A DNA stretch of 64,000 nucleotides from SAR324 cluster bacterium REDSEA-S27_B3 (GTDB taxonomy: Bacteria; SAR324; NAC60-12), in the NCBI GenBank assembly GCA_001627865.1, contig LUQO01000013.1, positions 44,714-108,713 on the forward strand. Reading direction: 5' to 3'. The position numbers and the translations under genes are program-made. Positions within the stretch are counted from its first letter, which is position 1. Each line of letters begins with the position of its first letter. Shown here piece after piece: positions 1-64,000 of this stretch. Under the pieces are notes generated by a model. It was given only the letters and a program-made list of their open reading frames with translations. It was not told the DNA's origin and did no database searches.

Positions 1-2721
1 AATGGCGGTGAATTCATTTCCTGACAAAATATTTTCAACCAGCTTGGTCAGCACATTTTTTGGTCCAAATTCTATAAAGATTCTACCACCATCCTTGTGA
101 ATATTTTCAATTTCTTCACGGAAACGCACTGAATTGAGAATGTGTGTTTCCAGCTGTTTTTGAATTGCTTTTGCGGTGGAAGGATATGCTTTTGCACTGG
201 AGTTGGAATATACGGGAATTTTTGCTTTGTTGAATTTAACCTCACGGATGGCTTTAGCAAACGGTTTTTGCGCATGACCCACCAGTGGAGTATGAAACGC
301 GGCTGATACAGGCAGTTTTACAACAGTGTATTTTTTTTCTTTCAGCGCGTCATGTGCTTTCAGAATTGCTTCGGTTGGTCCGGCAAGTACGACCTGTTTT
401 TTTGAGTTCAGATTTGCCATCACTACTTCTGGAAAATCTGCAATATCTACTTCCAGCTTTTCCACTTTGCCCATCACAGCCAGCATGCTTCCGGCATCAA
501 AATTCGGATCATCCGGAGCAGCCATTGCCTGTCCCCTTGCATAGGCAAGTTTGTAATAGTCATCTTCGGCAATTACTCCCGCTGCCAAAAGCGCAGTCAA
601 TTCACCAAAACTGTGACCGGCCGCAAAATCAACTTCAAGTCCTGTATCAGTGAGTACGCGGAACAAGCCGGCGCTGATTGCTCCAATCGCGGGCTGTGCG
701 TTTTCGGTGAATTGGAGTTGTGATTCCTGTTCTTCAAGCTCTCCATCATTAAAAACTGAAATCGGAAAAACTAAATCAGAAAGAGGTTTAGGTGCTGCTC
801 CTGATTTTTTGTTTGATTCAGTGAAAAGTTCATCAAGTGCAGTAAAGGGTTGTGCCATGGAAGGGAAGTTGAACAATAATTCCCTTCCCATGTTCATATA
901 CTGTGAACCCTGTCCGGAAAAGAGTGCTACAATTTTTCCTTTTGTCTCCATCGCCTTTTCCCGGTAAACAATGCCTTTTACATTCCACTCTGTCTGGTCT
1001 GCTTTGCTTTCAAGGGTAGAGATGGCCTGTCCCAGCATTTCCACTGTGTTCTCCAGGGATTCGGTCACGAATCCCAGCCGGGCGTGTTTTTTGGGAATTG
1101 ATTTTTCTCCTGAGCTTTTTATCAGCTGACGATGTCTTTTTTCAGCGCCTTCTGTCTCCAGTTCTGCCAGCAGATCCTGGCAAGCTTTATCCAGCTCTTT
1201 TGGTGTCGGCGCTGAAACAAAAACGGTATGGGGCGTTTTGTGCAGTCTGTATTGTGACGAATGTGCGGCTTGAAATTCTTCAAGTACATAATGAAAATTT
1301 GTACCGCCAAAACCAAATGAACTTACGCCGGCACGTCTTGGCTCTCCATTTGTAATCCATGGACGCGGTTCAGTGTTAAGGTAGAAGGGAGTTTTTTCGA
1401 TTCCCAGCTTATCGCTCGGACAGTCGATATTAATTGAAGGAGGGAGTATCTTGTGGTGAAGTGCAAGTGCGGCTTTGATCAGTCCGGCGATTCCAGCGGC
1501 TGCTTTTGTGTGACCAATCTGGGATTTGATGCTGCCCAAGGCAATATGCTGGAAATTCGGATAACCTGATTTTGCGGCTTTATTTTCGGTGAAAACTTCT
1601 TTCAATCCTTCAAATTCAGCCAAATCTCCCGCGTCAGTTCCGGTACCGTGCGCCTCCAGCAGACCTATGCTGAGAGGTTCTGTGTTCGCATCCTGGTATG
1701 CCTTACGCAGGGCCTTTGCCTGTCCTCCGGAACGCGGGGCATAGATGCTTTTGAATTTTCCGTCGCTTGATGCTCCAATACCTTTTATTTGTGCATAAAT
1801 GCGATCACCGTCACGTTCAGCGTCTTCCAGCCGTTTTAGTACAACCATACCCAGCCCTTCACCAATCATTACTCCACCGGAATCCTGATCAAATGGTCTT
1901 GGATTTTCGCCGCTGGTGAAAGCCGGTGTTTTGCTGAAACACATATACATCATCGGAGAATTATCTGCGTCAACACCTCCGGTAATCATCATGTCTGCAC
2001 GGTATTCCAGCAAATCGCTGATTGCCATTTTCATTGCGCTCAATGAGCTGGCACAGGCCGCGTCAACAGTGCAGTTTGTTCCCCCAAGGTTCAGGCGGTT
2101 GGCGATGCGTCCCGCGATCACGTTCCCCAGCATTCCCGGAAAAGAATTTTCTTCCCAGGGTATATAGGCTTTTTTAATCTTTTCTACAATTTGCTTTGTG
2201 TCGCTTTCCGAAAGTCCACAGCGCAGCAATACTTTTTCCCATACCGGATACTGAAGTCTGGAAGTAAGTGATCCCAGCAGTTTCATTCCCGCGGTTACGC
2301 CAAGAATAACACCTGTTCCATCAAGCACTTCATTTTCTGCCTCACCATAGCCTGCGTCTTCCATTGCGGATTTTGCCACCAGCAGTCCCAGCAGTTGTGT
2401 GACTTCTGTCACCTCAAGGATATTGGGCGGAATGCCGAATTCCATCGGATTAAAATCAATATCCGGTATAAATCCGCCTCTTTTGCAATATGTTTTGTCC
2501 GGAGCGTCTGCATCAAGATCGTAGTAATCTTCGATATTCCAGCGGGACTCAGGCACATCGATGATGCTGTCAATTTTGTTGATGATATTATCCCAGTATT
2601 GATGCAGATTTGGTGCATCCGGAAACAATGCGGACATGCCCACAACCGCAATCGGACGGTTGGCCATTCTTGCGTTCAACATGTGTTGTGATTCTGTCAG
2701 TCGGGAAGATTTGGCGGTCAT
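1..2721 (-). CDS. Type I polyketide/PUFA-synthase-like protein, N-terminal KS-AT didomain (5' part only; gene continues beyond window start)
   Basis: Minus-strand translation from ATG at 2721 gives MTAKSS...PIAVVGMSALFPDAP (PfaA/PKS-like N-terminus), KS active-site motif TVDAACASSL (rc of ~2045-2075), and acyltransferase GHSFGE motif further downstream. No stop before position 1, hence absent from the ORF track. Plus-strand ORFs 285-2691 are antisense artefacts. Confidence 0.8.
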   Translation of the reverse strand, partial: MTAKSSRLTESQHMLNARMANRPIAVVGMSALFPDAPNLHQYWDNIINKIDSIIDVPESRWNIEDYYDLDADAPDKTYCKRGGFIPDIDFNPMEFGIPPNILEVTEVTQLLGLLVAKSAMEDAGYGEAENEVLDGTGVILGVTAGMKLLGSLTSRLQYPVWEKVLLRCGLSESDTKQIVEKIKKAYIPWEENSFPGMLGNVIAGRIANRLNLGGTNCTVDAACASSLSAMKMAISDLLEYRADMMITGGVDADNSPMMYMCFSKTPAFTSGENPRPFDQDSGGVMIGEGLGMVVLKRLEDAERDGDRIYAQIKGIGASSDGKFKSIYAPRSGGQAKALRKAYQDANTEPLSIGLLEAHGTGTDAGDLAEFEGLKEVFTENKAAKSGYPNFQHIALGSIKSQIGHTKAAAGIAGLIKAALALHHKILPPSINIDCPSDKLGIEKTPFYLNTEPRPWITNGEPRRAGVSSFGFGGTNFHYVLEEFQAAHSSQYRLHKTPHTVFVSAPTPKELDKACQDLLAELETEGAEKRHRQLIKSSGEKSIPKKHARLGFVTESLENTVEMLGQAISTLESKADQTEWNVKGIVYREKAMETKGKIVALFSGQGSQYMNMGRELLFNFPSMAQPFTALDELFTESNKKSGAAPKPLSDLVFPISVFNDGELEEQESQLQFTENAQPAIGAISAGLFRVLTDTGLEVDFAAGHSFGELTALLAAGVIAEDDYYKLAYARGQAMAAPDDPNFDAGSMLAVMGKVEKLEVDIADFPEVVMANLNSKKQVVLAGPTEAILKAHDALKEKKYTVVKLPVSAAFHTPLVGHAQKPFAKAIREVKFNKAKIPVYSNSSAKAYPSTAKAIQKQLETHILNSVRFREEIENIHKDGGRIFIEFGPKNVLTKLVENILSGNEFTAI

Positions 2722-3018
2722 GCGTTTTCAGCGCCGAAGTCTTTTATTTTAGTTTTAAGTTGTGGGGCAGCAAAAAATTAATTGACTTCAAAATGTGCAG
2801 CCTTAGAGTGATATCAGACTCAGGTGCTTTACACCTTCAAACTTTATGCCTTTAGATACTTTAATAAAGCAAATTAACATTATATTATAGCGCATGAGGA
2901 GGGAATTTTGCAAGCTCTCCGTGAAAACAAGGTCTGAACAAAACTGAAGATATAAAATAATCTTGTAACTGAATTCAAAAAGATTTATTTTTTAATATCC
3001 CTCAGAAGCTGTTTGTGT

Positions 3019-3094
3019 TCCCCAATAGCTCAGTTGGTAGAGCAGATGACTGTTAATCATCGGGTCGCTGGTTCGAGTCCGGCTTGGGGAGCCA
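3019..3094 (+). tRNA. tRNA-Asn (anticodon GTT)
   Basis: 76-nt cloverleaf: acceptor TCCCCAA/TTGGGGA, D-arm GCTC-AGTTGGTA-GAGC, anticodon stem GATGA/TCATC with loop CTGTTAA (GTT), T-arm GCTGG-TTCGAGT-CCGGC, 3' GCCA. Confidence 0.85.
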
Positions 3095-3472
3095 GCAATT
3101 GCAAGCAATTGGTGGAAAGGCCTTTTAAATTTTCCCTTCCATGTGCCAATCCAGTGCCAGTTGGATTTAAGTTTTTATATCCACAATAAGCCTTACGCAA
3201 GTATAAGCCTTATACATTTAAGGCCTTATCGCCAATGTCCCTTCAGGGATCGCATTGCACAAAAGATCATTAATTCCATGATGAAAGGCAGCATACAAAA
3301 GAGCATGATGGCAATTTTACTTGGTGAAATAAATAATTGACTTCATAATAATAATATAGCGGAAAAGGTACCTGTAGAATGAGGCTGGTTGCTGAACATC
3401 AATTAGAAAATAAAAAAATATTGATCCAGTATTTCCTTGGTATGACAATAATTATTCCTAAAAAAGAAATAT

Positions 3473-3985
3473 ATGACACTTTGGACAAATGATATTTTTC
3501 AAGTTTTGGTTAACCACCATGTCCGTCAAGTGGCTTATGTCCCAGATGCTGGGCATTCCCATCTCATTAATCGATGCGGTCAGTACGGTGAAATGGTATC
3601 AGTGCCTTTGACGACTGAAGAAGAGGGGATTGCCTTATTGGCAGGAGCCTGGCTTGGGGGAGATCGAGGTGTGCTTCTGATGCAAAGCAGTGGAGTGGGA
3701 AATTGCCTCAACATGTTTTCCTTAACGCGAACCTGCAGCATGCCTTTACTGATGTTAGTGACCATGCGTGGAGAATGTGGAGAGTTCAATCCTTGGCAGG
3801 TTCCTATGGGACAAAATACAGAAAAATTATTGAAAGCTGCTGATATTGTAACCTTTTATGTTGATAAAAGCAATCGATTGGGAGAGTCGACAGAGGCAGC
3901 AGCACGTATGGTCTTCGAAGGTCCTGCTGCCGCTGCTGTTTTGATATCACAGCGTATTCTTGGCAAAAAAACATTTATGGAATAA
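3473..3985 (+). CDS. TPP-dependent sulfopyruvate/phosphonopyruvate decarboxylase, alpha (N-terminal pyrimidine-binding) subunit-like
   Basis: 170-aa ORF with ComD/Ppd-like N-terminal half; stop TAA at 3983-3985 immediately followed by the partner gene. Confidence 0.55.
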   Translation: MTLWTNDIFQVLVNHHVRQVAYVPDAGHSHLINRCGQYGEMVSVPLTTEEEGIALLAGAWLGGDRGVLLMQSSGVGNCLNMFSLTRTCSMPLLMLVTMRGECGEFNPWQVPMGQNTEKLLKAADIVTFYVDKSNRLGESTEAAARMVFEGPAAAAVLISQRILGKKTFME

Positions 3986-3986
3986 A

Positions 3987-4595
3987 ATGGATCTGGATCG
4001 CAGTAATTATTATTCACTTCGTCGTCGTGAAGTTGTCAAAATACTACTCGATCAGCGTGACTCAGGCATGCTGATTGTTGCTGGATTGGGTGCACCTACA
4101 TGGGATGTAACAGCGGCAGGTGATGAGCCACTAAATTTTCCTTTGTGGGGAGCTATGGGAGGTGCAGTTTCGATTGGATTAGGCCTTGCGATAGCCCAAC
4201 CCACCAGGAGGATTTTAGTCATTACTGGTGATGGAGAGATGCTAATGGGGCTTGGGTCGCTTGCAACAGTCTCTATTCAAAGTCCATCCAACTTGGCAAT
4301 TTTGGTACTTGACAATGAACGTTATGGAGAAACCGGCATGCAGGCTACACACACAGCAGGCAATGTAGATTTAGCTGCTGTTGCTCGAGCAACAGGTTTT
4401 TCTGAGAGCCACAACATTGCTGACAAAAAAACATTCAGATCATTGTTACCACAAATCCAAAACGGTGAGGGGCCTTTATTTTTCAATGTAAAAGTCCGTG
4501 CAGAAAATCTCCCCCTCGTACTTCCACCAAAAGACGGAGCTTTTCTCAAAGATCGTTTCCGTGTCGCCTTATTTGGGTCGGATGCAGTCCGTTAA
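3987..4595 (+). CDS. TPP-dependent sulfopyruvate/phosphonopyruvate decarboxylase, beta (TPP-binding) subunit-like
   Basis: TPP-binding motif GDGEMLMG...LDNERYGETG. Start ATG at 3987 chosen directly after the alpha-subunit stop; longer ORF from 3960 overlaps. Confidence 0.55.
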   Translation: MDLDRSNYYSLRRREVVKILLDQRDSGMLIVAGLGAPTWDVTAAGDEPLNFPLWGAMGGAVSIGLGLAIAQPTRRILVITGDGEMLMGLGSLATVSIQSPSNLAILVLDNERYGETGMQATHTAGNVDLAAVARATGFSESHNIADKKTFRSLLPQIQNGEGPLFFNVKVRAENLPLVLPPKDGAFLKDRFRVALFGSDAVR

Positions 4596-4908
4596 TCAAT
4601 ATTTCAAAATTTTAAAGTTCCTCTTCCTGGAGATGTGTATGTTGACGTACTACTGGAGGAACGACTATCATTTTCTCATTTATTCAGATTTTGAAGGCAT
4701 AGGGCCCTAATTTCACTCGGCTATTTTATGCGTAATATTGCTGCTTAGAGCATGCCCCCTCAATGATTATAATCGCTGATAGTAACTCATCTCTTTCGAT
4801 ATAAGCGGTTCTGATAAAAAGCTCACCAGATGCGGGATTAAAAGTACGCCTAGCGTGTAACACACGCCTACTATCAACACCGTAAACGTCTTGTGGCAAT
4901 CATGAAAG

Positions 4909-5514
4909 ATGGCAAATTCCACTTCCAAAAAAATACAAAAGAGTAGAAACTTTCGCATGCTTACTCGCAGACATTTATTACAAAAAAGCGCGATCAGTGG
5001 GATTACTTTATTAGCATTTGAAAATTGTCTTGCATCTCAACTGATTCCTGCGGCACCAGAAGGGCTGGGTCATTCCTTTGAATTTTTAACTCCTTATGAT
5101 CGGGGTATATTATCAAAACTCACTCCAGTTATTCTTGCTGAAGCGCTACCCAAATCCACAGAGGAAAGTGGACAAGCAATCAAGGAAGTAATTGTGGGCT
5201 GGGATAATGCTGTCAGCGGATTGCCTACGTTGACTCAAAAGGAAATACGGAAGTTATTTTCAGTGCTGGATTCTAATTTTATTTTCTCTTTAACACCTCG
5301 TTTACTCACTGGGGTCCCTGAGGCTTGGAACGATCCAAGTGAAATAGAAGATTTTTTATATAGCTGGTATATCAGTGATCCGGAAAGTTTGATCACAGGA
5401 AATGAGCTTCGTATCGGATACATGGGGTTGGTCGAATTAACGATGGCAGTATGGTATGGTAACCCACGTTCCTGGGACTTTTGCGGTTATGCAGGTCCAC
5501 CTGATTTGTTGTAG
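4909..5514 (+). CDS. Small Tat-signal subunit of a two-component GMC-type dehydrogenase (gluconate 2-dehydrogenase subunit 3-like)
   Basis: N-terminal twin-arginine-like segment TRRHLLQKSAISGITLLA; directly upstream of the flavoprotein subunit. Confidence 0.45.
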   Translation: MANSTSKKIQKSRNFRMLTRRHLLQKSAISGITLLAFENCLASQLIPAAPEGLGHSFEFLTPYDRGILSKLTPVILAEALPKSTEESGQAIKEVIVGWDNAVSGLPTLTQKEIRKLFSVLDSNFIFSLTPRLLTGVPEAWNDPSEIEDFLYSWYISDPESLITGNELRIGYMGLVELTMAVWYGNPRSWDFCGYAGPPDLL

Positions 5515-5539
5515 CTCATTTTTTTGGCTGATATTGGAC

Positions 5540-7153
5540 ATGAACAATTTAAATGAAATAATACACGATTTTGTTGCAGAGGGTTTTCAGCGGGGCTGGA
5601 AACATATTGATGCGTCTCAAATTGCTGCGGATCAAACACTTGAGGCAGATGTAGTGATTGCCGGTTCTGGAGCTGGAGGTGGTAACGCTGCAGAAATACT
5701 GGCTCAAGCAGGATTGAACGTAATAATTGTGGAAGAAGGGCCTTTGCAAACTTCCCGTGATTTTCACATGAAAGAAGACGAAGCATACTCAAAACTTTAT
5801 CAGGAATCAGCCAGTCGATACACTAAGGATCGGGGCATAAAAATTTTTCAGGGGAGGATGGTCGGAGGAGGTACAGGTATCAACTGGACTACCAGCTTTC
5901 GCACACCAGCTTCCACACTCAATTTTTGGACCAAAGAAATGGGTGTTAAAGGATTTTCTGAAGATGAAATGCGCCCTTGGTTTGAATGGGTTGAGAAACG
6001 ATACAATATTCGGTCCTGGATAGTTGCTCCCAACGCAAACAACAATGCTCTTGAAAAAGGCTGTGCAAAACAGGGTATCAGTTGGGGAAAAATAAGGCGA
6101 AATGTCATGGGATGTCTTAACCTGGGATATTGCGGTACAGGATGCCCAGTCAATGCAAAACAATCCACTCTGGTCACGACTATTCCCGGTGCATTAAAAG
6201 GGGGGGCAACTCTCATCTCAAAAGCCAGAGCCGAAACTTTTGAACTAAAAAACGATAAAATTGAAGTTATGACATGCCGATCAATGACTCCACTTGGTAA
6301 TGCTCCGGCAAAACATTCCATAAATATTAAAGCCAGGCATTATGTGTTGGCCGCAGGAGGAATTGGTAGTCCTGCAATTTTGATGCGCTCTGAAAACAAA
6401 ATATTGAATCCCTATGGCTTAGTTGGGAAACGGACATTTCTGCATCCGGTCAATGTTTCAGGAGCCATCATGCCATATCCTGTCAATGGGGAATATGGAG
6501 CTCCTCAAACAAGTTATTCAAACCATTACATTGAGACGCGTCTTGACAACAAAAAGTCTGGTTTTAGCCTCGAATGCCCGCCTTTGCAGCCAATGTTAGT
6601 TGCGACTAATTTGGAAGGACATGGAAAAGTACATGCTGAAATCATGAGGCAACGGCCTTTTCTGCAAGTATTGATTGCCCTTCAGCGTGACGGATTCCAT
6701 CCAGAGAGCATTGGAGGAAGTGTTTACCTGAAAACCGACGGCACTCCTGGTTTGGATTATAAAGTTTCCGGCTACGTTTGGAAAGGGATTAGAGATGCTT
6801 TTCTGGTAATGGCAGAAATTCAATTTGCAGCGGGAGCCAAAGCTGTTTCTCCTGTTCACAGGGACGCCACACTTTACTACAGCCTCAATAAAGTTAAAAA
6901 GGCGATTGAAACTTTACCTATGGAAATTTTGAAAGCCAGATTGTTTTCAGCACATGTAATGGGCGGTTGTTCTATGGGAGAAGACACCACCAAATCTGTG
7001 GTTAATTCAAAAGGGCGTCATCATGAAGTGGAGAATCTCTCAGTTTTTGATGGTTCTGTGTTTCCAACATCGATTGCCGCTAATCCGATGGAATCGATTT
7101 TTGCAACAACTGCCAAATTTGCAACAGAACTTGCAAAAAACTTGGTTAGTTAG
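5540..7153 (+). CDS. GMC-family FAD-dependent oxidoreductase, flavoprotein subunit
   Basis: Rossmann FAD motif VVIAGSGAGGGNAAEILAQAG; GMC C-terminal region. Start moved to ATG 5540 (MNNLNEIIHDF) to avoid overlap with the upstream subunit. Confidence 0.75.
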   Translation: MNNLNEIIHDFVAEGFQRGWKHIDASQIAADQTLEADVVIAGSGAGGGNAAEILAQAGLNVIIVEEGPLQTSRDFHMKEDEAYSKLYQESASRYTKDRGIKIFQGRMVGGGTGINWTTSFRTPASTLNFWTKEMGVKGFSEDEMRPWFEWVEKRYNIRSWIVAPNANNNALEKGCAKQGISWGKIRRNVMGCLNLGYCGTGCPVNAKQSTLVTTIPGALKGGATLISKARAETFELKNDKIEVMTCRSMTPLGNAPAKHSINIKARHYVLAAGGIGSPAILMRSENKILNPYGLVGKRTFLHPVNVSGAIMPYPVNGEYGAPQTSYSNHYIETRLDNKKSGFSLECPPLQPMLVATNLEGHGKVHAEIMRQRPFLQVLIALQRDGFHPESIGGSVYLKTDGTPGLDYKVSGYVWKGIRDAFLVMAEIQFAAGAKAVSPVHRDATLYYSLNKVKKAIETLPMEILKARLFSAHVMGGCSMGEDTTKSVVNSKGRHHEVENLSVFDGSVFPTSIAANPMESIFATTAKFATELAKNLVS

Positions 7154-7281
7154 ATTCACTTTGGAATCAAATCAAATATAAAAAAACAAGTCACAAGAAA
7201 CGCACTTTTGAATTATTCACAAAACTATAATCAGCAAATTAAATTGTTCTTTGCCTGATTATTGTCGTTTCCCCATTCCAA

Positions 7282-7542
7282 TTAAATATCAGGACATCCT
7301 TCAAGTTTCACAATGGTATGGCCGACTGCTTGAATCTGTTTTTCCACCTCAGGTTTTGCTGTCTCAGTATGACAATATTCACAGCTGTCCATTGAATCTG
7401 AAGATTCTCCGATTTTTTCCAGAAAGTCCCTGGCATAACGAGAAGCATCTTCCTTGTCTCCTCCTGTGGGGAGCAGTACATCAAAATGGATTTCTTCTCC
7501 TTTTTTTGAGCTGGCATAAGTATCAAATACATCTATTTTCAT
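7282..7542 (-). CDS. Small conserved hypothetical protein with Cys-rich metal-binding-like motifs
   Basis: 86-aa ORF starting MKIDVFDTYASSKKGEEIHFDVLLPTGG..., preceded by AGGAGA RBS (rc of 7549-7554). The longer 221-aa track ORF would overlap the plus-strand membrane gene, so it is trimmed. Confidence 0.4.
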   Translation of the reverse strand: MKIDVFDTYASSKKGEEIHFDVLLPTGGDKEDASRYARDFLEKIGESSDSMDSCEYCHTETAKPEVEKQIQAVGHTIVKLEGCPDI

Positions 7543-7665
7543 AGCGACTCTCCTGATATATTGGTAAGAAATTAATTTTTCTAATGTAGCGCATCCGGAC
7601 TGTTCAGTTTCAGGCAGCATTCGATGTGCGGTTTGTATTGAGGAATATAGCATAGTGTCGAATAA

Positions 7666-8466
7666 ATGTTCAAAATTAATCATTTGCTGACACAATTCAG
7701 AGAAGGCATTATTAACCCTAATATATTTTTGTTGCTTATTTCCACAGGCATTACAGTATTGGTTTTGGTGCTGATGACGCCTGCCGCGCAGAATCCTGTA
7801 TATCACAACTTTGCTGACCAGAAGATGTATTTTGGTGTGCAGCACTTTTGGAATGTAATGACTAATATTCCATTTCTTGTGCTTGGCATGGCTGGTTTGA
7901 TCAAAATCCACAAAAGGGATCTTCCCGGAAAGCTCCACGGACTGCACGCGGCATACATCACATTCTACTCCGGGCTGATTCTGATCGCGTTCGGATCAGG
8001 TTACTATCATCTGAATCCATCCAGTTCCACCCTTGTATGGGACAGAATGGCCATTACGGTTTCTTTCATGTCGTTTTTTGTACTGGTTGTGGGAGAATCA
8101 ATTTCAACAAAAACTTCCGCTAAACTTTTGCTCCCTCTGCTGCTGCTTGGATCAGCATCAGTTGTCTATTGGCACATTACTGAAAAGCTTGGTGCAGGCG
8201 ATCTGAGACTTTACGGATTAGTTCAGTTTTTGCCGATGCTGTTGATACCTTTGATGCTGATCTTTTATGGGTCAAGCCTTTCCGGGAAAATATGGATTTT
8301 TTCGATACTTTTGGTTTATGCTGCAGCCAAGATCACGGAAATTTACGATCACCAGATCTATGAATGGATTGGTTTCAGCGGACATTCATTAAAGCATCTT
8401 ATTGCTGCGTGTGGAGCATTCATCTTTCATAAATCACTTGATATACGGCAACCACACAGACATTAA
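7666..8466 (+). CDS. Polytopic membrane protein, ceramidase-like (alkaline ceramidase/PAQR-like fold suspected)
   Basis: About 7 hydrophobic segments; YHLNPSSSTLVWDRMAIT His/Asp motif reminiscent of the ceramidase family. True start may be downstream (e.g. the MTPAAQNP Met near 7774). Confidence 0.4.
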   Translation: MFKINHLLTQFREGIINPNIFLLLISTGITVLVLVLMTPAAQNPVYHNFADQKMYFGVQHFWNVMTNIPFLVLGMAGLIKIHKRDLPGKLHGLHAAYITFYSGLILIAFGSGYYHLNPSSSTLVWDRMAITVSFMSFFVLVVGESISTKTSAKLLLPLLLLGSASVVYWHITEKLGAGDLRLYGLVQFLPMLLIPLMLIFYGSSLSGKIWIFSILLVYAAAKITEIYDHQIYEWIGFSGHSLKHLIAACGAFIFHKSLDIRQPHRH

Positions 8467-8848
8467 TTTAAAGATGTTCATAATAGAATTTTACTAACAA
8501 AAGGGGACTATTTATGGCTATTCAAAGATTAGATCATGTCAACATCTGTACCTCGAGGTGCATGATCCAAATGGTGTTAAGCTCGAGCTGAATTTTAAGT
8601 TTTGACAGGTATTTCAAACCAAATCAGTATAGGTCATATTCAAATATTTATTGATACAGCGCAAAGGAACTGATAAATTTACCACTTTATAATATTGGGA
8701 AATTTATCCTAGACATAATGCAGGATTCTTTTAAGCCAGTTATTAGAAGTAATTATTCAGGCCACTTTTCAGGCCGATTTAGAGTAAACAGGAAATGAAC
8801 GTCTGTTAATCGCATGCGGTCAGAAAAGATGAAGCTGTAAACAGTATG

Positions 8849-8891
8849 AATGACCATCACGTTTGTCATTCCCGCTTTCGCGAGAATGACA
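8849..8891. repeat. Intergenic palindromic element GAATGAC...GTCATTC-CCGCTTTCGCG-AGAATGACA
   Basis: Overlapping inverted repeats seen directly in sequence upstream of lbpA1. Related GTCATTCC-/-GGAATGAC motifs recur at 44.58-44.71 kb and 59.17 kb. Confidence 0.35.
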
Positions 8892-8919
8892 ACTAATTAC
8901 AAAATCACCAAATAAAAAC

Positions 8920-9351
8920 ATGGCATACAATTTCCCGGAACATCTGTATTTTGAAAAGAAGCATCACGTGTGGTGCCTTCCGGAAACAAACCCTCTGATC
9001 CGGATCGGTATTGATCCGCTGGGGCTCTCTTCCCTCGGAGAACTAGCCTACCTTTCGCTGAATCCGCAGGGAAGCGAAGTACGCAAGGGACAGCCGTTGG
9101 GTATGCTGGAAGCTTCAAAAATGACCGGCGAGTTGATTGCGCCTGTAAGCGGAAAAATTGTTGATCGAAATCAGGCGGTGCTGGAAAATCCTTTAGGGGT
9201 AAATGAGGATCCTTATGGAACCGGCTGGCTGGTACTGCTTGAAAGTGAGAGCTGGAAGGAAGATTCAAAGCAGCTGATTACCGGTCAGGAGGTAGAGGAA
9301 TGGTCACAGGATGAACTCCGGAGATATCGTCAGCAGGGGTGGATTGACTGA
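8920..9351 (+). CDS. lbpA: GcvH-like lipoate-binding protein (LbpA-type, copy 1)
   Basis: Aligns with glycine-cleavage H protein; the lipoyl-lysine motif EASKMTGEL corresponds to ESVKAAS. First gene of the ligase/radical-SAM block. Confidence 0.7.
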   Translation: MAYNFPEHLYFEKKHHVWCLPETNPLIRIGIDPLGLSSLGELAYLSLNPQGSEVRKGQPLGMLEASKMTGELIAPVSGKIVDRNQAVLENPLGVNEDPYGTGWLVLLESESWKEDSKQLITGQEVEEWSQDELRRYRQQGWID

Positions 9352-10481
9352 TGCGGTGGCGTTATCTAAGTGAAGACGGGGTATCCGACAGCTTCGGGCT
9401 TGCTGTTGACGAAGCAATGGCTATACGTGTTGGGGAGAAACTTTCACCTCCCATACTGCACCTCTACACCTATCGTTCCCACAGCGCCCTCGTTGGGCGT
9501 TTCCAGCGAATTGAAAATGAATTGAATCTTGATTTCTGTACACAACAGGAAATGTCCGTCAACCGTCGCCCCACCGGAGGCGGAGCAATCATGATGGGAG
9601 ATGACCAGCTCGGGGTGGCCTTGATGCTCAGGGAATGGAACGGATGCAGCACTCCCCGTGAACTGATGCTGAGCTTTGCCGCTGCTCTTAGTGAAGGACT
9701 CCGGAACTTTGGCATTGAAGCCCGGTTTCGCGGCAAGAACGATCTGGAAGTCGCGGGACGCAAAATCGGTGGTTTAGGTATCCACAGCAATGCATCCGGA
9801 GGATTTCTGCTGCACTGCTCACTTCTGGTGGATCTCGATGTGCCTTTGATGCTTAATGCCTTAAATGTTCCTGTGGAAAAACTGGAAGCCAGACAATTAA
9901 AGAGCATCGCCGGCAGAATCACTACAGTGCGCAGTGAGCTAAATGTGGACACATCACTGGACGAGGTACGTGATACAATTAAAAATGCATTTGCTTCGCA
10001 TTTCGGAATTGAGTTCGAGGAGAGCTGCTATTGTCCGGAGGAGAAAAAAGCGATTGCCAAAATGGAATCCTCAAAATACCTGAATCCGGAATGGATCTTC
10101 CAGAAAGTGGAGGTTCCGGATTTATCTGGAGAAGCCAGACAGATGACTCCCGGGGGGCTGCTTGATGTCAGGGTTACCATGGCAGGACGTCAGCTCAAGG
10201 CCGTTTTCCTGGGAGGAGATTTCTTCGCGGGAGAATCGGCAGTGGCAGATATAGAAGGCAGATTACGCTGGCATTCCAGTGACGCGAAAAAAATCCGCAA
10301 AACACTTGAGGTCATATATGCTGAACGGGAAGAGGAGCTTGCATTCCTTCCGCTGGATGGTGTCTGTGAAGTAATCAGTAAAGCTGTGGAAGCAGCCAGT
10401 GCTGTTACACAGGGCAACACCACTGCATACGGGTGTTTTGTCAATCCGGAAACAAATGATGCTGAACCTGTCCATCCCTGA
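9351..10481 (+). CDS. Lipoate(octanoate)-protein ligase, LplA family (sLpl(AB)-like)
   Basis: BPL/LplA catalytic-domain motifs RRPTGGGAIMMGDD and GRKIGGLG (conserved Lys). Start overlaps lbpA1 stop (TGATG). Confidence 0.75.
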   Translation: MRWRYLSEDGVSDSFGLAVDEAMAIRVGEKLSPPILHLYTYRSHSALVGRFQRIENELNLDFCTQQEMSVNRRPTGGGAIMMGDDQLGVALMLREWNGCSTPRELMLSFAAALSEGLRNFGIEARFRGKNDLEVAGRKIGGLGIHSNASGGFLLHCSLLVDLDVPLMLNALNVPVEKLEARQLKSIAGRITTVRSELNVDTSLDEVRDTIKNAFASHFGIEFEESCYCPEEKKAIAKMESSKYLNPEWIFQKVEVPDLSGEARQMTPGGLLDVRVTMAGRQLKAVFLGGDFFAGESAVADIEGRLRWHSSDAKKIRKTLEVIYAEREEELAFLPLDGVCEVISKAVEAASAVTQGNTTAYGCFVNPETNDAEPVHP

Positions 10482-11445
10482 AATCATTCCTCAAGCTCCG
10501 ATTCCGCCGGTATTGAAAGAAGGTCTGGAAATTCGCAGAAAGCATTTTCCGGATACCATTCGTTTTCATAATCCGGGATTAAGACGGCACCGCACCTCAG
10601 AGATCAGCTGTCAGCAGGTCCAGGAATTTGTTTCCATAAGTTTGACAGGAACACGATGCGCGCTTGACTGCAAGCACTGCGGAACCACTGTGCTTAGGGG
10701 AATGAGCGATCTTTCCAGGCACAATCAAAACCTGTTTGAACTTTGCTCAGAATTAGCAGGCAGGGGAACACGAGGGATACTTATTTCCGGAGGATGTGAC
10801 CGGCAGGGCAGGGTTCCGATACTGTCCCATCTTCCTGAGTTGATCAGGGTTCGAGAGGAGCTGGGTATGACCATCAGGGTCCACCCCGGACTGGCAGATG
10901 AGGAAACAGCCGCGGGACTTGCCGAACTTGATATCGACGGTGCAATGGTGGATATCATTGGCGATAACCGAACAATTCGTGAAGTTTATCACCTTGATGC
11001 TGACACCGAAGATTATGACTCCGCAATGGAACGCCTCAGCCGTCACGGTGTTCCGTTGGTACCCCATATCATCCTGGGGCTTCATTTTGGAAAAATGCTG
11101 GGGGAATGGAAGGCCCTTGAGATGACGGCAAAGTATCCGCTCAAGCTGCTTGTGCTGGTAATTCTTATGCCGCTGAACGGAACAGAAATGCAGAACGTCA
11201 GTCCGCCTTCTCTGGAGGAAATTGGGGATTTTTTTAATAATGCACGAAAGGCGCTTCCGCAAACAGAAATCATGCTCGGCTGTGCCAGGCCGCTCGGCCA
11301 TATCAAAAAGCAGGTTGACCGTCTGGCCATCGATGCCGGTCTGAACGGTATCGCATTTCCAGCGGATGGCACTCTTTCCTACGCGCGGCAGCGTGGACTT
11401 GAACCTGAGATAATTAATGCTTGCTGCGGAGTTAACTGGAATTGA
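10456..11445 (+). CDS. Radical SAM protein, LipS1/LipS2-type lipoyl synthase component
   Basis: CX3CX2C motif CALDCKHC near N-terminus. Start set at ATG 10456 (MMLNLSIPE) to minimise overlap with the ligase gene. Confidence 0.7.
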   Translation: MMLNLSIPEIIPQAPIPPVLKEGLEIRRKHFPDTIRFHNPGLRRHRTSEISCQQVQEFVSISLTGTRCALDCKHCGTTVLRGMSDLSRHNQNLFELCSELAGRGTRGILISGGCDRQGRVPILSHLPELIRVREELGMTIRVHPGLADEETAAGLAELDIDGAMVDIIGDNRTIREVYHLDADTEDYDSAMERLSRHGVPLVPHIILGLHFGKMLGEWKALEMTAKYPLKLLVLVILMPLNGTEMQNVSPPSLEEIGDFFNNARKALPQTEIMLGCARPLGHIKKQVDRLAIDAGLNGIAFPADGTLSYARQRGLEPEIINACCGVNWN

Positions 11446-11503
11446 AAATAAACCTTATGATAAAAGTAAAACGTGAGGTAAAACAAACCGTAAATGATTT
11501 AAT

Positions 11504-12613
11504 ATGAACACTCATTCTGCTAGTGAAGTTAAATTGGACGAAGCATCCCGCATCAGCCCGGATTATGTGCGCATCAGCATGGCGGCAGCCATCGAGCTGG
11601 GACTCAAGCCGGGGCGTATTAACGGATGCAGCTGTAACTGCATAAACTTGCTGCAGAATTATCCTCAGGGATGTTATGCCAATTGTACCTATTGCGGACT
11701 GGCCAGGGAACGTCCCGGAGCGGCGCAAGATAACTCCTTCATCCGCGTGGGCTGGCCTCTATTCCCAACCGATCTGGTCGCGGAAAAAATTGCTGAACTT
11801 GAGAACAGGAAGGGGGTAGGGCGTGTCTGTGTGGCACAGGTACAGGATCATCGTGCAAACAGGGACCTGGTTGATATGACTTCAAGAGTACGTCGTAAGT
11901 CTCCGGAAGTTCCTATTTCTGCGCTTGTAACGGCCACCCTGCTCAACGATGACTGGCTGTCGCGAATAAAGGATGCCGGGGCGGACATCATTGGGGTGGG
12001 GCTGGACGCCGCTTCGGAAGAACTTTTCTATAGTACCAGAGGAAAGGGTACTAAAGGGCCTCATGAGTGGAAGAAGCACTGGAGGATCATACGCAAGGCC
12101 CGTGAGATGTTTGGTCCGATGAAAGTCAACTGCCACCTGATATTAGGACTGGGTGAAACTGACAGGGATTTGGTTGAGATGTTTCACTTGCTAAAGTCTG
12201 AACAGATAGCAGCTTACCTCTTTTCCTTCAATCCGGAACCGGGAACTGTGATGGAATGTGCCCCAAGGATTCAAATCGCCAGAACCCGCAGGATTCAGCT
12301 GGTAAAGAATTTGATTGAAGAGCACGACCTTCTGGAATCCGCGTTAGAATTCGATGAATCCGGGGCCATCAGAACGATTGATGCTCCAAGGGAACTGCTG
12401 GAACGTGTTACCCAAAATGGATTAGCATTCATGACAGACGGTTGTCCGGATCGGCAGGGTGAAATGGCCTGCAACCGGCCCTATGGTTCCTACCGTCCCG
12501 GTGAGGAATTCCGCGACTATCCATTCCTTCCGAAAGATGAAGACCTGAGAGTGATCCGTGTTGAAATGAAGCTCAATGAGGTCGTCAAACCGACCGAAAG
12601 CGCAGTTGCCTGA
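11504..12613 (+). CDS. Radical SAM protein, LipS1/LipS2-type lipoyl synthase component (second paralog)
   Basis: CX3CX2C motif CYANCTYC plus additional N-terminal cysteines (CSCNC), consistent with an auxiliary cluster. Tandem with the first radical-SAM gene. Confidence 0.7.
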   Translation: MNTHSASEVKLDEASRISPDYVRISMAAAIELGLKPGRINGCSCNCINLLQNYPQGCYANCTYCGLARERPGAAQDNSFIRVGWPLFPTDLVAEKIAELENRKGVGRVCVAQVQDHRANRDLVDMTSRVRRKSPEVPISALVTATLLNDDWLSRIKDAGADIIGVGLDAASEELFYSTRGKGTKGPHEWKKHWRIIRKAREMFGPMKVNCHLILGLGETDRDLVEMFHLLKSEQIAAYLFSFNPEPGTVMECAPRIQIARTRRIQLVKNLIEEHDLLESALEFDESGAIRTIDAPRELLERVTQNGLAFMTDGCPDRQGEMACNRPYGSYRPGEEFRDYPFLPKDEDLRVIRVEMKLNEVVKPTESAVA

Positions 12614-13568
12614 ATCTTCAATCAGGCTGATCCGTGCCGGTCGTCTGGAACCGGGACTTACGCAGGGGCTGTATCACAGCCTGGCGAGGGGGATGACTGA
12701 ATCTTCTGATGACACAATCACCCTCTGCAGTCCCTCATCACCTTATCTTTGCATCGGTTACCACCAGGTTCTTGAATCGGTGCTGGACATTAATGTTTGC
12801 CGGGAACTGAACCTGCCCATCCTGCGCCGGCATCTCGGTGGAGGAACGACCTACCTCGACAGCAACCAGATTTTCTACCAGTGCATCTTCCACAACAGCA
12901 GAGTTCCAGCGCGAACCGATTTGGTTTACCAGATGATGCTTGGTGCACCAGTGCTGTTACTGAACCGGATGGGACTCCGAGGGAGACTGCGCGCGGTGAA
13001 TGAAGTGGAAGCTAACTCAGTACGTGTTGCGGGAATTGGCGGCGGACGTGTGGGGGAGGCGATGGTCGTGGTTGGTAATCTCCTGCTGGATTTTGACTAC
13101 AATGTCATGAGCCGTGTCTGGAAAACTCCTGATCCTTTATTCCGAAAACTTGCTCAGGAAACCATGCAGGAACGTGTCGGCACACTGAACCGTATGGGCA
13201 TTTCGCAGACACATGAATCCATTGATCTGCTTCTGGCAAAAGCTTTCACGGACAGCCTTGAACGTTCTCTTGAGGAATCAGAACCGGAAAAACATGAAAT
13301 AGAAGCTGCGGAAGAAACCGCCCGCGATCTTGCCTCGCATGAATTCCTCTCACTGCACCGTCCCTCAGGCTCCGTGCTGCCCATGAAATCCCTTAAAATT
13401 TCAGCGGATGTTTTTATACATCAGCGTCGTGTCTGCTTAGATGATCAGCAGCTGGATGTGGCCGTCCGCGCAGATAATGGCATCATCACTGATTTGAAAA
13501 CCGACACAAAGCAATCAAAGAAATTAAGGGAACTTATGATGGGTACTTCCTTGTCAGAGTGGAATTAA
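12576..13568 (+). CDS. Second LplA/BPL-family paralog (possibly non-catalytic or octanoyltransferase-like)
   Basis: RRHLGGGTTYLD motif of the BPL_LplA_LipB domain. The GRKI-Gly lysine position appears as SVRVAGIGGG (no Lys). Start uncertain: ATG 12576 overlaps upstream gene by 38 nt; TTG 12608 is an alternative. Confidence 0.5.
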   Translation: MRSSNRPKAQLPESSIRLIRAGRLEPGLTQGLYHSLARGMTESSDDTITLCSPSSPYLCIGYHQVLESVLDINVCRELNLPILRRHLGGGTTYLDSNQIFYQCIFHNSRVPARTDLVYQMMLGAPVLLLNRMGLRGRLRAVNEVEANSVRVAGIGGGRVGEAMVVVGNLLLDFDYNVMSRVWKTPDPLFRKLAQETMQERVGTLNRMGISQTHESIDLLLAKAFTDSLERSLEESEPEKHEIEAAEETARDLASHEFLSLHRPSGSVLPMKSLKISADVFIHQRRVCLDDQQLDVAVRADNGIITDLKTDTKQSKKLRELMMGTSLSEWN

Positions 13569-13823
13569 AACAAGCCTGGAGAAGTTACTGAGCCAGTCTG
13601 GACATAAACTTACAAATTCAGCTGGCCATATCGGTAAAGAACGAAGGAGATGTTTCGCTCCTTTTGTATCTGGTATATAGATTGGAAAGAGAATTTGTGA
13701 TTGATATTTACGGTGTTAAACTGGGAATGATTTTTTCAGCCAAAAAAGCTTTGTCAGCTCATATTTGTTTCATGCAGAATTCGTGATTCCTCGGAAGACA
13801 ACTGAGTAATCTGAAAGGCATCT

Positions 13824-15548
13824 ATGTCAAGGTCAGGTCTTTTGCTGTTCGTGATCGTTTCAGTTACTGTGCTGTCGGTGATTGTCTGGTTTGTCGGCGA
13901 TTCAAAAGCAGAATTTGGATCTGTATGGAATAACTGGAGACCGTTAGGAAAGTCGGCGAATTTTGAAGTCCGCTATCGAGCGCAAATTCAACCGCAGAAA
14001 GGTGCGAAAACTTCATTATTAATTACCGCGACTTCTGATCTGCACGGAACACTTACTTCAACCCGCTTGCTACAACGAACACGACCTGGGGGACTGCTTC
14101 ATCTGGCAGCAATCCTGAAAAAATTGCGAGAAGCACATCCGGAACTGATTATGCTTGATGCCGGAGACACACTTCAAGGCGATCCCTCCAGTTATTATTT
14201 CAGTCATGTTGCGCCTGAATATTCCAGGCCGCTTCCTGTAATTGAAGTTATGAACCATTTAAAATATGACGCACTTGCTCTTGGCAACCATGATTTTGAA
14301 CCACCTATCAGAATATTAAAACAGAACATCGTGCAATCTCGTTTCACCTGGCTTGCGGCTAATGTTAGAATTCAAAAGGCCAGCAACCCTCTCTTTCCAC
14401 CATACAAAGTATTTGAAAGGGCTGGAGTACGTGTTGGAGTCATTGGCATGATCACTCCCGGAGTTCCCCTATGGATTGATCAGGAAAAACACAAAGGACT
14501 TATATTTGATGACATGCTTGAAACCGCAAAGAGATGGGTAAAAGTATTGAGGGAAAAGGAAAAAATCGATTTTTTGATTGGCTTATTTCACAGCGGGGAC
14601 AACACAGGTTACGATCTGAAAATTGCTGCGGAGAGAAATTTACCCCCTCCAAATGCAGCGGGAATGATTGCGGATTATTTGCCGGAGTTTGATCTGATTA
14701 TTTCGGGACACGCACACAGGCTAAGTCCCAATCGCCGCACTGTCTATCTGAAAGGCCACCAGACCCCACTGATTTCTCCCGGAACCAGGGCTCAGGGACT
14801 TAGCACAGTTAAAGTCAATTTCAGGGAACACTCAGGACATTGGAAAGTATCCGGAATGATTTATGATTACATAAAGGCAGAAGCGCTTCCAGATAAGTTA
14901 TTGATGTTAATAATTGAACCTCGTTTGAAAGAGGTGGAAAAATATTTGAGTCAGAAAACATCATTATTATTAAGAAGATTTCCTCGGAAGAAAGAACTGC
15001 TTGCGTGTGGAGCAGACCTATCTCACGCTGTACTCAAAGATTCAGCTGAGGCAACACATTCATTGCTTCCATTTTGGAGGCATTGGGGGAAACTGCCGAA
15101 AAGTGATCTTGGCAAGCCTCTTCTGCGGGAACATTTTTTTCGCTTGCTGCCTTATGATAATACTTTGGTGCAGGTTGGTCTTTATGGCAGACAGATAGAA
15201 ATTTTGCTGGAACCCTACCGACGGCGTCAGCTAGGACGATACGCGCGAAGCAGCACGGTTCTTGCTCCGGGAGGTATTGTTGCTGAGCCGGACAGAACCC
15301 AGAATGATCAAAAACTTCTGTTATCAACAATGAATGGAAAGCAGCTGAAACAAGAAAAAATTTATCCGGTCTGGATGACAAATTATCACTGGAATGGAGG
15401 CGGAGGCACGGCAGCCAAAGCACTGTTGAATCAGTCACAATTGTTAAGCTCTAATGCTGTTCATCTGCGGGAACAGATTTTTCAGCATCTCAGCAATCCA
15501 TCAGTAATGCTGCCTGAAAACTGCAGTTCATTTCTAAGTTTACCCTGA
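13824..15548 (+). CDS. Membrane-anchored 5'-nucleotidase/metallophosphoesterase family protein (UshA/SoxB superfamily)
   Basis: N-terminal TM helix. Metallophosphatase motifs TSDLHG, DAGDTLQG, GNHDFE. Confidence 0.65.
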   Translation: MSRSGLLLFVIVSVTVLSVIVWFVGDSKAEFGSVWNNWRPLGKSANFEVRYRAQIQPQKGAKTSLLITATSDLHGTLTSTRLLQRTRPGGLLHLAAILKKLREAHPELIMLDAGDTLQGDPSSYYFSHVAPEYSRPLPVIEVMNHLKYDALALGNHDFEPPIRILKQNIVQSRFTWLAANVRIQKASNPLFPPYKVFERAGVRVGVIGMITPGVPLWIDQEKHKGLIFDDMLETAKRWVKVLREKEKIDFLIGLFHSGDNTGYDLKIAAERNLPPPNAAGMIADYLPEFDLIISGHAHRLSPNRRTVYLKGHQTPLISPGTRAQGLSTVKVNFREHSGHWKVSGMIYDYIKAEALPDKLLMLIIEPRLKEVEKYLSQKTSLLLRRFPRKKELLACGADLSHAVLKDSAEATHSLLPFWRHWGKLPKSDLGKPLLREHFFRLLPYDNTLVQVGLYGRQIEILLEPYRRRQLGRYARSSTVLAPGGIVAEPDRTQNDQKLLLSTMNGKQLKQEKIYPVWMTNYHWNGGGGTAAKALLNQSQLLSSNAVHLREQIFQHLSNPSVMLPENCSSFLSLP

Positions 15549-15633
15549 TGATGTTACTTTCATTTTTCATTGGCTGGAAAGTATGAAGAAAATATATTAA
15601 CATTTGCAATGTAAGCTGACACAAAGGAGTAAA

Positions 15634-15933
15634 ATGGCTGTAGCAGAAAAAGGAGTCTATATATATGCAAATCTGCTGGACATAAATAAGGACGGCAGAA
15701 TAGATATGATTTCCTTCCTTGATCCTCAGGGACGTGGCATTGCTGTGGCAGTTGACCGCGAAAGCAACGGTTTAATGGATCAGATTCACGTTTTTCAGGA
15801 TGTGACGGGGGACGGGAAACTTGACATGGATGATAAACTTCTGATTGAACGTGAGGCAATAAAACTATTCAAACAGAAAGACTTGAAAGAGGGGCAGCTG
15901 AAGCTTTTTATTGAAGATGCCGGTTACGGCTGA
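15634..15933 (+). CDS. Small EF-hand-like calcium-binding protein
   Basis: RBS AAAGGAG 8 nt upstream of ATG 15634. Two EF-hand-like loops, DINKDGRIDM and DVTGDGKLDMDD. Confidence 0.4.
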   Translation: MAVAEKGVYIYANLLDINKDGRIDMISFLDPQGRGIAVAVDRESNGLMDQIHVFQDVTGDGKLDMDDKLLIEREAIKLFKQKDLKEGQLKLFIEDAGYG

Positions 15934-15938
15934 ACTAT

Positions 15939-16292
15939 TCAGTCAGCAGTTTTGCCGAATGTGGGGATATTGGCCCGTGAAGGCAAGTGGGTTACATAGC
16001 ACCCCGCCGGTGCCGGACGGTACGTTTTCTCTTTGCACTTATCTTTCTGGTTGAATTTTCGCCTGAGACGATAATTGGTTATCTGCATTGCCCTGTAAAG
16101 CTTTTTGCTCATTATGAAATGATGTTTGCGGTTACAGTCGCTGATTTTAAAGTAGTCTGTGTAGCGTCTGCATTCATTTGCCTCCGGAAGTTTTTCATAA
16201 ACATAAACTTTCTGTTCAGAACATCCTGACAGAACAATTGCACCCAGCAAAACAGTAATCATTAATAAATTTAATGTTCGAAGGAATTTCAT
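15939..16292 (-). CDS. Hypothetical lipoprotein
   Basis: Signal peptide with lipobox LSGC; no recognisable domain. Confidence 0.35.
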   Translation of the reverse strand: MKFLRTLNLLMITVLLGAIVLSGCSEQKVYVYEKLPEANECRRYTDYFKISDCNRKHHFIMSKKLYRAMQITNYRLRRKFNQKDKCKEKTYRPAPAGCYVTHLPSRANIPTFGKTAD

Positions 16293-16634
16293 TTTGTACT
16301 GTTGGAATCTGCTGACAGAGCATTTATTTTCATACTGGGAAACTGAATGAGGGCTGATAATTTAAATGTCATTCTGCATAACATGTCACATAATCCTGAT
16401 GACTGGAAACTTGACAAATATCATGCCTTACACAAAAGTGGTGTAAAGATCTGGATTGGCAATGGTTTATACAGCTACCATATTGAAAAACCTGAATATC
16501 AGGAGTTGGGTTTGATTGAGCGTTTCAGGCTGCATAAACAAATAAAACTGCTGACTGATAATAATTGCTCTGCATCCTGAATGAATCCGCAGAACTCAAA
16601 TCTCGCAACAGTTCATACCTTGGATTAAAACTGA

Positions 16635-18047
16635 TTATTTTTCTGCGGCACACCTGAAACCAACGTTATTGAAGGTGCTTGTAGGCAGGGCATCGCGTCG
16701 CATGGCACTGCGTAAATATTCCGGCGGATCATTCCATGAGCCTCCGCGCATCACCCTGTATTTGCCCATTTCAGGGCCTTGCGGATTTGTGGCATTGTCA
16801 GTTTTATATACTCCGAACCAGTCAAAGACCCATTCCCAGGCATTCCCATGGATGTCGAAAAGTCCATTAGGATTGCTCAGTTTTTGCGCGGTCGTGTGAA
16901 CTAGTCCTCCGGAGTTTTCACGAAACCATCCGTAATCAGGCAAAAATTCAACGCCGCCTTCAATTGAATATTTTCCCTCAATTCCTGCTTTTGCAGCCAT
17001 TTCCCACTCGGCCTCAGAAGCCAGTCTTTTGCCGACAAAGCTGCAGTAATGCCGTGCCGCGTACCAGGAAACATGTGTGACAGGTTTCAGCTCACTCCTT
17101 AATTCAGGCATTAGGTCATCCTGCCAGTTACGCAGATAATTGCCGTCATGATATTTACGAGGGAATGTGCTTTTCCGCAGAAAAGGGTGTTTTGCCACAA
17201 CCTGTAAAAACTGGTAATTTGTAACTTCACATTTGTCTATCCAGAACTCGTCCACCTCCACTTGATGAACAGGACGTTCAGATGGGAGTCCGTCATCACT
17301 TCCCATGTTAAATTTTCCGGGATCAATCAATATCATTTCAGGGTTTTCAGCTTTTTTGCTGCCGTCTTCAACAAAGCCGCATAGTGTTTCCAAATCTTTT
17401 TTTTCAATAGTGGAAAGTACTTGTTCTTCCGGAAACAATTTTTTTTCCAGATTTTGCAGCAGGTATTTGTATGTGTTTAGTATTTCGCGGTCGAAATTTG
17501 TAACACGTTTGATCATCTTGCGTTCATCGTATCCGCATCTGAATTTATCCTTAAGACAATTCAGCTTTTGCCTGATCCAGACACGTACTGCATCTCTGGC
17601 CCTTTGTCTTTCTATTTCGTGCAGTAATTCTTTTTCAGCATTCAGATAAACTTTTTCAAACAGAGAAGTGTTTATAAGGCTGCTTTTTGCCAGCTCCACT
17701 AGCGCGTCATAATCTTTACAGAATTTTGTTTGATCCTCCGGAACAGCAATTCCATAAGTTCTGTTGCGGGAACAGGCTTTTGTTTCAACTTTGCGGTTGA
17801 TTCCAAGTTTTTCCGCGAACACACGGTAGCGCAGTTCCGAGATTGCGTGCATCAGAGGGTAGCGCTCTCCTTTAATGGTAAATCCGATGAAATCTGAAAT
17901 TGCACCTTGCTGAAACTCTTTTACCATTTTTTGAAAACTCTGCATTTCAGCCCAGACGAAATGGAAGCTCAGCAAAATTCCCAGCGCAAAGAGAGCCACT
18001 GTGAATCTTCTGGGGCTTATTGAAAACTTTTTGATTAATAATTTCAT
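16635..18047 (-). CDS. Formylglycine-generating-enzyme (FGE-sulfatase) domain protein with ~220-aa N-terminal extension
   Basis: C-terminal half carries FGE/SUMF1/EgtB-like motifs (GSDDG...RPVHQV, HVSWYAARHYC, RVMRGGSW). N-terminal signal/TM segment. Confidence 0.7.
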   Translation of the reverse strand: MKLLIKKFSISPRRFTVALFALGILLSFHFVWAEMQSFQKMVKEFQQGAISDFIGFTIKGERYPLMHAISELRYRVFAEKLGINRKVETKACSRNRTYGIAVPEDQTKFCKDYDALVELAKSSLINTSLFEKVYLNAEKELLHEIERQRARDAVRVWIRQKLNCLKDKFRCGYDERKMIKRVTNFDREILNTYKYLLQNLEKKLFPEEQVLSTIEKKDLETLCGFVEDGSKKAENPEMILIDPGKFNMGSDDGLPSERPVHQVEVDEFWIDKCEVTNYQFLQVVAKHPFLRKSTFPRKYHDGNYLRNWQDDLMPELRSELKPVTHVSWYAARHYCSFVGKRLASEAEWEMAAKAGIEGKYSIEGGVEFLPDYGWFRENSGGLVHTTAQKLSNPNGLFDIHGNAWEWVFDWFGVYKTDNATNPQGPEMGKYRVMRGGSWNDPPEYLRSAMRRDALPTSTFNNVGFRCAAEK

Positions 18048-18216
18048 GAGACTGTTTGTCTGAAAAAAAACTGGAAGCTCAGCAGAAACAAAGTAAAATT
18101 AAAGGTTGCCGAACCTTCCCTGAAGACAGTTAAACAGCAAAGCAATCGATATTCCATCTCTGACGCCAAACCATATTGGGTTTCATTTTCTACTCATTTA
18201 GTACAATTGTAAATTC

Positions 18217-19566
18217 ATGGTTTCATTCACTTTTGAAAAAACAGGCTGGCTAAATCGCTACTTGTTATATCGAGCCTCAACACCTTTTGAGCCTACAGAG
18301 CCTTACCGCAAGTTAGCAGCAGGCAAAATCGGCGAAAAAAGTTTTGATGACTGCCTGTACGCGGAGGTCAAGGAAAACGGGATGTTGCTTGGCTGTCCGG
18401 TAATAACTATGTCTGTAAAAGATCTGGCAAAGAAGCTGGATTTTCCAGATCAGAGAGGTGGAACGGTTCTGCTTTACCTGGAAACACTTTTCTCTGTTGC
18501 AATGATCGAAAATCAAACCCTGACCTCAGCAGCTCAAAATGATTCCTCAGACACATATCAACTACGACTGTTGAATGTTGTAATGCTGGTTTTGAAATAT
18601 CATTTTCCTCACAGCTACTACCGCATACCGCAGGACGTGCCTCTTACGGAATTACTTGAGCAGAATGAATCCCTGAATGGAGCATTGAGCCAGCTGGAAG
18701 AAGCTATAATTGATTATGTGACCCTGCAGGGCTATTCTTCGCTGGGCAACCGCCAGAATATTTTCAGTTTTTCCAAACTCTATTTTTTCCTGCTCTGGGC
18801 CAGAGAAAAGAGCAGGAATGATGCTGCCGGGCCTGCCAGATATATTGAAATGGATAAGCAGCTCCGGGAAGAAATGATAATCGCTTTTGCTGCGCTGATT
18901 TGGGCAGATGATCATGTTGACAGCACAGAACAGCAGGTTTTTGAAAAATACATTGATCAAACCGGTCTGGAGGAATCCAAGAAGAATCAACTTGCCAGAC
19001 AATTTCTTAAACCGGTAAAGACAGCAGATGTTACATGTTCCTTTACGGCTTCTGTTATCAGCGGTTATTTGATTGAGCAGTTGATTTTGCTTTCGTTGAT
19101 TGACAACCAGGAGGCTTGGCAGGAACGAGAACTGATAGAAAACATTTCAAACAAGCTGGGACTTTCCTTTGAGGATCTGGAAGAATTATATTTCTCTGTA
19201 GCAGAATTTTTTTCTGTTCATAATGAGCGCCTTGAGTTCCTGAAAAACAACGCTGCCGCTCAGCAGTTTCAGGATTATATGAATGATAAGGTTGTTAAGC
19301 TGGTTAAAAAAAATGTGGACAATATTATGCAGGAAATTGAGGAAACCAAAGAGCTTTCTGAGTTGCTGGTTAAAGCAACCACCACACCGCTTACCAAAGA
19401 AGAAAAACAAAAAGTACAGGATCAGTTAATGGATATTGCCAAGTCAATTCCGGCCCTTGCTATTTTTGCTCTTCCAGGCGGTGGCATTCTTTTACCCATC
19501 CTTATCAAAGTCCTGCCCTTCAACATCCTTCCCAGTTCATTCCAGGAAGAGCCGACTACCAATTAA
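18217..19566 (+). CDS. Hypothetical protein (TerB-like middle region suspected; C-terminal hydrophobic PGGG segment)
   Basis: 449-aa ORF, no strong family signature. Lys/Glu-rich helical region. Confidence 0.4.
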   Translation: MVSFTFEKTGWLNRYLLYRASTPFEPTEPYRKLAAGKIGEKSFDDCLYAEVKENGMLLGCPVITMSVKDLAKKLDFPDQRGGTVLLYLETLFSVAMIENQTLTSAAQNDSSDTYQLRLLNVVMLVLKYHFPHSYYRIPQDVPLTELLEQNESLNGALSQLEEAIIDYVTLQGYSSLGNRQNIFSFSKLYFFLLWAREKSRNDAAGPARYIEMDKQLREEMIIAFAALIWADDHVDSTEQQVFEKYIDQTGLEESKKNQLARQFLKPVKTADVTCSFTASVISGYLIEQLILLSLIDNQEAWQERELIENISNKLGLSFEDLEELYFSVAEFFSVHNERLEFLKNNAAAQQFQDYMNDKVVKLVKKNVDNIMQEIEETKELSELLVKATTTPLTKEEKQKVQDQLMDIAKSIPALAIFALPGGGILLPILIKVLPFNILPSSFQEEPTTN

Positions 19567-19577
19567 TTATTAATCTG

Positions 19578-20870
19578 ATGACTCCTCGTTTTTGGTTTCT
19601 GGTTTACAATCTGTTCTTTCTGCCTCTTCTTGCAGGAGTCATCAAAATACTGGCACCATTTAAGCGGAATATAAAAGACAGCCTTGAGCAAAGAGAAGGC
19701 CTGTGGGAACGGCTGGAAAACGCTGTTTCAAAGCGTGACTGGCAAAAGCAGCTTCTTTGGTTTCATGTTGCCAGCGCCGGCGAGTTGCTTCAGGCACAGC
19801 CTTTAATCGATCGCTGCTCGGCACAGGGATCAGAATGTGTATTAACCTACAGCTCAGTAAATGCCTTCCATTGGCTTCAGCGTCCTGGACAAACAGAAAC
19901 AAAGCATTTGCTTTCAGCAGAATTTTTGCCGCTGGATCTGATCAGGAACGTTCGCCGTTTACTGGCCTTGCTGCAGCCGTCTCGTCTGGTCTGGGTAAGT
20001 TATGATTTATGGCCAAATTTAGTCTGGGAAGCAGACCGGCAGAAAATCCCTCAATCACTGGTTTCCGGTATTGTTCATGCTGACTCTTGGAGGACTACTA
20101 ACTTTGCTGGACGTTCTTTTTATCATTCGCTTTATCAATGCCTTGATCATATTTTAACTGTTTCTGAAGCAGACCGACGCAGGGTACTTTCCTCGATTCC
20201 GGAGCATCCTTATGTTGAAGTGATGGGAGACACCCGCTGTGACAGTGTTTTAGAACGCAGGAATACTTTTCAGATACCTGAACTTCCCAGGAAGGCACAG
20301 GAAGGATTGGTTTTTGCCGCGGGAAGCACATGGCCCCAGGATGAAAAATGCGTGTTCCCAGGGCTGAAGGAAGCACTTGGAAAGTATCCGGAATTGTTTT
20401 TGATTATTGCTCCGCATGAGCCCACCGAAGAACATCTGAAAAATGCAGAAAATTATTTTGCCGGCATTCAGATGGTACGCTGGTCAAATGTTTCAAGTGC
20501 CGAAGAACAGGTCAGAATCCTGCTGATTGACAAGGTTGGTATTCTGGCTGCGCTGTATCATCATGCAGAAATGGCATACGTGGGGGGAGCATTTACTACC
20601 GGAGTACATAATATACTGGAGCCCGCAGCCATGGGCGCGGCAATTGCCTTTGGTCCTAAACACAGCAATTCTATGGAAGGACTACAAATGCTTGAACAAA
20701 AGCTGGCTGCCTGTGTGAAAAATTCCGGCGAATTTCGCGAATGGCTGTTTGATCTGCTGGGTGACAGGAAGCATTGTGAACAATTGGGAAAGCGCTCCCG
20801 GGAGTTTGTTGAAGCCCAGTCCGGAGCATCAGAGCGATGTGTTCCATTACTGGTGGGTGATCTGTACTAA
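19578..20870 (+). CDS. waaA: 3-deoxy-D-manno-octulosonic acid (Kdo) transferase
   Basis: WFHVASAGE motif (WIHAASVGE in KdtA), glycosyltransferase C-terminal domain, ~430 aa. Confidence 0.75.
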   Translation: MTPRFWFLVYNLFFLPLLAGVIKILAPFKRNIKDSLEQREGLWERLENAVSKRDWQKQLLWFHVASAGELLQAQPLIDRCSAQGSECVLTYSSVNAFHWLQRPGQTETKHLLSAEFLPLDLIRNVRRLLALLQPSRLVWVSYDLWPNLVWEADRQKIPQSLVSGIVHADSWRTTNFAGRSFYHSLYQCLDHILTVSEADRRRVLSSIPEHPYVEVMGDTRCDSVLERRNTFQIPELPRKAQEGLVFAAGSTWPQDEKCVFPGLKEALGKYPELFLIIAPHEPTEEHLKNAENYFAGIQMVRWSNVSSAEEQVRILLIDKVGILAALYHHAEMAYVGGAFTTGVHNILEPAAMGAAIAFGPKHSNSMEGLQMLEQKLAACVKNSGEFREWLFDLLGDRKHCEQLGKRSREFVEAQSGASERCVPLLVGDLY

Positions 20871-20881
20871 GATTGTCTGAT

Positions 20882-21688
20882 TTATGCTTCGCCATACAAA
20901 TTATCAGAAGCGTCCCACATTCTTCTGCACAGCACCAACGCCCCAACCTTGTCTGCACCTGCATCCAGCAGGCAGCGTGCCGCCGCATTCAGTGTGGAAC
21001 CGGTTGTCATTACATCATCCAGCAGCAAAATGCTGCGGTTCTGCACTTCCGGTGAAGCAGCGAAGGCGTTATCCAGATTGACAAGTCTTTCTGCCAATGG
21101 CAGCTCTGTTTGAGGTCGGGTGGCCCGTGTGCGTCTAAGCCAATGCGGAAAAATCGGATGAGTGTATTCTACCAGGTTTTTGCTGAAGTGATGTGTCAGC
21201 AGCAGAGACTGGTTAAACCCCCGTTTCCTCAGACGTGAGGAGTGCAGGGGAATAGGGACAACGGAATCATATTTTTCCAGCCAGTTGTTGTTTTGAAAGT
21301 TAAGCGCTAAAAGCCTCCCCAGCAAGGGAGCAAGGTGTTCCTGCCCATAAAACTTCAATCGCAGAATCCAGTCACGTATTAGATCCGTATATTCAAAACC
21401 GCTGCGGGATTCATATAAATCCCAGACTTCTTCCATACATTCTGAACATCGCAGGCGATCCGGTTCCGCTGTTCGATTGCCGCACTGCCGGCAATGATAC
21501 TGAGAATCCATCCATGGAAGTTCTTTCAGGCAAGACAGACATAGAAATGGTGAAGCAGGATCATGATACGTTTTACCTCCCAGCACTCCACCGCATTTCC
21601 AGCAAAGTGACGGGAGCAGCTGACGAATCCACTGTTTCCATACCGACGGAGGGAAAGGATGACGCAGAGATTGAACAAATTCATCCAT
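20882..21688 (-). CDS. ComF/GntX-family phosphoribosyltransferase-domain protein
   Basis: N-terminal double zinc ribbon (CWKCG...CLSC...CRQCG...CSEC) and C-terminal PRTase motif LLLDDVMTTGSTL. Confidence 0.7.
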   Translation of the reverse strand: MDEFVQSLRHPFPPSVWKQWIRQLLPSLCWKCGGVLGGKTYHDPASPFLCLSCLKELPWMDSQYHCRQCGNRTAEPDRLRCSECMEEVWDLYESRSGFEYTDLIRDWILRLKFYGQEHLAPLLGRLLALNFQNNNWLEKYDSVVPIPLHSSRLRKRGFNQSLLLTHHFSKNLVEYTHPIFPHWLRRTRATRPQTELPLAERLVNLDNAFAASPEVQNRSILLLDDVMTTGSTLNAAARCLLDAGADKVGALVLCRRMWDASDNLYGEA

Positions 21689-21769
21689 TAATGATGCTGG
21701 TGAAATATCAGTAACTACTTTTGCAGACTGAATTATATCTTTTGTAATAAGCTTATGATGAGATTGTGC

Positions 21770-22321
21770 CTATAGTAAGTTGACCATAAAACCATGTGCT
21801 TCTAAACTGCCTTCGTTTTTTAAGTGATGTGGAAGGTCTGTGTGGTAACGCAATGTTTCTCCAGCACAAATTGACTGTAATTCATCACCAATTTTGACTG
21901 TCAGATTTCCGGAACAGAGAGTAATACTTTCCAGGCTTCCCTTTCCATGTGATTCTGAATCAAGTTCAGCGCTGGGCTCCGCGTTAAATTCGTACCACTG
22001 CACAGAAGAAACAGTGTCTAGTGTGCCCAGAATTCTCAGCCGGAATCCATTGTCTTCACTTGTCACCTCCGGAGTGGCGTTCCTGCTTAGTTTTTCAAAG
22101 CAGGTTGTTCCTCCTTTAACAGCGAGAACATTTTCCAGAGGACTTTCAAGTGCTTTGGTGATTCGCCAGATTGTGGCTAAAGTCGGATTACTGAGATCTC
22201 GTTCAATCTGTGAGAGAATTGATTTTGATACTCCTGATTTAGCAGCAAGTTGATCAAGAGTAAAATTGTGCTCCTGTCTCAGACGCTGAATTTCCTGGCC
22301 GACTTTAGGTGGTGATTCCAT
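21770..22321 (-). CDS. XRE-family HTH transcriptional regulator with C-terminal cupin domain
   Basis: HTH_XRE segment LDQLAAKSGVSKSILSQIERD plus cupin-like C-terminus. Start trimmed to internal Met (MESPPKVGQ) because the N-terminal extension of the track ORF is low-complexity and overlaps a promoter-like site. Confidence 0.6.
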   Translation of the reverse strand: MESPPKVGQEIQRLRQEHNFTLDQLAAKSGVSKSILSQIERDLSNPTLATIWRITKALESPLENVLAVKGGTTCFEKLSRNATPEVTSEDNGFRLRILGTLDTVSSVQWYEFNAEPSAELDSESHGKGSLESITLCSGNLTVKIGDELQSICAGETLRYHTDLPHHLKNEGSLEAHGFMVNLL

Positions 22322-22409
22322 TTCTGCATTACTTGTTTGATTTTCCTGATAATATAAGCGTAACAGATAATACTTGAAAAGTTTACTCAATAGATTTAAA
22401 AGGAAATGT

Positions 22410-22438
22410 TTTGACAAAATAGAAAGTCCTAGCTATTG
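22410..22438 (+). promoter_or_regulatory. Sigma70-like promoter candidate upstream of tusA / sHdr operon (TTGACA-17 bp-TATTGT)
   Basis: TTGACA at 22410-22415, 17-bp spacer, TATTGT at 22433-22438, ~100 nt upstream of tusA ATG. In the divergent intergenic region shared with the XRE-cupin regulator. Confidence 0.3.
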
Positions 22439-22534
22439 TTAACGGTTATGTGATTACATCAAAAAGGGACACTTTTTTCTACAAAAGGAAATCCCATACC
22501 ATGTTTGGCGTCTCAACCCTTTAAGGTAATAGCT

Positions 22535-22771
22535 ATGAGCGACGTTACGTTTGATTCTGAACTTGATTGCAGGGGCCTGAACTGCCCGCTGCCCATCCTC
22601 AAAACTAAGAAAGCTGTTGATAAACTTCCTTCAGGGCAGATTTTGAAAATGATGGCCACAGACCCCGGCTCGGTAAGTGATGTTACATCATGGGTAAAAC
22701 GGACAGGAAATGAATTGCTCACACATACAGAACAGGACGGTGAACATTCTTTCTTTATTCGCAAGCAGTAA
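22535..22771 (+). CDS. tusA: TusA-family sulfur-carrier protein
   Basis: CPxP motif GLNCPLPI. 79 aa from ATG 22535 (MSDVTF). Confidence 0.75.
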   Translation: MSDVTFDSELDCRGLNCPLPILKTKKAVDKLPSGQILKMMATDPGSVSDVTSWVKRTGNELLTHTEQDGEHSFFIRKQ

Positions 22772-23028
22772 CCATCCAGGTATCCAGGATTCAAGACATA
22801 AAAACCCCTCAGGATAATCTAAATATAAGCATTGAATTATCAAGGGGACAGGATTGGTATGCAGTTTTTTCCTGCGCTTATCTTATCATGTGTGTAGGGA
22901 CTGCAAGATGGGAATAGTTAAAGTGCCTGGAAAATGATCAGGGTACCGAATGATTTTACAGAAATCAAACTTACTGTGTTTGAGCTGTTGATCTTGTAAT
23001 TATCCGCAAAACAAACAAAAAATGAAGA

Positions 23029-23403
23029 ATGGCTGATGAAGAAAAAATGACTGTGTTCGTGACTTCAGGTCCGGAAACTCCACAGCGGTGTGCGACACCG
23101 TTTTACATGGCTAACATTGCTGCAGCCATGGATAATGAGGCGGAAATGATCTTTCAAATCGATGGAGTGCTGCTGATGAAGAAAGGTATCGCGGAAAATC
23201 TTATGGCCAAGGAAGGAGGAAAACCGATTATTGACTTCATCCGTGAAGCCAAGGAGGCAGGAGTCGAGATGCGGGTTTGTTCTGCTGCGCTGCAGCTTCA
23301 CGAAATGACCGAGGATGATTTGATAGAGGAGTGCGACGGTGTGGTCGGCGCGGCTTACATGGTAGATGTAGGAATGGAAAGCGGAATAGTTCTTAACTAC
23401 TGA
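23029..23403 (+). CDS. dsrE3: DsrE/DsrF-family sulfurtransferase (DsrE3-type)
   Basis: DsrE-fold protein with conserved Cys region RVCSAAL; positioned between tusA and lbpA2 as in sHdr clusters. Confidence 0.7.
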   Translation: MADEEKMTVFVTSGPETPQRCATPFYMANIAAAMDNEAEMIFQIDGVLLMKKGIAENLMAKEGGKPIIDFIREAKEAGVEMRVCSAALQLHEMTEDDLIEECDGVVGAAYMVDVGMESGIVLNY

Positions 23404-23417
23404 CTGCGGAGAGTTGT

Positions 23418-23879
23418 ATGACCGAAATCAACAGCTGCCTGCTTCCGGATGAGTTGCAGTATCACATCGAGTTCAACGTCTGGCTCAAGGATAATGGAGA
23501 TGGAACATTTGATCTCGGCATGACCGACATCGCCCAGTCAATGGCGGGTTCAGTAATCCACTGCCGAGCAAAAGCGGTGGGCAAGAATGTCAAAAAAGGA
23601 AAAAGTGTTGCTACAGTGGAAAGCGGCAAATGGGTTGGTCCGGTCAAAACTCCCCTGACTGCGGAAATCATTGCCTGCAACGAAAGCATTGAAGCTGATG
23701 CTACCATCCTTAACAAAAGTCCCTACAAACAGGGCTGGATCGTACGACTCAAGCCCACCAACTTAGACGAGGAACAAGGCGAACTGGTTTCCGGAGACGC
23801 AGCAGTGGAGGGATTCAGAGGCTACATGGCCGAGAAGGAGTTCTCAAGTTGTATCCATTGTGAAGGCTTTGACAGTTAG
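23418..23879 (+). CDS. lbpA: GcvH-like lipoate-binding protein (LbpA-type, copy 2)
   Basis: Lipoyl-lysine motif TVESGKWVGPV aligned to GcvH ESVKA; ~150 aa. Immediately upstream of shdrC1. Confidence 0.7.
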   Translation: MTEINSCLLPDELQYHIEFNVWLKDNGDGTFDLGMTDIAQSMAGSVIHCRAKAVGKNVKKGKSVATVESGKWVGPVKTPLTAEIIACNESIEADATILNKSPYKQGWIVRLKPTNLDEEQGELVSGDAAVEGFRGYMAEKEFSSCIHCEGFDS

Positions 23880-23913
23880 CATCAGGAAATGATCATCAAG
23901 GAACTGACTTAGC

Positions 23914-24642
23914 ATGTCCATCTATGCTGACGCAAAATACAGTGAAGTACCTGTGGAAACAAAACAGGCACTGTTTGATGAAGTCAAAGCCGATATGCGC
24001 TATGAACACCAGCTTTACGGCTGTTACGAATGCGGTATATGTGTTGCTGCCTGTCCCTCGGCACGCTTCTATGATTTCAGTCCGCGGGTATTTGCTCAGG
24101 TCATGGCCCGTGAGGATGTTGATACATTTTACGAACTGTTAAATGACAGTGTCTGGGACTGCTCTCAGTGCTTTTCATGTACACGTTGTCCTAGGCAGAA
24201 CAATCCGGGTGCTGTCATCACCATTATGCGCGAGGTAGCGGTTAATCACGGTCTACAGTCCGCCAAGGAGGCGCTCAAGTCTTACAGCCGCATCATCTAC
24301 AAGATCATGTCCACCGGTACCCAGGTGGCACCTGACATGCTGCAGCCTGATTTCTTTCCGGATTGGGGTCCAGACGTAAAGCAGGTGTCTGAGAACCTCG
24401 ATGTATGGCGCAGGTGTGTTCCTCCGGAAACGATGCACACCACGGAACTGGCGTGGGACGTCAGCGAAAAAACCCGACTCGAGCTTTACATGATATGGAA
24501 ACTCACCGGCAACCTGGAAATGATCGAAAAAATCGATGAAGGTATCTTCATGATCCTCGAGGAGGTGATGGAGGAACTGCTGGAAGAGAATGGATACGAC
24601 ATTGACGATTTTGAGAACCTGCTTGAGGAGGACGAAGAATGA
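23914..24642 (+). CDS. shdrC1: HdrC-like iron-sulfur protein (sHdrC1)
   Basis: Two ferredoxin-type cysteine clusters (CYECGICVAACP, CSQCFSCTRCP). Confidence 0.75.
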   Translation: MSIYADAKYSEVPVETKQALFDEVKADMRYEHQLYGCYECGICVAACPSARFYDFSPRVFAQVMAREDVDTFYELLNDSVWDCSQCFSCTRCPRQNNPGAVITIMREVAVNHGLQSAKEALKSYSRIIYKIMSTGTQVAPDMLQPDFFPDWGPDVKQVSENLDVWRRCVPPETMHTTELAWDVSEKTRLELYMIWKLTGNLEMIEKIDEGIFMILEEVMEELLEENGYDIDDFENLLEEDEE

Positions 24643-24699
24643 TTTCAAATGCCTTAATTCAAAAATCAAAAACGGTTTCATCAAAATAAAGGAGATACT

Positions 24700-25902
24700 A
24701 TGCAGCAGACTTCCGCAGATAAGGTCTTTAACCCGCCAACGCTTTCATCTCGTGAATTCAAACGGGATAATCCTCCACCCACTGAGGATTACCGGGAGAA
24801 GCTATTCGAGTTGGAGAAGGCCGGTGAACTTGAAGTCCAAAGGGTTCCGGAGCCTTATGTGGAATTGGAAACCAAATACGGGAGAATCAAGAAAATACCC
24901 TATCAGATGACCTGGCATCACAAGTCATGCGGCCAATGCGGTCACATTCCGGGATACTCTACAGCCATTTTCTGGTTAAACCGGAAGCTCGGATTCGACT
25001 ACCATGACCCTCGTGATCAGACTTCCTGCACAGCCTGGAATTACTATGCGTCTTCAACATCTAACTCTGCGGCTCAGGCCGGTATCGCGGTGCGGAATTT
25101 TTCCCAGGCTAAAATCGACGGATACTTCCCAGTTATCCATTGCGGAACGAGTTACGGACATTACAAGGAAACCCGGGAGCAGCTACTACACTATCCTGTT
25201 CTGCGCAGGCAGGTGCGCAAGATTATGGACCGCCTCAAGATGCCCTTTGTGTTTCCCGAGGAAATTGTGCATTACTCGGAATGGGTGCACGCTATGCGAG
25301 ACCGGATTGCGGAGATGCAGGTACTCGATCTCAGTAATGTAACCGTCACCGTCCACCCGGCCTGCCATTACCATAAGCTGGTAGTTGAAGACGCTGTCTA
25401 TGATCGGGATCTTTTCGACGGGCAGCGGACGGCTGTCATCAGCGGACTGGTCGAGGCTCTGGGGGCCAGGGTGGGAGACTACTCAACCTGGCATGACTGC
25501 TGTGGTTTTGGGTTCCGGCACATTTTAGTCAGCCGAGACTTTTCCCGTTCATTCGCTACTACAAGAAAGATTGAGCGTATGAAAGAGGAAGTAAATCCAG
25601 ATGTTACCCTTACACATGATACCGGTTGTGTAACTACATTGGACAAAAGCCAATTTGCCGCTCAGGCTCATAAACGCAACGTAGGTATTCCAGTGATGTC
25701 TGACGCCCAGTTTGCGGCTCTGGCTATGGGTGCACATCCATACATTGTCTGTCAGCTTCACTGGCATGGTGTCGATATGAAACCTCTACTTGAAAAAATG
25801 GGAATTGATCATAAAAAGGCATGGGCCGAGTTCGAAGTCCAGGCAGAAAGAATTAAAGCCGGTGAAATCGAATATATAAGCTGGGAGGAAGCAGATGCCT
25901 GA
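24700..25902 (+). CDS. shdrB1: HdrB-like protein with CCG domains (sHdrB1)
   Basis: Cysteine-rich CCG-type motifs including WHDCCGFGF; ~400 aa. Confidence 0.75.
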   Translation: MQQTSADKVFNPPTLSSREFKRDNPPPTEDYREKLFELEKAGELEVQRVPEPYVELETKYGRIKKIPYQMTWHHKSCGQCGHIPGYSTAIFWLNRKLGFDYHDPRDQTSCTAWNYYASSTSNSAAQAGIAVRNFSQAKIDGYFPVIHCGTSYGHYKETREQLLHYPVLRRQVRKIMDRLKMPFVFPEEIVHYSEWVHAMRDRIAEMQVLDLSNVTVTVHPACHYHKLVVEDAVYDRDLFDGQRTAVISGLVEALGARVGDYSTWHDCCGFGFRHILVSRDFSRSFATTRKIERMKEEVNPDVTLTHDTGCVTTLDKSQFAAQAHKRNVGIPVMSDAQFAALAMGAHPYIVCQLHWHGVDMKPLLEKMGIDHKKAWAEFEVQAERIKAGEIEYISWEEADA

Positions 25903-26953
25903 AAATCCTGTACTGGTGATTGGAGGAGGACCGGCAGGTCTCGAAGCCGCCCGAGGGGTGGCAGACCTGGGCTATCATGTTAAACTTGTTGAAAAGGCCG
26001 AGCGACTGGGAGGAATGCCGATCCTTGCGGATTATGCTGCACTAACGCCGAACATGGTGAATGCTGAGGAAGCTATGGGAGAGATGGTCCAGCGCATCGA
26101 AAATGATGAGCTGATCGATATTCGGACTTCCACGGAAGTGATCCGGGCCTCCGGTTCTGCCCCTGCTCTCGAGATTGGTTTGAATGGGCCTGGAGGAGAG
26201 GAGGATATTCAGACTGGTGGAGTTATCGTGGCAACAGGATTCCAGCATTTCGATCCAGGCAAGGAAACACAGATGTACGGGTATTACGAATTTGACGACG
26301 TGATCACCCTCGTTGATACCGAAAGGATGCTCAAAGCAGGAAAATTCGTGAGACCCTCAACCGGAGAAGCGCCGAAACAGGTTTGCTTCATTCAGTGTGT
26401 TGGCAGCCGTGACCGTCAGATCGGTAACCCGTGGTGCTCAAAAGTCTGTTGCGGAATCGCCACAAAGGAAGCCATTGAAATTCGTCAACTGATACCTGAT
26501 TGTAGAGTGTTCATCTTCTACATTGACATGCGTATGTATGGGTTCTGGGAAGATGAAATCTACTGGAAAGCCCAGGAGAAATACAAGGTGAACTTCATCC
26601 GCGGGATTGTTACCGAGATCACCAAGCGTGGTGATCAGGTAGTGGTCAAGGGGGAGGATACGACCATGGGAAGACCGGTAGAGGTGCCTATGGACGTGGT
26701 CATTCTTTCTATTGGAATGGAGCCCAGCGAGGGGACGAAGAAGATGGGAGAACTGTTTCAACTGCCGTCGACCCATGGTTTCATAGAAAGCATCGGTGGA
26801 GCTTTAAACACAGTAGTAACAAGCGTACCGGGAATATTTGTAGCGGGTGCTGCAGCCGGTCCGGCGGACCTGGAGGACTCTGTTTCCATGGGTGGCGCAG
26901 CAGCGATGAAGGCGGCTGCCTTTCTTCGAAAGGCCAACCTGCGGGTTGCGTAA
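25895..26953 (+). CDS. shdrA: HdrA-like FAD/4Fe-4S flavoprotein (sHdrA)
   Basis: FAD Rossmann motif VIGGGPAGLEAA and HdrA signature CFIQCVGSRDRQIGNPWCSKVCC. Confidence 0.8.
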   Translation: MPENPVLVIGGGPAGLEAARGVADLGYHVKLVEKAERLGGMPILADYAALTPNMVNAEEAMGEMVQRIENDELIDIRTSTEVIRASGSAPALEIGLNGPGGEEDIQTGGVIVATGFQHFDPGKETQMYGYYEFDDVITLVDTERMLKAGKFVRPSTGEAPKQVCFIQCVGSRDRQIGNPWCSKVCCGIATKEAIEIRQLIPDCRVFIFYIDMRMYGFWEDEIYWKAQEKYKVNFIRGIVTEITKRGDQVVVKGEDTTMGRPVEVPMDVVILSIGMEPSEGTKKMGELFQLPSTHGFIESIGGALNTVVTSVPGIFVAGAAAGPADLEDSVSMGGAAAMKAAAFLRKANLRVA

Positions 26954-27705
26954 TGCTTTTTGATTCGCTGACGCTTGAAGAAGTCGTCGATTCCGAATCA
27001 GCCCTGGAATTCATGAAGGAAGCCACAAAGCTGGCCAGTTCTGCTGACCTGGAGGACCTCTCCGAGCGGGTTTCGCTCAAGGCGGAATGCTTCAATAAGT
27101 ATCTGAACCCGACAAGCGTGGAAGAACTGAAGGAGGAGCAGTTTGACCAGATCGTTCGTTTGATTTTTTCAATAGGACGCAAATCGAAGCGCCTGATCGC
27201 TGCCAACGGGTTCGAAAACCTTCGCGTCAGGATCAGTGAGCTACTGCATGGTGATGCACCTGTTGAGGAGCGCTTCAACGTTTTTGTCAAAGGTGTTGAA
27301 GGTGTTGAGGAAAAAATGCGGATTAACTTTGCCGGAGAACTGCTACATTTCTCAATGCCTGAGCGTTACTGGCTCTGGACAAACTGGATCTGGGATCCAG
27401 ATAACAACACGGGAGCTCTGCCATTGGTGGTTCAGGAGGAAGTTGATTTGCTTGGAGACACTCAGGGTGAGACGTATCTGAGGGTAGGCAAGGCGATGGC
27501 TTACGTGAACAAGGTTGGAAACGAGCGAGGTTATTCCCGAGTGGGTCATGGAACTTATGGGATCGATGTCTTCTTGGCCTGTGTTTACGCAGTGTACATG
27601 TACACGGTTTTCAGAGTAAAGCTGTCTGATGAATTCAACCGAATTCTTCCGGAACTGCCTGAACTGACGCGCCGCGTGCTTGGAGTGCAAAAATTAGAAT
27701 TGTAA
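26953..27705 (+). CDS. Hypothetical protein of the sHdr operon (sHdrH position)
   Basis: 250-aa ORF between hdrA-like and fused hdrC/B-like gene, translationally coupled (ATG overlaps upstream stop). Confidence 0.5.
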   Translation: MLFDSLTLEEVVDSESALEFMKEATKLASSADLEDLSERVSLKAECFNKYLNPTSVEELKEEQFDQIVRLIFSIGRKSKRLIAANGFENLRVRISELLHGDAPVEERFNVFVKGVEGVEEKMRINFAGELLHFSMPERYWLWTNWIWDPDNNTGALPLVVQEEVDLLGDTQGETYLRVGKAMAYVNKVGNERGYSRVGHGTYGIDVFLACVYAVYMYTVFRVKLSDEFNRILPELPELTRRVLGVQKLEL

Positions 27706-27708
27706 GTT

Positions 27709-28995
27709 ATGTCTGAACACAAATACGAAAAGTTTACGGAGAAGGAAGAGGCAGTTGTAGAGGGGATTGATATTTCCGGAATCTGGAACAGGATGTATGA
27801 GCCTCGGGAGCTTACGGAATATGATCTGACTTACATGGATAAGGTCACAGAAACTCCGGGCGCCGAATCGATGGGATGGTGCTATCAATGCGCCCAGTGT
27901 GTGGGTGTCTGCCCGGTGGATCATGTAGGCAGTTATGGCCCGCGTAAGCTTTTCCGTAAGCTTCAGACTGGGACTAACCTATTCGAAAGCGATGATCTCT
28001 GGCTATGCACAACCTGCATGAACTGCCTACGTGTTTGTCCGAAGGAAGTTGACATGATGAAGATCATGCCTGCTGTCCGGGAACAGGTTGTGCTCGAAGG
28101 AACCCTTCCGGGTGAACTCCAGGAAATGCTCCAGAACGTGTCCGAGTACGGAAACCCGATGGGCGAATCACCACGCAAGCGAGTGCGCTGGACAAAGGAC
28201 CTTGAGCAACCACCGAGAGATCTGTCGAAGGAAGACGGTTCAGAGTCGGTGGAGGTGCTTTGGTATGTCAGTGATTACTACGCCTACCACGGCCGTGGTC
28301 AGGACGCTGCGCGTGCTTTGACCCGGGTATTTAATCGTCTGGAAGTGGATTTCGGTATACTGGGTACTCTGGAAAAATGCGATGGTGATTCCCAGCGTCT
28401 TGTTGGTGAAACTGGACTGTTTGAGGAATTGGCCCAGCACAACGATGAACAATTTCAAAAATACAAACACGGCACCCTCGTTGTCACTGATCCGCACGCG
28501 TTTAACGCCTTCAAAAATCATTATCCGAAAGTGACAGGCAACGAATACCGGGTCGTGCATTACACACAGTACCTGAGCAATAGGCTGAAGGAACTTAAAC
28601 CACTGCTGGTTAAGCCTTACGAGAAAAAACTGACGTTTCATGATCCTTGCTACCTTGGCCGTCACAATGGTGAATATCAGGCACCGCGCGATCTGGTTGT
28701 CGCGATTCCCGGTGCGGAATTTATGGAGATGTACCGCTGCCGGGAACAGAGCTACTGCTGCGGAGGCGGAGGAGGGGGGATGTGGCTTGACGGGGTATCA
28801 GCAGATCACACTCGTGAACGCCTGTCGGAAAACCGTGTCCGTGAAGCCGTAGAAATCGGAGCTGAGGTACTAGTTGTTTGCTGTCCTTATGAGGTGTCCC
28901 GCTTCGAGGATGCAGTAAAATCAACAGACAATGAGGGAAAACTTGAAGTTCGTGACATTGCTGAAATCCTGGATTACTGTATGGATGGGGTTTAG
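27709..28995 (+). CDS. Fused HdrC/HdrB (HdrD-like) iron-sulfur CCG-domain protein (sHdrB3-type of type II sHdr clusters)
   Basis: N-terminal 2x[4Fe-4S] motifs (CYQCAQCVGVCP, CTTCMNCLRVCP) followed by CCG domains (CYLGRHNG..., CCGGGGGGMWL). Confidence 0.7.
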   Translation: MSEHKYEKFTEKEEAVVEGIDISGIWNRMYEPRELTEYDLTYMDKVTETPGAESMGWCYQCAQCVGVCPVDHVGSYGPRKLFRKLQTGTNLFESDDLWLCTTCMNCLRVCPKEVDMMKIMPAVREQVVLEGTLPGELQEMLQNVSEYGNPMGESPRKRVRWTKDLEQPPRDLSKEDGSESVEVLWYVSDYYAYHGRGQDAARALTRVFNRLEVDFGILGTLEKCDGDSQRLVGETGLFEELAQHNDEQFQKYKHGTLVVTDPHAFNAFKNHYPKVTGNEYRVVHYTQYLSNRLKELKPLLVKPYEKKLTFHDPCYLGRHNGEYQAPRDLVVAIPGAEFMEMYRCREQSYCCGGGGGGMWLDGVSADHTRERLSENRVREAVEIGAEVLVVCCPYEVSRFEDAVKSTDNEGKLEVRDIAEILDYCMDGV

Positions 28996-29001
28996 GACAA
29001 A

Positions 29002-29679
29002 GTGCACAGACTGATAAAGTTTGTAGAAAACCCCCTTCTGAACAAACATCTGGAGCGTCAGGCTACTAGTCTGGAAATGGGATTTCTGGATCCATCATCG
29101 GAAGACTTTGAGGAAGCCCCTCAAATAATTGTCGCTGAACTGGAACACTCTCAAGCAATAAACAGGATCATTGACTGGAAGCGTCGCTGGCCGGAATGTT
29201 ATGTGGCCTTATCCGTCAGTGAGCTGGATAGAGAACGATGGATTGCAGCAGAAAGTGCTGGTGCGGATCTGGTAGCCAACCGTGGAGCTTTGCCACGGCT
29301 ATTGCGTGACAAGATGAAACTGCTTCAGCAGGGAGATTCACTGACGAAACAAAAGCTGAGGTTAAAGGCCAAGGCTGTTGTCAATTCTGGTGACGGTTTG
29401 GTAGGACGGCTTCCTGATTCACCGGAAGATCCGATTGCGGTGTTTCGTATGGGAAACCAACTCTGTGCCGTCCGGGATGTTTGTCCGCATGCAGGGTTTT
29501 CTCTTGCGGACGGAGTGTTTGATCCGGTTTCAGGTAGCATTACCTGTCCAGAGCACGGCAGCCGCTTCCAGGTATGTACCGGAGAAAGACTGCGGGGACC
29601 GGCGGATTATCCCTTGAGGATCTATCCGGCATTAAGTGAGCAGGAAGAGATCTGGGTGGAAATTGAACAGGAAGCATGA
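29002..29679 (+). CDS. Two-domain protein with C-terminal Rieske [2Fe-2S] domain
   Basis: Rieske boxes CPHAG...(17 aa)...CPEHGSRF in the last ~100 aa. The ~120-aa N-terminal domain has no recognisable family. Co-directional and 6 nt after the shdrB3 stop. Confidence 0.6.
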   Translation: MHRLIKFVENPLLNKHLERQATSLEMGFLDPSSEDFEEAPQIIVAELEHSQAINRIIDWKRRWPECYVALSVSELDRERWIAAESAGADLVANRGALPRLLRDKMKLLQQGDSLTKQKLRLKAKAVVNSGDGLVGRLPDSPEDPIAVFRMGNQLCAVRDVCPHAGFSLADGVFDPVSGSITCPEHGSRFQVCTGERLRGPADYPLRIYPALSEQEEIWVEIEQEA

Positions 29680-29956
29680 TGAAACTTCCTGAAACAAAAA
29701 ACATGGTGCATGAAATGGGAACAATCCAGCTCAGTATTCAAATGATCCTTGAAGACTGCGGGATGGGGATTCCATTGAACTGGACTTGGCAGGCGTGCAA
29801 AATAGTGAACACAGTTCGTTCATCAAAGCAGTTTGCATCCCTGAGTCGAGCCGAACTTAAAGGCCTGGGGCAGCTCTTCAGGAAACGTATTGTTGCAGAT
29901 AGTTTTCGAAGGAGAAGAGAAACATTTTTATGCAAATGGAACTTGATAAGGTACAT

Positions 29957-30700
29957 ATGAAAGTTGCAGTTCTACTGAAACAGGTGCCTGACCTGGCTGA
30001 GGAACTTGAGGTCGATGAAAGTGGCAAGGCTTTGGATACGGAATACATCAAATTTCGGCTGAACGAGTATGACGAGCATGCTCTTGAAGAGGCAGTATGT
30101 CTCAAGGAGGCCGGTCAGGCTACGGAGATTGTTGCTTTTGCGCTTGATGGTGAAGAGGTGGACAAAGCGCTGTTTTCCGCCATGGCAAAAGGTGCAGACA
30201 AAGCGGTCAAGCTTACCGGACCAGAAGTTGAAGGGAGCAGACAGGCAGCAGCTCTTTTTGCAGAAACCTTGGGTATGGATTATGACCTGATCATGACCGG
30301 AGTGCAGTCGGTGGACGATCGTGATGGTATGATGGGGCCCATGCTTTCCTCGATGCTCAAGGTTCCATGCGTCAGTGTTGTCACCCGAGTCGAGGGCAAG
30401 GAATCCAGCGTGACTGTCCATAAGGAATATTTCGGAGGTTTGATGGCTGCCTTTGATGTACAACTTCCGGCAGTACTCGGGATCCAGGCTGCAAGACAAA
30501 CTCCGCGTTATGCACCTGTGAGCAAGGTTCGTCAGATTCAGCAATCTGCCATCATTGAGGAAAAATCTGCCAGCGGGGTTTCGGGCTCGGCCACAAGCAA
30601 GGTGACTACCATGGCACCACCGACCAAAACCGGAGGGGCAAAGATACTAGGTTCAGTTGATGAGCTGATGGAATTACTGAAGAAAAAAGGGGTCGCATGA
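29957..30700 (+). CDS. etfB: Electron transfer flavoprotein beta subunit
   Basis: MKVAVLLKQVPD N-terminus typical of EtfB. Start set at internal ATG 29957 with AAGG RBS. Confidence 0.8.
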   Translation: MKVAVLLKQVPDLAEELEVDESGKALDTEYIKFRLNEYDEHALEEAVCLKEAGQATEIVAFALDGEEVDKALFSAMAKGADKAVKLTGPEVEGSRQAAALFAETLGMDYDLIMTGVQSVDDRDGMMGPMLSSMLKVPCVSVVTRVEGKESSVTVHKEYFGGLMAAFDVQLPAVLGIQAARQTPRYAPVSKVRQIQQSAIIEEKSASGVSGSATSKVTTMAPPTKTGGAKILGSVDELMELLKKKGVA

Positions 30701-30734
30701 AAAAAATCAAATTCATACACAAAAAGGGTTAAAC

Positions 30735-31670
30735 ATGGGAAACGTACTGGTAATTACAGAACATATGAAAGGTGAGTTTCAGGACATTAGTTTTGAGATG
30801 TTGGGACAGGCTCGCAAACTGTCCACCGGAGGTAGTTGCAGTGCACTCGTGTATGGATCGATGAAGGATCGCTCATCAGAACTTGGCGCTGCTGACCGTG
30901 TACTTTGTGTTGGAGGAAGTGATGATTTTAATCCTGAAACTTATGCCAGTGCCGCACTTCAAATAATACAATCCGAATTCCCTGATCTTGTTTTGGTGGG
31001 ATCGACTTCTATGGGGATAGATCTCGCTCCAGTATTGGGAGTCTCGCTTGACCTTCCTATAATTTCCTATTGTTCCTGCATTGAAATTTCAGGTGACAAC
31101 TTCGAATTCACGAGCCAGCTTTATTCAGGCAAGATGGATGTCAAGTCGACTGCGCCGAAAGCAGTGGCAATGGTGCTGGCAGGATCCTTTTCTGCTGAGG
31201 ATGGAAAATCAGGTGGTTCTGCAAGTGTTGAGAATGTGACAGCAGACTTTGGAGTCGGAAGAGTGCAGTTCAAGGAACTGATCGAACCCGAAGCTGCCGA
31301 AGTGGACATTACCCAGAGCGACATCTTAGTTGCGGTTGGTCGTGGAATCGGTGGCAAAGACGACATCGAAGTGGCACAGGAACTGGCTAAAAACCTTAAC
31401 GCAGATCTGGCCTGTTCAAGACCTGTTGTTGATGCGGGATGGTTGCCCAAATCCTGTCAGGTCGGTAAGTCTGGACTTAAGGTAAACCCTAAAGTATACA
31501 TTGCCCTCGGAATCTCAGGTGCTCCGGAACACCTTGAAGGGATGAAGGATGTCTCAACCATCATTGCAATCAACACTGATAAGAATGCTCCGATTTTTGA
31601 TGTTGCTCATTACGGAATGACGGGAGACCTCTTTGACATCTGTGAAGAACTGGAGGATTCTCTTTCCTAG
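30735..31670 (+). CDS. etfA: Electron transfer flavoprotein alpha subunit
   Basis: EtfA FAD-binding C-terminal motifs (VGRGIG, SRPVVDAGW, IALGISGAPEHLEGM). Confidence 0.8.
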   Translation: MGNVLVITEHMKGEFQDISFEMLGQARKLSTGGSCSALVYGSMKDRSSELGAADRVLCVGGSDDFNPETYASAALQIIQSEFPDLVLVGSTSMGIDLAPVLGVSLDLPIISYCSCIEISGDNFEFTSQLYSGKMDVKSTAPKAVAMVLAGSFSAEDGKSGGSASVENVTADFGVGRVQFKELIEPEAAEVDITQSDILVAVGRGIGGKDDIEVAQELAKNLNADLACSRPVVDAGWLPKSCQVGKSGLKVNPKVYIALGISGAPEHLEGMKDVSTIIAINTDKNAPIFDVAHYGMTGDLFDICEELEDSLS

Positions 31671-31714
31671 TACAAAATCATGTGAATTTCCTGAATCCTT
31701 GACTCAAAGGAAGC

Positions 31715-33742
31715 ATGCTCAGTTCAACTGAACAAATTGCCTTCGTTCTTCTGGTGCTGGTCTGTGGGGGGGTGGCGTTCCAGGGTTTTAGGAGAATCTT
31801 TGTTATTGTTTCTCAGGGAAAGCCTTCTTACCGGACCGATGAGTTTCTATCGAGGCTGATCAAGGCCCTCATCGAGGTTGGTCTGCAGAAACCGCTCTTC
31901 AAGTCCCGACCGATTGTCAGTCTTTTCCACGCCTTCATCTTTTTTGGATTCAGTTTCTACTTGCTGGTCAATTTCAATGACCTGCTGGAGGCCTACGTCT
32001 CGGGGTGGACTACCATCGATAGCTCCCATCCTGTGGCGTTGGGATTTAATCTTTTTTCCGATCTGTTCAGTATCCTGGTTTTGATAGGAATAATTTATTT
32101 CCTCATTCGTCGTTTCATAGGCAAGCCCAGGGTTTTTGAATTCAATAGAAACGTCAAACTACAGACTAAAGTAGTGGGAGGAGGGATTCGTAGGGATTCT
32201 CTGATCGTTGGGATCTTCATCATCCTCCATGTTGGATCACGTTGGTTGGGGACTGCTTTTCATTTGGCGGAGCGGGAAACTACAGAATGGTCTTTACCCA
32301 CGGCAAGCTTGGTGGCACCGTTATTTTTTGGCTGGAGCGGTTTGGAAACAGGAATCCATGTCACCTGGTGGCTTGCAATGGGCTTGATTGTCTTTTTCCT
32401 TCCTTATTTTCCAAGAAGCAAACACATTCACATTTTCCTGGCTCCTCTGAATCTTGCTTTTACCAATCGTGAGGCCAAAGGCAAACTTCTTGACCCAGTG
32501 GATGGGTCCAATCCTGGTGCGGCAACCCTGGATGAACTTCCCTGGAAACAAGTCTTTGATTCCTATGCCTGCATCATGTGCACACGCTGCCATGAGGTCT
32601 GCCCTGCGCATCAGTCTGGGACGCCATTGAGTCCTTCCGCACTGGAAATCAATAAACGTTATTTTATCAACCAGCATGTTTCCGGATTGGCAAAAGGAAG
32701 TACCAAACTGGATTTGCTGAAGGATGCAATTTCAGAAGACGCGGTCTGGTCCTGCACCACCTGTATGGCCTGTGTGGAAGTCTGTCCGGTTGGCAATGAA
32801 CCGATGCAGGACATTCTCCAGATCCGCCGGAAACTGGTATTCGATGCACGGATGCCGGATGAACTTTCGGACGCCCTTCGCAGCCTTGATGAACAGGGTA
32901 ATTCTTTTGGAGAGTCCTCACGAAAACGTACACGCTGGACCAGGGAACTGAACTTCGAGATAAAAGATGCTTCCAAGGAATCGGTGGAATACCTCTGGTT
33001 TGTTGGCGATTTTGCATCCTTCAACCAGAATTGTGTGGAAAATACAAGAAGGGTGGCAGAGGTTCTCAATGAGGCTGGTGTTGATTTCGGAATCCTCATG
33101 AAAGAAGAGAAATCGGCTGGAAACGATGCCCGTAGGGTTGGAGAGGAAGGTCTGTTTGATGCGCTCGCGGAAGAGAACATCAAGACCCTCGAGAATTGTG
33201 ATTTCCAGCATATCCTGACTACTGATCCTCATACCTATAATACTCTGTTAAACGAGTATCCTTCAAAGGGTGGAGTTTATTCGGTGAAGCATTATTCAAC
33301 GCTGCTGCTGGAACTGATTCTATCGGGGAGGATCAAAATCATCAAACCTCTCAAAATCAAAGGCACCTATCATGACCCCTGTTACCTTGGACGATACAAT
33401 GGAATATTCGATGCCCCGCGTGAAGTGATGCAGCATTGTGGAGTTGAACTCCTTGAGATGCCCCGAAACCGAATCAATTCCTTCTGTTGTGGTGCAGGCG
33501 GAGGACAGGTCTGGTTAAAGGAACATGAGGAAATGAAGCAACGTCCCAGTGAAAATCGGATTGAGGAGGCCCTTCTACTCAATGTCGAATATTTCACTGT
33601 AGCATGTCCCAAAGATATGACTATGTATTCTGATGCCGTCAAGACCTCTGGTAACGAAGAGAAGATGGTAGTACGTGATTTGATTGACTATGTCTTTGAA
33701 GCAATGGATCTGCCGGAAGACTCAAGAAAATCAATCGAGTAA
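31715..33742 (+). CDS. Membrane-anchored HdrD/DsrK-like FeS oxidoreductase (Etf:quinone oxidoreductase EMO-like; N-terminal HdrE/NarI-like TM domain)
   Basis: 5-6 N-terminal TM helices with conserved His, then 2x[4Fe-4S] (CIMCTRCHEVCP, CTTCMACVEVCP) and CCG domains (CYLGRYNG, CCGAGGGQVWL). Confidence 0.7.
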   Translation: MLSSTEQIAFVLLVLVCGGVAFQGFRRIFVIVSQGKPSYRTDEFLSRLIKALIEVGLQKPLFKSRPIVSLFHAFIFFGFSFYLLVNFNDLLEAYVSGWTTIDSSHPVALGFNLFSDLFSILVLIGIIYFLIRRFIGKPRVFEFNRNVKLQTKVVGGGIRRDSLIVGIFIILHVGSRWLGTAFHLAERETTEWSLPTASLVAPLFFGWSGLETGIHVTWWLAMGLIVFFLPYFPRSKHIHIFLAPLNLAFTNREAKGKLLDPVDGSNPGAATLDELPWKQVFDSYACIMCTRCHEVCPAHQSGTPLSPSALEINKRYFINQHVSGLAKGSTKLDLLKDAISEDAVWSCTTCMACVEVCPVGNEPMQDILQIRRKLVFDARMPDELSDALRSLDEQGNSFGESSRKRTRWTRELNFEIKDASKESVEYLWFVGDFASFNQNCVENTRRVAEVLNEAGVDFGILMKEEKSAGNDARRVGEEGLFDALAEENIKTLENCDFQHILTTDPHTYNTLLNEYPSKGGVYSVKHYSTLLLELILSGRIKIIKPLKIKGTYHDPCYLGRYNGIFDAPREVMQHCGVELLEMPRNRINSFCCGAGGGQVWLKEHEEMKQRPSENRIEEALLLNVEYFTVACPKDMTMYSDAVKTSGNEEKMVVRDLIDYVFEAMDLPEDSRKSIE

Positions 33743-33880
33743 AAAAGGATTAAGACTTTTCTATAAATTGGCTTGATAAAATCAGCTACTCTGATAAAAA
33801 TATCACTATCTTTAAATGTTTTTGTTTCTAACAATTGAGCTAAATAAAGTACTTGAGTGAACTAAAGTAAAGAAAAGGTA

Positions 33881-35086
33881 ATGTTATTAGATACAACTGC
33901 AGAGGAGCCTTACAGCATAAAAGCGGCTTTCTGCAACGGCTATGAAAGGCTGTTCGATCGGCAATGGCCTATCTGGATTGGAGGGTTACTACTGGGAATG
34001 GGGAATGTGCTCCTGTTTGCCTTTGATAGACCCTGGACCGTCTCAAACGGTGTGAGAAACTGGGGTGACTGGTTTTTCAACCAAATCGGTGTAATTCAGA
34101 TGAATGTCCTTCCTCCAACTCTTTTTACCAGTTCAGTACTGTGTTTCGGAATGATCATCGGATCACTGGTGGCAGCATTGCTTGGCAGGCAGTTCCGGGT
34201 TCGTATGGCGCCAGCCAGGGAATTGTTCAAGGGGCTGCTCGGCGGAGTACTGATGGGAATCGGGGCTTCCCTCGCTTTCGGCTGCAATATAGGAGGTTTT
34301 TTTAGTGCAATCAGCGCACTGTCAATGGCAGGCGTGGTCATGATGGTCGGATTGATGGTAGGAGCATTTGTCGGGTTGAAACTGCTCATCTGGGAGATAG
34401 AGTATCTCCCAGCAACTTCCTGGGGGGTGCGACAAGTACCGAACAGGGATGACATGTCGGGTGTACCGAGTAGAGCCCAGCCAATTTCAGGGTTATTGGT
34501 TTTGCTGCTGTGTATCATTGTGATCTTCACTTACGATTCCTTTGATTATTCCGTAAGCGGCGGATTTATGCTCTTTGGACTGCTTGTAGGCATCGTCATG
34601 CAGCGTACACGCTTCTGCTTTGTAAGGGCTTTCAGAGACCCTTTCATGACGGGTGATGCGGAAGCTACTAAAGCAGTTGCACTTGCGGTCATCATCAGCG
34701 TAACCGGGTTCACAATCCTGAAATGGACGGATTTGAGGTCCTGGGATGTTTCTGTATTACCAGGTTTTTGGATTGGCAGTCTGATGGGTGGTATCATCTT
34801 CGGGATTGGAATGTCCCTTAGTGGTGGTTGTGCATCGGGTACTATCTGGCGGGCTGGAGAGGGACAGGTTAAACTCTGGGTCACACTTGTCACGTTTGCA
34901 CTGAGTACGTCCTACTTCAGGGACTGGCTAGTTGCTAGTGGATTGAGGGCTAAACTTGGAACTGAGCTTTTTTTGCCTGATGTTATTGGTTGGAAGATGG
35001 CACTAATCATCATTATTGCCATAATGTTATTTTGGTACTTGATGGCAGTTTGGAATGAAGTCAGCAAAAAATTGGTGGTGGTATAA
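33881..35086 (+). CDS. YeeE/YedE-family membrane protein (putative thiosulfate/sulfur-compound transporter)
   Basis: Two-repeat polytopic protein with conserved GCNIGG and GGCASG cysteine motifs typical of YeeE/YedE (TsuA-like). Confidence 0.7.
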   Translation: MLLDTTAEEPYSIKAAFCNGYERLFDRQWPIWIGGLLLGMGNVLLFAFDRPWTVSNGVRNWGDWFFNQIGVIQMNVLPPTLFTSSVLCFGMIIGSLVAALLGRQFRVRMAPARELFKGLLGGVLMGIGASLAFGCNIGGFFSAISALSMAGVVMMVGLMVGAFVGLKLLIWEIEYLPATSWGVRQVPNRDDMSGVPSRAQPISGLLVLLLCIIVIFTYDSFDYSVSGGFMLFGLLVGIVMQRTRFCFVRAFRDPFMTGDAEATKAVALAVIISVTGFTILKWTDLRSWDVSVLPGFWIGSLMGGIIFGIGMSLSGGCASGTIWRAGEGQVKLWVTLVTFALSTSYFRDWLVASGLRAKLGTELFLPDVIGWKMALIIIIAIMLFWYLMAVWNEVSKKLVVV

Positions 35087-35320
35087 AATTTTGGAATGAG
35101 GCTAGGAGACAAAACAATTTCCCAAGAAGGGCTCAACCGAATTGGGTAAAGGAAGGAGTCGAAAGCGAACCGTTAATTAAAACACAAAAGGAGGTAGTCA
35201 TGAAAAAATAGATTATTTATTGTATGTTATATAATTGGCGGAATTGTCCGCTGAGTCTCCTCCCTGGTTTTGAAGTGGGAAGAGTAAGAATCATTAATTG
35301 ACATTTATAAGGAGAAAGTT

Positions 35321-36625
35321 ATGAAAAATAATTCAATTCTATTGGTAGCATTTGCGTTCTTAGCTGGAATAATTTCAGGATGTGTAACTACTGGCGGAGC
35401 AAAATTTGGAGCACCATCAAAAGGCATGAGTCCTGCGGAATATGAGTCTTTGGTTAGGCTGGACCCACAGAATACAATGAAGGCAAATTTTTCTGTAGTT
35501 AAAGGAATGGATGGATATTTCCTTATTGATAACCAAGGTGAAAGTACTATTTCGGTTGTAGACTATAATAAAGGGGAGACAATCAAAAAAATTAAGTTAA
35601 GTGACCCTCCTGGCACCTCTTTTAAACCCGCAGGGAATCATCACATTTTTGTAATTCCTGGCGGAAGATATGCTTGGTCTTCGCAGCGATATGAAAAAGA
35701 TGTAATGTGGACTATAGATTTAACAACCCATGAGGTAGTTGATACTTTCAGATTAAGTATGGGAGGTAAAACAATAAAAGCACCCTTGCATATTGGATTT
35801 GCATACAAATCCCCTTTGGCGGTAACAGGTAATATCTTAGATAAAAAAAATGGATATCTTACTTTTTTGAGAACCGACACTCGCCGTCCTTCCCACATAG
35901 TTGATCTGAGTTGTTCAGGAGCTAGGGACGCAATGTTCACATTCGATGACTCAAAAGTTTTTACTACTTGCCAGCAGGAACCAAAGGGGGCTTCGATTGT
36001 TGACGTAAGTGGAAGAAAAGAAATCAAATTTATTCCTATAAAGGGAGGGAGAGCTGGAGGAATGACTCCCGACGGGAAATATTTTCTAGTTGGAGCCTCA
36101 AAGGCAGTTGTCCTAATTGATACTGCTACAAATGAAATTCACAAAACCATCAAAGTTCCTGGTGGTGGAGGTAATTTCACTTGTCTTCCAGATGGATCAA
36201 AGTGCTATGCAGGTTTAAGGAAAGACAATTCAGTCGGAGTAATTGATATGGCGAGTCTTGAACTGATTAAAGTCATAAAAACCGGTAAAAACGGTAACCG
36301 ACTCTACTTAAATCCTGCAAATCCCAGATACGGAATTTTTACTAATGAATCTGGTAAATCGGAAACTGTATCTGTAATTGATACCCAGAATGATGTTAAG
36401 ATCATTGATATAGAGACAGGTCTGAAACCTCATAATGTTGCTTTTAATCCAGAAGGAACACGAGCAATTATTTCAACTCCAAAGGAAGAAGTAGCAACTC
36501 TTGTTGATACATCATCATCAGATCCTACTAAGTGGGAAATAATTACCACAGACATTGATTCGGGTATAGAAAATAACGGCGTGCGCTGGGTACCTAGTCC
36601 AAGTGCTATAATAGCTGCAATGTAA
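35321..36625 (+). CDS. Lipoprotein with YVTN-type beta-propeller repeats
   Basis: Lipobox LAGIISGC. Repeated ~40-aa units with D/N-x-S-V-I-D motifs. Low GC relative to upstream operon. Confidence 0.5.
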   Translation: MKNNSILLVAFAFLAGIISGCVTTGGAKFGAPSKGMSPAEYESLVRLDPQNTMKANFSVVKGMDGYFLIDNQGESTISVVDYNKGETIKKIKLSDPPGTSFKPAGNHHIFVIPGGRYAWSSQRYEKDVMWTIDLTTHEVVDTFRLSMGGKTIKAPLHIGFAYKSPLAVTGNILDKKNGYLTFLRTDTRRPSHIVDLSCSGARDAMFTFDDSKVFTTCQQEPKGASIVDVSGRKEIKFIPIKGGRAGGMTPDGKYFLVGASKAVVLIDTATNEIHKTIKVPGGGGNFTCLPDGSKCYAGLRKDNSVGVIDMASLELIKVIKTGKNGNRLYLNPANPRYGIFTNESGKSETVSVIDTQNDVKIIDIETGLKPHNVAFNPEGTRAIISTPKEEVATLVDTSSSDPTKWEIITTDIDSGIENNGVRWVPSPSAIIAAM

Positions 36626-36819
36626 GGATTTGAATCTAAAGATGATCAAATAATGCAAATTGCTGCATCAGAGTAGAATAATATAGCTGGTGGTCGAAAT
36701 TTTATAAATAGATTTTTCGGCCACCAATTTTAATGTGTCTTTCTGCTCTAGATAAATTATTTGTTTATTAGCAAATAAAATATTTGCTCTAATTTTAATT
36801 CACAGTCTAGGAGAATTGA

Positions 36820-37287
36820 ATGAAAAATATAGAAAATTTTTCAAGAAGGAAATTTCTTAACTATACGATGGTTGGAGGGCTGACAATTCCTCTCCTATCA
36901 GTAATTCCTTCATCAAATGACGCACATGGCGCAGTTTTTCAAACCCCAAAAGATTTAGAAAATTTGACGGAATTAGAAAGAATCCATTTGCCTAAAATAT
37001 CATTGCCACCAGTTGTTGAAGATGGTGCTAGTGCATCAATAGTTTGTAGTGTTGACCATCCAATGGATGAAGACCACTACATAAAAAGTATTCAAATTAT
37101 GAATTTTGCAGATCCTATTGTTATAAAAGGAAAATTTTTCCTTACCCCTGTTAACGGAGAAGCATATTTAAGTACTCAAATTCGTCTATCTGGAGGTGAA
37201 GGAACAGTTTGGGTAATAGCAGAGTGCAACAAGCACGGTAAATGGGCAGCAAGTAAAAAAGTGACTGTAGCAGCTGGAGGGTGTTAA
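36820..37287 (+). CDS. soxY: SoxY-like sulfur-carrier protein
   Basis: Tat signal SRRKFLNYTMVGG, SoxY-like core, C-terminal swinging-arm Cys (KKVTVAAGGC-stop; canonical GGCGG truncated to GGC). Confidence 0.65.
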   Translation: MKNIENFSRRKFLNYTMVGGLTIPLLSVIPSSNDAHGAVFQTPKDLENLTELERIHLPKISLPPVVEDGASASIVCSVDHPMDEDHYIKSIQIMNFADPIVIKGKFFLTPVNGEAYLSTQIRLSGGEGTVWVIAECNKHGKWAASKKVTVAAGGC

Positions 37288-37288
37288 A

Positions 37289-38905
37289 GTGTGGGACAGC
37301 TCTGATTGGGCAAAAACTTTTTTATTCAAAGTTTATTTTGCAAGTGTTTTTTTATTATTATTGCTAACTAATGCAGCTAACTTATTAGCTTCTGCAACTG
37401 AACAAATCAGGATAATCACTACAAACGATATACACGCCTATTTAAAGCCAATATATTATCGCTACCTTGATGACATAAAACCCTGGGGTAAAGTATCTCG
37501 TGAAGGGGACTACGTCAATAAGGCCAAAATAGAAGGAAAAATCGGTGGGATGGCACATGTTGCATCCATGATCAAAAAATTAAAAGCAGAGAAACCAGGT
37601 AAAAATCTCCTGTTTGATGCTGGTGATACCTTGCATGGTGGAGGGATTACTTTTTTTGACAAGGGCGTTGCAATGGTTAAGATAATGAACGCTATCGGAT
37701 ATGATGCAATGGTTCCAGGGAATTGGGAATTCTTCTATAAAAATGATCATTTCCTTGATCTTATTGACAAGGCTAACTTTCCGGTAATTGCCTACAATCT
37801 TACTGACAAAGAATGGGAAGAACCAGCGCTTGATCAGTATATTATCCGTAAAGTAGGACAACTAAAAGTTGCTATAGTTGGCTATACTTATCCTTGGACA
37901 GCCCTAACATCAGCAATTACTGGGGCTGCTAAATGGTACAAGTTTGGTATCAAAGAAGATGAAGCTCGGGATTTATTAGCGGGAATAAGAAAAAAGGAAG
38001 ATCCGGACCTGGTAGTTTTCATTTCTCATGGAGGGTTCGGTCTTGATCAAAAATTTGCTAAAAGAGTGGATGGAATTGATGTCATGCTAAGTGGACACAC
38101 ACACGATGAAGTACTGGACCCTGTAGTATGGAATGATACACTGGTCTTTCAGGGTGGTGCCCATGGGAAATATGTAGTGAGTTTGGATTTGGAAATAAAA
38201 GACAAAAAAATTATTGATTTTGAGTATCGGCTTAATAAGGTTATGCAGAATAGGATTGATCCAGATCCTGAGGTTTCAAAATTAATAGAGGATGCATACC
38301 TGCCATATGAGGCAGAATTATCAAAAATCATAGGCAAGTCAGAAGTTTTAATGCATCGACGAGACTTTTGGCAGAGTACAGTCGGTAACTTGATCACAGA
38401 TGCAATGAGGGAAATCCAGAAAACAGACGTTGCTTTTTTTCCTGCTTGGCGTTTTGGAGCCTCGGTATTACCGGGAAAGATAACCAAGGAGGATTTATAT
38501 AATGTTATTCCGACAGAAGGCCATATTTTTACCTTTTCAATGAGGGGAAAAGAGATAAAAAATCTCCTTGAAAACATTTTAAGTTCAGTAGTAAACAAAG
38601 ATCCATATATCAGGGTGGGTGGTGATATGATTCGATTTTCTGGAATGAAAATTCTATGTGATCTTGCAAAGCCTGCCGGCAAAAGAGTTTTAAGAATAAA
38701 TATAGGAGGAGAAGAATTTTCCGAGGAAAAAGTTTTCAGTGTTGCTTCTGCTCATACAAGATTTCAGAATAACCCTCTATTTGGTGCAACTCATGTAAAG
38801 GATACCGGCAAAATGATTGTAGAAGAATTAATCAACTACATCGAGAGAAAATCTATCATAAAATCAACCTTGGATGACAGAATCAAAGTATTAGCTTTTG
38901 AGTAA
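37289..38905 (+). CDS. soxB: SoxB-like dinuclear-metal 5'-nucleotidase-family sulfate thiohydrolase
   Basis: Signal peptide. Motifs NDIHAY, DAGDTLHGG, GNWEF; C-terminal 5'-NT substrate-binding domain. Located between soxY and soxZ. GTG start overlapping soxY stop. Confidence 0.6.
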   Translation: MWDSSDWAKTFLFKVYFASVFLLLLLTNAANLLASATEQIRIITTNDIHAYLKPIYYRYLDDIKPWGKVSREGDYVNKAKIEGKIGGMAHVASMIKKLKAEKPGKNLLFDAGDTLHGGGITFFDKGVAMVKIMNAIGYDAMVPGNWEFFYKNDHFLDLIDKANFPVIAYNLTDKEWEEPALDQYIIRKVGQLKVAIVGYTYPWTALTSAITGAAKWYKFGIKEDEARDLLAGIRKKEDPDLVVFISHGGFGLDQKFAKRVDGIDVMLSGHTHDEVLDPVVWNDTLVFQGGAHGKYVVSLDLEIKDKKIIDFEYRLNKVMQNRIDPDPEVSKLIEDAYLPYEAELSKIIGKSEVLMHRRDFWQSTVGNLITDAMREIQKTDVAFFPAWRFGASVLPGKITKEDLYNVIPTEGHIFTFSMRGKEIKNLLENILSSVVNKDPYIRVGGDMIRFSGMKILCDLAKPAGKRVLRINIGGEEFSEEKVFSVASAHTRFQNNPLFGATHVKDTGKMIVEELINYIERKSIIKSTLDDRIKVLAFE

Positions 38906-38946
38906 ATGAATACCACTGGCTTAAACATTTTAAATCGAGAAGAAGA

Positions 38947-39300
38947 ATGGCAGAAAAGATAAAGCCCCCTCGCATAAGAGTTTCCAGACGTATCAAAAAA
39001 AATAAGGTTTTCAAGGTGAAGGTTAAGTTTGACCACCCTTCATTCACAGGACTGGCAATGGCTGACGATACAACAGAGCCCGTTTTTAACAGAGCAAAGC
39101 CTGTAACTTTCATTAGAAATATGCTTGTATACTATGGAGATGAACTTGTCAGTCGTTTAAGTTTATCTTCAGGTATTGCAGATGATCCACTATTTACATT
39201 TAAATTAAAAGCTACTAAGGAAGCACCAGTAAAGATTGTTTTCATAGATAATTTTGGTAAAAGATGGGAAGCTTCCAAAGAAATAAAATTTAAAGGCTAA
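38947..39300 (+). CDS. soxZ: SoxZ-like protein
   Basis: Aligns to SoxZ pattern (IKPPRIRVS / KPRVKVP; VKFDHPSFTG; IVFIDNFGKRWE). 117 aa. Confidence 0.7.
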   Translation: MAEKIKPPRIRVSRRIKKNKVFKVKVKFDHPSFTGLAMADDTTEPVFNRAKPVTFIRNMLVYYGDELVSRLSLSSGIADDPLFTFKLKATKEAPVKIVFIDNFGKRWEASKEIKFKG

Positions 39301-39347
39301 AAGCAATTCATTTAGCCATTTGCTAACCAATAAAAAAATAGTTTATC

Positions 39348-40055
39348 ATGAAGAAATTTTCACAGATTTTTGTGATTTCTTACTGTTTTTCTTTTTTCTT
39401 GTTCCAGACAATTTTTGCTGGAACAGTGGTAGATAAGTTTAAAATTGAGGGAATAATTTCTATTGCGAGTACAAAAGCATTACAGTCTGAGCTTCTAAAA
39501 AAGCTTGATATTAAAATTTTAGATTTAAACCTGAAAAAAACTGATTCTGGATGGCCTGTTCTAAGAATTGAATATGATCCGGATATTATTTCGAAAAACA
39601 AAATTGAAACTGTTATTGGTGAAATAGAAGACCCGGCTGGACACAAGTATAAAGTTCATAAAGGGCCACTGATTGCTAATGCAAATCTTATAGATGAAGA
39701 GAATCAAGCAATGACGATATTAGGTGATATGACTATGGATTTAAAACAAGTTAATAATCCGACAGTCGATTTTGATTCTTCTATCAAACGCGGAAAGGAC
39801 GTGTTTATAAAAAACTGTGCTAAGTGCCATGGGTTGAATGGGAATGGATATGGAGTAGTTGCCCACGGATTTGCAACTTGGCCAAGACAGTTATGGGCTT
39901 GGTATAAAGCAGATAGTGCGGCTGATAGCTACTTGTATTGGATAATTGAAAATGGCAAATCAGATATGCCTCCGTGGGGACTTGTTCTTTCGGAGGATGT
40001 AAGATGGGATTTAATAAATTATATTAAAACAATAAAAAAACCTGAAGAAAATTAA
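39348..40055 (+). CDS. Monoheme c-type cytochrome (SoxX/SoxA-like)
   Basis: Signal peptide, single CAKCH heme-binding motif, downstream Met/Pro-rich region (SDMPPWG). Confidence 0.55.
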   Translation: MKKFSQIFVISYCFSFFLFQTIFAGTVVDKFKIEGIISIASTKALQSELLKKLDIKILDLNLKKTDSGWPVLRIEYDPDIISKNKIETVIGEIEDPAGHKYKVHKGPLIANANLIDEENQAMTILGDMTMDLKQVNNPTVDFDSSIKRGKDVFIKNCAKCHGLNGNGYGVVAHGFATWPRQLWAWYKADSAADSYLYWIIENGKSDMPPWGLVLSEDVRWDLINYIKTIKKPEEN

Positions 40056-40109
40056 TAATTAATATCCATAAATTGTTAAAAGCTTTATGAAACCATAATA
40101 ATCTCCAAT

Positions 40110-40532
40110 ATGGACGTTTCAGAGGATATTGTAACAAGAAATTTTTCTGGAATGAACTTTGATGAGGTGCTTGAATACTTAATTCAAGAAGTTAAAGCCC
40201 GAAACTATCTTATTACTCGTATAAACAATATTGATAATATACATGACCGTCTTAATGGAGATGCTGAAAACAAGGTAAGATTCAAATTTTACAAAATTGT
40301 GGAATTTTGTAACTTGGAAAGTTGCAGCCAGCTGATTTCCACTGACCTCACAGCGGGTGTATTTATGCCTGTGAAATTTGCAGTCTATCAAGCAGATAAC
40401 AAAGAACAAGTTTTTGTCTCATTTTTAAAACCCACCGCTTTTGCCAGTATTTTCAATTCTGAAAGAATGATGAGAATTGCAGAAATATTAGAAAAAGACA
40501 TGTATGAAATTCTTGATGAAATTATTTTCTAG
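40110..40532 (+). CDS. DUF302-family protein
   Basis: ~140 aa with DUF302-like pattern; the family commonly accompanies sox genes. Confidence 0.5.
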   Translation: MDVSEDIVTRNFSGMNFDEVLEYLIQEVKARNYLITRINNIDNIHDRLNGDAENKVRFKFYKIVEFCNLESCSQLISTDLTAGVFMPVKFAVYQADNKEQVFVSFLKPTAFASIFNSERMMRIAEILEKDMYEILDEIIF

Positions 40533-41127
40533 ATGTGGATTATCTTTTTTAATAGCTTTTCCAATATTAGTTAATTCTCAAATTTTTCCCCCTCTTAACG
40601 CCCATCAAAAAGCTAACTCAGGAGCAAAAATAATCCCCGGGGGAGATTTTACACTAAGATCTGCCGATGGGCCTTTGTCTCTGAAGGATCTACGCGGAAA
40701 GGTGGTCATATTGTTTTTTGGGTACACCTCCTGTGCGGACGTTTGTCCGATATCACTGGCAACGATCGCCAATGTATTTTCAAAGTTGACACACGTTGAG
40801 CTAAAACGGATTCGATCACTTTTCATCAGTCTTGATCCTGAGCGGGATACTCCGGAAAGACTCAGGAAATTCACAGGCTATTTTCATCCAAATATTGTGG
40901 GAGTTACAGGAATCCCGGAGGTAGTGGCCGATGTTGCTCAAAAGTATGGTGTCGAAATGGAAAAGAATGAGTCAAACAATTCGTCCTTGGGCTACACGAT
41001 TTCGCATACAACAAATATTATTGTCGTCGGTACTGATGGAGAAATCAGCAAAACATTCCCGCACGATATTGATGGGAGACCTCTTTTGCATCAAATTAAA
41101 AGTCTTTTGAAGATCAAACAATCGTAA
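40504..41127 (+). CDS. SCO1/SenC-family copper chaperone / thiol-disulfide oxidoreductase
   Basis: CxxxCP motif FGYTSCADVCP, thioredoxin fold, N-terminal signal/anchor. Confidence 0.7.
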   Translation: MKFLMKLFSRCGLSFLIAFPILVNSQIFPPLNAHQKANSGAKIIPGGDFTLRSADGPLSLKDLRGKVVILFFGYTSCADVCPISLATIANVFSKLTHVELKRIRSLFISLDPERDTPERLRKFTGYFHPNIVGVTGIPEVVADVAQKYGVEMEKNESNNSSLGYTISHTTNIIVVGTDGEISKTFPHDIDGRPLLHQIKSLLKIKQS

Positions 41128-42762
41128 GTGTCCCTGATTCCAATCATGCATAGCTTTACCGCGTACCAGTGGTACTCGGCAACTCCTAAATGTCTGGTAT
41201 ATTTCTTAACGGCACTGATCATCCTGATACCTCATGCTACAGCGTTTGAGCATGAAGGGTCATCGGTAAATTTCCAGGAGTACAGCCGCGATGTAATCAG
41301 GAAAAACAGAGAGAAAAACAAGCCGTATTTTCTCCTTTTTGCCGCTCAGTGGTGTCACTGGTGTGACGTTTTCAATGAAGAAACGCTGAGCAGGAAAAAA
41401 GTGTATACCTACCTGCGAAATCATTTCACGAACATTTTCATAGACGCAGATATCCATAGCTCTGCCTACCGCAAATACAAGGCGACAGGTGTGCCTTTTA
41501 CTGTATTTTTAAATCCTGACGGTTCCCTCTATTACAAGTATGCTGGAACGCTTTATGCGGACGAATTCCTTGAGGTAATCCAGGATGTCCATAAAAATAT
41601 TTCCGAAAACAGATCTGTGGATGGGGAAGAAAATTCTCAAATAGAGTATGTCCCCCCTGCTAAACTTAAAAAAGCCGACCTGGTGAAATTACGTGAAATG
41701 TTCCACCAGGGAATTCTAGACAACTTTGACTTGAAAGAATATGGCCTTGGTACGGGTGAAAAATCCATACTTCATCAAACCTTTCTATACCTTTTACATT
41801 CTTTGAGAGGAACCGACAGGAAAGATGCCATTCGATGGATCACCAGGACTCTGGAAAAAGCAGTTGAGCATATTTACGATCCGGTCGAAGGGGGATTTTT
41901 CCGGTATGCTGAAAAAAAGGACTGGCAAATACCACACTATGAAAAAATGGCTGACCTGAATGCCGGCGCTGTTATGATTATGTATGAAATCAACAGGCAA
42001 AGTCCCTCTCCTGATTTGAAAAAAGCTGCAGATAAAACCGTGCAATATTTGACTTCGACATTGTTTGAACCGAATATAGGCTCTTTTTTGAGTTTCCAGG
42101 AAGCAGATACTTCATACTATTTTCTGAGTGGTGATCACCGCAAGCATGAGCATCGGCCCAATGTTGTAGAAAAGGTTTTTACCGACCGACTTGCAAAAAC
42201 TCTTGTTTATCTGATAGATGTGCTCGACTACACCACACGGAATTCACTGGAGGAGAAGGTAACCCAGTCTCTTGATTTTATGGCAGAAATGATTCTCAAT
42301 AATGATCAGCTATACCATTACTATTCTATTTCAGAAAGGCAGTGGCTTCGCAGCGGCAGTCTGCCCGACTACGCCTATTCTGCGACACTGTTTCTCAAAG
42401 CAGCAACAAAATTTCAAAGCAATCATTACCATGAGGTTGCCATGAAGATTCTACGGCTGTCAAAGGCAAGGTTCCACGACGCAGAAAAACGGATCTTTTT
42501 CGATCCATCTATGGACAGTTTAGATGATGTAGAGTATCTCATGGAGATGAACGGGCTGTTTGCCCAAATGATGTTAGACATGGAAATGATCCAGTGGACA
42601 AACGATGATCATCGAAACCAAACAGAACCGATGATAACCTATTTTTCTGCAATGGAAGAGTTGCTTGAAGACCAAATTTGGGATGCTGAAAACTGGAAGT
42701 TTGCTGAGCGTTATGTACCTTACTTGAAAGCTGTTGACAAATTCCTTGCTTCCAGGGAGTAA
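41128..42762 (+). CDS. Thioredoxin-domain protein (DUF255/YyaL-like) with (alpha/alpha)6-barrel-like C-terminal region
   Basis: N-terminal TM, thioredoxin motif AAQWCHWCDVF, long C-terminal domain. Confidence 0.55.
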   Translation: MSLIPIMHSFTAYQWYSATPKCLVYFLTALIILIPHATAFEHEGSSVNFQEYSRDVIRKNREKNKPYFLLFAAQWCHWCDVFNEETLSRKKVYTYLRNHFTNIFIDADIHSSAYRKYKATGVPFTVFLNPDGSLYYKYAGTLYADEFLEVIQDVHKNISENRSVDGEENSQIEYVPPAKLKKADLVKLREMFHQGILDNFDLKEYGLGTGEKSILHQTFLYLLHSLRGTDRKDAIRWITRTLEKAVEHIYDPVEGGFFRYAEKKDWQIPHYEKMADLNAGAVMIMYEINRQSPSPDLKKAADKTVQYLTSTLFEPNIGSFLSFQEADTSYYFLSGDHRKHEHRPNVVEKVFTDRLAKTLVYLIDVLDYTTRNSLEEKVTQSLDFMAEMILNNDQLYHYYSISERQWLRSGSLPDYAYSATLFLKAATKFQSNHYHEVAMKILRLSKARFHDAEKRIFFDPSMDSLDDVEYLMEMNGLFAQMMLDMEMIQWTNDDHRNQTEPMITYFSAMEELLEDQIWDAENWKFAERYVPYLKAVDKFLASRE

Positions 42763-43135
42763 ACATGTATTGCATTTTCGACGTGAATATCTAAAGACCT
42801 GCGATTATTTTGATAATTCTATTCAGTATTTATTAATGCTGAACCTGATTTAACCTCAGATTTTTTTCTTGCAAAAAAAGTGTATAGTGATATATTCGAT
42901 ATATCGGATTATTGTTTAATATAATAAACAAGTTTAAATTTTTACTCAAAATTCACTGAATTTGAATGGTAACCACTAGTATGTTTGGGTTCTTATGCTA
43001 AACCAGAACGTCATAAGATCTACTGCTTCGTCCGGAATGACAAGCCTAAGTAAGTAATTTCAGTATCTTATGGTAACCCGTGAGCCAAATAATACACAGA
43101 ATAATTTAAAGATTAAGTCAGAAATAAGGAGAGTT

Positions 43136-43423
43136 ATGGGAGTATTGATTGAAATACCTTCTGCATTAAAACAATATGTAAACAACCAGGATGAGGTCGA
43201 AGTTGACGGCAGCTCAGTTGAAGAGGCATTAGATTCTTTATGCACACAATTCATTGAACTCAAACCAAACCTGTTTGATGAAAATGGCATAGTCAGAAAT
43301 TTCATCAATGTCTATCTCAATGATGATGACATTCGCTATGCTGATGGCATGAAGAGTACTGTTAAGGACGGAGACAGCATTCAGATTGTCCCTTCAGTAG
43401 CGGGAGGATCTGTATACAGCTAA
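43136..43423 (+). CDS. MoaD/ThiS/CysO-family ubiquitin-like sulfur-carrier protein with C-terminal extension after GlyGly
   Basis: RBS AAGGAGAG upstream of ATG 43136. Beta-grasp-like sequence ending ...IQIVPSVAGG-SVYS-stop. Four residues after GG imply proteolytic maturation. Confidence 0.6.
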   Translation: MGVLIEIPSALKQYVNNQDEVEVDGSSVEEALDSLCTQFIELKPNLFDENGIVRNFINVYLNDDDIRYADGMKSTVKDGDSIQIVPSVAGGSVYS

Positions 43424-43434
43424 AAAAGGGCAAA

Positions 43435-44170
43435 ATGACTTTAAATAATGAGGAAATCAACCGCTACAGCCGGCACCTGACTTTGCCTGAAGTCGGCATG
43501 GGGGGTCAGTTGAAGTTGAAAGAGGCCAAAGTACTGATGATTGGAGCCGGGGGTCTGGGATCGCCATTGGGAATGTATCTGGGTGCTGTGGGAATCGGGA
43601 AACTCGGGTTAGTTGATTTCGATGTAGTTGATCACACAAATTTGCACAGACAGATAGCGCATGCCGCGTCTGATGAGGGCCGGCCTAAAGTTCATTCTCT
43701 ATGCGACACAATTCTAGCGGGTAATTCCAATATTGAAGTTGAGGTGCATAATATTCGCCTTGAGCGTGAAAACGTTCTGGAACTGTTCGGGCAATATGAC
43801 ATCATTGCTGACGGATCCGATAATTTTGAGACTCGATACCTGATCAATGACGCGGCATATTTTACTAAAAAGCCGCTTGTATCTGCTTCAATTTTTCGCT
43901 TCCAGGGACAGATAACAATCTTTGATCCTGAGTCCGGAGGGCCATGTTACCGGTGTCTCTACTCAGAACCTCCTCCTGCCGCACTGGTTCCAAGTTGAGC
44001 AGTTGCGGGAGTCCTGGGCGTGCTCCCGGGAGTTGTTGGACTGATACAGGCCACAGAAGTAATTAAGCTGATTCTGGAGAATGGAGTTCCCCTTATGGGA
44101 CGCTTGCTCTTGTATGACGCCATGAAGATGAATTTCAAAGAGGTACGTGTCTGCAGTACAGGAAGAATTT
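43435..44170 (+). CDS. MoeB/ThiF/MoeZ-type E1-like adenylyltransferase with in-frame TGA (candidate selenocysteine) at the conserved Cys position
   Basis: Nucleotide-binding motif GAGGLGSP. CxxC (PCYRCL). ORF stops at TGA 43996-43998, but the same frame continues with AVAGVLGVLPGVVGLIQATEVIKL... which aligns to MoeB TCVEAGVMAPLIGVIGSLQAMEAIKML. The TGA occupies the Cys187(MoeB)/Cys184(ThiF) position. Confidence 0.55.
43996..44028 (+). promoter_or_regulatory. Candidate SECIS-like hairpin immediately downstream of the in-frame UGA
   Basis: 7-nt spacer after UGA, then 6-bp GC-rich stem CGGGAG (44006-44011) / CTCCCG (44023-44028) with 11-nt loop UCCUGGGCGUG carrying GG/GU ~18-22 nt after UGA. 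Confidence 0.35.
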
Positions 44171-44497
44171 GACGAGGACTCATTTGAGCTTTCCCCCCTG
44201 GAATTCAAAACTGCGCTTGAGCAGGACCTTGGAGCAGTGCTGATTGATGTTCGAGAACAATATGAATGGGACATCTGCTACATTGACGGCGCAAGGTTGT
44301 TGCCAACCAGCAGTTTTGATCCCTCAACCAGCGGACTGGATACGGAAACACCGATATATTTATATTGCTACAAAGGTCAGCGTTCAATGACAGCTTTGAA
44401 GGAACTCTGGAACGCCGGTTACAAAAATCTTAAAAACCTGAAGGGTGGCATTGATCTCTGGGCGGAAGAAGTTGATCCGGATATGCCGCAATATTAA
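44147..44497 (+). CDS. Rhodanese-domain sulfurtransferase (MoeZ-type C-terminal domain, here in +1 frame relative to the E1 gene)
   Basis: Rhodanese motifs LIDVREQYEWDICYIDGA and active-site Cys loop CYKGQRS. GTG start at 44147 overlaps the E1 3' end by 24 nt. Upstream residues in this frame match the MoeZ linker. Confidence 0.6.
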   Translation: MSAVQEEFDEDSFELSPLEFKTALEQDLGAVLIDVREQYEWDICYIDGARLLPTSSFDPSTSGLDTETPIYLYCYKGQRSMTALKELWNAGYKNLKNLKGGIDLWAEEVDPDMPQY

Positions 44498-44577
44498 TCC
44501 TGAAAAAGTCAACGTTCAGACAGCAAAATCTCAATGGCTATCAAAATAATGCTTCTGTTCCTCGTATAGGTTGAGGA

Positions 44578-44716
44578 CCATTGTCATCCCGGACTTGATC
44601 CGGGATCCAGATTCATGATAAAGCCTTCTCTGGACTTGATCCGGGTTTAACACCGTATTTGAAGCATTTCCACTGGATTCCGGGACTGCGCTTTGCTTCG
44701 CCCGGAATGACATCCG
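44578..44716. repeat. Repeat-rich intergenic region: hairpin TCCCGGA-cttga-TCCGGGA, direct 14-nt repeat GGACTTGATCCGGG (x2) and hairpin TTCCGGG-N16-CCCGGAATGACATC
   Basis: Seen directly in sequence between the rhodanese stop and the JAMM-PLP start. Shares GTCAT(T)CCCGG / CCCGGAATGAC arms with elements at 8.86 kb and 59.17 kb. Confidence 0.4.
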
Positions 44717-44804
44717 AGGCAGTTATTATGACCTTTTACTTCATTATCATCAATTAGTAATAGTTTTTTTGAATGTTATATTCATCGGGAAAAAACTGAG
44801 TTAA

Positions 44805-47060
44805 ATGGAGATCCCGGAAAATATATTAACAGAGTGTCATGAGTACGGAGTAGCAGCTTATCCGGAAGAGACCTGTGGCTTTATCATAGGAAATCGGGAA
44901 GTTCCGGATTCGCTTGAGACTGTATTGCCGATGCGCAATATCATGAATGATCTGCATGAGAAGGATCCGGCGCAGTATCCGCGTACCGCCCGTGACGGAT
45001 ATGTGATTGATCCGCTGGAGCAATTGAAACTTGAACGTTCCCTTAAAAAAGAAGGGAAGGAAATTAAAGTAATTTATCACAGTCATCCGGATGTTGGGGC
45101 TTATTTCTCAGCAAAAGACAAGGAAGACGCGCTGTGGAACGGGAAGGCGCGTTATCCCGGTGTAAGTTTTCTGGTCTGCGGAACAACCGATGGAAAACCT
45201 GATGGGGCTATTATTGCGGACTTTAATCAGGACAGCGGAGATTTTGATATAACTCCGGTTACTGTCAATTCATCTGCAGCGTCCGGGGGTCTTGTAGGTG
45301 GCACTTTTGGAATTACCGGAATCCTGCCCACCATTGATTTCATTCATGAGTGGAAAAATGGAAATCGTGAACTGCAGTACGGATATTTTCGTTTTGTTAA
45401 CCACCAGCACATCAAAGACCTGCATGCAGAGTTGTGTTCCCGTTCAGGAGCAAGGTACGCGCTCACTTACTGTTCCGGAAGCGCCGCTCTATTTGAACTG
45501 TTGATTTATCTGCGTGAATCCCTCCCAAATATAAATCTTTATTTTTCCTCCAATTCAGCTCTTTCTGCTGACGGAATCCAGAGCCTTGAAATTTCGTGTA
45601 AATCGCTTGATCTGAAAAATCTGATTGATCCGGAGTTGCTGTCCGCAAAGAACGGAGATGTTTTGCTGTTGGCGATGGAAGCTCCGGAATTATTTGTAAA
45701 AGAAAATTCAGAATGGCTGGCAAAATTAAAACGCCAGAGGGTGACAGTTATTTTTTACTCCTCAAATCTGCAGGCTTCTGATCAGTGGCCAGTCGGACTT
45801 ACTTTCTGGATATCTGCAATCAGCAGTCCGGAAACAGCTACAAAACATTCCGGAATTGAAGGCGGAGTAATCCTCAGCAACGCGGACCGGCAGATTGCTG
45901 AATTGACTGAGACACGCAAACGTAACGGTTCTGTTCTGTCCGCCCGCAATGCCGCGGTTTTGCTCAAAATGCTGAAGGAAGAAGATACAGATTTGCATGA
46001 CATTGCCAAACTTTCCGGAATTAACAAAACCTGGGAACTTTCAAATCCGGAGCAGAAGATTACAGAAAAGTTATGTGAATGGGAACATGCCACAGCCGGT
46101 TTTTTATTTCCTTCAGGCATGTCGGCAGTTCATTCCGTGATGAATCTTCTGCGTAAAAAAAGCAAAAACCAGGTTATCGTGATCGGTTTAATGTACAGCG
46201 ACAGCTACAACCTGCTGATGAGTCCGGGACGATCATCCAGATGGGAGGCTGAATTTGTCGGGCTGGATGAACTGGAGAAGTTAGATCAGATTATTTCTGA
46301 GAATACCGCAATGATTGTCACTGAAACAATAACAAATCCTCTTGTGGAGGTACCAGATTTAAACAGGATCGGAGATATTGCTTCGGCGCATGAAGTGCCG
46401 TTTGTTGTTGATAACACGATTGCCTCTCCGGTAAATTGCCAGCCAATAGACTACGGAGCGGATTATGTAATTCACAGCACCACCAAATATCTGAGCGGCA
46501 GCAATGATCACGCTGGTGGAGTTGTGCTGGCAAAAAATTCACGGAACGCTTCCGCAATCGAGAATTTCCGACGCTGCTGGGGACTGAGGTTATCTCCTTT
46601 AGAGTCAACAGTTCTCTGGGAATGCATGCAGGACTTTGCTGAACGGATGGCTCGGTTTAACTCAAACTGCACTGCCGTGGCTGATTTCCTGTCTGAGCAT
46701 GCAGCAGTTGATATGGTTTACCATCCATCTCAAAGTTCTCATTCTTCATATTTCACTGCAAAAAAACTGCTCAGCGGAAATGGAGGAGTGGTCAGTTTCA
46801 CTCTGAAGGACGAAAGTGAAAATGCTTTGAAGATATTCCATGACAAAGAATTTTCTTCAATAATCAAGGCACCGTCAATTGGTTCAAATCAAACCTTGAT
46901 TTGTCCGTACCCAATGCTGACACACTATTTTGACACTGATGAAGATCTCAGGGAAATCAAGCTGCCTCGTCACCTGATCCGTGTCTCTGTGGGCTGCGAA
47001 ACAGAAATTGAGGGGATATTAACTGATTTAGACTGCGCGCTGAAAAGGACTATTCAGTAA
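44805..47060 (+). CDS. Fusion protein: N-terminal JAMM/MPN+ metalloprotease (Mec+/HcyD/QbsD-like), central degenerate PLP-like region, C-terminal Cys/Met-metabolism PLP-dependent enzyme (MetY/CGS-like sulfhydrylase)
   Basis: JAMM motif HSHPDVGAYFSAKD with upstream EETCGFIIG. C-terminal domain with PLP-lysine motif HSTTKYLSGSNDHAGG and typical end LIRVSVGCE. Central ~250 aa faintly resemble a second aminotransferase-fold fragment. Confidence 0.7.
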   Translation: MEIPENILTECHEYGVAAYPEETCGFIIGNREVPDSLETVLPMRNIMNDLHEKDPAQYPRTARDGYVIDPLEQLKLERSLKKEGKEIKVIYHSHPDVGAYFSAKDKEDALWNGKARYPGVSFLVCGTTDGKPDGAIIADFNQDSGDFDITPVTVNSSAASGGLVGGTFGITGILPTIDFIHEWKNGNRELQYGYFRFVNHQHIKDLHAELCSRSGARYALTYCSGSAALFELLIYLRESLPNINLYFSSNSALSADGIQSLEISCKSLDLKNLIDPELLSAKNGDVLLLAMEAPELFVKENSEWLAKLKRQRVTVIFYSSNLQASDQWPVGLTFWISAISSPETATKHSGIEGGVILSNADRQIAELTETRKRNGSVLSARNAAVLLKMLKEEDTDLHDIAKLSGINKTWELSNPEQKITEKLCEWEHATAGFLFPSGMSAVHSVMNLLRKKSKNQVIVIGLMYSDSYNLLMSPGRSSRWEAEFVGLDELEKLDQIISENTAMIVTETITNPLVEVPDLNRIGDIASAHEVPFVVDNTIASPVNCQPIDYGADYVIHSTTKYLSGSNDHAGGVVLAKNSRNASAIENFRRCWGLRLSPLESTVLWECMQDFAERMARFNSNCTAVADFLSEHAAVDMVYHPSQSSHSSYFTAKKLLSGNGGVVSFTLKDESENALKIFHDKEFSSIIKAPSIGSNQTLICPYPMLTHYFDTDEDLREIKLPRHLIRVSVGCETEIEGILTDLDCALKRTIQ

Positions 47061-47340
47061 CATAATCAACCACGATGGAACCGGAACATAGATTCCGCAT
47101 GGTTTCAAGAACAGGTAAATGGTTAGGATGTTCGGCGTAGGCAGTCAAGCCTTCCTTATCATCAAAATGTGTGGTAAGCACAAAATCATAGGAGCGTTCC
47201 GATTCCTTGAAATCCACACCAACCTCAATATAGCGTAAAGATTCAACCTTTCCTTCCAGACTCCTCAAAGTAGAAACCGCGTGATCCATATTTTCCGAGG
47301 TTTTTTCTTTGAGTTTGAACATTACAATATGCTTGACCAT
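47050..47340 (-). CDS. Dabb-type stress-responsive alpha+beta barrel protein
   Basis: 96 aa, MVKHIVMFKLKE...YAEHPNHL pattern typical of Dabb/YciI-like proteins. Confidence 0.5.
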   Translation of the reverse strand: MVKHIVMFKLKEKTSENMDHAVSTLRSLEGKVESLRYIEVGVDFKESERSYDFVLTTHFDDKEGLTAYAEHPNHLPVLETMRNLCSGSIVVDYVTE

Positions 47341-47347
47341 ATTTCTC

Positions 47348-48580
47348 CTATGTTTCCAAGATAAGTCTGTGATAGCGCTTTTTGCCTGCTCTCAGCAGAA
47401 TTTGCTGATCCTGCAAATCAGTTTCTTCAAGACAGAAGTCCGGATCATCAATGCGTTGATTGTTAACATATACTCCGCCCTGTGACTGTAATCGACGGGC
47501 TTCGCCTTTTGATTTGCAGAGACCTGTTTCCATAAAAATATCAAAAATTCCAAGTCCTGCTGAAAAACGCGAGGAATCAATTGTGGTGCTGGGTACATTT
47601 GATTTGCCCGCGTCACCTGCTGATGCGCTTTCGGAAAAAAGTGACTCTGCCGCCTGTTGAGCCTGACTTGCTTTTTCACTGCCATGAACAATTGCGGTTG
47701 TTTCAAAAGCCAGCCGCTGTTTGGCCTGCCGTATGTCTGCTCCCCGGAGTTTACCGAGTTCCCTCACTTCAGCCATCGGCAGGAAAGTAAACAAGGCCAG
47801 GAATCTTTCTACGTCATCATCTTCCGTGTTGATCCAGTACTGGTAATATTCGTAAGGAGAGGTACGTTTTGGATCAAGCCAGACTGCGCCCTTTTCCGTT
47901 TTCCCCATTTTTTTTCCGGATGATGTAGTCAGCAGCGGATATGTCCAGCCGAAGGCATCCTTGCGTTCAACGCGGCGTATCAAATCTGTTCCTGAAATGA
48001 TATTTGCCCACTGGTCATCACCGCCCATCTGCAGAACACAGCCGTAGCGTCTGTTCAGCTCCAGGAAATCATAAGCCTGCAGAAGCTGATAATTGAATTC
48101 AAGAAAACTCAGTCCGGTGTCAAACCTTACCTTGTAAGTCTCAAATGAAAGCATACGGTTAACCGAAAAATGCCGTCCGATGTCACGCAGGAAATCGATG
48201 TAATTCAAATCGCGCAGCCATTCAGAGTTGTTCACAAGCACGGCATCTTGACTGAAGTCCAGGAAACGCTCAAATTGGGGGAGCATCCCTTCAATATTTG
48301 ATTGCAGCTGCTCTTCTGTCAGCATCTTGCGAATCTCTGTTTTACCGCTCGGATCACCGATCATAGCGGTTCCGCCGCCCATCAGTGCGATTATTCTGTG
48401 TCCTCCTCTCTGCATGTGTGCCAGTCCCATCAGCGGGATCAGATGTCCTACATGCATTGAGTCCGCCGTGGGATCGAATCCAATGTAACAGCAAATCCGG
48501 TCTTTTTTCAGACATTCTGCCAGCTCATCCGGATGAGTACTTTGTTGATAAAAGCCACGATCTTTGAGTTCTTCCAGCAT
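47348..48580 (-). CDS. tyrS: Tyrosyl-tRNA synthetase
   Basis: Class I motifs HVGHLIP (HIGH) and KMGKTE (KMSKS-like), C-terminal S4 domain. 410 aa. Confidence 0.85.
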   Translation of the reverse strand: MLEELKDRGFYQQSTHPDELAECLKKDRICCYIGFDPTADSMHVGHLIPLMGLAHMQRGGHRIIALMGGGTAMIGDPSGKTEIRKMLTEEQLQSNIEGMLPQFERFLDFSQDAVLVNNSEWLRDLNYIDFLRDIGRHFSVNRMLSFETYKVRFDTGLSFLEFNYQLLQAYDFLELNRRYGCVLQMGGDDQWANIISGTDLIRRVERKDAFGWTYPLLTTSSGKKMGKTEKGAVWLDPKRTSPYEYYQYWINTEDDDVERFLALFTFLPMAEVRELGKLRGADIRQAKQRLAFETTAIVHGSEKASQAQQAAESLFSESASAGDAGKSNVPSTTIDSSRFSAGLGIFDIFMETGLCKSKGEARRLQSQGGVYVNNQRIDDPDFCLEETDLQDQQILLRAGKKRYHRLILET

Positions 48581-48585
48581 GATAA

Positions 48586-49188
48586 TCAGTTATCAATTGT
48601 GTGACGTCCGGAAAAGGCTTCCATCAGTGTTATATCATCTACATATTCCAAGTCTCCTCCGGCGGGAATCCCGCAGGCAAGACGTGTAATGTTGGAGATT
48701 TTTGCAGAAAATTCATGCTGCAGAAACAGAGCAGTTGCCTCGCCCTTTACTGTTGGATTTGTTGCCAGAATCAATTCGTTGATCTCATTGTCGTTTATTC
48801 TGTTGCGCAGTTTTGCCAGATTGAGCTGCTGAGGACCAATGCCGTCAAGGGGTGAGATTGCACCCATTAAAACGTGGTACACACCCTTGAAAACGCCGCT
48901 CTTTTCGATGGGAAAGATATTATTCGGCTGTTCCACCACGCACAGCTGTTTTTGGTCACGTCCGGAGTGTGTGCATATCGCGCATGGATCGATGTCCGTG
49001 AATCCGGAACATACTGAACAAAAACGGATTTTTTCCTTGACCTGTGTGAGGGCATCTGTCAGATTTTGTGTTTCTTCAGGCGTGTAGCGGAGAATACTCA
49101 AGGCCAGGCGCTGCGCGGTTTTGCGGCCGACACCAGGAAAACGTGAAAACTCGTCAATCAGCCGTTCCAGAGCGGCAGGAATCTGCAT
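48586..49188 (-). CDS. recR: Recombination protein RecR
   Basis: HhH N-terminus (FPGVGRKTAQRLA), C4 zinc finger (CSVCSG...CAIC), Toprim domain. 200 aa. Confidence 0.85.
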   Translation of the reverse strand: MQIPAALERLIDEFSRFPGVGRKTAQRLALSILRYTPEETQNLTDALTQVKEKIRFCSVCSGFTDIDPCAICTHSGRDQKQLCVVEQPNNIFPIEKSGVFKGVYHVLMGAISPLDGIGPQQLNLAKLRNRINDNEINELILATNPTVKGEATALFLQHEFSAKISNITRLACGIPAGGDLEYVDDITLMEAFSGRHTIDN

Positions 49189-49194
49189 GAGGAA

Positions 49195-49713
49195 TCAGGA
49201 CTCTACTTCAGGGAAATGCAGATCAGGCTGGCGTGCTTCCGTAAGAATCAATCCCAGAGGATCAAGAATTTTTAAATCCATATCCAGCGACTTCTCATCC
49301 CATTCATCCTGATAAGGACTGACAATGCCGCCGGCTATATTTTCCAGCCTCTTCCTGTATTCTTTTTCCGCGGCTTGCAGGTTTTCCAGCATTCCTATTC
49401 CTTTTTTTGCAAGAGGCTTGATAAATCCGGGGATTTTGGTTTCCCTGAACAATTCATCCAATCGTTTCGAATTACGCAGGGAGATGGTGTATTCGGCACG
49501 CACATCAATATGTATCTCTTCTTCTTCCACCAAAGTACCGCATTTTTTGTGTACTCTGCCGTCAGGCATTGCCACTTCTGAATATTCAAGGGTATTGCAT
49601 TTAGGACAATGCAGCCAGACTATCCACCCTGGAATCGGCGCGTTACGTGCTTCGTCTTCTTTCCTGGCACGGCGGTCGGCGAGGTTTATGACTTTTGCAG
49701 TAGTGTTACTCAT
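49195..49713 (-). CDS. Hypothetical protein with zinc-ribbon-like CxxC...C motif
   Basis: 172 aa, CPKCN...KCGT. Not YbaB-like despite position upstream of recR. Confidence 0.4.
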   Translation of the reverse strand: MSNTTAKVINLADRRARKEDEARNAPIPGWIVWLHCPKCNTLEYSEVAMPDGRVHKKCGTLVEEEEIHIDVRAEYTISLRNSKRLDELFRETKIPGFIKPLAKKGIGMLENLQAAEKEYRKRLENIAGGIVSPYQDEWDEKSLDMDLKILDPLGLILTEARQPDLHFPEVES

Positions 49714-50153
49714 CTTGAGAATTGATGCGCGTCTTCACGTGTAACAACTGAGGTAAACAGTATAATCCATGATTGCGGGTAATGCTTAATTCTCACTTAT
49801 TTTATATATTTTGTCAAAGTATTTAATAATCAGTAAACACAGTTGAAGCTAAGAAAATAACACAAATTTACAGCGTACTACAGCCGGAAAATGACAATGT
49901 TATAAACATAAGCAAATGTATGAAAACAGCTCTTCATTTCTTAATCAACAAGGGACATTGTCAAAACATCGTTTTTTTCTTGACAGGTATCTGCTGATGT
50001 TATATCTTCGACCACATTATAGTCTGCGATCTACGAGTTTATTGTCTGTAAAAAAAGATTGCGATCGAATTGATAATTAATGTTGAGCATTGTGACTGCA
50101 TTGACTTTCTTACTGATTGAAATTTCTCATAAACAAAAATTAAGGAGTAAAAG

Positions 50154-50507
50154 ATGAAAAATGTATTGTTGATTTTAGTAGTTTTATGTTTTAGTCTTGC
50201 CATGGTGTCCTGCGCCAAAACTTATTCAAAAATTGTAAATTCCAAAGTAACCAATCTGACCATTGAAAACTCCTCCGCTACTGATTCAAAAATTGATGAT
50301 TCTACAATTGAAGACTCATCAGTTAAAAAATCGACAGTTACCAAATCAAAAATTACAGATGCATCAAAAATACTTAGTAATTCAGTGATTGAAAATTCAA
50401 CAATCATTAATTCAACAATCTCAAATTCAACCATCAAAAATCAGACAATTGAAAATCAGACGATTACCAATTCAACAGTAATTAAAACCGAATCAAAGGC
50501 AGAATAG
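50154..50507 (+). CDS. Lipoprotein with low-complexity Ser/Thr/Asn-rich short tandem repeats
   Basis: RBS AAGGAG. Lipobox MVSC. Repeated (V/I)xNS(T/K) units (ENSTIINSTISNSTIKNQTIENQTITNSTV). Confidence 0.4.
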   Translation: MKNVLLILVVLCFSLAMVSCAKTYSKIVNSKVTNLTIENSSATDSKIDDSTIEDSSVKKSTVTKSKITDASKILSNSVIENSTIINSTISNSTIKNQTIENQTITNSTVIKTESKAE

Positions 50508-50743
50508 TAAATAATTTACCCTCCAAACAGACAAAATCCTGAACCTCCCCAAACATGTGAGAATGATTTAAATTCTCACATGGATTCTTTTTAACTCCCT
50601 CATCAAGCTCATGGGCGCTGAAAACTGTCGTTAGAAGCACGTCTCTCTTATTGATATTTTTTCAATAAATTCCATTTCCTGACATTATCATTGACTGTTG
50701 CGGCAACGCAGGATTTAATGGAAACTGTATTAAGGGAGTAATT

Positions 50744-51142
50744 ATGGATATGCCTGTAGGAGATAACAGACCTGAAGCGCCCAGAAATGTGCTGGGTGAG
50801 CCAATGGTAAGCTGCTGTGAAGATCCATTGACAGGTTTTTACAGAAACGGGAGGTGTGATACCGGACCTGATGACCTGGGACTTCACACGGTATGTGTTC
50901 AGGCAACAGATGAATTTCTGGAATATTCCATGTCAGTTGGCAACGATCTTAGCACACCGATGACGGAATTCGGTTTCCCTGGCCTGAAGGAAGGCGACCG
51001 CTGGTGTTTGTGCCTGTCACGCTGGAAGCAGGCCTACGATGCCGGGAAAGCGCCGCGGGTATTTCTGGCTTCAACTCATGAAGCATCTCTTGAAATGGTA
51101 CCACTGGAAGTTTTTCTGGAATATGCCATCGATGTGAATTGA
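50744..51142 (+). CDS. DUF2237-family protein
   Basis: Conserved Cys pattern (CCEDPLTGFYRNGRCDTGPDD...HTVCV...WCLC). Confidence 0.5.
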   Translation: MDMPVGDNRPEAPRNVLGEPMVSCCEDPLTGFYRNGRCDTGPDDLGLHTVCVQATDEFLEYSMSVGNDLSTPMTEFGFPGLKEGDRWCLCLSRWKQAYDAGKAPRVFLASTHEASLEMVPLEVFLEYAIDVN

Positions 51143-51293
51143 CTCAGTACAGCTGCATTTTCACTGGCTTGTCCTTCCAAAAAAATTTCTTTCCATACCT
51201 GTAAGTTATAATTGACATTTATAATAATTGGTGTTAAGTCTGAGATATAACTGAACCATCCCAGGTGACTGGGATTTTAGCATCAAGGAAAAG

Positions 51294-52046
51294 ATGGAAA
51301 AGATATTACACATAACACTGGTTTCATTTATTTGGCTGACAATATTTTCCTGCGCGAAAATTGACAACTACTCCGAAACAGCAAATGCTTCCCTGACAAA
51401 GCAAGTCTGGTCTTTTGCATATGACTTTTTGAATGAAGCAGCGCTGGAGTCTGCAGACAAACAAATTATATCAGCACAAAAAACCGGCGAAGCTGGCGGA
51501 AATACTCAATCCGATACAAATCGCATTTTACTTGTAAAACGCGATTCATCCGGAACCAAAGAGTGGATAAAAGAGCTGGGAATCTCTGATGAAGAATCCG
51601 GAATATCCATGTCAGTGGATTCTTCAGAAAATATCTATGTGACAGGATATTCCGGACAAGAACATGAGGCGAATAAAAACCAAGGACAATTTGAGGTCTT
51701 CCTTACCAAGTATAATTCCTCCGGAACCAAAGAATGGACAAAACAGTTGGGCAATTCCGAGACTGAGTATGGGGCAGGATTGACCGTGGATTCTGCTGAT
51801 AACATTTACGTAACCGGATTTGGAGAAGAGAATACATTACTGGCAAAATACGACCCTTCCGGAACAAAACAATGGACAAAACAGTTGGTTTCGTCATCAC
51901 CTGATTTTGCATGGGACGTGACTGTGGATTCAGCTGACAAAATCTATGTGACAGGATTTTCCGAGGCCAGCCTTATGGGGGACTTAAACCGGCAGCATGA
52001 TGAAATCCTTTTGTTGAAATTCAATTCGGACGGCATGAAACTATAA
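51294..52046 (+). CDS. Lipoprotein with SBBP-type beta-propeller repeats
   Basis: Lipobox IFSC. Repeated GTKEWTKQLG...D..NIYVTG units. Confidence 0.5.
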   Translation: MEKILHITLVSFIWLTIFSCAKIDNYSETANASLTKQVWSFAYDFLNEAALESADKQIISAQKTGEAGGNTQSDTNRILLVKRDSSGTKEWIKELGISDEESGISMSVDSSENIYVTGYSGQEHEANKNQGQFEVFLTKYNSSGTKEWTKQLGNSETEYGAGLTVDSADNIYVTGFGEENTLLAKYDPSGTKQWTKQLVSSSPDFAWDVTVDSADKIYVTGFSEASLMGDLNRQHDEILLLKFNSDGMKL

Positions 52047-52168
52047 GCATCACTTTCTGCTTCTTTCCTCAAACTCTATTCCCTCTTCTCTGATTGAAGT
52101 CCAATTTTTCACATGCATATAAATCACACATACTAATTTCTCATTACACCAAGCAAAACAGGTAAAAA

Positions 52169-52672
52169 ATGTCGGATAATCATGAAATGGAATTTGTAAT
52201 TGGTGTAGGATGGTATGAAGGAGAATACAAGCACGGAAAATTTGACGGTAAGGGGTCATTCAATTTTTCTGACGGCAGAAGGTATGAAGGCGAATTCAAA
52301 AATGGTGAAAAACACGGCAAAGGAACATTCACTTTTCCTGACGGCAGAAAATATGTTGGTGAATGGAAAAATGGTAAAAGAAACGGTTTTGGAACAGTCA
52401 CTTCATCTGAAGGATACAAATATGTGGGAGAATTCAGGAATGGGAAATGGGACGGCAAGGGCACTTTCACCGCCGCGGACGGAATGAAGTATGTGGGGGA
52501 ATTCAAGCATGGAAAAAATAATGGTTATGGAACACTCACTTTTCCTGATGGAGAAATGTGGGATGGTGAATTCAGAGAGGATAAACCCTGGAACACCACG
52601 CACCATGACAAAGATGGAAATATCTTTGGAAAATACGTTGATGGAAAATGGAACAGCGCGGATCCAAACTAA
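52169..52672 (+). CDS. MORN-repeat protein (family member 1)
   Basis: Six YxGEFKxGKxxGxGT MORN units, then the family C-terminal motif DKPWNTT.HDKDGNIFGKYVDGKWN. Confidence 0.6.
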   Translation: MSDNHEMEFVIGVGWYEGEYKHGKFDGKGSFNFSDGRRYEGEFKNGEKHGKGTFTFPDGRKYVGEWKNGKRNGFGTVTSSEGYKYVGEFRNGKWDGKGTFTAADGMKYVGEFKHGKNNGYGTLTFPDGEMWDGEFREDKPWNTTHHDKDGNIFGKYVDGKWNSADPN

Positions 52673-52903
52673 TGAAACATAATATCAAGACAGAGTGCGG
52701 CAAAGAAAAATATGAAAAACTTTCAAAACGCAAAGGTTTTTTCAACAGGCTGCGCTTTTATTGGTTTGTTTTGATTGGCTCAATAATGGATTTTGGGAAA
52801 GAGAATGCAGTCTGTAAAGAATAAAATTTGTCTTAGGAAGAATTAACTTTTGTTGCAAAACAATTCTGTAAACCGCCAGCATTTGTCAAATTAAAAGTAT
52901 GTT

Positions 52904-53308
52904 ATGAAAAAATTTCTATTTGCATTCAACATTTTGCTGATCATTTTATTTACTGGATGCGGGGACAAGGGTGAATATGTCGGAGACCTGATAAACGAAG
53001 TGCCTGATGGAAAAGGAGTAATGACTTATGAGGATGGATCAAAGTATGATGGCGAATGGCAGGAAGGGAAAAGATTCGGCAAAGGCACCTTAACTTATGA
53101 AGATGGAGCAAAGTACGAAGGTGAATGGAAAGAGGGTGAAATGGAAGGAAAAGGCACATACACCTGGTCAAATGGCGATAAGTATGAAGGTGAATGGAAG
53201 CAGGGCAAAAAACATGGTCAGGGGACAATTCTGTATAAAGATGGAAGCAAGCTGGAGGGAGAGTTCAGGGATGGCAGTCCCTGGAATACAACACTTTACG
53301 ACAAGTGA
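52904..53308 (+). CDS. MORN-repeat lipoprotein (family member 2)
   Basis: Lipobox FTGC, four MORN units, C-terminal SPWNTTLYDK. Confidence 0.6.
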   Translation: MKKFLFAFNILLIILFTGCGDKGEYVGDLINEVPDGKGVMTYEDGSKYDGEWQEGKRFGKGTLTYEDGAKYEGEWKEGEMEGKGTYTWSNGDKYEGEWKQGKKHGQGTILYKDGSKLEGEFRDGSPWNTTLYDK

Positions 53309-53371
53309 AGCAAAATCATCGCATAGAAAATCAGACTCTGCATATCAACATTTACAGGTTTTCTCATCAAT

Positions 53372-54454
53372 ATGAGAAATCATCTCTTCATCACTTTATC
53401 CTGCCTGCTTTTCAGCTCAACCCTGTTTGCCCAGCAAACCGGTATACTCTATCAATGGGAAACCTCTCCCGGCAAAACCTGGAAAACATTTGGAGATCAG
53501 GACGCGCAGCTGAAATACGAAGGTGAAATAAAAAATGGCATACCTGAGGGATTGGGCGTGTCTTCGTTCCATGGCACAACTTATCTTGGTCAATGGCAGA
53601 ATGGAAAAAAACACGGAAGGGGAACATACACCTCTTCTTTTGGAATAAGGTACACAGGAGAATTCAAGCAGGGCAGACGGGACGGGAAAGGAACACTGAC
53701 ATCGCCAGACGGAGAGAAATATGTGGGCGGATTCAAGGATGGCAAGCGGGACGGACAGGGGATCTTCACTTCACCTGATGGAGAAAAGTATGTAGGGGAA
53801 TTCAGGCAGGGCAAATATCATGGACAGGGGACTTTTACCTGGTCAGATGGGACACAGTATATAGGTGTTTTCAGGAAAGGACTTCAAGCCGGTGAGGGAA
53901 CATTAACTTATGGAAAAGGGGAAACAGAAGGCGACAGATATGAAGGCGAATTCAAGGAGGGCAGAAAACATGGCCAGGGGACCTACATTTCTGCTGATGG
54001 CAGAAAATATGTTGGGGAGTGGATAGAGAGCAAACATGATGTCCATGTAATCCTCTCACTTCCAGATGGAGATAAATATACAGGCGGATGGAAAGCAGGC
54101 AGGCTGCATGGCCAGGGGACTTACTATTTCTCAGACGGTGCCATTTACCAGGGTGAGTTCAAAGATGGGAAACGACATGGCCGGGGAACAAATACATGGG
54201 CAGATGGAAGTAAATATGATGGAGAATGGCTGGGTGGTAAAAGGCATGGTCATGGAGTTTTCAGCTGGGCTGATGGTGAAAGCTATATGGGTGAATGGAA
54301 AGATGGTAAGTATAATGGCCAGGGAACTTACACTTTAGCAGACGGCAGAAAAGGAGTGGGTGAGTTCAGAGATGATAAACCGTGGAACATCACGAATTAT
54401 GACAGCTTCGGGCATGAGATAGGCAGCTGGGTTGAAGGTGAAAAAAAGTATTAA
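53372..54454 (+). CDS. MORN-repeat secreted protein (family member 3)
   Basis: Signal peptide, ~12 MORN units, C-terminal DKPWNITNYDSFGHEIGSWVEGEKKY. Confidence 0.65.
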   Translation: MRNHLFITLSCLLFSSTLFAQQTGILYQWETSPGKTWKTFGDQDAQLKYEGEIKNGIPEGLGVSSFHGTTYLGQWQNGKKHGRGTYTSSFGIRYTGEFKQGRRDGKGTLTSPDGEKYVGGFKDGKRDGQGIFTSPDGEKYVGEFRQGKYHGQGTFTWSDGTQYIGVFRKGLQAGEGTLTYGKGETEGDRYEGEFKEGRKHGQGTYISADGRKYVGEWIESKHDVHVILSLPDGDKYTGGWKAGRLHGQGTYYFSDGAIYQGEFKDGKRHGRGTNTWADGSKYDGEWLGGKRHGHGVFSWADGESYMGEWKDGKYNGQGTYTLADGRKGVGEFRDDKPWNITNYDSFGHEIGSWVEGEKKY

Positions 54455-54899
54455 TTGGCCTGAAAAAATAAAAAAATCAGGCACGGTTTTACTGATTATT
54501 TCTTTCGGACTGTTCCTGATTTCCTGCGGGACTGAAAGCAGCACTTCAGAAAGCAGCGCCACTGAAAGTTCCGCCTACAGTGACAATGGCACAACATTCA
54601 AAGTTACAGTAAGCTCATACAAATATTACATAGATGGATCTATGCAGACGTCATTGACCTTGAAACAGGGCTACACCTATTATTTTGACGCGACTGATTC
54701 AACAACCGATAATCATCCTTTATTTATCGGCACAACTTCAGCTGGAGGAAGCTATACTTATGAATATACTTCCGGAGTGACAAAAAGCCGTACCACAACA
54801 GAGACTTTAACCTTCATTGTTCCTTCAGACGCACCGTCGACTCTTTATTATAATTGCGGGAGTCACACCCTGATGGGCGGTATAATAAACATCATGTAG
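54432..54899 (+). CDS. Cupredoxin-like (type-1 copper site-like) lipoprotein
   Basis: Lipobox LISC, Ser/Thr-rich linker, C-terminal YYNCGSHTLMGG resembling the Cys-x2-His-x2-Met blue-copper loop, with upstream His (DNHPLF). Confidence 0.4.
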   Translation: MKVKKSINWPEKIKKSGTVLLIISFGLFLISCGTESSTSESSATESSAYSDNGTTFKVTVSSYKYYIDGSMQTSLTLKQGYTYYFDATDSTTDNHPLFIGTTSAGGSYTYEYTSGVTKSRTTTETLTFIVPSDAPSTLYYNCGSHTLMGGIINIM

Positions 54900-55022
54900 C
54901 CAGGTACCTTCTTTGTTTAAGTTCGGACTTCTATTCAAATGCCCGCAACTTGCCTGATTCTTGAAATACACAGCATGATAGTATATGTTAGGCAAAAATA
55001 ATCCAACCACTCAGGAAATATT

Positions 55023-55931
55023 ATGAAAAAAATTTTACTACTCTTCATTTGCCTCATTTATTTTACTTTTCCTCTGTTTGCTCAGTCAAATGCGTCCCAT
55101 GTCATTTACCGTTGGAATAATGGAACGAAGTATGTTGGAGAATGGAAGAATGGCAAAATGCACGGTCACGGTACATACACTTATGGAATCGGGGTCGGAG
55201 AAGGAGACAGGTATGTGGGTGAATACAGCAATGGAATCAGAAATGGTAAGGGAACCTACACCTGGTACAATGGAGACAGTTATACCGGAGAATTCAAGGG
55301 TGATTTACCAAATGGTCTGGGAACATATACATTCTCAGATGGTAGAAAGTACGTCGGAGGATGGCAGGATGGTAAAAGGGAAGGACACGGGACATACACA
55401 TTTCCTGATGGTGCCAGGTACGTAGGCGCATGGAAGAATGGATTGAGAAACGGCCATGGCACATTTACCTGGTCTGATGGCGAGAATTACGATGGAAACT
55501 GGAAAGATGGTAAAATGGAAGGTCATGGAACCTACACTTTTAACAGCGGCTCAAAGTATTTCGGTGAATGGCATGATGGCAAATGGGGAGGTCAAGGCAG
55601 ATTCACCTGGTTCAGCGGTGAAAAGTACGCAGGAAACTGGAAGGAAGGCAAGAGAAATGGTCAGGGAACACTCAACTGGCAAGGTGGTGATAAGTACGAG
55701 GGTGACTGGAAAGACGGAAAAAGGGCAGGACAGGGGACCCTCAATTATTCTGATGGAAGTATGTATCAAGGGGAATGGTTGGATGGAACATTGAATGGTC
55801 TGGGTACATTCACTTCCTTCGATGGAAGAAAATGGGTTGGTGAATTCAGGAATGACCAACCGTGGAATCTTACACTCTATGATAAATCAGGCAAAGTAAT
55901 CGAAAAGTGGTTTAACGGCAAGAAACAGTAA
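55023..55931 (+). CDS. MORN-repeat secreted protein (family member 4)
   Basis: Signal peptide, ~11 MORN units, C-terminal NDQPWNLTLYDKSGKVIEKWFNGKKQ. Confidence 0.65.
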   Translation: MKKILLLFICLIYFTFPLFAQSNASHVIYRWNNGTKYVGEWKNGKMHGHGTYTYGIGVGEGDRYVGEYSNGIRNGKGTYTWYNGDSYTGEFKGDLPNGLGTYTFSDGRKYVGGWQDGKREGHGTYTFPDGARYVGAWKNGLRNGHGTFTWSDGENYDGNWKDGKMEGHGTYTFNSGSKYFGEWHDGKWGGQGRFTWFSGEKYAGNWKEGKRNGQGTLNWQGGDKYEGDWKDGKRAGQGTLNYSDGSMYQGEWLDGTLNGLGTFTSFDGRKWVGEFRNDQPWNLTLYDKSGKVIEKWFNGKKQ

Positions 55932-55957
55932 TTCAATTCATTAATACCTCTTAGTTG

Positions 55958-56032
55958 CCCTCACCTCGACACTTCCTTTACTCTAACCCTCTCCCAGGGG
56001 GAGAGGGGGGACCGAATGCGGTGGGTGAGGGG
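55958..56032. repeat. Nested palindromic element CCCTCACC...CCCTCTCCC-aggg-GGAGAGGGG...GGTGAGGGG
   Basis: Inner perfect inverted repeat (ccctctccc/gggagaggg) nested in outer inverted repeat (ccctcacc/ggtgaggg), 27 nt after a MORN gene stop. A second copy sits at 59941-60016. Confidence 0.4.
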
Positions 56033-56553
56033 AAGATAACAATCCTCAGTCTCTGCATCCCGGAACAAACCCCAGGCAAAACACCAGGCACACTGCCGCA
56101 AGCCTCAAAGTATTTAACAAAAACAGCACAATCAGGAACATCCCATGCATAAACGGATTTAAGTCCTGATAAGAGAATAATCCAACCATTGCGGGGGAAT
56201 ATGCAAGTTGCAGATAAAAATGAATCAAATATGGACCCTAGAGTTTGTCCTAACTGTGGCGAGTCCTGTGAAAAAGAATATGAAACTGTTTTTGTTAACG
56301 GTCAGGAATACTGTGTTTGCTGTAATTCCAATATAGAACCGTGCTTTACAGAAGATGGTGTCACTGAGGAAATTTTCAGCGATGCTGGAGGAAATGAAAA
56401 CGTTTTCGCGGATTTTTTCGAAGAGCGGAGATTTCTCAATCCACAGTGATTTACTGCCTCCAACCTCCTGATTCAGCTTCCATTTAGTCTTTTTGGCATT
56501 TTCATTGCTGTTATTATATTTATCCACTTAAGTAACAGTTTATGGAGGTATCA

Positions 56554-56694
56554 TGAAAAATACAGAATGCATAATTTGTGGCGATCAGGTCATCAATCCA
56601 CTGCAAAAGCAGCAGTCTAAAAGACTGTATTGTTCTGAGAGGTGCGAACGTATTCCGTCTGTATTTCAGAAATGGAATGAATTCCAGGTCTGAT
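56554..56694 (+). CDS. Small zinc-ribbon protein (YacG-like C4 pattern), 46 aa
   Basis: RBS GGAGGT 5 nt upstream of ATG. MKNTECIICGDQV...LYCSERCERIP. Below the ORF-track length cutoff. Confidence 0.25.
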
Positions 56695-56869
56695 TGATCA
56701 GCTGATTAATTGCTTCAGATCTTCCCGGTAATAAAGTCCGCAAAAAAAATCCCTTTCAGTTTTGTTTATTGTTTAACTTTGCCGGAATAATAATGTCTTG
56801 TTATCACCTTCTGTATCTGATCAACTTTACAGAAAACATCTCTTAAAGTAATTCTTTCGGAGCATAGCA

Positions 56870-57481
56870 ATGATTGTCCTTATAATTGGAATTGTTATTT
56901 TCTTAGGTGTTCATTTAATCCCTCTCACAGACCTAAGAAATTCATTGATTGCAAGCATGGGGGAGAAAAAATACCAGGGCCTGTTTGCATTAATTTCTTT
57001 AGTCGGATTAGTAATCATTATCTATGGTTTCAGACAGATTGATGACTGCAATCCGATGATGGCAGATTGTGATACAGATAACATATTTCTCTGGGAGCCA
57101 TTTGCATACAGCAGGGAAATATCATTTCTTTTAATGCCGTTCAGCATAATTTTTATTGCTGCTTCATTAGTTCAATCAAATCTTACCAGGATCCTGCGTC
57201 ATCCAATGCTGATTGGTGTTTTAATCTGGTCATTTTGTCATTTACTTTCTAATGGTGATTTAAGATCAATCATTTTATTTGCGTCTTTAGGCGTGTATTC
57301 AATCATAGATATTATATACACCAGGAAAGCTGCTCCGCCTGCAATCAGTTTTCCTGCTTCAAAAGACGCGATGGTCATTGCTTCCGGCTTAATTGCTTAT
57401 TCTGTTTTACTGTATTTTCACCAATATGTTTCAGGAGAGCAGATAGTTGAAAAAAACAATTTGTTCTTTTTCCTGCCGTAG
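56870..57481 (+). CDS. Polytopic membrane protein (NnrU-like family suspected)
   Basis: ~6 TM helices, 203 aa, no soluble domain. Confidence 0.4.
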   Translation: MIVLIIGIVIFLGVHLIPLTDLRNSLIASMGEKKYQGLFALISLVGLVIIIYGFRQIDDCNPMMADCDTDNIFLWEPFAYSREISFLLMPFSIIFIAASLVQSNLTRILRHPMLIGVLIWSFCHLLSNGDLRSIILFASLGVYSIIDIIYTRKAAPPAISFPASKDAMVIASGLIAYSVLLYFHQYVSGEQIVEKNNLFFFLP

Positions 57482-57557
57482 TAATTCACAATCTATCCCC
57501 ATTTCTTGTAAAATCTACAAGATTATGGTATATCATGGGTTCTCCTGATCTAATTTT

Positions 57558-58718
57558 TTGGCGAATCCCATGAAATATATACTCCTCACATTTACATTTC
57601 TTTTTCTGTTATCCCCTCTCTTTGGCCAGTCCGAAGAGAGTATTCAGTTTGAAACATTTTATCAGGAAGCGAAAACCGACAATTCCGGAGATGCCACTAA
57701 ACAGGAGCTTAAACCTGAACAGGAAAAACTTCCTGAAACTGAACCTGACACAGAACCGGGTCCGTTGTCTGATCCGGATCCTTCCCCGCTGACAATTACA
57801 GAACCTGAGGTTTTGCTTGATCCAACAGCTGATGCAGAACCTGAGCCTGTTGCCGGACCACAGCCGGAGCAAACACCTGTCGAGGAACCTCTAATAGTAA
57901 CTGACACGGAAGCTGAATCTGAAAAGGATTCCGGAAAATCGGAATCTTCACCGCAACAATCCGGGAATGAATCTGAAGCTGCGCCAGAGGAAAAACGGCA
58001 TGGAGCTTTGTTTTACCGTCAGCAGAATGGCGCCTGGGGATGGTATGAATATGGAGATGAAGACAAGGATGGTAAATATGTGGGAGACATTGTAAATATG
58101 AAACCAAACGGTTACGGAACATTTGTTTATGGTAAAGGGAAATGGGAGGGAGACAAGTACGAAGGACAGTGGAATGATGGTGAATATCATGGGCAGGGCA
58201 TTTTCATTAGCGAAAGCGGGCAGAAGTTCAAGGGTGAATGGCAGCACAGTGTTCCCTGGAACATTACCGGTTACGACAAATTTGGGAAAATAATCAAAAA
58301 GTATAGAAATGGCGTACAGGTATTTGTCCGGAAAAAAACTGTGTCAGCGAAGAAATCTGTGGTTAAAAAAAGAACAAGAGGAATACTTTACAGGGAAGTC
58401 CCTCGTTCAAAATGGGAGCGCGGAGGGAAAAAGTGGATGAGTAACGGTGACGAAAAAATTCATGGGAAATATGAAGGAGACATATTGGACGGTCTTCCGG
58501 ACGGATATGGTACGTACACCTGGTACAATGTGGAAAAATATGAAGGAGAATTCAAGAGAGGTTTTTTCCATGGTCAGGGAAAATTTACCTACCTGAGTGG
58601 ACTTACCGTGGAAGGCGAATTCAGGAAACAAAGGGAATGGAACACCATGCGCGTTGAAGAAAACGGGGAGGCTTCCGGAAAGTACGTCAATGGCAGATAC
58701 TATCCTTTGAAACCCTGA
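57558..58718 (+). CDS. MORN-repeat secreted protein with Pro/Glu-rich linker (family member 5)
   Basis: Signal peptide. Acidic P/E-rich low-complexity segment. Two MORN blocks, each ending with the PWN(I)T...YDKFGK..KKY motif. Confidence 0.6.
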   Translation: MANPMKYILLTFTFLFLLSPLFGQSEESIQFETFYQEAKTDNSGDATKQELKPEQEKLPETEPDTEPGPLSDPDPSPLTITEPEVLLDPTADAEPEPVAGPQPEQTPVEEPLIVTDTEAESEKDSGKSESSPQQSGNESEAAPEEKRHGALFYRQQNGAWGWYEYGDEDKDGKYVGDIVNMKPNGYGTFVYGKGKWEGDKYEGQWNDGEYHGQGIFISESGQKFKGEWQHSVPWNITGYDKFGKIIKKYRNGVQVFVRKKTVSAKKSVVKKRTRGILYREVPRSKWERGGKKWMSNGDEKIHGKYEGDILDGLPDGYGTYTWYNVEKYEGEFKRGFFHGQGKFTYLSGLTVEGEFRKQREWNTMRVEENGEASGKYVNGRYYPLKP

Positions 58719-58740
58719 AAACAGAGTCGCTTCCTGCTAT

Positions 58741-59124
58741 TTACGTTTTCATCATTTGCGACGAATGATGATGCTTGATTGGATTTTCACTCAGGGGGTC
58801 GATCAGAAAAGTAAATCTTGCAGGGACTTTTTTATCAGCACCTAAATAGAAAAAATATTTTCCTGTAAGTATAAATATATTCTCACTGACTTCATCTTCA
58901 AGAATAGAGTCATGCTGCAGCTCGACTGACGCTTTTTGTTCTTCAATAACTTTCTCAAAATATTCTTTTATCTGTTTTTGTTCTGAAAGTATTTCTACAG
59001 AAAAAGTTGGCATCATCACACAGCTTTTGTGATAGAGCCTCAATATACCCGATAAATTCCCCTCATTCAGATACTGATTCCAGCTGTGCAGTACTTCTAT
59101 TGTTTTAAACTTCACAATGTTCAT
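58741..59124 (-). CDS. NTF2-like (SnoaL/DUF4440-type) domain protein
   Basis: 127 aa with cone-shaped alpha+beta barrel sequence pattern; weak assignment. Confidence 0.4.
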   Translation of the reverse strand: MNIVKFKTIEVLHSWNQYLNEGNLSGILRLYHKSCVMMPTFSVEILSEQKQIKEYFEKVIEEQKASVELQHDSILEDEVSENIFILTGKYFFYLGADKKVPARFTFLIDPLSENPIKHHHSSQMMKT

Positions 59125-59168
59125 TTTCTAAATTGTTTCTTGATTCTGGCTTTTTGATTTAAAAAAAT

Positions 59169-59193
59169 GTCATTCCTGCGTAAGCGGGAATCC
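59169..59193. repeat. Weak palindromic GTCATTCC-TGCGTAAGC-GGGAATCC element
   Basis: Shares GTCATTCC / GGGAATC arms with repeats at 8.86 and 44.6-44.7 kb. Confidence 0.25.
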
Positions 59194-59940
59194 AGAGAAA
59201 TAATATTTGGAGATCACAAATTGTGATCTCCTATTCTGAAGATATTATGAAGCTAATGTATCTGCTAATTACCTTAACAGTACAAGGACGTGCGATGCTG
59301 ATCAAGAACTTTACGAGAAGATTACTACTTTTGTTCAGGAAAACTATTGAACCATTTCAGTTGTATCAGGAGATCATTAAAGTATTTGACCTGGATTTGG
59401 GGGCCATTTCATATTTCTCCACGTTTCACAAGCCATCATCATGCGTGATATTCCACTCAGCACAAATTTCTTGATCCTCATTGGCAGTTGCCATGTAGCC
59501 TTCTTTTAATATTTGCTTCTGATCAATCTCACGGACACGAATTAGTTTTCCCTTATAGCATTCGTAATGAACTCGGATTTGTTGGAGAATTCATACAATG
59601 GTTGTTTTAAATCTGCAGGAAGTGTGATATTAAGTCGAAAACTACTCATAATTCCCTTTATTGCAATTATTAGTATCCATGCTAATTATCCCCAAATGTT
59701 CTTAAACTTCAAGAAAAAACATGATTATGAAATCGACCATAGGTCAAGGACAATTTTTATGCAGATTGAAGGTGTTATATTTTGACTTTAACTGAATTAA
59801 TCATTCTGCTTTTATTAGCAAAATCAGTTTCAGACACCTCTAAGGTAAAATCCTCTGTTATTGTAAAATACCAGAAAAGGTGATATATATTTGGTGCACA
59901 TTATAGTCTTTCTAAATAAGGTTGATACATCTCCCGTTTA

Positions 59941-60016
59941 ACCCTCACCCCAACCCTCTCCCCGTGGGAGAGGGGGCCGCGATACCATAGCGAAGACGAA
60001 AGTGCAGTTGGTGAGG
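59941..60016. repeat. Nested palindromic element CCCTCACC-ccaa-CCCTCTCCCC-gtgg-GAGAGGGGG...GGTGAGGG (second copy)
   Basis: Same architecture as 55958-56032; ~65 nt upstream of the last MORN gene start. Confidence 0.4.
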
Positions 60017-60079
60017 GATGAGGAAACAAGACGCACAAAAGTTATTTAGGATCACTATAACGAACCATCAGTCAGCCAA

Positions 60080-61486
60080 ATGAAACACTTACTCATTATT
60101 TCTCTCCTGCTATTTCCTTTTACATTGTTCGCGCAGTCCAGGGAAACAGGAGACTTGTACCAATATAAAACTCCCTCAGGATATGTCTGGAAAACATTTG
60201 GAAAAGATAAAGTTCAGCCAAAATATGAAGGTGAGGTCACAGATGGAGCCCCGGACGGATTCGGTGTTTTGTCGTACCCATTTTCTTATGGCATTAGCGT
60301 AGTTGGTGAATGGAAGGCCGGCAAGGAGTGGTACACTGAACATTACAACAAGGAAGGAACACTGCTAGGAAAGTATGTCGATGGGAAATGGCTATTGATG
60401 TGGGGAGTTTTGTTTTATCGTTCCAAGGATGTGGAAGTCGAAGGATGGTATGAGAATGGTGATGAGAAAACGGAGAGGAAATATATTGGTGATGTAACAG
60501 ATTGGAAACCAAATGGTCAGGGAACAGAAACTTCACCTGATGGAGAGAAGTATGAAGGAGAATGGAAAGATGGGAAAAAACAAGGTCAGGGGAAACATAC
60601 TGAAGCTGATGGCTCAAAGTATCTAGGCGAATTTGTGGAGGGCAAAAGAAATGGATATGGCACTTTCACTTCATCTGCCGGTTCAAATTATGTAGGGAAA
60701 TGGAAAGATGGAGAAAAAAACGGTCAGGGGATCTTAACTTTAGCAGGCGGTTCAAAGTATGTAGGCGAATTCCTGGATGGCAAAAGAAATGGTCATGGAA
60801 CCTTTACCTGGCCTGATGGTGGAAAATATGAAGGAGAATGGAATGATGGGCTATTTCATGGTCGGGGAACAGTCACTTTAGCTGATGGAGAGAAGTATGA
60901 AGGAGAATGGAATAGTGGTGAAAAACATGGTCAGGGGACATACTCTTTTCTTGATGGGAGCAAGTACATGGGCGAGTTCCAGGGGAATGAACCCTGGAAT
61001 GTAACGTTTTACGACAAAGATCTTAATATCATCTGGAAGATGGTGAATGGAAAACAGGTTGATGATGTTTATATAGAAAAAAGTTTAAAAAATTTATTGA
61101 GCACAAATAATGGTGTAATGAAAAGTTGTTGGGGAATGGATTTGTTAAAATCTGATCAGACTTTATTCATCAAGCTGGATAAAAACAAAAAAGTGATTGG
61201 AGGTTATGTATTTGAGATATTGAAAAAATATGAAAATGTTACCGGCATTAAAATTAAATTTAAAATGGAAGAAAAATTTAAACATTGTCTGAAGAAAATG
61301 AAAAATGGTACAAATGATGTGATGGCAGGACTGCTTGAAAAAGGAGATAGAAATACTTATATGGATTATTATTACTGGGATGACGAAAATGAAGATCAAT
61401 TTAAACAAATTGTAATCTCGAAAAAAAGCCCATTTGCCAAAAATAGACATGAACTGAAAACATCATTGTATTTCATGAAGAATTAA
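60080..61486 (+). CDS. MORN-repeat secreted protein with distinct Lys-rich C-terminal domain (family member 6)
   Basis: Signal peptide, ~8 MORN units, conserved NEPWNVTFYDKDLNII motif, then ~150-aa non-MORN C-terminal extension. Confidence 0.6.
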   Translation: MKHLLIISLLLFPFTLFAQSRETGDLYQYKTPSGYVWKTFGKDKVQPKYEGEVTDGAPDGFGVLSYPFSYGISVVGEWKAGKEWYTEHYNKEGTLLGKYVDGKWLLMWGVLFYRSKDVEVEGWYENGDEKTERKYIGDVTDWKPNGQGTETSPDGEKYEGEWKDGKKQGQGKHTEADGSKYLGEFVEGKRNGYGTFTSSAGSNYVGKWKDGEKNGQGILTLAGGSKYVGEFLDGKRNGHGTFTWPDGGKYEGEWNDGLFHGRGTVTLADGEKYEGEWNSGEKHGQGTYSFLDGSKYMGEFQGNEPWNVTFYDKDLNIIWKMVNGKQVDDVYIEKSLKNLLSTNNGVMKSCWGMDLLKSDQTLFIKLDKNKKVIGGYVFEILKKYENVTGIKIKFKMEEKFKHCLKKMKNGTNDVMAGLLEKGDRNTYMDYYYWDDENEDQFKQIVISKKSPFAKNRHELKTSLYFMKN

Positions 61487-61634
61487 ACACCCCTGCTGCA
61501 TTCTGATTCCCATTCCTCGGTGGTTCTGATCACTCTCTATATAATGATTTTCTTGACTTAGTGACTTTTTAATTTCTGATTTGAAGGAAATTACTAAAAT
61601 ACATCCATCCGTGATTACGAATTATGAGTGAATA

Positions 61635-62939
61635 ATGAGCACGGGATTTCTAGAGCAGTTTGCCGAATGGGCAGCAAATAACCGGCTGAGCTGTCCATCA
61701 AAAGCTATAGAAGAAGCCCGACTTGCTTACATAGATACAATTGCCTGTATCATTGCAGGACAAGACCAGCCGCTTTCCACAAAAATACATCAATTAAACC
61801 AGTCGCTGCATTCTGAAAGTTCTGTGATGGGAACAGCAATGCTGTATGCCTGTCAGGCGGGAATCCTCGATTATGATGATTACGAGTCCGCTGGTTCTTC
61901 GCACCCCTCTGCTCCCATTATTGCCGCTGTGTTGGCATTTCTTGAGCAAAAAAAATTCACTGTTCAACAAGTATTAGAGGCATGGATTGCCGGCTATGAA
62001 ATCATAGTCAGAATGGGACAGTCACTGGGATACGATCACTATGAAAAAGGCTGGCATTCAACATCAACATTGGGCTCAATTGCGGCATCGGTTGCCATCG
62101 GACGCCTTATTAACTTATCTCCTCAAGAAATGCTCCGTGCAATGTCGCTGGCATCAAGTTCCTCAGCAGGCATGAAATTGCAGTTTGGCACAGAAGCAAA
62201 AGTTGTACATGAAGGACTCGCGGCGCAAGCAGGCATACAGGCAGCGCTGTTGGCACATCAGCGCGTCAGGGCTTATCCTGATTTTTATGATGGCCCTGAT
62301 GGATTTCGAATCCTGTATGGAACAAAAAACAGCAAACCGTTAAATCAATTAATCTCATCCATCACATTGGGGCATGGGAGCATTGACTTCCAGGCTATCC
62401 GTAAACCCTGGCCAGCATGTGCTTACACACAAAGAATTATAGAAGCAGGAGAAAAACTGCATCATCAGATTTCTTCATTAGCAGAGATTGCTCATGTGAT
62501 TATTAATATCCCGGAGCCGTGGATGAAGGTTGTTCGTTTTCATCGTCCCACCAGTGATGGCGAGGCCAGGTTCTCCAGCACATATTGTGTAATGATGGCC
62601 ATTCGTTCCGGAGCACTCGGCCCTGCAGATTTTACCAATGAAATTTTTCTCGATCCTGAGCGTCTGAAGCTGACCGATCTTGCCAGGGTGGAATCATTCC
62701 CTGTTACAAAAGGCTTTACTGAAATGAGCCCAGCTTTTCCTGATACGGTCACAATAGTGTTGAAAAATGGAGAAACAATCAGCGAAAATATTGGCCATGT
62801 AATGGGGGGAAAAGAGCGCCCCATGACCGCAGATGATTTAAAGCTAAAGTTTGAAAAATGCTCTAAAAACCTGAGTATGTTCGATCAAATATTGAATGCT
62901 GATTTATCTTCTGATGCGCAAAGTGTTTTGAGTTTTTAA
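61635..62939 (+). CDS. MmgE/PrpD-family protein (2-methylcitrate dehydratase-like)
   Basis: N-terminal EEARLAYIDTIACIIAG and overall 434-aa MmgE/PrpD architecture. Confidence 0.7.
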   Translation: MSTGFLEQFAEWAANNRLSCPSKAIEEARLAYIDTIACIIAGQDQPLSTKIHQLNQSLHSESSVMGTAMLYACQAGILDYDDYESAGSSHPSAPIIAAVLAFLEQKKFTVQQVLEAWIAGYEIIVRMGQSLGYDHYEKGWHSTSTLGSIAASVAIGRLINLSPQEMLRAMSLASSSSAGMKLQFGTEAKVVHEGLAAQAGIQAALLAHQRVRAYPDFYDGPDGFRILYGTKNSKPLNQLISSITLGHGSIDFQAIRKPWPACAYTQRIIEAGEKLHHQISSLAEIAHVIINIPEPWMKVVRFHRPTSDGEARFSSTYCVMMAIRSGALGPADFTNEIFLDPERLKLTDLARVESFPVTKGFTEMSPAFPDTVTIVLKNGETISENIGHVMGGKERPMTADDLKLKFEKCSKNLSMFDQILNADLSSDAQSVLSF

Positions 62940-62995
62940 GAATCTCATCCCATGTTATTGATAGCAGGTTTTCCAGCAAGTAAGGACAGGAATAA

Positions 62996-64000
62996 ATGGA
63001 TACCGATCCCATCTTAACTATTGATAAAAAATTCTATATCGACAGCCAGCTCTACGAAAAGGAGAAGGAAGCGATAATGATGAAAACCTGGCAATTTGCC
63101 GGTCATAGTTCAAAGCTGTCCGAACCTGGAGACTACTTTACTTTTGAAATTGCGGGGCAGCCGCTGTTTTGTATTAAAGGTACTGATAATGAGATCAGCT
63201 GTTTCTATAATGTCTGCCGACACCGCGCCCATGAACTGCTGAAAGGCGAAGGCAATTGCAAGAGAGCATCTAATTTAATTGTCTGCCCTTATCATGGCTG
63301 GTCCTATAATTTTGATGGCACATTTAAGTCAGGCCCTAACTTTAAAGTGGTTCCCAATCCGGATTTAGATAAATTGTGTTTGACTAAGGTGCGGCTGGAG
63401 AACTTCCTGGGATTTCTCTTTGTTAATCTTGATACTGATTCTAAACCAATGGATGAATGGTTTCCTCAAGTGCGTGAAGAGCTTAGTGATTTTGTTCCGT
63501 TTATTAATCAACTCAAACCAATTAAATGGGTGGAAACCCCCGAGAAATGTAACTGGAAAGTTTCGGTGGAAAATTATTCGGAGTGCTACCATTGCTCTAT
63601 TATTCATAAAACTTTTTCTAAAGGCATCATAAAACCGGCTACTTATAACATTATGCCTCAAGGAAATTGCCTTCGTCACACCACGGAATGCCAGAACCTG
63701 GAACGGATGAGCTATCCGATTGATTTAGAGTCAAACTCTCATGCCGGGGAATATTCTTCCTGGTATTTATGGCCATTATTTTCCTTTCAGGTTTACCCCG
63801 GTAATGTCCTTAATACCTATCATTGGAGGGTGATAGACGTTGAAAACATCACAGTGTGGCGCGGCTGGTACACCATTGACGGTCAACCCTCCGAAATCAT
63901 TGAGAAACTTGCCGTTCAGGACAGAGAAACCACCGTGGAAGAAGATATAGGATTAGTGGAGTCTGTGCAGCGTGGCTTAAAGAGCAAAGGATATGATCAG
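62996..64000 (+). CDS. Rieske non-heme iron oxygenase alpha subunit-like protein (3' end beyond window)
   Basis: Rieske boxes CRHRAHEL...(~19 aa)...CPYHGWSY and downstream mononuclear-iron region. No stop before window end. Confidence 0.7.
   Translation, partial: MDTDPILTIDKKFYIDSQLYEKEKEAIMMKTWQFAGHSSKLSEPGDYFTFEIAGQPLFCIKGTDNEISCFYNVCRHRAHELLKGEGNCKRASNLIVCPYHGWSYNFDGTFKSGPNFKVVPNPDLDKLCLTKVRLENFLGFLFVNLDTDSKPMDEWFPQVREELSDFVPFINQLKPIKWVETPEKCNWKVSVENYSECYHCSIIHKTFSKGIIKPATYNIMPQGNCLRHTTECQNLERMSYPIDLESNSHAGEYSSWYLWPLFSFQVYPGNVLNTYHWRVIDVENITVWRGWYTIDGQPSEIIEKLAVQDRETTVEEDIGLVESVQRGLKSKGYDQ

Follow-up and report, generated by a model that had tools for sequence, protein, structure and literature searches.

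The window analyzed here is a 64,000-nucleotide (64-kb) stretch of DNA from an uncultured, SAR324-like marine bacterium; the closest named relatives of its shdr genes are labelled SAR324. ORF calls combined with Pfam and NCBIfam searches place 13 genes on the + strand between positions 22505 and 35086, in the order tusA, dsrE-like, lbpA, shdrC1, shdrB1, shdrA, shdrH, shdrB3, Rieske, etfB, etfA, emo, and yeeE. These genes and their flanking features are as follows:

9351..13568, + strand: lipoate maturation genes (lipoate-protein ligase-like, lipS1, lipS2, second LplA-like; profile matches)
21770..22417, − strand: XRE-type HTH plus cupin regulator gene (Pfam HTH_3 2e-13, Cupin_2 1.3e-4)
22505..22771, + strand: tusA, sulfur carrier with active-site motif RGLNCPLP (PF01206 2.7e-27)
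23029..23403, + strand: DsrE-family sulfurtransferase in the dsrE3 position (PF02635 2e-16)
23418..23879, + strand: lbpA, GcvH-like lipoate-binding protein (PF01597 6e-35)
23914..24642, + strand: shdrC1, ferredoxin-like subunit (Fer4_8/17; best NCBIfam model HdrC 1e-21, below cut-off)
24700..25902, + strand: shdrB1, HdrB-like with two CCG-type halves (PF02754; best NCBIfam model HdrB 4e-36, below cut-off)
25895..26953, + strand: shdrA, 352-aa FAD/[4Fe-4S] flavoprotein (6TJR_A 8.9e-91; motif CVGSRDRQIGNPWCSKVCC)
26953..27705, + strand: shdrH, conserved hypothetical between shdrA and shdrB3
27709..28995, + strand: shdrB3, fusion of an HdrC-like part that has two cubane motifs with an HdrB-like part (Fer4 and CCG; best NCBIfam model TfrB 2e-37, below cut-off)
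29002..29679, + strand: pseudo-receiver and Rieske protein, GTG start (Rieske 4e-12)
29676..29946, + strand: frameshifted remains of a gene for a TusA-like (seleno)protein (aligned at the DNA level to intact orthologues)
29957..30700, + strand: etfB, ETF beta (PF01012 3.6e-21)
30735..31670, + strand: etfA, ETF alpha with FAD-binding domain (ETF_alpha 5e-32)
31715..33742, + strand: emo, EMO-type ETF:quinone oxidoreductase (9OJN_A 3.8e-78)
33881..35086, + strand: YeeE/YedE-family membrane protein (PF04143 1e-58)
35321..36625, + strand: lipoprotein-type beta-propeller protein (weak YncE/beta-propeller matches; signal sequence ending ...GC)
36820..40055, + strand: truncated sox genes, namely soxY-like, soxB, soxZ, and a c-type cytochrome (profile matches)

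Every gene named in a preliminary description of this DNA was recovered where it had been placed, on the + strand. That description counted 12 genes where its own list runs to 13, and it began the cluster at 22321; tusA starts at 22505, or possibly at the ATG at 22535, and positions 22321-22417 belong to the divergent HTH-cupin gene, which starts 87 nt from tusA. The gaps, described as minimal, are so at most junctions (from an 8-nt overlap to a 57-nt gap) but not at tusA-dsrE (257 nt), Rieske-etfB (277 nt), and emo-yeeE (138 nt), which leave room for internal promoters. The top-scoring + strand promoter-like site lies at 22411-22439, although the promoter scan overall performed no better than chance and the terminator scan was uninformative. 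The HTH-cupin protein may regulate the cluster, but it is not the ArsR-type regulator sHdrR. All 13 genes are under purifying selection, with pN/pS values of 0.02-0.4 against relatives, and dozens of loci with labels from about 10 phyla share this gene order.

Type II sHdr systems are operationally defined by shdrC1B1AHB3 and etfAB in one syntenic cluster (PMC11094781; PMC11582611), and the type II reading of the locus agrees with this published definition. Among related loci, shdrA and shdrB1 lie upstream of shdrB3 in 50 of 50, and etfB-etfA-emo follows shdrB3 in all 47 with enough downstream sequence. The locus contains in full a type of cluster that was known before: the shdrC1B1AHB3-etfAB-emo arrangement and an EtfAB/EMO electron route to menaquinone have both been published (Tanabe 2024, PMC11094781, citing Kümpel et al. 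2024). The proposal that EtfAB and the membrane oxidoreductase form a wire to the quinone pool is thus supported, by this synteny and by EMO homology, but as a restatement of the literature rather than a new idea. What goes beyond the known arrangement is the Rieske fusion protein, the TusA-like remnant, a set of cysteines missing from EMO, and the link through yeeE to soxYBZ.

The core subunits fit this assignment. The CCG and 4Fe-4S proteins find their best models in HdrB, HdrC, and TfrB/HdrD-type families, all below the NCBIfam curated cut-offs, rather than in GlpC or LldEF, the families that the preliminary description had named as a refuting outcome. Two CxxCxxCxxxCP motifs are present in sHdrC1, which is 82-89% identical across phyla, and sHdrB1, the proposed catalytic subunit, can be aligned to methanogen HdrB across both halves. 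The best PDB match of sHdrA is the H. denitrificans sHdrA, 6TJR_A (residues 4-344 versus 2-340), whereas methanogen HdrA matches only partially (1e-60); by homology we assign the protein to the short sHdrA type. No Pfam or NCBIfam family matched sHdrH, which has a positional orthologue in 48 of 50 loci and a pN/pS of 0.12-0.20 against relatives. Of the CCG halves of sHdrB3, the C-terminal one alone retains its cysteines. The protein is 37% identical to the soluble part of EMO (E 1e-81), and in shdr-linked EMOs this part is a paralogue of sHdrB3.

Judging from the encoded proteins, the locus probably specifies a type II sHdr-LbpA system that oxidizes protein-bound sulfane sulfur to sulfite in the cytoplasm, a judgement that covers the whole explanation, electron route included. 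By gene content, the periplasm would house a truncated Sox system (SoxYZ, SoxB, cytochrome c) that handles thiosulfate and leaves sulfane sulfur, and by analogy with TsuA and SoxT1A this sulfur could cross the membrane via the YeeE-family protein. As in the homologous type I cascade, a persulfide relay of TusA and the DsrE-type transferase would then pass it to lipoylated LbpA and the sHdr complex. The tusA gene shows a pN/pS of 0.15, and the DsrE-family gene, whose orthologues (66-93% identical) occupy the same position in related loci, 0.03-0.08; the cysteine in VCSAALQ is a candidate active-site residue of the latter protein. In LbpA, Lys70 (VESGKW) takes the alignment position of the GcvH lipoyl-lysine. 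The PDB matches of LbpA are GcvH only, and it scores under the NCBIfam cut-offs of true GcvH equivalogs. It is probably lipoylated by the products of the sLpl/LipS1/LipS2 genes 9 kb upstream of the shdr cluster, which include an LplA-B_cat match (2e-37), a LipS1 above its cut-off (NF053742, 248.9 versus 230 bits), and a LipS2 that is the best match but under its cut-off (196.6 versus 270 bits). Oxidation would fall to sHdrA, sHdrB1, and sHdrC1 with sHdrB3 and sHdrH, proteins whose identity is clear and whose chemistry we infer. Electrons would leave through EtfAB to the EMO non-cubane cluster, two cubane clusters, heme b, and the quinone pool, a step suggested by the universal synteny and by homology to EMO-ETF systems with a structurally described mechanism (bioRxiv 10.64898/2026.08.18.745454).

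Between shdrB3 and etfB lies a protein that the preliminary description called simply a Rieske protein. A Rieske domain is indeed present, but the protein has two domains. In family alignment A3, the N-terminal domain is a CheY-like pseudo-receiver lacking the conserved acceptor Asp, and the C-terminal domain is a Rieske-type [2Fe-2S] ferredoxin with intact CxH/CxxH ligands (CPH...CPEH). An AF2 model shows two confident domains (pLDDT 92.3), for which Foldseek returned CarAc ferredoxins and receiver domains. The protein occurs in 12 of 79 anchored loci, and its distant relatives lie inside type II shdr clusters in all nine cases looked up. It is a conserved accessory of these clusters, probably dedicated to them, and one apparently undescribed so far, as no description was found in the searchable literature. 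Its role in the system is a guess: it could be a one-electron relay at roughly -150 mV, or it could sense redox state in partnership with the regulators that neighbor it in other phyla, and the frequent ArsR or winged-helix neighbors speak as strongly for a regulatory role as for electron transfer. Although we lean slightly against it, it is quite possible that the fusion stands outside the electron path and senses redox state or sulfur in order to modulate a transcription factor, which would be compatible with the main explanation. That factor would be the product of the divergent HTH-cupin gene here, and in other loci an ArsR-type or 170-aa winged-helix protein. Pseudo-receivers that mediate protein interactions typically have such a CheY-like fold with no acceptor Asp, and the position of the gene varies among clusters, unlike those of the core subunits. 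In loci L084, L085, and L092, it lies behind an ArsR-type (HTH_5/HTH_20) gene in a small operon divergent from tusA; in L082, L088, L089, and L091, it adjoins a gene for a protein of roughly 170 aa (with a faint HTH_24 match in L089 only), and in L082, L088, and L089 also one for a zinc-ribbon-like protein of roughly 90 aa. However, the gene sits within the structural operon in the window, 6 nt after shdrB3, and likewise in L002, L004, L005, and L016, its Rieske domain most resembles electron-shuttling dioxygenase ferredoxins, and it carries no fused DNA-binding domain.

The electron-exit proteins themselves bear on the direction of flow. The window EMO is a full-length homologue of the solved M. 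smegmatis ETF:menaquinone oxidoreductase (9OJN), membrane domain included; it combines a NarI-like membrane domain, in which five hydrophobic stretches were read by eye, with two cubane motifs and a single complete site of the non-cubane (CCG) type. The heme-bP histidines are invariant across 52 shdr-linked EMOs, and the residues found invariant in this set are H72, H239, the eight cubane cysteines, and C556/C591/C592/C631. None of the cluster-ligand cysteines of the N-terminal CCG half, the second or distal non-cubane site, occurs in any of the 52 aligned sequences. In the solved S. aciditrophicus EMO-ETF complex, the ETF flavin is placed for transfer to non-cubane clusters (bioRxiv 10.64898/2026.08.18.745454), so ETF docking and electron entry may differ here. 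The distal-heme histidine is displaced in the subgroup of the window EMO, where H215 is a conserved candidate for it. We consider it improbable that electrons run in reverse, with EMO and EtfAB feeding quinol electrons to sHdr, or are split by flavin bifurcation or confurcation at sHdrA, one branch leading to ETF and quinone while a second reduces lipoamide, NAD+, or ferredoxin as low-potential acceptor. With such a split, EtfAB-EMO would form the high-potential side of a device for energy coupling instead of a simple exit wire. The homology of sHdrA to the bifurcating HdrA flavoprotein would suit such schemes, as would the low-potential Rieske-type ferredoxin encoded in the operon, the retained H215, and the pmf-driven reverse redox loop with distal hemes proposed for the S. 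aciditrophicus EMO (bioRxiv 10.64898/2026.08.18.745454). However, EtfA and EtfB are nearest to non-bifurcating, AMP-binding ETFs (1O94, 1EFP, 1EFV) rather than bifurcating ones. The best PDB match of EtfA is 1O94_D (7e-52); those of EtfB are 1O94_C and 1EFP_B, aligned from residue 1, which supports its start at MKVAVLLKQ. The cluster also lacks an NAD(P)H- or ferredoxin-linked module, and work on the H. denitrificans sHdrA (6TJR) reportedly does not favor bifurcation.

It is very unlikely that the locus instead encodes a heterodisulfide, polysulfide, or DsrC-type reductase that serves anaerobic sulfur reduction or disproportionation. Reduction is the ancestral function of the Hdr family, and papers on SAR324 have called its HdrA methanogenesis-like or assigned it to an apr/sat cluster (PMC8364033; PMC4782131), but the HdrA here is of the short type of sulfur oxidizers, no MvhD, hydrogenase, or Qmo partner was found, and LbpA, LipS1/LipS2, TusA, DsrE, and sox genes form an oxidative-pathway signature (PMC11094781). 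Least probable of all is that EtfAB and EMO serve fatty-acid or acyl-CoA oxidation and are no more than neighbors of the shdr genes: the characterized EMOs of S. aciditrophicus and M. smegmatis act in beta-oxidation, and NCBI annotates the window EMO as “putative iron-sulfur-binding oxidoreductase FadF”, yet domain searches found no acyl-CoA dehydrogenase or other beta-oxidation gene in the 64-kb window, the 47 syntenic loci span about 10 phyla, and shdr-linked EMOs stand apart as a type that has a single non-cubane site and a soluble part paralogous to sHdrB3.

The sulfur-oxidation reading also draws on the sox genes directly downstream. The soxY-like product has a Tat signal and the C-terminus ...AAGGC (SoxY 4.7e-16), SoxB matches TIGR04486 at 1e-123 (413 bits versus a cut-off of 550), SoxZ matches at 1.6e-15, and the cytochrome is a Cytochrome_CBB3 match; soxCD was not found in the 64-kb window. 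The shdr cluster is linked to soxYBZ by yeeE, with the beta-propeller gene between yeeE and soxY, and yeeE adjoins emo in this lineage only. By analogy, the YeeE protein may import thiosulfate or sulfane sulfur; it falls under the NCBIfam cut-offs for YedE/FdhT (143 versus 350 bits) and TsuA. Published type II genomes reportedly lack SoxT transporters (PMC11582611), whereas a YeeE-family gene stands beside the type II cluster here.

The 277 nt between the Rieske gene and etfB are occupied by a TusA-like pseudogene with a frameshift, whose N-terminal part (...EDCGMGIPLNWTWQACKIVN) lies in one frame and whose remainder (FVHQSSLHP-TGA-VEPNLKAWGSSSGNVLLQIVFEGEEKHFYANGT) lies in the next, with tblastn matches in the two frames at 29715-29801 and 29827-29931 (E 1.9e-8). 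The intact gene of relatives has a conserved in-frame TGA that probably encodes selenocysteine, corresponding to a former Sec codon at 29842-29844. The gene for a TusA-like, probable selenoprotein that relatives have at this position has decayed in the window. Gene callers annotate the remnant as a hypothetical ORF of 93-94 aa, and the same frameshifted ORF occurs in the separate assemblies L001 and L081, with a further indel in L001.

Thirteen consecutive open reading frames (ORFs), all on the + strand, make up the cluster at 22505-35086.

22505-22771, + strand: TusA
23029-23403, + strand: DsrE-family protein
23418-23879, + strand: GcvH-like lipoate-binding protein (LbpA)
23914-24642, + strand: HdrC-like protein with two CxxCxxCxxxCP motifs (sHdrC1)
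24700-25902, + strand: HdrB-like CCG protein (sHdrB1)
25895-26953, + strand: HdrA-like flavoprotein of 352 aa (sHdrA)
26953-27705, + strand: protein without a family match (sHdrH)
27709-28995, + strand: fused 2x[4Fe-4S] and CCG protein (sHdrB3)
29002-29679, + strand: Rieske-domain protein
29957-30700, + strand: EtfB
30735-31670, + strand: EtfA
31715-33742, + strand: EMO, the probable membrane ETF:quinone oxidoreductase, 675 aa comprising a membrane domain, a pair of cubane motifs and a CCG domain
33881-35086, + strand: YeeE/YedE protein

The domain content agrees with the list in the preliminary description, which had counted 12 genes instead of 13. That description also placed the start of the cluster at 22321, but the first gene actually begins at 22505 (or 22535), and its statement that gaps are minimal holds at most junctions but not at three, which measure 257, 277, and 138 nt. 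All 13 genes are under purifying selection, with pN/pS values of 0.02-0.4 relative to related sequences. Scans of the region from 21.5 to 40.5 kb were uninformative on operon structure: 38 promoter-like sites were found against 30.6 expected, and terminators were fewer than expected. The 257-nt gap between tusA and dsrE contained no + strand ORF longer than 35 aa and no Rfam match; across the whole window, the sole Rfam match was a tRNA-Asn.

Type II sHdr systems are defined operationally by the presence of shdrC1B1AHB3 and etfAB in one syntenic cluster, in which emo usually comes next (Tanabe 2024, PMC11094781; Li 2024, PMC11582611). In the window, HdrC, HdrB, HdrA, a conserved hypothetical protein, and a fused HdrC/B are encoded by consecutive + strand ORFs at 23914-28995, and etfB, etfA, and then emo follow in the same cluster. 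Because shdrC1B1AHB3 and etfAB lie in one syntenic cluster, we assign the locus with considerable confidence to the type II sHdr-LbpA systems; the earlier designation as a type-II-like cluster with EtfAB and EMO agrees with the published definition.

sHdrA aligns over its full length with the sequence of the Hyphomicrobium denitrificans sHdrA crystal structure (6TJR_A, E = 8.9e-91), whereas its alignment with methanogen HdrA is partial (1e-60). It contains the motif CxGxRDx7CSxxCC and, at 352 aa, is of the short sulfur-oxidizer type rather than the 650-aa methanogen type. HdrB and HdrC are the best family matches of sHdrB1 and sHdrC1, both under the curated cut-offs, and sHdrB1 can be aligned with methanogen HdrB across both halves. 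sHdrB3 has two CxxCxxCxxxCP motifs, retains one of five cysteines in its N-terminal CCG half, and has C314, C350/351, and C392/393 in its C-terminal half; it is an HdrC2-HdrB2 fusion with the residues for one non-cubane cluster, as published for sHdrB3. LbpA matches GCV_H (6e-35), with K70 in VESGKW at the position of the lipoyl-lysine. Lipoate maturation genes are found 9 kb upstream (9351-13568), namely a lipoate-protein ligase-like gene, lipS1, lipS2, and a second LplA-like gene. With 248.9 bits, LipS1 exceeds the NCBIfam cut-off of 230, and LipS2 is the best match for its gene product but falls under the cut-off. Directly 3' of these genes, at 13824-15548, is a second 5'-nucleotidase/SoxB-like metallophosphoesterase of 574 aa.

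Compared with type I sHdr (H. denitrificans and Aquifex aeolicus, shdrC1B1AHC2B2), the window shares sHdrA, which aligns in full with 6TJR, as well as sHdrB1, sHdrC1, sHdrH, LbpA, and the TusA/DsrE relay, but has the fused sHdrB3 in place of sHdrC2 and sHdrB2, with EtfAB and EMO added. With type II sHdr-LbpA systems (Justice 2014, Cao 2018, Kümpel 2024, and Tanabe 2024, as cited in PMC11094781) it shares the identical gene order tusA-dsrE-lbpA-shdrC1-B1-A-H-B3-etfB-etfA-emo, an sHdrB3 with a single complete non-cubane site, TusA and a DsrE3-type transferase, and lipoate maturation genes nearby. It differs from them in that the shdrB3-etfB interval holds a gene for a pseudo-receiver-Rieske protein and a TusA-like pseudogene, that a YeeE-family gene and sox genes come directly downstream, that the candidate regulator is an XRE-cupin protein instead of the ArsR-type sHdrR, and that the host is SAR324-like.

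The gene identities and order, cofactor-binding residues, conserved synteny, and purifying selection are observed. By homology, sulfur would be relayed from TusA to DsrE to LbpA/sHdr and then oxidized to sulfite, a conversion of sulfane sulfur that has not been demonstrated in vivo for any type II system (PMC11094781). Both the gene arrangement and the proposed delivery of electrons by EtfAB/EMO to menaquinone are already published (PMC11094781, citing Kümpel 2024), so the preliminary description is correct but not new. It correctly annotates a system of a known kind whose host is new and ecologically important; what the analysis adds concerns the accessory parts.

The EtfAB-EMO genes might instead have belonged to beta-oxidation. 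We scanned for sHdrB3 in one genome per species and obtained 79 loci, labeled as Marinisomatota, SAR324, marine group II archaea, Acidobacteriota, Calditrichota, Chlorobiales-type, Myxococcota, Bacteroidota, Acidimicrobiia, Planctomycetota, and KSB1. Wherever enough flanking DNA was available, etfB, etfA, and emo were found downstream on the same strand (47 of 47 loci) and shdrA and shdrB1 upstream (50 of 50). On this synteny we reject the beta-oxidation reading, and the window contains no beta-oxidation gene. This comparison of gene neighborhoods, which the preliminary description had called for, supports a functional coupling of EtfAB-EMO with sHdr.

The closest counterparts of EtfA and EtfB are the non-bifurcating ETFs from Methylophilus, Paracoccus, and human; by whole-sequence similarity, their best PDB matches are 1O94, 1EFP, and 1EFV. 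The bifurcating ETFs 6FAH, 5OL2, and 4KPU have lower scores than these for EtfB and similar scores for EtfA. EMO is a full-length homologue of the Mycobacterium smegmatis ETF:menaquinone oxidoreductase (MsEMO; 9OJN_A, E = 3.8e-78); the homology extends to the NarI-like 5-TM membrane domain, to which residues 47-315 align in phmmer. We assessed residue conservation in an alignment of 52 shdr-linked EMOs drawn from related loci. H72 and H239, which correspond to the heme-bP ligands H87 and H251 reported for Syntrophus aciditrophicus EMO (bioRxiv 10.64898/2026.08.18.745454), are invariant in all 52, as are the eight cubane cysteines C286/289/292/296 and C347/350/353/357. Cysteines C556, C591, C592, and C631 of the remaining non-cubane site are likewise invariant, and the last ligand of that site is Asp in the window EMO (CPKD) and Cys in MsEMO (CPFC). 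At the second non-cubane site, none of the 52 proteins has any cluster-ligand cysteine; at this distal site (FeS4), the window EMO reads VGD, SA, and DPHT where MsEMO reads VGC, TC, and CPHC. A candidate distal-heme histidine, H215 (HxxWW), is kept in most of the subgroup resembling the window EMO, and the other subgroup has WWxH, five residues later. In its soluble part, EMO is paralogous to sHdrB3 (37% identity, E = 1e-81).

Because second-site cysteines are missing from 52 of 52 sequences, the shdr-linked EMOs form a distinct subtype with one predicted non-cubane cluster. The window protein shares with the EMOs of M. smegmatis (9OJN) and S. aciditrophicus (cryo-EM) a single chain, an N-terminal NarI-like membrane domain, the heme-bP histidine pair, two cubane clusters, an HdrB-like domain, and etfBA as gene neighbors. 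It differs in lacking the distal non-cubane (FeS4) cysteines, in the position of the candidate distal-heme histidine, which is shifted by five residues, and in its metabolic partner, which is sHdr here and acyl-CoA dehydrogenases there. On sequence grounds an EMO function is likely, although strict identity with characterized EMOs, which calls for two non-cubane clusters, fails. The genomic adjacency to etfBA predicts that the window EMO takes up electrons from ETF and reduces (methyl)menaquinone. Synteny together with the EMO-ETF structures points to an electron exit that would run from EtfAB through EMO to quinone, and we moderately favor the view that EtfAB-EMO acts as a simple exit wire.

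At 225 aa, the Rieske protein belongs to a well-defined family with two domains (alignment A3), and its AlphaFold model is confident, with a pLDDT of 92.3. In Foldseek searches, the C-terminal half matches dioxygenase Rieske ferredoxins (1VCK, E = 1.8e-8, target-normalized TM 0.84), and the N-terminal half matches the CheY-like receivers KdpE, PhoB, and RcsB. The Rieske CxH...CxxH ligand set, C161-P-H163 and C182-P-E-H185, is invariant across 38 sequences. The same 38-sequence alignment shows no conserved Asp after beta3 and no DD pair after beta1; because neither the acceptor Asp nor the acidic pair is conserved, the N-terminal domain is a pseudo-receiver. The protein has the same fold as the Rieske ferredoxins CarAc (1VCK) and BphF (1FQT) and NirD (TM 0.84), 31-34% identity with them, and the same CxH...CxxH ligands, but unlike them it carries a CheY-like pseudo-receiver domain fused at the N terminus and has no oxygenase or reductase partner gene nearby in the window.

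Distant members of this family (41-50% identity) also keep company with sHdr: all nine that we looked up sit in type II shdr/lbpA/etf/emo clusters, and the family HMM found a member at 12 of the 79 anchored loci. The gene's position varies among related loci in other genomes and contigs, here given handles of the form L082.

L082, L088, L091: Rieske gene after emo, next to emo and a ~170-aa ORF
L090: Rieske gene before emo, next to emo and a ~170-aa ORF
L082, L088: ~90-aa zinc-ribbon-like ORF also beside the Rieske gene
L087: Rieske gene near the cluster end
L089: Rieske gene upstream of tusA
L084, L085, L092: Rieske gene follows an ArsR-type gene in a small operon that diverges from tusA

We found no description in the searchable literature of sHdr or LbpA paired with a Rieske protein, and the protein is about as likely to act as an electron relay as it is to act as a redox sensor. 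The type II clusters of other phyla contain two further conserved accessory ORFs, which often adjoin the Rieske gene (L082, 9700-10506; L088, 9489-10004 and 10684-10956; L089, 1668-2479; L087, 2325-3092; about 15.2-15.6 kb in many Acidimicrobiia/Acidobacteriota loci). The ~170-aa protein gives a faint winged-helix (HTH_24) match in one locus, and the ~90-aa protein has CxxC...CPxC, a conserved EIRMVAFDLLLYHL motif, and a faint zf-Di19 match. We looked for both the winged-helix-like and the zinc-ribbon-like gene in the window, and they are absent from it.

Between the Rieske gene and etfB is an ORF at 29676-29960 that could be taken for a real 94-aa gene. This is ruled out, as it joins two TusA-like frames by a frameshift, and the intact form of the gene is seen in other genomes. 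In 11 related loci, the shdrB3-etfB interval contains a small intact gene of the form M..HIETGDCGMGMPVIRSWQAMKKLSIGNILQLTSSHP-TGA-AVPDMEAWCRSTGQKLLNI.EDGQTRHFFVQKMK, with an in-frame TGA at the same codon in 11 of 11, and L027 has the same gene with an in-frame stop at the same place.

L003, 11333-11539, + strand: TusA-like gene with in-frame TGA
L004, ~12560-12800: TusA-like gene with in-frame TGA
L007, ~11325-11565: TusA-like gene with in-frame TGA
L027, ~5225-5450: the same gene, with the in-frame stop
L009, L010, L011, L013, L014, L015, L038, L054: TusA-like gene with in-frame TGA

The context of the TGA reads …SSHP-TGA-AVPD..AWCRS…, and the peptide past it is conserved in frame (...AWCRSxGxKLL...HFFVQ). 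Some database entries for this gene stop exactly at SSHP and are labeled "hypothetical," others continue past the TGA with W, and others are true Cys homologues; two proteins of this last kind, P0222 and P0223, have Cys at the Sec position (SSSHPCAE). Full-length entries carry the TusA Pfam domain (PF01206). From this pattern of sequence conservation, the gene in the related loci probably encodes a TusA-family selenoprotein, of which we found no earlier description in the searchable literature. The window relic (29676-29946) and its intact orthologues resemble the TusA/YedF (SirA-like) carriers in belonging to PF01206 and in their TusA-type layout, but the orthologues have their in-frame TGA at the Gly position of the TusA DPG motif and a Cys two residues upstream of the canonical CPxP cysteine.

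Past the UGA, at 21-34 nt, a hairpin (GCCUG-GUG-CAGGU, with an optional lower stem) is conserved, with a SECIS-like position and loop. It appears in the minimum-energy fold of three of the five orthologues folded, with z-scores of about -1.3 to -1.7. Covariation in the hairpin did not rise above shuffles, and an Rfam search with the L007 gene returned no SECIS family. Because the hairpin is no better than shuffles and the sequence is also constrained by coding, we do not claim a SECIS element.

The window copy is frameshifted between 29801 and 29827, such that its N-terminal third (…EDCGMGIPLNWTWQACKIVN) is in one frame and all that follows (FVHQSSLHP-TGA-VEPNLKAWGSSSGNVLLQIVFEGEEKHFYANGT) in another. 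The TGA is still there, but the downstream Cys is gone and the hairpin has been disrupted. Separate assemblies show this frameshifted ORF as well, one of them with a further indel, and the copies in L002 and L016 have likewise decayed.

Taken jointly, these results allow a tentative reading that we regard as quite possible: type II sHdr would have two dedicated accessories, the pseudo-receiver-Rieske fusion and the new TusA-family selenoprotein. The first would serve as a redox relay or sensor in the type II clusters of SAR324, Marinisomatota, Acidobacteriota, Acidimicrobiia, and other lineages; the second would have its gene in the shdrB3-etfB interval of Marinisomatota and their relatives, with the SAR324-like lineage losing the gene. 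Neither accessory was found in the searchable literature for type II sHdr. If this reading is true, a Sec-containing TusA would suggest a selenium-assisted sulfur relay, by persulfide or selenosulfide, that feeds the sHdr reaction or resolves its intermediate. The Rieske-pseudo-receiver accessory, the probable selenoprotein, and the EMO subtype with one non-cubane cluster offer handles on the least understood sHdr type, and the new EMO-ETF structures allow a direct comparison with the shdr-linked EMO subtype. The published type II model is unchanged by these findings; it is extended, and parts of it are made testable.

In the dark ocean, SAR324 ranks with the most abundant groups of bacteria, and its sulfur oxidation has so far been explained by Sox and reverse Dsr/Apr. 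One SAR324 genome paper took HdrA as a methanogenesis-like gene (PMC8364033) and another grouped hdr with an apr/sat cluster (PMC4782131); the sHdr system of SAR324 appears to have gone unrecognized in both. No paper combining "SAR324" and "sHdr" was found in the searchable literature. A complete type II cluster physically joined to a YeeE-type transporter and soxYBZ would give these bacteria a second way of turning sulfane sulfur into sulfite in the cytoplasm, one that is more economical and is wired to the quinone pool.

The YeeE protein matches PF04143 (1e-58) in two stretches and has the motifs GCNIGG and GGCASG. Because it scores under the curated cut-offs for both YedE/FdhT (143 vs 350 bits) and TsuA (116 vs 400 bits), it may belong to another clade than these. 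SoxT transporters are reported to be completely absent from type II sHdr genomes (Li 2024, PMC11582611). The yeeE gene lies between emo and the sox genes, an adjacency seen among the related loci only in this lineage, and directly 3' of it are genes for a lipoprotein beta-propeller, a SoxY-like protein, SoxB, SoxZ, and a cytochrome c. The SoxY-like carrier (36820-37287) has a Tat signal and ends in …AAGGC rather than GGCGG, so that its final residue is Cys; it gives a Desulfoferrodoxin-type Pfam match, and its best NCBIfam match, under cut-off, is the "SoxY-related AACIE arm" paralogue family. In the NCBI annotation of a metagenome-assembled genome whose proteins are identical to those of the window, the EMO is called "FadF" and the SoxB "YfkN."

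The window's proteins are identical to those of this metagenome-assembled genome, deposited as "Deltaproteobacteria bacterium" (locus tags MAG581_), and to an ENA metagenome contig. For the shdr genes, the nearest named relatives come from SAR324, one of them being a single-cell genome (92% for shdrB3), and we call the host SAR324-like. The labels of related metagenome-assembled genomes are inconsistent: a contig with a 100% identical shdrB3 and 94-99.6% nucleotide identity from hdrB1 to yeeE is labeled Neomarinimicrobiota, exact-match proteins are labeled Deltaproteobacteria, and proteins of at least 90% identity are labeled SAR324, Arenicellales, and Pseudomonadota. Compared with the near-identical contig PAVC01000039 (L001), the region 22505-35086 shows mosaic similarity, with only 78-84% nucleotide identity in tusA-dsrE-lbpA and 94-99.6% from hdrB1 to yeeE, which suggests recombination between populations or a chimeric assembly. 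Four loci binned as marine group II archaea (L017-L020; Poseidoniaceae, "Methanobacteriota") contain the same cluster, with 69-71% identity to the window in sHdrB3 and 82-84% in sHdrC1; this reflects either a recent inter-domain transfer among pelagic microbes or misbinning. The G+C content is 0.48-0.51 in the lipoate-maturation and shdr/etf genes (10000-14000 and 24000-32000), 0.36-0.37 in the sox genes (36000-40000), and ~0.43 for the window overall. This contrast, together with an HdrC1 amino-acid identity of 82-89% across phyla, fits a horizontal spread of the shdr and lip modules.

Further genes lie downstream. A 544-aa thioredoxin-fold (DUF255/DsbD-like) protein is encoded at 41128-42762, after an SCO1 gene and the sox genes, and gives a weak match (2e-14, far under the cut-off) to the TsoB family of rhodanese/DsbD-like selenoproteins. 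At 43435-47060, a gene for a MoeB/ThiF-type adenylyltransferase is followed by one for a 751-aa fusion of a JAB/MPN peptidase and a Cys/Met-metabolism PLP enzyme; this pair may provide a sulfur-carrier-protein route to homocysteine or cysteine. The stretch at 51294-61486 encodes secreted-looking repeat proteins, comprising five MORN-repeat ORFs and an SBBP beta-propeller ORF, and has a strong G+C and A+T skew.

Follow-up and report, generated by a model that had tools for sequence, protein, structure and literature searches.

We found that a 225-aa open reading frame (ORF) within the sHdr-Etf operon of the window (the whole 64,000-nt stretch of DNA analyzed here) encodes a predicted CheY-like pseudo-receiver fused to a predicted Rieske [2Fe-2S] domain, and that this gene is a lineage-restricted accessory, not a core member, of type II sHdr-LbpA-EtfAB-EMO clusters. 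We hold both the domain identities and the accessory status with high confidence. In the literature searched, the descriptions of type II clusters name no Rieske gene (coverage of the work on Fe/S-sHdrB3 was incomplete), in line with the statement of an earlier, sequence-only reading of this DNA that Rieske proteins lie outside described sHdr clusters, and we found no report of a receiver-Rieske fusion there. In that literature, the protein is so far undescribed as an accessory of sHdr clusters. Its features, and the spacer that follows it, are as follows:

29002..29679, forward strand: full ORF, pseudo-receiver-Rieske fusion protein, 225 aa, GTG start
29002..29331, forward strand: predicted (beta-alpha)5 CheY-like pseudo-receiver, aa 1-110 (AF2, Foldseek, profile)
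29137..29139, forward strand: codon of Glu46, at the receiver phospho-acceptor Asp position (aligns with the Asp of PhoP ‘IVDLGLPD’)
29278..29280, forward strand: codon of Asn93, at the position putatively matching the conserved Lys of receivers (K109 of CheY), from alignment
29350..29670, forward strand: predicted Rieske [2Fe-2S] ferredoxin-type domain, aa 117-223 (PF00355, Foldseek, NCBIfam)
29482..29496, forward strand: Rieske box I, C161-P-H163-A-G, aa 161-165, with no second Cys after it
29545..29568, forward strand: Rieske box II, C182-P-E-H185-G-S187-R-F189, aa 182-189, with no Cys between P and H
29680..29929, forward strand: spacer, about 250 nt, separating the ORF from etfB

The ORF is co-oriented with shdrB3 and begins 6 nt 3′ of it, the shdrB3 stop codon (TAG) occupying 28993-28995, which confirmed the placement of a 225-aa Rieske ORF 6 nt after a fused hdrC/B gene in the sequence-only reading. 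Its GTG start is supported by the alignment of residues 1-25 with homologues from other phyla. The Rieske boxes that had been recognized at the C-terminus (CPHAG and CPEHGSRF) were borne out by a match to Pfam PF00355 (aa 142-209; 46.2 bits, above the cutoff of 20.3; E = 4.4e-12), and the ligands C161, H163, C182, and H185 were invariant in 73 of 73 aligned sequences. The 549 database homologues, together with the invariance of all four ligands in this alignment, indicate a genuine conserved protein, far beyond chance. Conservation extends over the full length across at least five phyla, at 42–78% identity and with 26 invariant columns that include all cluster ligands. A recent insertion of the ORF was ruled out, since its GC content (0.506, vs. 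0.47–0.52 in the neighboring genes) and its codon adaptation index (0.778, vs. 0.76–0.81) equal those of its neighbors. Of two observations named beforehand as arguments against the gene, a lack of conservation in orthologous clusters and deviant codon usage, neither was made, the ORF being kept in clusters of several phyla.

The genes around it are the following:

21770-22417: XRE-cupin regulator, upstream of the cluster
23029-23403, forward strand: dsrE
23418-23879, forward strand: lbpA
23914-24642, forward strand: shdrC1
24700-25902, forward strand: shdrB1
25895-26953, forward strand: shdrA
26953-27705, forward strand: shdrH, the hypothetical gene between shdrA and shdrB3
27709-28995, forward strand: shdrB3 (fused shdrC2/B2)
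29930-30700, forward strand: etfB
30735-31670, forward strand: etfA
31715-33742, forward strand: emo
33881-35086, forward strand: YeeE/YedE-family transporter

Following the gene names and the type II criterion of PMC11094781, we found shdrC1B1AHB3 and etfAB in one syntenic cluster at 23914-31670. The complete type II gene set (shdrC1B1AHB3-etfAB-emo; PMC11094781) is present in canonical order, along with dsrE, lbpA, and tusA, and the product of shdrA has a Pyr_redox_2-type flavoprotein fold. The canonical cluster has no gene between shdrB3 and etfB, unlike the window, where the receiver-Rieske gene is an extra and non-universal member (PMC11094781). A second group of genes, lbpA2-slpl-lipS-lipS-lplA, lies at 8920-13568, and no LipT-like gene was seen. 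The earlier placement of the ORF upstream of etfB is right as to order, but etfB does not follow immediately, the spacer at 29680-29929 lying between the two. Scans of this spacer gave no Rfam match and no promoter or terminator signal above background. It holds a 94-aa ORF (orf94, 29676-29960) that is probably not a gene, judging from its sequence: it had no family matches, was kept only in a 99%-identical locus (L008), and its similarity in L005 was split over two reading frames.

The C-terminal domain is predicted, from sequence and model, to be a Rieske [2Fe-2S] domain like that of soluble ferredoxins, lacking the potential-raising disulfide. In Foldseek searches, the AlphaFold2 (AF2) C-domain matched CarAc (1vck; E = 5.5e-8, TM (target) 0.84, 34% identity), BphF, and the naphthalene dioxygenase (NDO) ferredoxin at TM 0.75–0.86; across the Rieske-type ferredoxins compared (CarAc, BphF/BphA3 1fqt/2e4q, NDO ferredoxin 2qpz, HcaC), the fold, the Rieske beta-sandwich, is the same, with TM 0.75–0.86 (target) and 22–34% identity. 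The best NCBIfam matches were partial and fell to the ferredoxin subunits HcaC and AndAb and to NirD, with scores below every equivalog cutoff (HcaC 56.1 vs. 150 bits; PRK09965 51.8 vs. 113; AndAb 41.4 vs. 150). The two disulfide positions are occupied by A/F/Y (166) and R/E/Q (184), with no Cys at either among the residues listed for 73 sequences, and a Phe replaces the Tyr hydrogen-bond donor of high-potential Rieske proteins; Ser187 of the ‘HGS’ motif is common to those proteins. With the disulfide cysteines absent and low-potential Rieske ferredoxins as the closest sequences and structures, the “high-potential” label of the sequence-only reading is not supported, and the domain appears to resemble low-potential Rieske ferredoxins. 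We detected no membrane anchor or Tat signal, as the N-terminus is a folded alpha/beta domain without a hydrophobic helix or twin-arginine motif, and the homologue alignment contained neither a sulfur-carrier motif nor a conserved extra Cys, leaving nothing to support the suggested sulfur-substrate-binding adaptor.

The ferredoxins of dioxygenases share with this protein the CxH...CxxH ligands, the lack of a disulfide, solubility, and, as proposed for it, a Pyr_redox_2-type flavoprotein as partner. They differ in being single-domain proteins of about 105 aa, to which the ORF protein adds a 110-aa pseudo-receiver; in having an oxygenase and a reductase of their own encoded alongside them, whereas no oxygenase occurs in the window cluster or in related loci; and in box II, where the ORF protein has ‘HGS’. 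Similarity to NirD/Rieske_2 small subunits and to archaeal sulredoxin, small Rieske modules found on flavoenzymes or in sulfur-metabolizing archaea, was weak and below cutoffs (NirD, E = 3e-9; sulredoxin, E = 1.3e-3). The cluster ligands are missing from many NirD proteins, and a disulfide is present in sulredoxin, a high-potential protein.

The N-terminal domain had been described as matching nothing recognizable, but AF2, Foldseek, and a sequence profile all identify it as a CheY-like pseudo-receiver. The AF2 model of the protein (pLDDT 92.7, pTM 0.71), which supplied the AlphaFold check proposed earlier, shows the (beta-alpha)5 order of a CheY-like receiver in this domain, and Foldseek matched it to the receivers of KdpE, HP1043, RcsB, TadZ, CpaE, and PhoP. 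When a profile of the domain was compared with PDB sequences, receivers made up 10 of 16 matches, led by PhoP (E = 0.006) and KdpE (E = 0.039), although these matches are weak (E = 0.006–1.4). Pfam run on the domain alone (aa 1–120) returned nothing even at E ≤ 10, PF00072 included. Conservation is highest in alpha4-beta5-alpha5 (aa 75–96).

The set of five catalytic receiver residues (DD, D, T/S, K) is incomplete in this domain. Position 46 was Glu in 65 of the 73 sequences, Asp in 3, and Gln in 3; the second DD position was Asp in 35 and Asn in 34; and the T position was Ser in 55 and Ala in 15. Asn was found in all 73 at position 93, which probably corresponds to the receiver Lys, given the alignment of ‘GADLVANRG’ to the receiver motif ‘GADDYLTKP’. 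The acidic pocket residues D/N10, E46, and E48 are retained. From the replacement of Asp by Glu46 and of Lys by the invariant Asn93, and from a second acidic position held by either Asp or Asn, we concluded that the domain is an aspartate-less pseudo-receiver by the current definition (10.1101/2025.06.23.661182), for which canonical phosphorylation is impossible.

Known pseudo-receivers (the Glu-substituted atypical response regulators, among them plant PRRs and fungal Rim15p; the orphan HP1043, 2pln; and receiver-like domains of TadZ/CpaE, 4lda/4dn6) have the same CheY fold with catalytic residues lost, and two of their common substitutions, D to Glu and DD2 to Asn, both occur here. By analogy with the aspartate-less members, our domain presumably functions independently of phosphorylation; pseudo-receiver function is largely unknown outside plants (Bourret et al., 10.1101/2025.06.23.661182). 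It departs from them in being missed by PF00072 and every other Pfam model, in carrying an invariant Asn where the Lys is usually replaced by Arg, and in being fused to a redox domain, not to a DNA-binding, ATPase, or enzymatic output. The domain was found solely in the receiver-Rieske architecture (38 cluster representatives among 1.84 billion). Three apparent cases without a Rieske domain (P0253, P0257, P0264) were frameshifted or chimeric high-GC translations, and we rejected them as alternative architectures.

The co-occurrence survey suggested by the sequence-only reading was divided in its outcome. Fifteen of 18 loci that had a full-length homologue and informative flanks lay in or beside type II sHdr/LbpA/Etf/EMO clusters (L001, L003-L012, L016, L024, L028, L031), while three loci with 10-kb flanks, all from Chloroflexota, were unlinked to sHdr (L019, L021, L022). 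The linked genes come from Marinisomatota, SAR324, Acidobacteria, Chloroflexota, and Actinomycetes, and a near-identical protein is encoded on 437 contigs. Conversely, when type II clusters of other lineages were sampled through sHdrB3, all six (L087-L092, from Chloroherpeton thalassium, Poseidoniia, Myxococcota, and three more MAGs) lacked the gene within ±10 kb, which makes it accessory and not an obligatory link between sHdr/LbpA and Etf/EMO.

Where the gene sits in the cluster differs between loci: it may follow shdrB3, emo, or lbpA, or diverge from tusA. Such variation speaks for a functional link rather than frozen synteny. It is mid-operon, 6–8 nt after shdrB3, in Marinisomatota and SAR324; directly after an ArsR-type regulator (HTH) gene and divergent from the structural operon in Chloroflexota (L003, L016, L017, L020); and beside lplA/lipS/lbpA genes in L001 and L006. 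Two Chloroflexota loci without sHdr have an FMN-type IMPDH-family gene as neighbor. The protein evolves faster than the core, with 65% identity in L005 against 83–97% for the sHdr, Etf, and EMO proteins, and the 5′ end of the gene shows an apparent mosaic junction in L004. A winged-helix-like gene (about 170 aa), which follows the Rieske gene in Marinisomatota (L010-L012), and a C2H2-like gene (about 97 aa) recur in several clusters. We rejected both as obligate partners, the former also occurring without the Rieske gene (L091) and neither occurring in the window. A shared small-ORF partner downstream was likewise rejected, as orf94 of the window, the C2H2-like protein of L001, and a membrane protein of L003 are mutually unrelated.

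The most likely role that we infer for the protein, though with somewhat less than even confidence, is that of a docked one-electron carrier or adaptor on the route from sHdr to Etf/EMO. The Rieske domain would shuttle single electrons at a low to intermediate potential (roughly −200 to 0 mV expected), a range flanked by dihydrolipoamide or the sHdr Fe/S clusters on one side and by Etf/menaquinone on the other. It would take over electrons leaving the sHdr complex, with the Pyr_redox_2-type sHdrA or sHdrB3 as their most plausible source, and pass them on towards EtfAB/EMO, and the pseudo-receiver would be a constitutive dimerization or docking module that holds the ferredoxin at its partner through the conserved alpha4-beta5-alpha5 face. 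Rieske ferredoxins classically pair with Pyr_redox_2-type flavoproteins, as in BphA4-BphA3 (PDB 2yvj), and 2yvj was among the Foldseek matches of the AF2 model. Another small Fe/S protein encoded with Etf and a quinone reductase, FixX of FixABCX, is thought to be a single-electron relay, but it is a [4Fe-4S] ferredoxin-like core component. It offers an analogy only, having no homology to the ORF protein and no receiver domain. Because many type II clusters work without the gene, and transfer from sHdr to Etf evidently does not need it given the six sampled clusters that lack it, the protein would optimize or re-route electron flow and not serve as an essential link.

Against this carrier role count the faster evolution of the gene, the receiver domain as a hallmark of signaling, and the ArsR adjacency in Chloroflexota, and its main rival is accordingly a redox-sensing regulator, which we consider rather unlikely. 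As a signal transducer, the Rieske cluster would report the redox state of the quinone/Etf pool, O2, or the sulfane load, and its oxidation state would shift the conformational equilibrium of the phosphorylation-independent pseudo-receiver, which would bind an ArsR/sHdrR-like or XRE factor, or an sHdr/Etf subunit, to tune expression or activity. The receiver ancestry of the domain, with its output face and acidic pocket kept, is compatible with such a role, as is the finding that Glu-for-Asp pseudo-receivers signal without phosphorylation (10.1101/2025.06.23.661182). An accessory, fast-evolving, and patchy gene also fits a regulator, and ArsR-type and winged-helix-like genes adjoin it in the loci given above. 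Yet ArsR-type neighbors are seen in a single phylum only, the winged-helix-like gene occurs where the Rieske gene does not, and it would be unusual to find a regulator mid-operon and 6 nt behind a structural gene, where this gene lies in the window and its relatives. To our knowledge, no Rieske domain is known as a sensory module. A self-contained, phosphorylation-independent redox switch, in which a redox change at the cluster is relayed to the fused pseudo-receiver and makes its alpha4-beta5-alpha5 face engage or release a partner (a subunit of sHdr or Etf, or a repressor of the ArsR/sHdrR type), seems unlikely to us. We favor the carrier over a regulator because of the position 6–8 nt after shdrB3, the Pyr_redox_2 fold of sHdrA, the FMN-type IMPDH-family neighbor in the two Chloroflexota loci, and a GC content and codon usage equal to those of the neighboring genes.

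The remaining explanations appear far less probable. Electron donation to the radical-SAM lipoyl synthases LipS1/LipS2 in LbpA maturation, in place of LipT where that protein is absent (its proposed role is described in PMC11094781), is a weak idea and quite improbable. The gene adjoins lplA/lipS/lbpA in two loci, the maturation genes of the window are without a visible LipT-like gene, and L089, where the receiver-Rieske protein is missing, does have a LipT-like gene; but L087 and L090 lack both in the sequence seen, and in the window some 15 kb separate the gene, which is part of the shdr-etf operon, from the maturation genes. Reducing radical-SAM clusters would, moreover, take a potential far more negative than that of Rieske ferredoxins. 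An essential bridge between sHdr/LbpA and Etf/EMO, whether as a high-potential carrier or as a sulfur-substrate-binding adaptor, is highly improbable: the location between shdrB3 and etfB and the presence of Ser187 are compatible with it, but the missing disulfide cysteines, the Phe in place of Tyr, the low-potential relatives, the lack of a sulfur-carrier motif or extra Cys, and the gene's absence from all six other type II clusters speak against it. Least probable, and disfavored by us, is the reading in which the gene hitchhikes or is decaying and plays no part in sulfur oxidation. Its patchy distribution, rapid evolution, and the mosaic junction in L004 could be read in that way, but full-length conservation with intact ligands in at least five phyla, a recurrent place in or near the cluster even where gene order has been reshuffled, and native codon usage argue otherwise.

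If the protein is only a dispensable ferredoxin, the result is a modest one, adding one more accessory gene to a variable cluster. If the redox-switch proposal is true, the electron outflow or the expression of cytoplasmic sulfur oxidation would be gated by the redox state of the Etf/quinone pool, and the protein would be the first Rieske-based sensory module, with a new output logic for receiver-derived domains. The pseudo-receiver repertoire gains a redox cofactor domain as a partner, and the patchy distribution of the gene allows natural comparisons of clusters with and without it. How electrons exit the sHdr complex is less well understood than any other step of the sHdr-LbpA pathway, especially in the type II version, which is genetically uncharacterized, and a previously unremarked, predicted Fe/S protein inside the type II operon of abundant marine lineages offers a concrete handle on it.

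The Rieske gene sits in the order dsrE, lbpA, shdrC1, shdrB1, shdrA, shdrH (a 250-aa hypothetical protein), shdrB3, Rieske ORF, etfB, etfA, EMO (675 aa, a membrane Fe/S-CCG protein) and a YeeE/YedE-family transporter, and this cluster fits the definition of type II sHdr, shdrC1B1AHB3-etfAB-emo (PMC11094781).

Features at the Rieske locus
29002-29679, + strand: Rieske gene, 225 aa, GTG start
29482-29496, + strand: Rieske motif CPHAG, aa 161-165
29545-29568, + strand: Rieske motif CPEHGSRF, aa 182-189
29676-29960: orf94, 94 aa, overlapping both the Rieske gene and etfB

Both Rieske boxes recognized in the sequence-only reading were found, with a Pfam Rieske match of 46.2 bits (threshold 20.3; E=4.4e-12), and the shdrB3 stop codon (TAG, 28993-28995) bears out the 6-nt gap it had described behind this gene, which encodes a fused HdrC/HdrB-like protein with 4Fe-4S dicluster and CCG domains. 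Alignment of residues 1-25 with homologues of other phyla makes the GTG start credible. The ORF does lie upstream of etfB, as had been stated, but a spacer of ~250 nt (29680-29929) separates the two; scans of the spacer gave neither an Rfam match nor a sign of a promoter or terminator, and orf94 within it has no family matches, is kept only in the near-identical locus L008, and has its similarity in L005 divided between two reading frames. A GC content of 0.506 and a codon adaptation to the cluster of 0.778 are both inside the neighbours' range, which speaks against the recent insertion that had been considered.

Locus L004 (ERZ1742172 NODE_21; the final 3 kb of a contig of 80 kb) was compared with window positions 28750-29700. 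Its sHdr proteins are 99–100% identical to those of the window and the aligned part of shdrB3 has ~98–100% nucleotide identity, which drops to ~80% at ~28,760, stays there across the Rieske gene, and is down to ~60–70% in etfB, reflecting either a recombination junction at the shdrB3 3′ end or a chimeric contig end.

We modeled the protein with AlphaFold2 from a 73-sequence alignment and obtained a confident structure (mean pLDDT 92.7, pTM 0.71). In Foldseek comparisons, residues 117-223 superposed on the soluble Rieske ferredoxins CarAc, BphF/BphA3 and those of naphthalene and toluene dioxygenases (E down to 5.5e-8, target TM 0.75–0.86, identity 22–34%), and this domain, homologous to Rieske-type ferredoxins, would work like them. 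The top NCBIfam matches were the ring-hydroxylating dioxygenase ferredoxin subunits HcaC (3.8e-15) and AndAb (1.3e-10), along with NirD, every one under its family cutoff. The domain differs from dioxygenase ferredoxins in missing the equivalog cutoffs and lacking an oxygenase context, and we therefore rejected that classification. The four Rieske ligands, Ser187 and Phe189 are invariant across the alignment, while the positions of the disulfide cysteines in bc1, b6f and arsenite-oxidase Rieske proteins are occupied by A/F/Y (166) and R/E/Q (184), Cys not being among the residues listed for the 73 sequences. Loss of the disulfide and of the Tyr hydrogen bond accompanies low potential in Rieske proteins, and the retained Ser187 may raise it somewhat. 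Since the disulfide cysteines and the Tyr are absent and the Ser is kept, a low to intermediate potential is expected from the sequence, leaving the earlier label "high-potential" without support.

The N-terminal domain had been described as matching nothing recognized, and Pfam was indeed silent on residues 1-120, even at E<=10; AlphaFold2, Foldseek and a PDB profile search show, however, that it derives from a receiver. The model contains a clean (beta-alpha)5 unit (strands 4-7, 42-46, 67-71 and 89-91, with helices between), which Foldseek matched to receivers (E ~2e-5 to 2e-4, target TM up to 0.67), including KdpE, the orphan regulator HP1043, RcsB, LiaR, DrrB, PhoP and the receiver-like domains of TadZ and CpaE. 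When its profile HMM was searched against all PDB sequences, 10 of 16 matches were receivers, the best being PhoP (E=0.006), a LuxR-type regulator (0.016) and KdpE (0.039). The family motif P-x-x-I-V-x-E-L-E-L-P-G falls on P-D-I-A-I-V-D-L-G-L-P-D of PhoP, placing Glu46 at the phospho-acceptor position.

Receiver positions, canonical residues and residues in the 73-sequence alignment
46, phospho-acceptor: canonical Asp; Glu 65, Asp 3, Gln 3
10, second acidic residue: canonical Asp; Asp 35, Asn 34
71, Thr/Ser position: canonical Thr or Ser; Ser 55, Ala 15
93, Lys position: canonical Lys; Asn 73

Derived from a receiver, but without a PF00072 match or the full set of catalytic residues, the domain belongs to the aspartate-less pseudo-receivers as defined by Bourret et al. 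(10.1101/2025.06.23.661182), who list D->Glu and DD2->Asn, both seen here, among the common replacements. Conservation peaks at residues 75-96, a stretch running from alpha4 through beta5 into alpha5. The alpha4-beta5-alpha5 region is the usual dimerization and output surface of response regulators.

With the N-terminal domain alone as query, phmmer returned 38 matches at E<=1e-3, each <=297 aa, among 1.84 billion cluster representatives. A Rieske domain was present in 7 of 10 scanned; the other three were rejected as alternative architectures, being visibly frameshifted high-GC translations, so the domain seems to be confined to this fusion. Full-length homologues (~220–236 aa, 42–78% identity) are labeled by depositors as SAR324, Neomarinimicrobiota, Anaerolineae, Acidobacteria, Dehalococcoidia, Limnocylindrales and others, and annotated as "Rieske 2Fe-2S domain-containing protein" or "hypothetical", with one JGI record adding "CheY-like". 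The L005 protein is 65% identical to that of the window, as against 91–97% for sHdr subunits and 83–88% for Etf and EMO, indicating from these comparisons that the Rieske protein evolves faster than the core cluster proteins.

Some labels conflict. Near-identical homologues (the P0277/P0278 cluster) are deposited as both Arenicellales bacterium and Candidatus Neomarinimicrobiota; P0278 is present on 437 contigs and is thus abundant. L007 (72% identity) is labeled uncultured Pseudomonadota, while 63%-identical relatives are labeled SAR324. Published surveys give Pseudomonadota type I sHdr only, and either the binning or the survey statement may need checking.

Linkage was assessed by tblastn of the window cluster proteins against every retrieved locus and by inspecting called genes. 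Genes for sHdr, LbpA, Etf or EMO adjoin a full-length homologue in 15 distinct loci, and the place of the Rieske gene varies between lineages.

Placement of the Rieske gene
L004, L005, L008-L012 (Marinisomatota and SAR324-like contigs): between shdrB3 and etfB
L001 (Acidobacteria MAG): after emo
L024, L028, L031 (Actinomycetes): a few genes after lbpA
L006: a few genes after lbpA
L003, L016 (Chloroflexota): divergent from tusA-dsrE-shdr...emo, directly after an ArsR-type gene

Two partial homologues (L023, L038) also adjoin shdr genes. Chloroflexota loci L019, L021 and L022 have no sHdr genes in their 10-kb flanks, and in two of them the neighbour is an IMPDH/FMN-dehydrogenase-family gene. In a reverse sample of six type II clusters, chosen through sHdrB3 homologues of other lineages (among them Chloroherpeton thalassium, a Poseidoniia archaeon and a Myxococcota MAG), the gene was absent within 10 kb in 6/6, by called genes and tblastn, and it is not among the genes given in Sulfobacillus cluster descriptions. 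Linked in 15 loci yet absent from all six sampled clusters, the Rieske protein recurs in type II clusters as an optional accessory.

Other genes recur in these clusters. A winged-helix-like protein (weak signature, ~145–175 aa) is encoded after the Rieske gene or after emo in several phyla; it is absent from the window, and we found no mention of it in the sHdr literature searched. A ~97-aa protein with two C2H2-like CxxC...HxxxxH motifs (36–67% identity between phyla) recurs as well, its gene following the Rieske gene immediately in L001 and L015, and tblastn did not find it in the six clusters without the Rieske gene (L087-L092) or in the window.

Recurrent neighbours
Winged-helix-like gene: L010 4391-4906; L011 10693-11220; L012 6736-7260; L001 11006-11506; L006 2325-2759; L091 15193-15633
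C2H2-like gene: L001 10700-10993; L015 589-849; L006 2760-3092; L024 7876-8133; L028 8067-8342; L031 2544-2822

In Chloroflexota, there is a 4-nt overlap between the Rieske gene and the gene for a conserved 119-aa hydrophobic protein (L003 10696-11055; L020 900-1256; 68% identity), probably a membrane protein, and an ArsR-type gene precedes the Rieske gene; the three look like a unit divergent from the shdr operon.

The window holds further sulfur genes. The YeeE/YedE-family sulfur transporter gene directly after emo (33881-35086; PF04143, E=1e-58) is kept in L005, L007 and L008; SoxT transporters are described as wholly missing from genomes with type II sHdr (PMC11582611), and this gene may belong to another YeeE subfamily or be an exception. 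In 2-kb windows, the GC content of the shdr-etf-emo block (24000-34000) is ~0.45–0.50 against 0.36–0.39 in the soxYZ/soxB/cytochrome c block (36000-42000; window mean 0.437), and the modules may have separate histories. A ThiF-family gene (43435-43998) lies upstream of one for a 751-aa protein in which a JAB domain is fused to a PLP enzyme of Cys/Met metabolism (44805-47060), and the pair resembles a module for thiol biosynthesis based on a sulfur-carrier protein. Region 8920-15548, in which we saw no LipT-like gene, contains the following.

8920-9351: second lbpA
9351-10481: slpl, after the second lbpA
10399-11445: radical-SAM lipS-like gene
11504-12613: radical-SAM lipS-like gene
12576-13568: lplA-like gene
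13824-15548: second SoxB-like metallophosphoesterase/5′-nucleotidase gene

Anatomy and linkage are shown by these data; the function that we infer, and favour tentatively, is that of a docked carrier of single electrons, with the pseudo-receiver acting as a constitutive dimerization or docking module. Rieske ferredoxins classically partner Pyr_redox_2-type flavoproteins, the fold of sHdrA; the gene sits mid-operon in the window lineage, with only 6 nt separating it from the structural gene ahead; a potential intermediate between that of dihydrolipoamide or the sHdr Fe/S clusters and that of Etf/menaquinone would fit; and where sHdr linkage is missing, a flavoenzyme-family gene adjoins the Rieske gene. 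As many type II clusters lack the gene, such a carrier could do no more than modulate or redirect the flow of electrons. The main rival, a redox-sensing transducer relaying cluster state through the pseudo-receiver, would accord with the receiver ancestry of the N-terminal domain, the adjoining ArsR gene in Chloroflexota and the winged-helix-like gene following in L010-L012, but the latter also occurs without the Rieske gene; we consider this role less likely than the carrier. Electron donation to lipoyl synthases is poorly supported and thermodynamically unattractive, while the high-potential or sulfur-binding bridge proposed in the sequence-only reading is contradicted by both the sequence and the dispensability of the gene.

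Our literature search found no paper combining sHdr with Rieske, in keeping with the earlier remark that Rieske proteins lie outside described sHdr clusters, and no description of a receiver-Rieske fusion. As far as that search reaches, the domain architecture is new, and the protein is an accessory, so far undescribed, in a pathway that is itself known. Its dispensability limits the surprise; the protein offers a testable way into the question of how sHdr hands on its electrons.

Follow-up and report, generated by a model that had tools for sequence, protein, structure and literature searches.

A probable Sox-related nine-gene sulfur-oxidation cassette in SAR324, with a carrier combining SoxY and superoxide reductase-type features

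A nine-gene unit (33,881–42,762) in the 64,000-nucleotide stretch of SAR324 cluster bacterium DNA analysed here (the window) is, on balance, probably one copy of a conserved periplasm-to-cytoplasm sulfur-oxidation cassette that is related to Sox yet distinct from it. It encodes, in order, YeeE-like, beta-propeller, SoxY-like, SoxB-like and SoxZ-like proteins, cytochrome c, DUF302, SCO1 and thioredoxin/DUF255 proteins (Table 1). The SoxY-like carrier is a Tat-exported SoxY fold with a Gly-Gly-Cys arm and an intact His4Cys set of superoxide reductase (SOR)-type ligands; no description of a Sox-type carrier combined with the full ligands of the SOR iron site was found in the literature searched. 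What had the appearance of a broken, borrowed piece of Sox is a complete cassette, kept in many uncultured marine bacteria. An earlier note on this DNA had listed soxY-soxB-soxZ followed by cytochrome c, DUF302, SCO1 and thioredoxin-like genes, and this content and order are borne out by domain matches to orfs that all lie on the plus strand.

Table 1 Features of the cassette and its surroundings (positions in the window).
Feature	Position	Strand	Evidence or remark
Type II sHdr cluster	23029..33742	+	Pfam results
YeeE/TsuA-family membrane transporter, 401 aa, cassette gene 1	33881..35086	+	Pfam Sulf_transp 200 bits
Low-GC tract, best read as recombinant, beta-propeller gene through DUF302	35100..40530	.	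GC3, GC, identities
YVTN-type seven-bladed beta-propeller	35321..36625	+	Lipoprotein signal ...ISGC; NCBIfam beta_rpt_yvtn 68 bits
SoxY/superoxide-reductase hybrid carrier, 155 aa	36820..37287	+	Tat signal SRRKFL
SOR-type ligand codons H56, H80, H86	36985-36987, 37057-37059, 37075-37077	+	
SOR-type ligand codons C136, H139	37225-37227, 37234-37236	+	
Arm cysteine C155	37282-37284	+	Final residue of SoxY-like protein
SoxB-like dinuclear-metal hydrolase, 538 aa	37289..38905	+	Sec-type signal peptide
SoxZ-like partner subunit, 117 aa	38947..39300	+	Without signal peptide
Monohaem class-I cytochrome c, 235 aa	39348..40055	+	Pfam Cytochrome_CBB3 53 bits
DUF302 protein, 140 aa	40110..40532	+	Pfam DUF302 39.5 bits; without signal peptide
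SCO1/SenC-type periplasmic copper chaperone or thiol-disulfide oxidoreductase	40504..41127	+	Pfam SCO1-SenC 130 bits
Membrane-anchored thioredoxin-fold (WCxWC) DUF255/YyaL-like protein, final cassette gene	41128..42762	+	Pfam Thioredox_DsbH 51 bits

The C-terminus of the carrier reads ...VTVAAGGC followed by the stop codon, as earlier noted for its GGC end. One and the same region passes the Pfam thresholds for both SoxY (59.4 bits) and Desulfoferrodox (40.6 bits), the top PDB sequence matches, to the SORs 4bk8 and 2amu, align at every ligand motif, and a Foldseek search with the predicted fold (AF2 model, pLDDT 85) returned equally good matches to SOR (TM 0.77–0.79) and SoxY (rmsd 1.3 Å). Across 18 family members there is no variation at H56, H80, H86, C136, H139, the RR pair or VAAGGC; the five ligands are invariant across phyla at 57–82% overall identity and are kept down to ~34% identity. 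This complete ligand set had been overlooked in the earlier note. Among 77 complete matches from a profile search covering 1.84 billion representatives, 31 have the full ligand set, 25 of these with the arm Cys as well (terminal or in a SoxZ fusion), six have the ligands without the arm, and 36 are ordinary SoxY with two or fewer ligands; the matches form a continuum. Downstream of the arm-less form, too, lie soxZ and a rhodanese gene, and a SoxA/TsdA-type cytochrome adjoins the SoxZ-fused relatives, so the iron site need not replace SoxA. Judging from its ligands the carrier probably binds iron, or possibly another metal. In the predicted strand topology a 13-residue last strand comes after C136 and H139 and leads into the arm, so that the arm cysteine should lie far away from the metal in the same subunit, and direct chemistry between this cysteine and the metal would probably need an oligomer or a partner.

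The complete ligand set, the Desulfoferrodox match and the SOR structures at the top of the PDB matches would also fit a Tat-exported periplasmic SOR, fed by cytochrome c, that shields periplasmic sulfur reactions against reactive oxygen. Catalogued SORs include a TAT-SOR class (PMC3116461), and cassette hosts include SAR324 of oxic ocean water and MAGs named as sponge symbionts; on such a reading the cassette would be partly a stress-defence unit. However, the catalytic EKH motif lacks its Glu and Lys, the NCBIfam neela_ferrous score is 27.9 (cut-off 61.9), and a pure SOR role leaves the invariant Cys-ended arm, the obligate SoxZ partner and the SoxB-like hydrolase unexplained, making this role highly improbable.

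Assignment of the next gene to a SoxB-like enzyme, as previously proposed, agrees with a TIGR04486 score of 413.5 bits (cut-off 550) versus 146 bits for the next 5′-nucleotidase model. The match spans profile positions 103–554 of 556, so that the likeness to SoxB extends over the entire protein, and a lack of SoxB-specific insertions, which the earlier note had named as a refutation of its reading, is not what was found. It scores 208 bits against Thermus thermophilus SoxB (2wdc), and the motifs TNDxH, DxGD, GNWE, SHxG and GHTH are kept in the SoxB-like proteins. The GTG start lies 8 nt downstream of a GGAGG made by the Gly-Gly codons of the carrier arm, and the gene is predicted to be translationally coupled to that of the carrier. 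A generic 5′-nucleotidase (13,824–15,548) scores only 78 bits on the SoxB model. The SoxZ-like protein (Pfam SoxZ, 57 bits; kept in 41 loci) is presumably co-exported with the carrier, a Tat substrate.

The YeeE-like gene lies directly 5′ of the beta-propeller gene in ~40 loci, and its product has conserved cysteines in GCNIGG, RFCFV and GGCxxG. The beta-propeller protein, a candidate catalytic partner, also matches Pfam YNCE (28 bits) and PDB 1l0q (81 bits), and its motifs GNHH, SSQRYE, CQQEPKG, TCLxDxSKCY and NNGVRWVP show conservation of 95% or more across 42 orthologues. The cytochrome c, presumed to be the electron acceptor, has one CAKCH motif, consistent with the single monohaem cytochrome reported before, together with a conserved MPPWG and an extra ~110-aa N-terminal domain; it is encoded by the sole real CxxCH gene of the window and is matched by neither the SoxX nor the SoxA model. 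The DUF302 protein (FCNLxSC conserved) is an accessory component, absent from six cassette loci, all Arenicellales/Poriferihabitaceae; the variant locus L064 has a cupredoxin gene between the SoxB-like gene and SCO1, in the position ahead of SCO1 that DUF302 takes here. SCO1 keeps CxxxCP and the His ligand, and the thioredoxin/DUF255 protein, kept in 31 loci, also matches Thioredoxin_2 and Thioredoxin_7.

Of 46 related MAG loci from several phyla, ~40 carry these genes in identical order, with hosts in SAR324, many Gammaproteobacteria and Binatia, and with changed gene order in Chloroflexi. The Chloroflexi-type loci and L064 show another, deeper architecture, in which the order is beta-propeller, Y, Z, cytochrome c, YeeE, B. 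In the locus comparison no flanking genes beyond these nine are conserved across lineages, and cassette G+C content follows that of the host over a range of 0.34–0.68. ‘Truncated’ sox with a ‘non-canonical order’, as the region was first described, is therefore inapt, since the Y-B-Z order and the nine-gene set are kept in ~40 loci with host-matched GC; the cassette is a distinct conserved system rather than a Sox remnant.

Upstream of the cassette, the type II sHdr cluster (as defined in PMC11582611) includes genes for DsrE, LbpA, sHdrC1, B1, A, H, B3-like, Rieske, EtfB and EtfA proteins and a 675-aa Fer4+CCG protein. Among hosts with annotated flanking genes, the sHdr/ETF-YeeE-cassette arrangement is shared by the window, L012 and L023, with ETF-/Hdr-like genes also in L045, while the cassettes of SAR324 loci L007, L009 and L013 neighbour DsrK/DsrO/DsrP-like genes and DsrE2, and those of Arenicellales adjoin DsrE/DsrH-like genes. 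These cytoplasmic sulfur-oxidation neighbours across hosts support hand-over of sulfur to the cytoplasm, with sHdr as the presumed sink for the imported sulfur. The feeding of sulfane sulfur to a cytoplasmic pathway, suggested previously, gains contextual backing from them and from YeeE as first gene; in Hyphomicrobium the YeeE-like SoxT1A is experimentally needed for sulfur import to sHdr (PMC11582611).

We infer the following reaction chemistry, with thiosulfate as the most likely substrate. The reduced sulfur compound would be oxidatively joined to the SoxY-like/SoxZ-like carrier at its arm cysteine, two electrons leaving via the carrier iron centre and/or the beta-propeller to cytochrome c and the respiratory chain, a route that would take the place of SoxXA. 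The SoxB-like enzyme would then hydrolyse the terminal sulfonate to sulfate, and the left-over sulfane sulfur could be imported by the YeeE-like protein for oxidation by sHdr here and by rDsr in other hosts. SCO1 and the thioredoxin/DUF255 protein, both periplasmic with a thioredoxin fold, may maintain this cysteine in its reduced state or supply metal.

The AT-rich dip previously seen by eye relative to the sHdr operon is confirmed: 35,501–40,500 is the lowest-GC 5-kb window of the 64 kb (0.361; mean 0.437, sd 0.035), and the highest (0.50) lie at ~24–30 kb in the adjacent sHdr operon. GC3 is 0.22–0.31 across six consecutive genes (mean over genes 0.42, sd 0.08), an equally low run arising in 5e-6 of shuffles in a permutation test, and GC1 and GC2 are somewhat lowered there as well. 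YeeE (GC3 0.52), SCO1 (0.375) and Trx (0.45) lie outside this tract. Of the extent given earlier, 35,100–42,762, the low-GC block thus occupies the part up to DUF302 (~40.5 kb), and the functional unit begins further upstream, at the YeeE-like gene. The six central genes nest in the low-GC SAR324 clade L007/L009 (87, 86, 79, 83, 70 and 62% identity), whereas YeeE, SCO1 and Trx fall outside it (56, 49 and 50%). The nearest relative of YeeE is in Binatia (L018, 76%, versus 56% for SAR324 L007), and SCO1 reaches only 49–53% identity with any SAR324 orthologue. The preferred reading of the tract is allelic replacement in a resident cassette by DNA from a lower-GC SAR324 lineage, a direction suggested by parsimony and composition.

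Recent horizontal gain of the entire module, with a foreign, AT-rich donor supplying a partial Sox system, is very unlikely. The local dip in GC and GC3 is strong, and presence in several phyla implies that the cassette moved horizontally at some time, but only six of the nine genes are covered, with tract edges inside the conserved unit, so the tract is not the footprint of module acquisition. Further, the flanking cassette genes differ in ancestry, cassette GC equals flank GC in most hosts, and the tract has its close relatives among other SAR324 cassettes rather than in a foreign phylum. Of the horizontal acquisition proposed in the earlier note, some exchange therefore stands and gain of the whole module does not. 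Low GC might also reflect gene-specific codon or amino-acid usage of periplasmic, perhaps weakly expressed genes, without transfer; the low GC1 and GC2 fit this, as does cassette GC 0.03–0.06 below flanks in SAR324 loci L007 and L009–L013. We regard it as very improbable, as it fails for YeeE, SCO1 and Trx, which are AT-rich in L007 and L009 but not in the window, leaves unexplained why the nearest neighbours switch from the central to the outer genes, and finds no systematic dip in gammaproteobacterial cassettes.

SoxA, SoxX, SoxC and SoxD were not detected in the scanned orfs of the 64-kb window (those outside ~50–56 kb), in line with the earlier report of no recognisable soxCD or diheme SoxA, and SoxXA/SoxCD are not part of the conserved cassette in the locus comparison. 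Genome studies of SAR324 reported SoxYZ and SoxB alone and termed the Sox system incomplete (PMC8364033; PMC4782131). An ordinary truncated Sox system, with divergent SoxY, SoxZ and SoxB, SoxXA elsewhere in the genome and the SOR-type residues as a relic without a role, would account for the Pfam SoxY, SoxZ and 5′-nucleotidase domains, the full-length SoxB likeness with retained metal motifs, the SoxA/TsdA-type cytochrome beside fused carrier relatives, and the labels SoxY and SoxB given to cassette proteins in JGI and some NCBI records. It is nevertheless unlikely, given that the invariance of the five ligands across phyla is not relic-like and SoxXA is rarely found by SAR324 genome surveys. 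In comparison with canonical Sox, the Y, Z and B proteins of the cassette all miss the curated NCBIfam equivalog cut-offs (SoxY_true, 48 vs 125; SoxZ_true, 52 vs 76; SoxB as above), and canonical Sox does not accommodate the beta-propeller, cytochrome c, SCO1 and Trx conserved alongside them. In comparison with SOR, the carrier family has E-[RKQ]-[IML]-H where SOR has the Glu-Lys-His motif.

The type II sHdr/ETF cluster (23029-33742) is followed directly by nine co-oriented genes on the + strand, which include relatives of soxY, soxB and soxZ. Re-examination of these genes bore out the gene list, the Y-B-Z order and the GGC ending of the SoxY-like protein (here called the carrier) given in the earlier note, as well as the local absence of SoxA and SoxCD: no SoxA, SoxX, SoxC or SoxD was identified among the window ORFs scanned, and SoxA/SoxX matches were likewise missing from ~40 related cassettes. 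No second haem-motif gene besides that of the class-I monohaem cytochrome was found in the 64-kb window; an ORF with two CxxCH motifs (2272-2688) was rejected as spurious (no family match, low-complexity translation).

Genes of the nine-gene cassette and their positions in the window
Gene product	Position	Strand
YeeE/TsuA-family transporter	33881-35086	+
YVTN beta-propeller lipoprotein	35321-36625	+
SoxY-like protein (carrier)	36820-37287	+
SoxB-like hydrolase	37289-38905	+
SoxZ-like protein	38947-39300	+
Monohaem cytochrome c with additional N-terminal domain	39348-40055	+
DUF302 protein	40110-40532	+
SCO1/SenC protein	40504-41127	+
Thioredoxin/DUF255 protein	41128-42762	+

A marine metagenome contig matches the window at 99.95% identity, and proteins of the window are also present in MAGs that carry a Deltaproteobacteria or SAR324 label. 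Close relatives of the SoxY-like gene were sought in one genome per species, which revealed 46 loci, all in MAGs, from SAR324, many Gammaproteobacteria (Arenicellales, Poriferihabitaceae, Thiotrichales), Binatia, Anaerolineales and 'Thermofontivivens'. Gene set and order are kept wherever the contig is long enough (~40 loci), and cassette GC tracks that of the host, from 0.34 to 0.68. The cassette is a conserved unit rather than a remnant, and its previous description as a truncated sox module of unusual order cannot be maintained, given the same genes in the same order in ~40 loci and GC matched to the hosts. DUF302 is absent from six of these loci (L037, L038, L041, L043, L044 and L052; sponge-associated and marine gammaproteobacterial cassettes in Arenicellales/Poriferihabitaceae MAGs), which retain the other eight genes, and is thus dispensable. 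A second order (beta-propeller, Y, Z, cytochrome c, YeeE, B, SCO1, Trx) is found in Chloroflexi-type loci and in L064, a distant metagenomic locus (contig ERZ925372), where the position before SCO1, taken by DUF302 in the window, is occupied by a cupredoxin gene lying between the SoxB-like gene and SCO1 (L064:5149-6298). A cupredoxin directly before SCO1 hints that SCO1 serves a copper protein there; the window's version of the cassette encodes no obvious cuproprotein. Flanking genes conserved across lineages were not found, nor was any plasmid-borne cassette (plasmid search with the beta-propeller; sole match a YncE protein, 29% identical). The sequence of the beta-propeller matched only the YVTN surface-layer domain and hydrazine synthase beta in the PDB, with no clue to an enzyme, and a promoter/terminator scan of 33.5-43.3 kb gave counts at or below shuffled expectation.

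The AT-rich dip relative to the sHdr operon, previously noted by eye, is real. The lowest-GC 5-kb stretch of the 64 kb (35501-40500) has a GC content of 0.361, compared with a mean of 0.437 (sd 0.035), and the adjoining sHdr operon has the highest in the window (0.50). GC3 is 0.22-0.31 in six consecutive genes, beta-propeller to DUF302 (the central genes), against a gene mean of 0.42, and a run that low was seen in 5e-6 of permutations. The dip does not match the functional unit, with YeeE (GC3 0.52), SCO1 (0.375) and Trx (0.45) belonging to the same cassette and not being AT-rich. Four SAR324 loci (L007, L009, L010 and L013) form one coherent clade for each cassette gene. The window's central genes nest in this clade beside L007 and L009, with L007 as nearest neighbour in 500/500 bootstraps (beta-propeller: window-L007 87% identity vs 73% for L007-L010), and have the same GC3 as the L007 and L009 cassettes (0.21-0.31). 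In pairwise identity matrices (gaps excluded), the outer genes lie outside the clade: YeeE is 56% identical to that of L007 and has its best match (76%) in a Binatia locus, SCO1 is 49-53% identical to all and Trx ~50%.

Both the composition and the phylogenetic reversal would be accounted for by a single recombination event (breakpoints at about 35.2 kb and 40.5 kb), the middle of a resident cassette presumably having been replaced by an allele from a lower-GC SAR324 lineage. Some horizontal exchange is thus supported, as a probable replacement of the six central genes by a SAR324 allele, but the low GC would not mark acquisition of the module as a whole. Such an event would mean that pieces of these cassettes are exchanged between related lineages via recombination inside the operon. 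The closest species-representative locus, L012 (PAVC01000039.1; proteins 93-99% identical), has the same mosaic; it is labelled Candidatus Neomarinimicrobiota, while identical proteins elsewhere are labelled Deltaproteobacteria or SAR324, and its label may reflect a binning or taxonomy conflict; the host was treated as SAR324-type. In L008 (5152-bp contig of the SAR324 single-cell genome AG-404-P05), the closest relative of the central block, no SCO1 match lies between DUF302 and Trx/DUF255, and SCO1 may have been lost or frameshifted there.

Against TIGR04488 (SoxY_true equivalog) the carrier, which has no GGCGG end, scores 48.3 bits (cut-off 125), and against TIGR04490 (SoxZ_true equivalog) the SoxZ-like protein scores 52.4 bits (cut-off 76), with the Pfam SoxZ domain present (57 bits). 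The hydrolase reaches 413.5 bits with TIGR04486 (SoxB equivalog; cut-off 550). Judged by these scores, the trio of Y, Z and B proteins appears to be Sox-like, not Sox. SoxB is clearly the closest family for the hydrolase, because the next 5'-nucleotidase model gives only 146 bits, and the suspected SoxB identity was confirmed to the extent that the protein is SoxB-like along its length (profile positions 103-554 of 556). It scores 208 bits against T. thermophilus SoxB, keeps the dinuclear-metal metallophosphoesterase motifs and has the SoxB-style Trp replacing the catalytic His of nucleotidases. A 574-aa protein of the metallophosphoesterase/5'-nucleotidase family (13824-15548), encoded downstream of lipoate genes, served as internal control for SoxB model scoring and was rejected as a true SoxB (just 78 bits with the SoxB model); it is generic, with 116 bits to a cyclic-nucleotide phosphodiesterase/nucleotidase model. 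Within 37276-37291, the Gly-Gly codons (GGAGGG, which includes GGAGG) of the carrier's C-terminal Gly-Gly-Cys stretch (the arm) also form the Shine-Dalgarno sequence of the SoxB-like gene, whose GTG start lies 1 nt past the soxY-like stop codon; the gene is predicted to be translationally coupled to that of the carrier.

The carrier (155 aa) passes two Pfam thresholds over the same residues, SoxY (PF13501; 59.4 bits, gathering threshold 28.4) and Desulfoferrodoxin (PF01880; 40.6 bits vs 22.2), and scores 27.9 bits with NCBIfam neela_ferrous (cut-off 61.9). In a PDB sequence search the top matches were superoxide reductases (SORs; 4bk8, 2amu), with SoxY (4uwq_B) behind. Residues H56, H80, H86, C136 and H139 fall on the ligand motifs of 4bk8/2amu (H-x-P, HP…H-x-I, C-N-x-H-G-x-W), giving the full SOR-type set of four His and one Cys in the sequence alignment. 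These five residues, the twin arginines of the Tat signal (SRRKFL) and the terminal VAAGGC show no variation among 18 family members (57-82% identity), and AAGGC is followed by the stop codon. An AlphaFold model built on a 100-sequence superfamily alignment has a pLDDT of 85 (core >95), compared with only 48 from the 18-sequence family alignment. By Foldseek, this model matches SOR structures (TM 0.77-0.79) and, equally well, P. pantotrophus SoxY 2oxg_Y (rmsd 1.3 A over 98 columns, TM 0.76). From the strand topology of the model, the arm of each subunit is likely to project at a point distant from that subunit's putative metal site. The Glu-Lys immediately before the first His of SORs (E-K-H-x-P) is not kept, the carrier family having E-[R/K/Q]-[I/M/L]-H-x-P; natural SORs without that Lys exist, as the mutant name T24K (PDB 4brj) implies Thr at this position in the Ignicoccus enzyme. 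The carrier combines the SOR active-site II ligands and N-terminal twin-arginine signal that define the TAT-SOR class of SORGOdb, whose description is silent on a SoxY arm and whose members are listed without one (PMC3116461).

Among 1.84 billion representatives, a profile search picked out 624 matches, which form a continuum of proteins with the full ligand set and a terminal Cys arm, with the full set and an internal arm fused to SoxZ, with the full set and no arm, and, with ligands absent, ordinary SoxY (GGCGG) and AAC-arm paralogues. With the model for the latter type (SoxY_para_1 'AACIE arm', TIGR04487) the carrier scores 62.5 bits (cut-off 172), and AAC-arm representatives have no metal ligands. 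The neighbours of ligand-bearing relatives are likewise sulfur-related: soxZ and a rhodanese gene come after the arm-less form, and SoxY-SoxZ fusions with ligands adjoin a metallophosphoesterase and a SoxA/TsdA-type cytochrome. In the metagenome contig L063 (3307-4326), the gene after the fused, putative iron-site SoxY-SoxZ gene encodes a polytopic membrane protein that, by eye, resembles haem-copper (cbb3-type) oxidase subunit I; upstream are genes for a 405-aa metallophosphoesterase and a cytochrome of the SoxA/TsdA type. No link between SoxY and desulfoferrodoxin, neelaredoxin or superoxide reductase was found in the literature searched, and a dedicated study of SoxY diversity does not mention iron.

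The cluster upstream of the cassette has shdrC1B1AH, a fused B3 and etfAB together (domain series 23914-31670; subunit names by gene order and domains only), the arrangement that defines type II sHdr (PMC11582611). The cassette adjoins type II sHdr+ETF in the window, L012 and L023, and ETF- and Hdr-like genes lie near it in L045, while in other SAR324 lineages it adjoins DsrK/DsrO/DsrP-like genes and DsrE2, and in Arenicellales DsrE/DsrH-like genes. A YeeE-family gene is present in each cassette, and experiments in Hyphomicrobium have shown that sulfur import to sHdr requires the YeeE-like SoxT1A (PMC11582611). The sHdr/Dsr neighbours, the YeeE genes and the SoxT1A precedent together support the hand-over of sulfur to the cytoplasm that had been suggested before. 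Elsewhere in the window, 8920-13568 encodes a second LbpA/GcvH-like protein, a lipoate-protein ligase, two radical-SAM enzymes and a second LplA-like gene, which look like an sHdr-associated lipoate assembly set; GC (0.51) and GC3 (0.49-0.54) are elevated here as in the sHdr operon, unlike the remaining window.

Downstream of the cassette, a ThiF/MoeZ-like gene (43435-44592) contains an in-frame TGA (43996-43998), common to all related contigs, exactly at the conserved Cys of the family (…LVPS-TGA-AVAGVLGVLPG…); gene callers split the gene into 187 and 190 aa. The TGA is probably a selenocysteine codon, and is followed by a hairpin (dG -21 kcal/mol, z -1.6). Relative to the 99.95%-identical contig (L001), the window has a 95-nt deletion at ~44151, with loss of a CxxC zinc motif and a frameshift leading into the rhodanese domain, which points to either a pseudogene or an assembly artefact. 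This gene is flanked by those for a ThiS/SAMP-like small protein (43070-43423) and a JAB-deubiquitinase/Cys-Met PLP enzyme fusion (44805-47060), and the group, right after the cassette, resembles a set for cysteine or homocysteine synthesis that depends on a sulfur-carrier protein. An FGE-sulfatase-domain protein (470 aa; 16635-18047, - strand) and a gene pair resembling sulfopyruvate or phosphonopyruvate decarboxylase alpha and beta (3473-4595; scores below model cut-offs) are also putatively organosulfur-related and lie near the sulfur-oxidation region. An AT-rich part of the window encodes two MORN-repeat proteins (386 aa, 57558-58718; 468 aa, 60080-61486).

From these features we infer a mechanism, including the role of the metal and the activities, in which thiosulfate or another reduced sulfur species would be oxidatively attached to C155, the last residue of the carrier. 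Electrons would exit via the putative metal centre of the carrier and/or the beta-propeller to cytochrome c, the SoxB-like enzyme would release sulfate, and the remaining sulfane sulfur would be imported by YeeE for sHdr, with SCO1 and Trx/DUF255 perhaps servicing thiols or metals. The cassette is classified among carrier-protein sulfur-oxidation systems, with an unusual, testable feature and high ecological reach. A broader reading is offered tentatively, and we hold it to be somewhat doubtful: SoxY carriers and periplasmic SOR-like iron proteins would be one evolutionary continuum, and the cassette a previously unrecognised SoxXA-independent sulfur-oxidation pathway, in which the carrier is a redox-active metalloprotein that acts together with a new beta-propeller enzyme, and the main route feeding reduced sulfur to sHdr/rDsr in oxic seawater in SAR324 and several uncultured gammaproteobacterial groups, including sponge symbionts. 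SAR324 is among the most abundant dark-ocean bacterial lineages, and its potential for sulfur oxidation has been described as an 'incomplete Sox system' (PMC8364033, PMC4782131). If the cassette can by itself take the place of SoxXA-dependent oxidation, metagenomic surveys that demand soxXA have mis-scored the marine capacity to oxidise thiosulfate and sulfane, and SoxY carriers with a metal centre would bring a new principle into carrier-protein sulfur chemistry. There would then also be a concrete hypothesis for the origin of SoxY and for why cofactor-less SoxY is still Tat-exported, and testable roles would be defined for the conserved beta-propeller, SCO1 and DUF255 proteins.

With the canonical (Kelly-Friedrich) SoxXA-SoxYZ-SoxB(-SoxCD) system, the cassette shares a Tat-exported SoxY-fold carrier with a Gly-Gly-Cys arm, a SoxZ partner without signal, a SoxB-type dinuclear-metal hydrolase and a c-type cytochrome as likely electron outlet. 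It differs in the carrier end (GGC-COOH vs GGCGG), the predicted His4Cys metal site, the Y-B-Z order, the lack of SoxXA and SoxCD and the additional beta-propeller, YeeE, DUF302, SCO1 and Trx/DUF255 proteins, and its Y, Z and B proteins are all below the NCBIfam equivalog cut-offs for canonical Sox. A SoxB-family hydrolase that works apart from the canonical Sox complex has a reported precedent in Erythrobacter flavus 21-3, in which TsdA and SoxB are said to form a thiosulfate-to-zero-valent-sulfur pathway involving no carrier protein, beta-propeller or YeeE. The protein types SoxYZ-like carrier, YVTN beta-propeller and small cytochrome c are shared with TIGR04557, TIGR03866 and TIGR04494 (cytochrome c-550 PedF), which we take to be a co-occurring, quinoprotein-dehydrogenase-associated trio and which, to our knowledge, includes no SoxB-like enzyme and no YeeE; matches of the carrier (37-49 bits), beta-propeller (56) and cytochrome c (35) to these models are weak, all far below the cut-offs. 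With 1Fe SOR/neelaredoxin the carrier shares the Ig-like fold and all five Fe ligands in the same motifs (H-x-P, HPM…H-x-I, C-N-x-H-G-x-W), and with the 'TAT-SOR' class of SORGOdb the Tat signal (PMC3116461), but it has a SoxY arm and an obligate SoxZ partner, lacks the Glu-Lys pair ahead of the first His, scores below the NCBIfam cut-off for the SOR domain and is encoded in a sulfur-oxidation operon. The truncated Sox + SoxT + sHdr-LbpA system of Hyphomicrobium denitrificans (PMC11582611) follows the same logic, from periplasmic carrier-bound sulfur through YeeE-family import to sHdr, and in the window the YeeE-like gene is located between the sHdr and carrier genes. However, that system has bona fide SoxXA, SoxB and SoxYZ and a type I sHdr, SoxT is absent from type II sHdr genomes (PMC11582611), YeeE of the window is longer (401 aa vs 330-350 aa for SoxT), and the cassette, unlike the Hyphomicrobium denitrificans system, is also paired with rDsr genes in other hosts.
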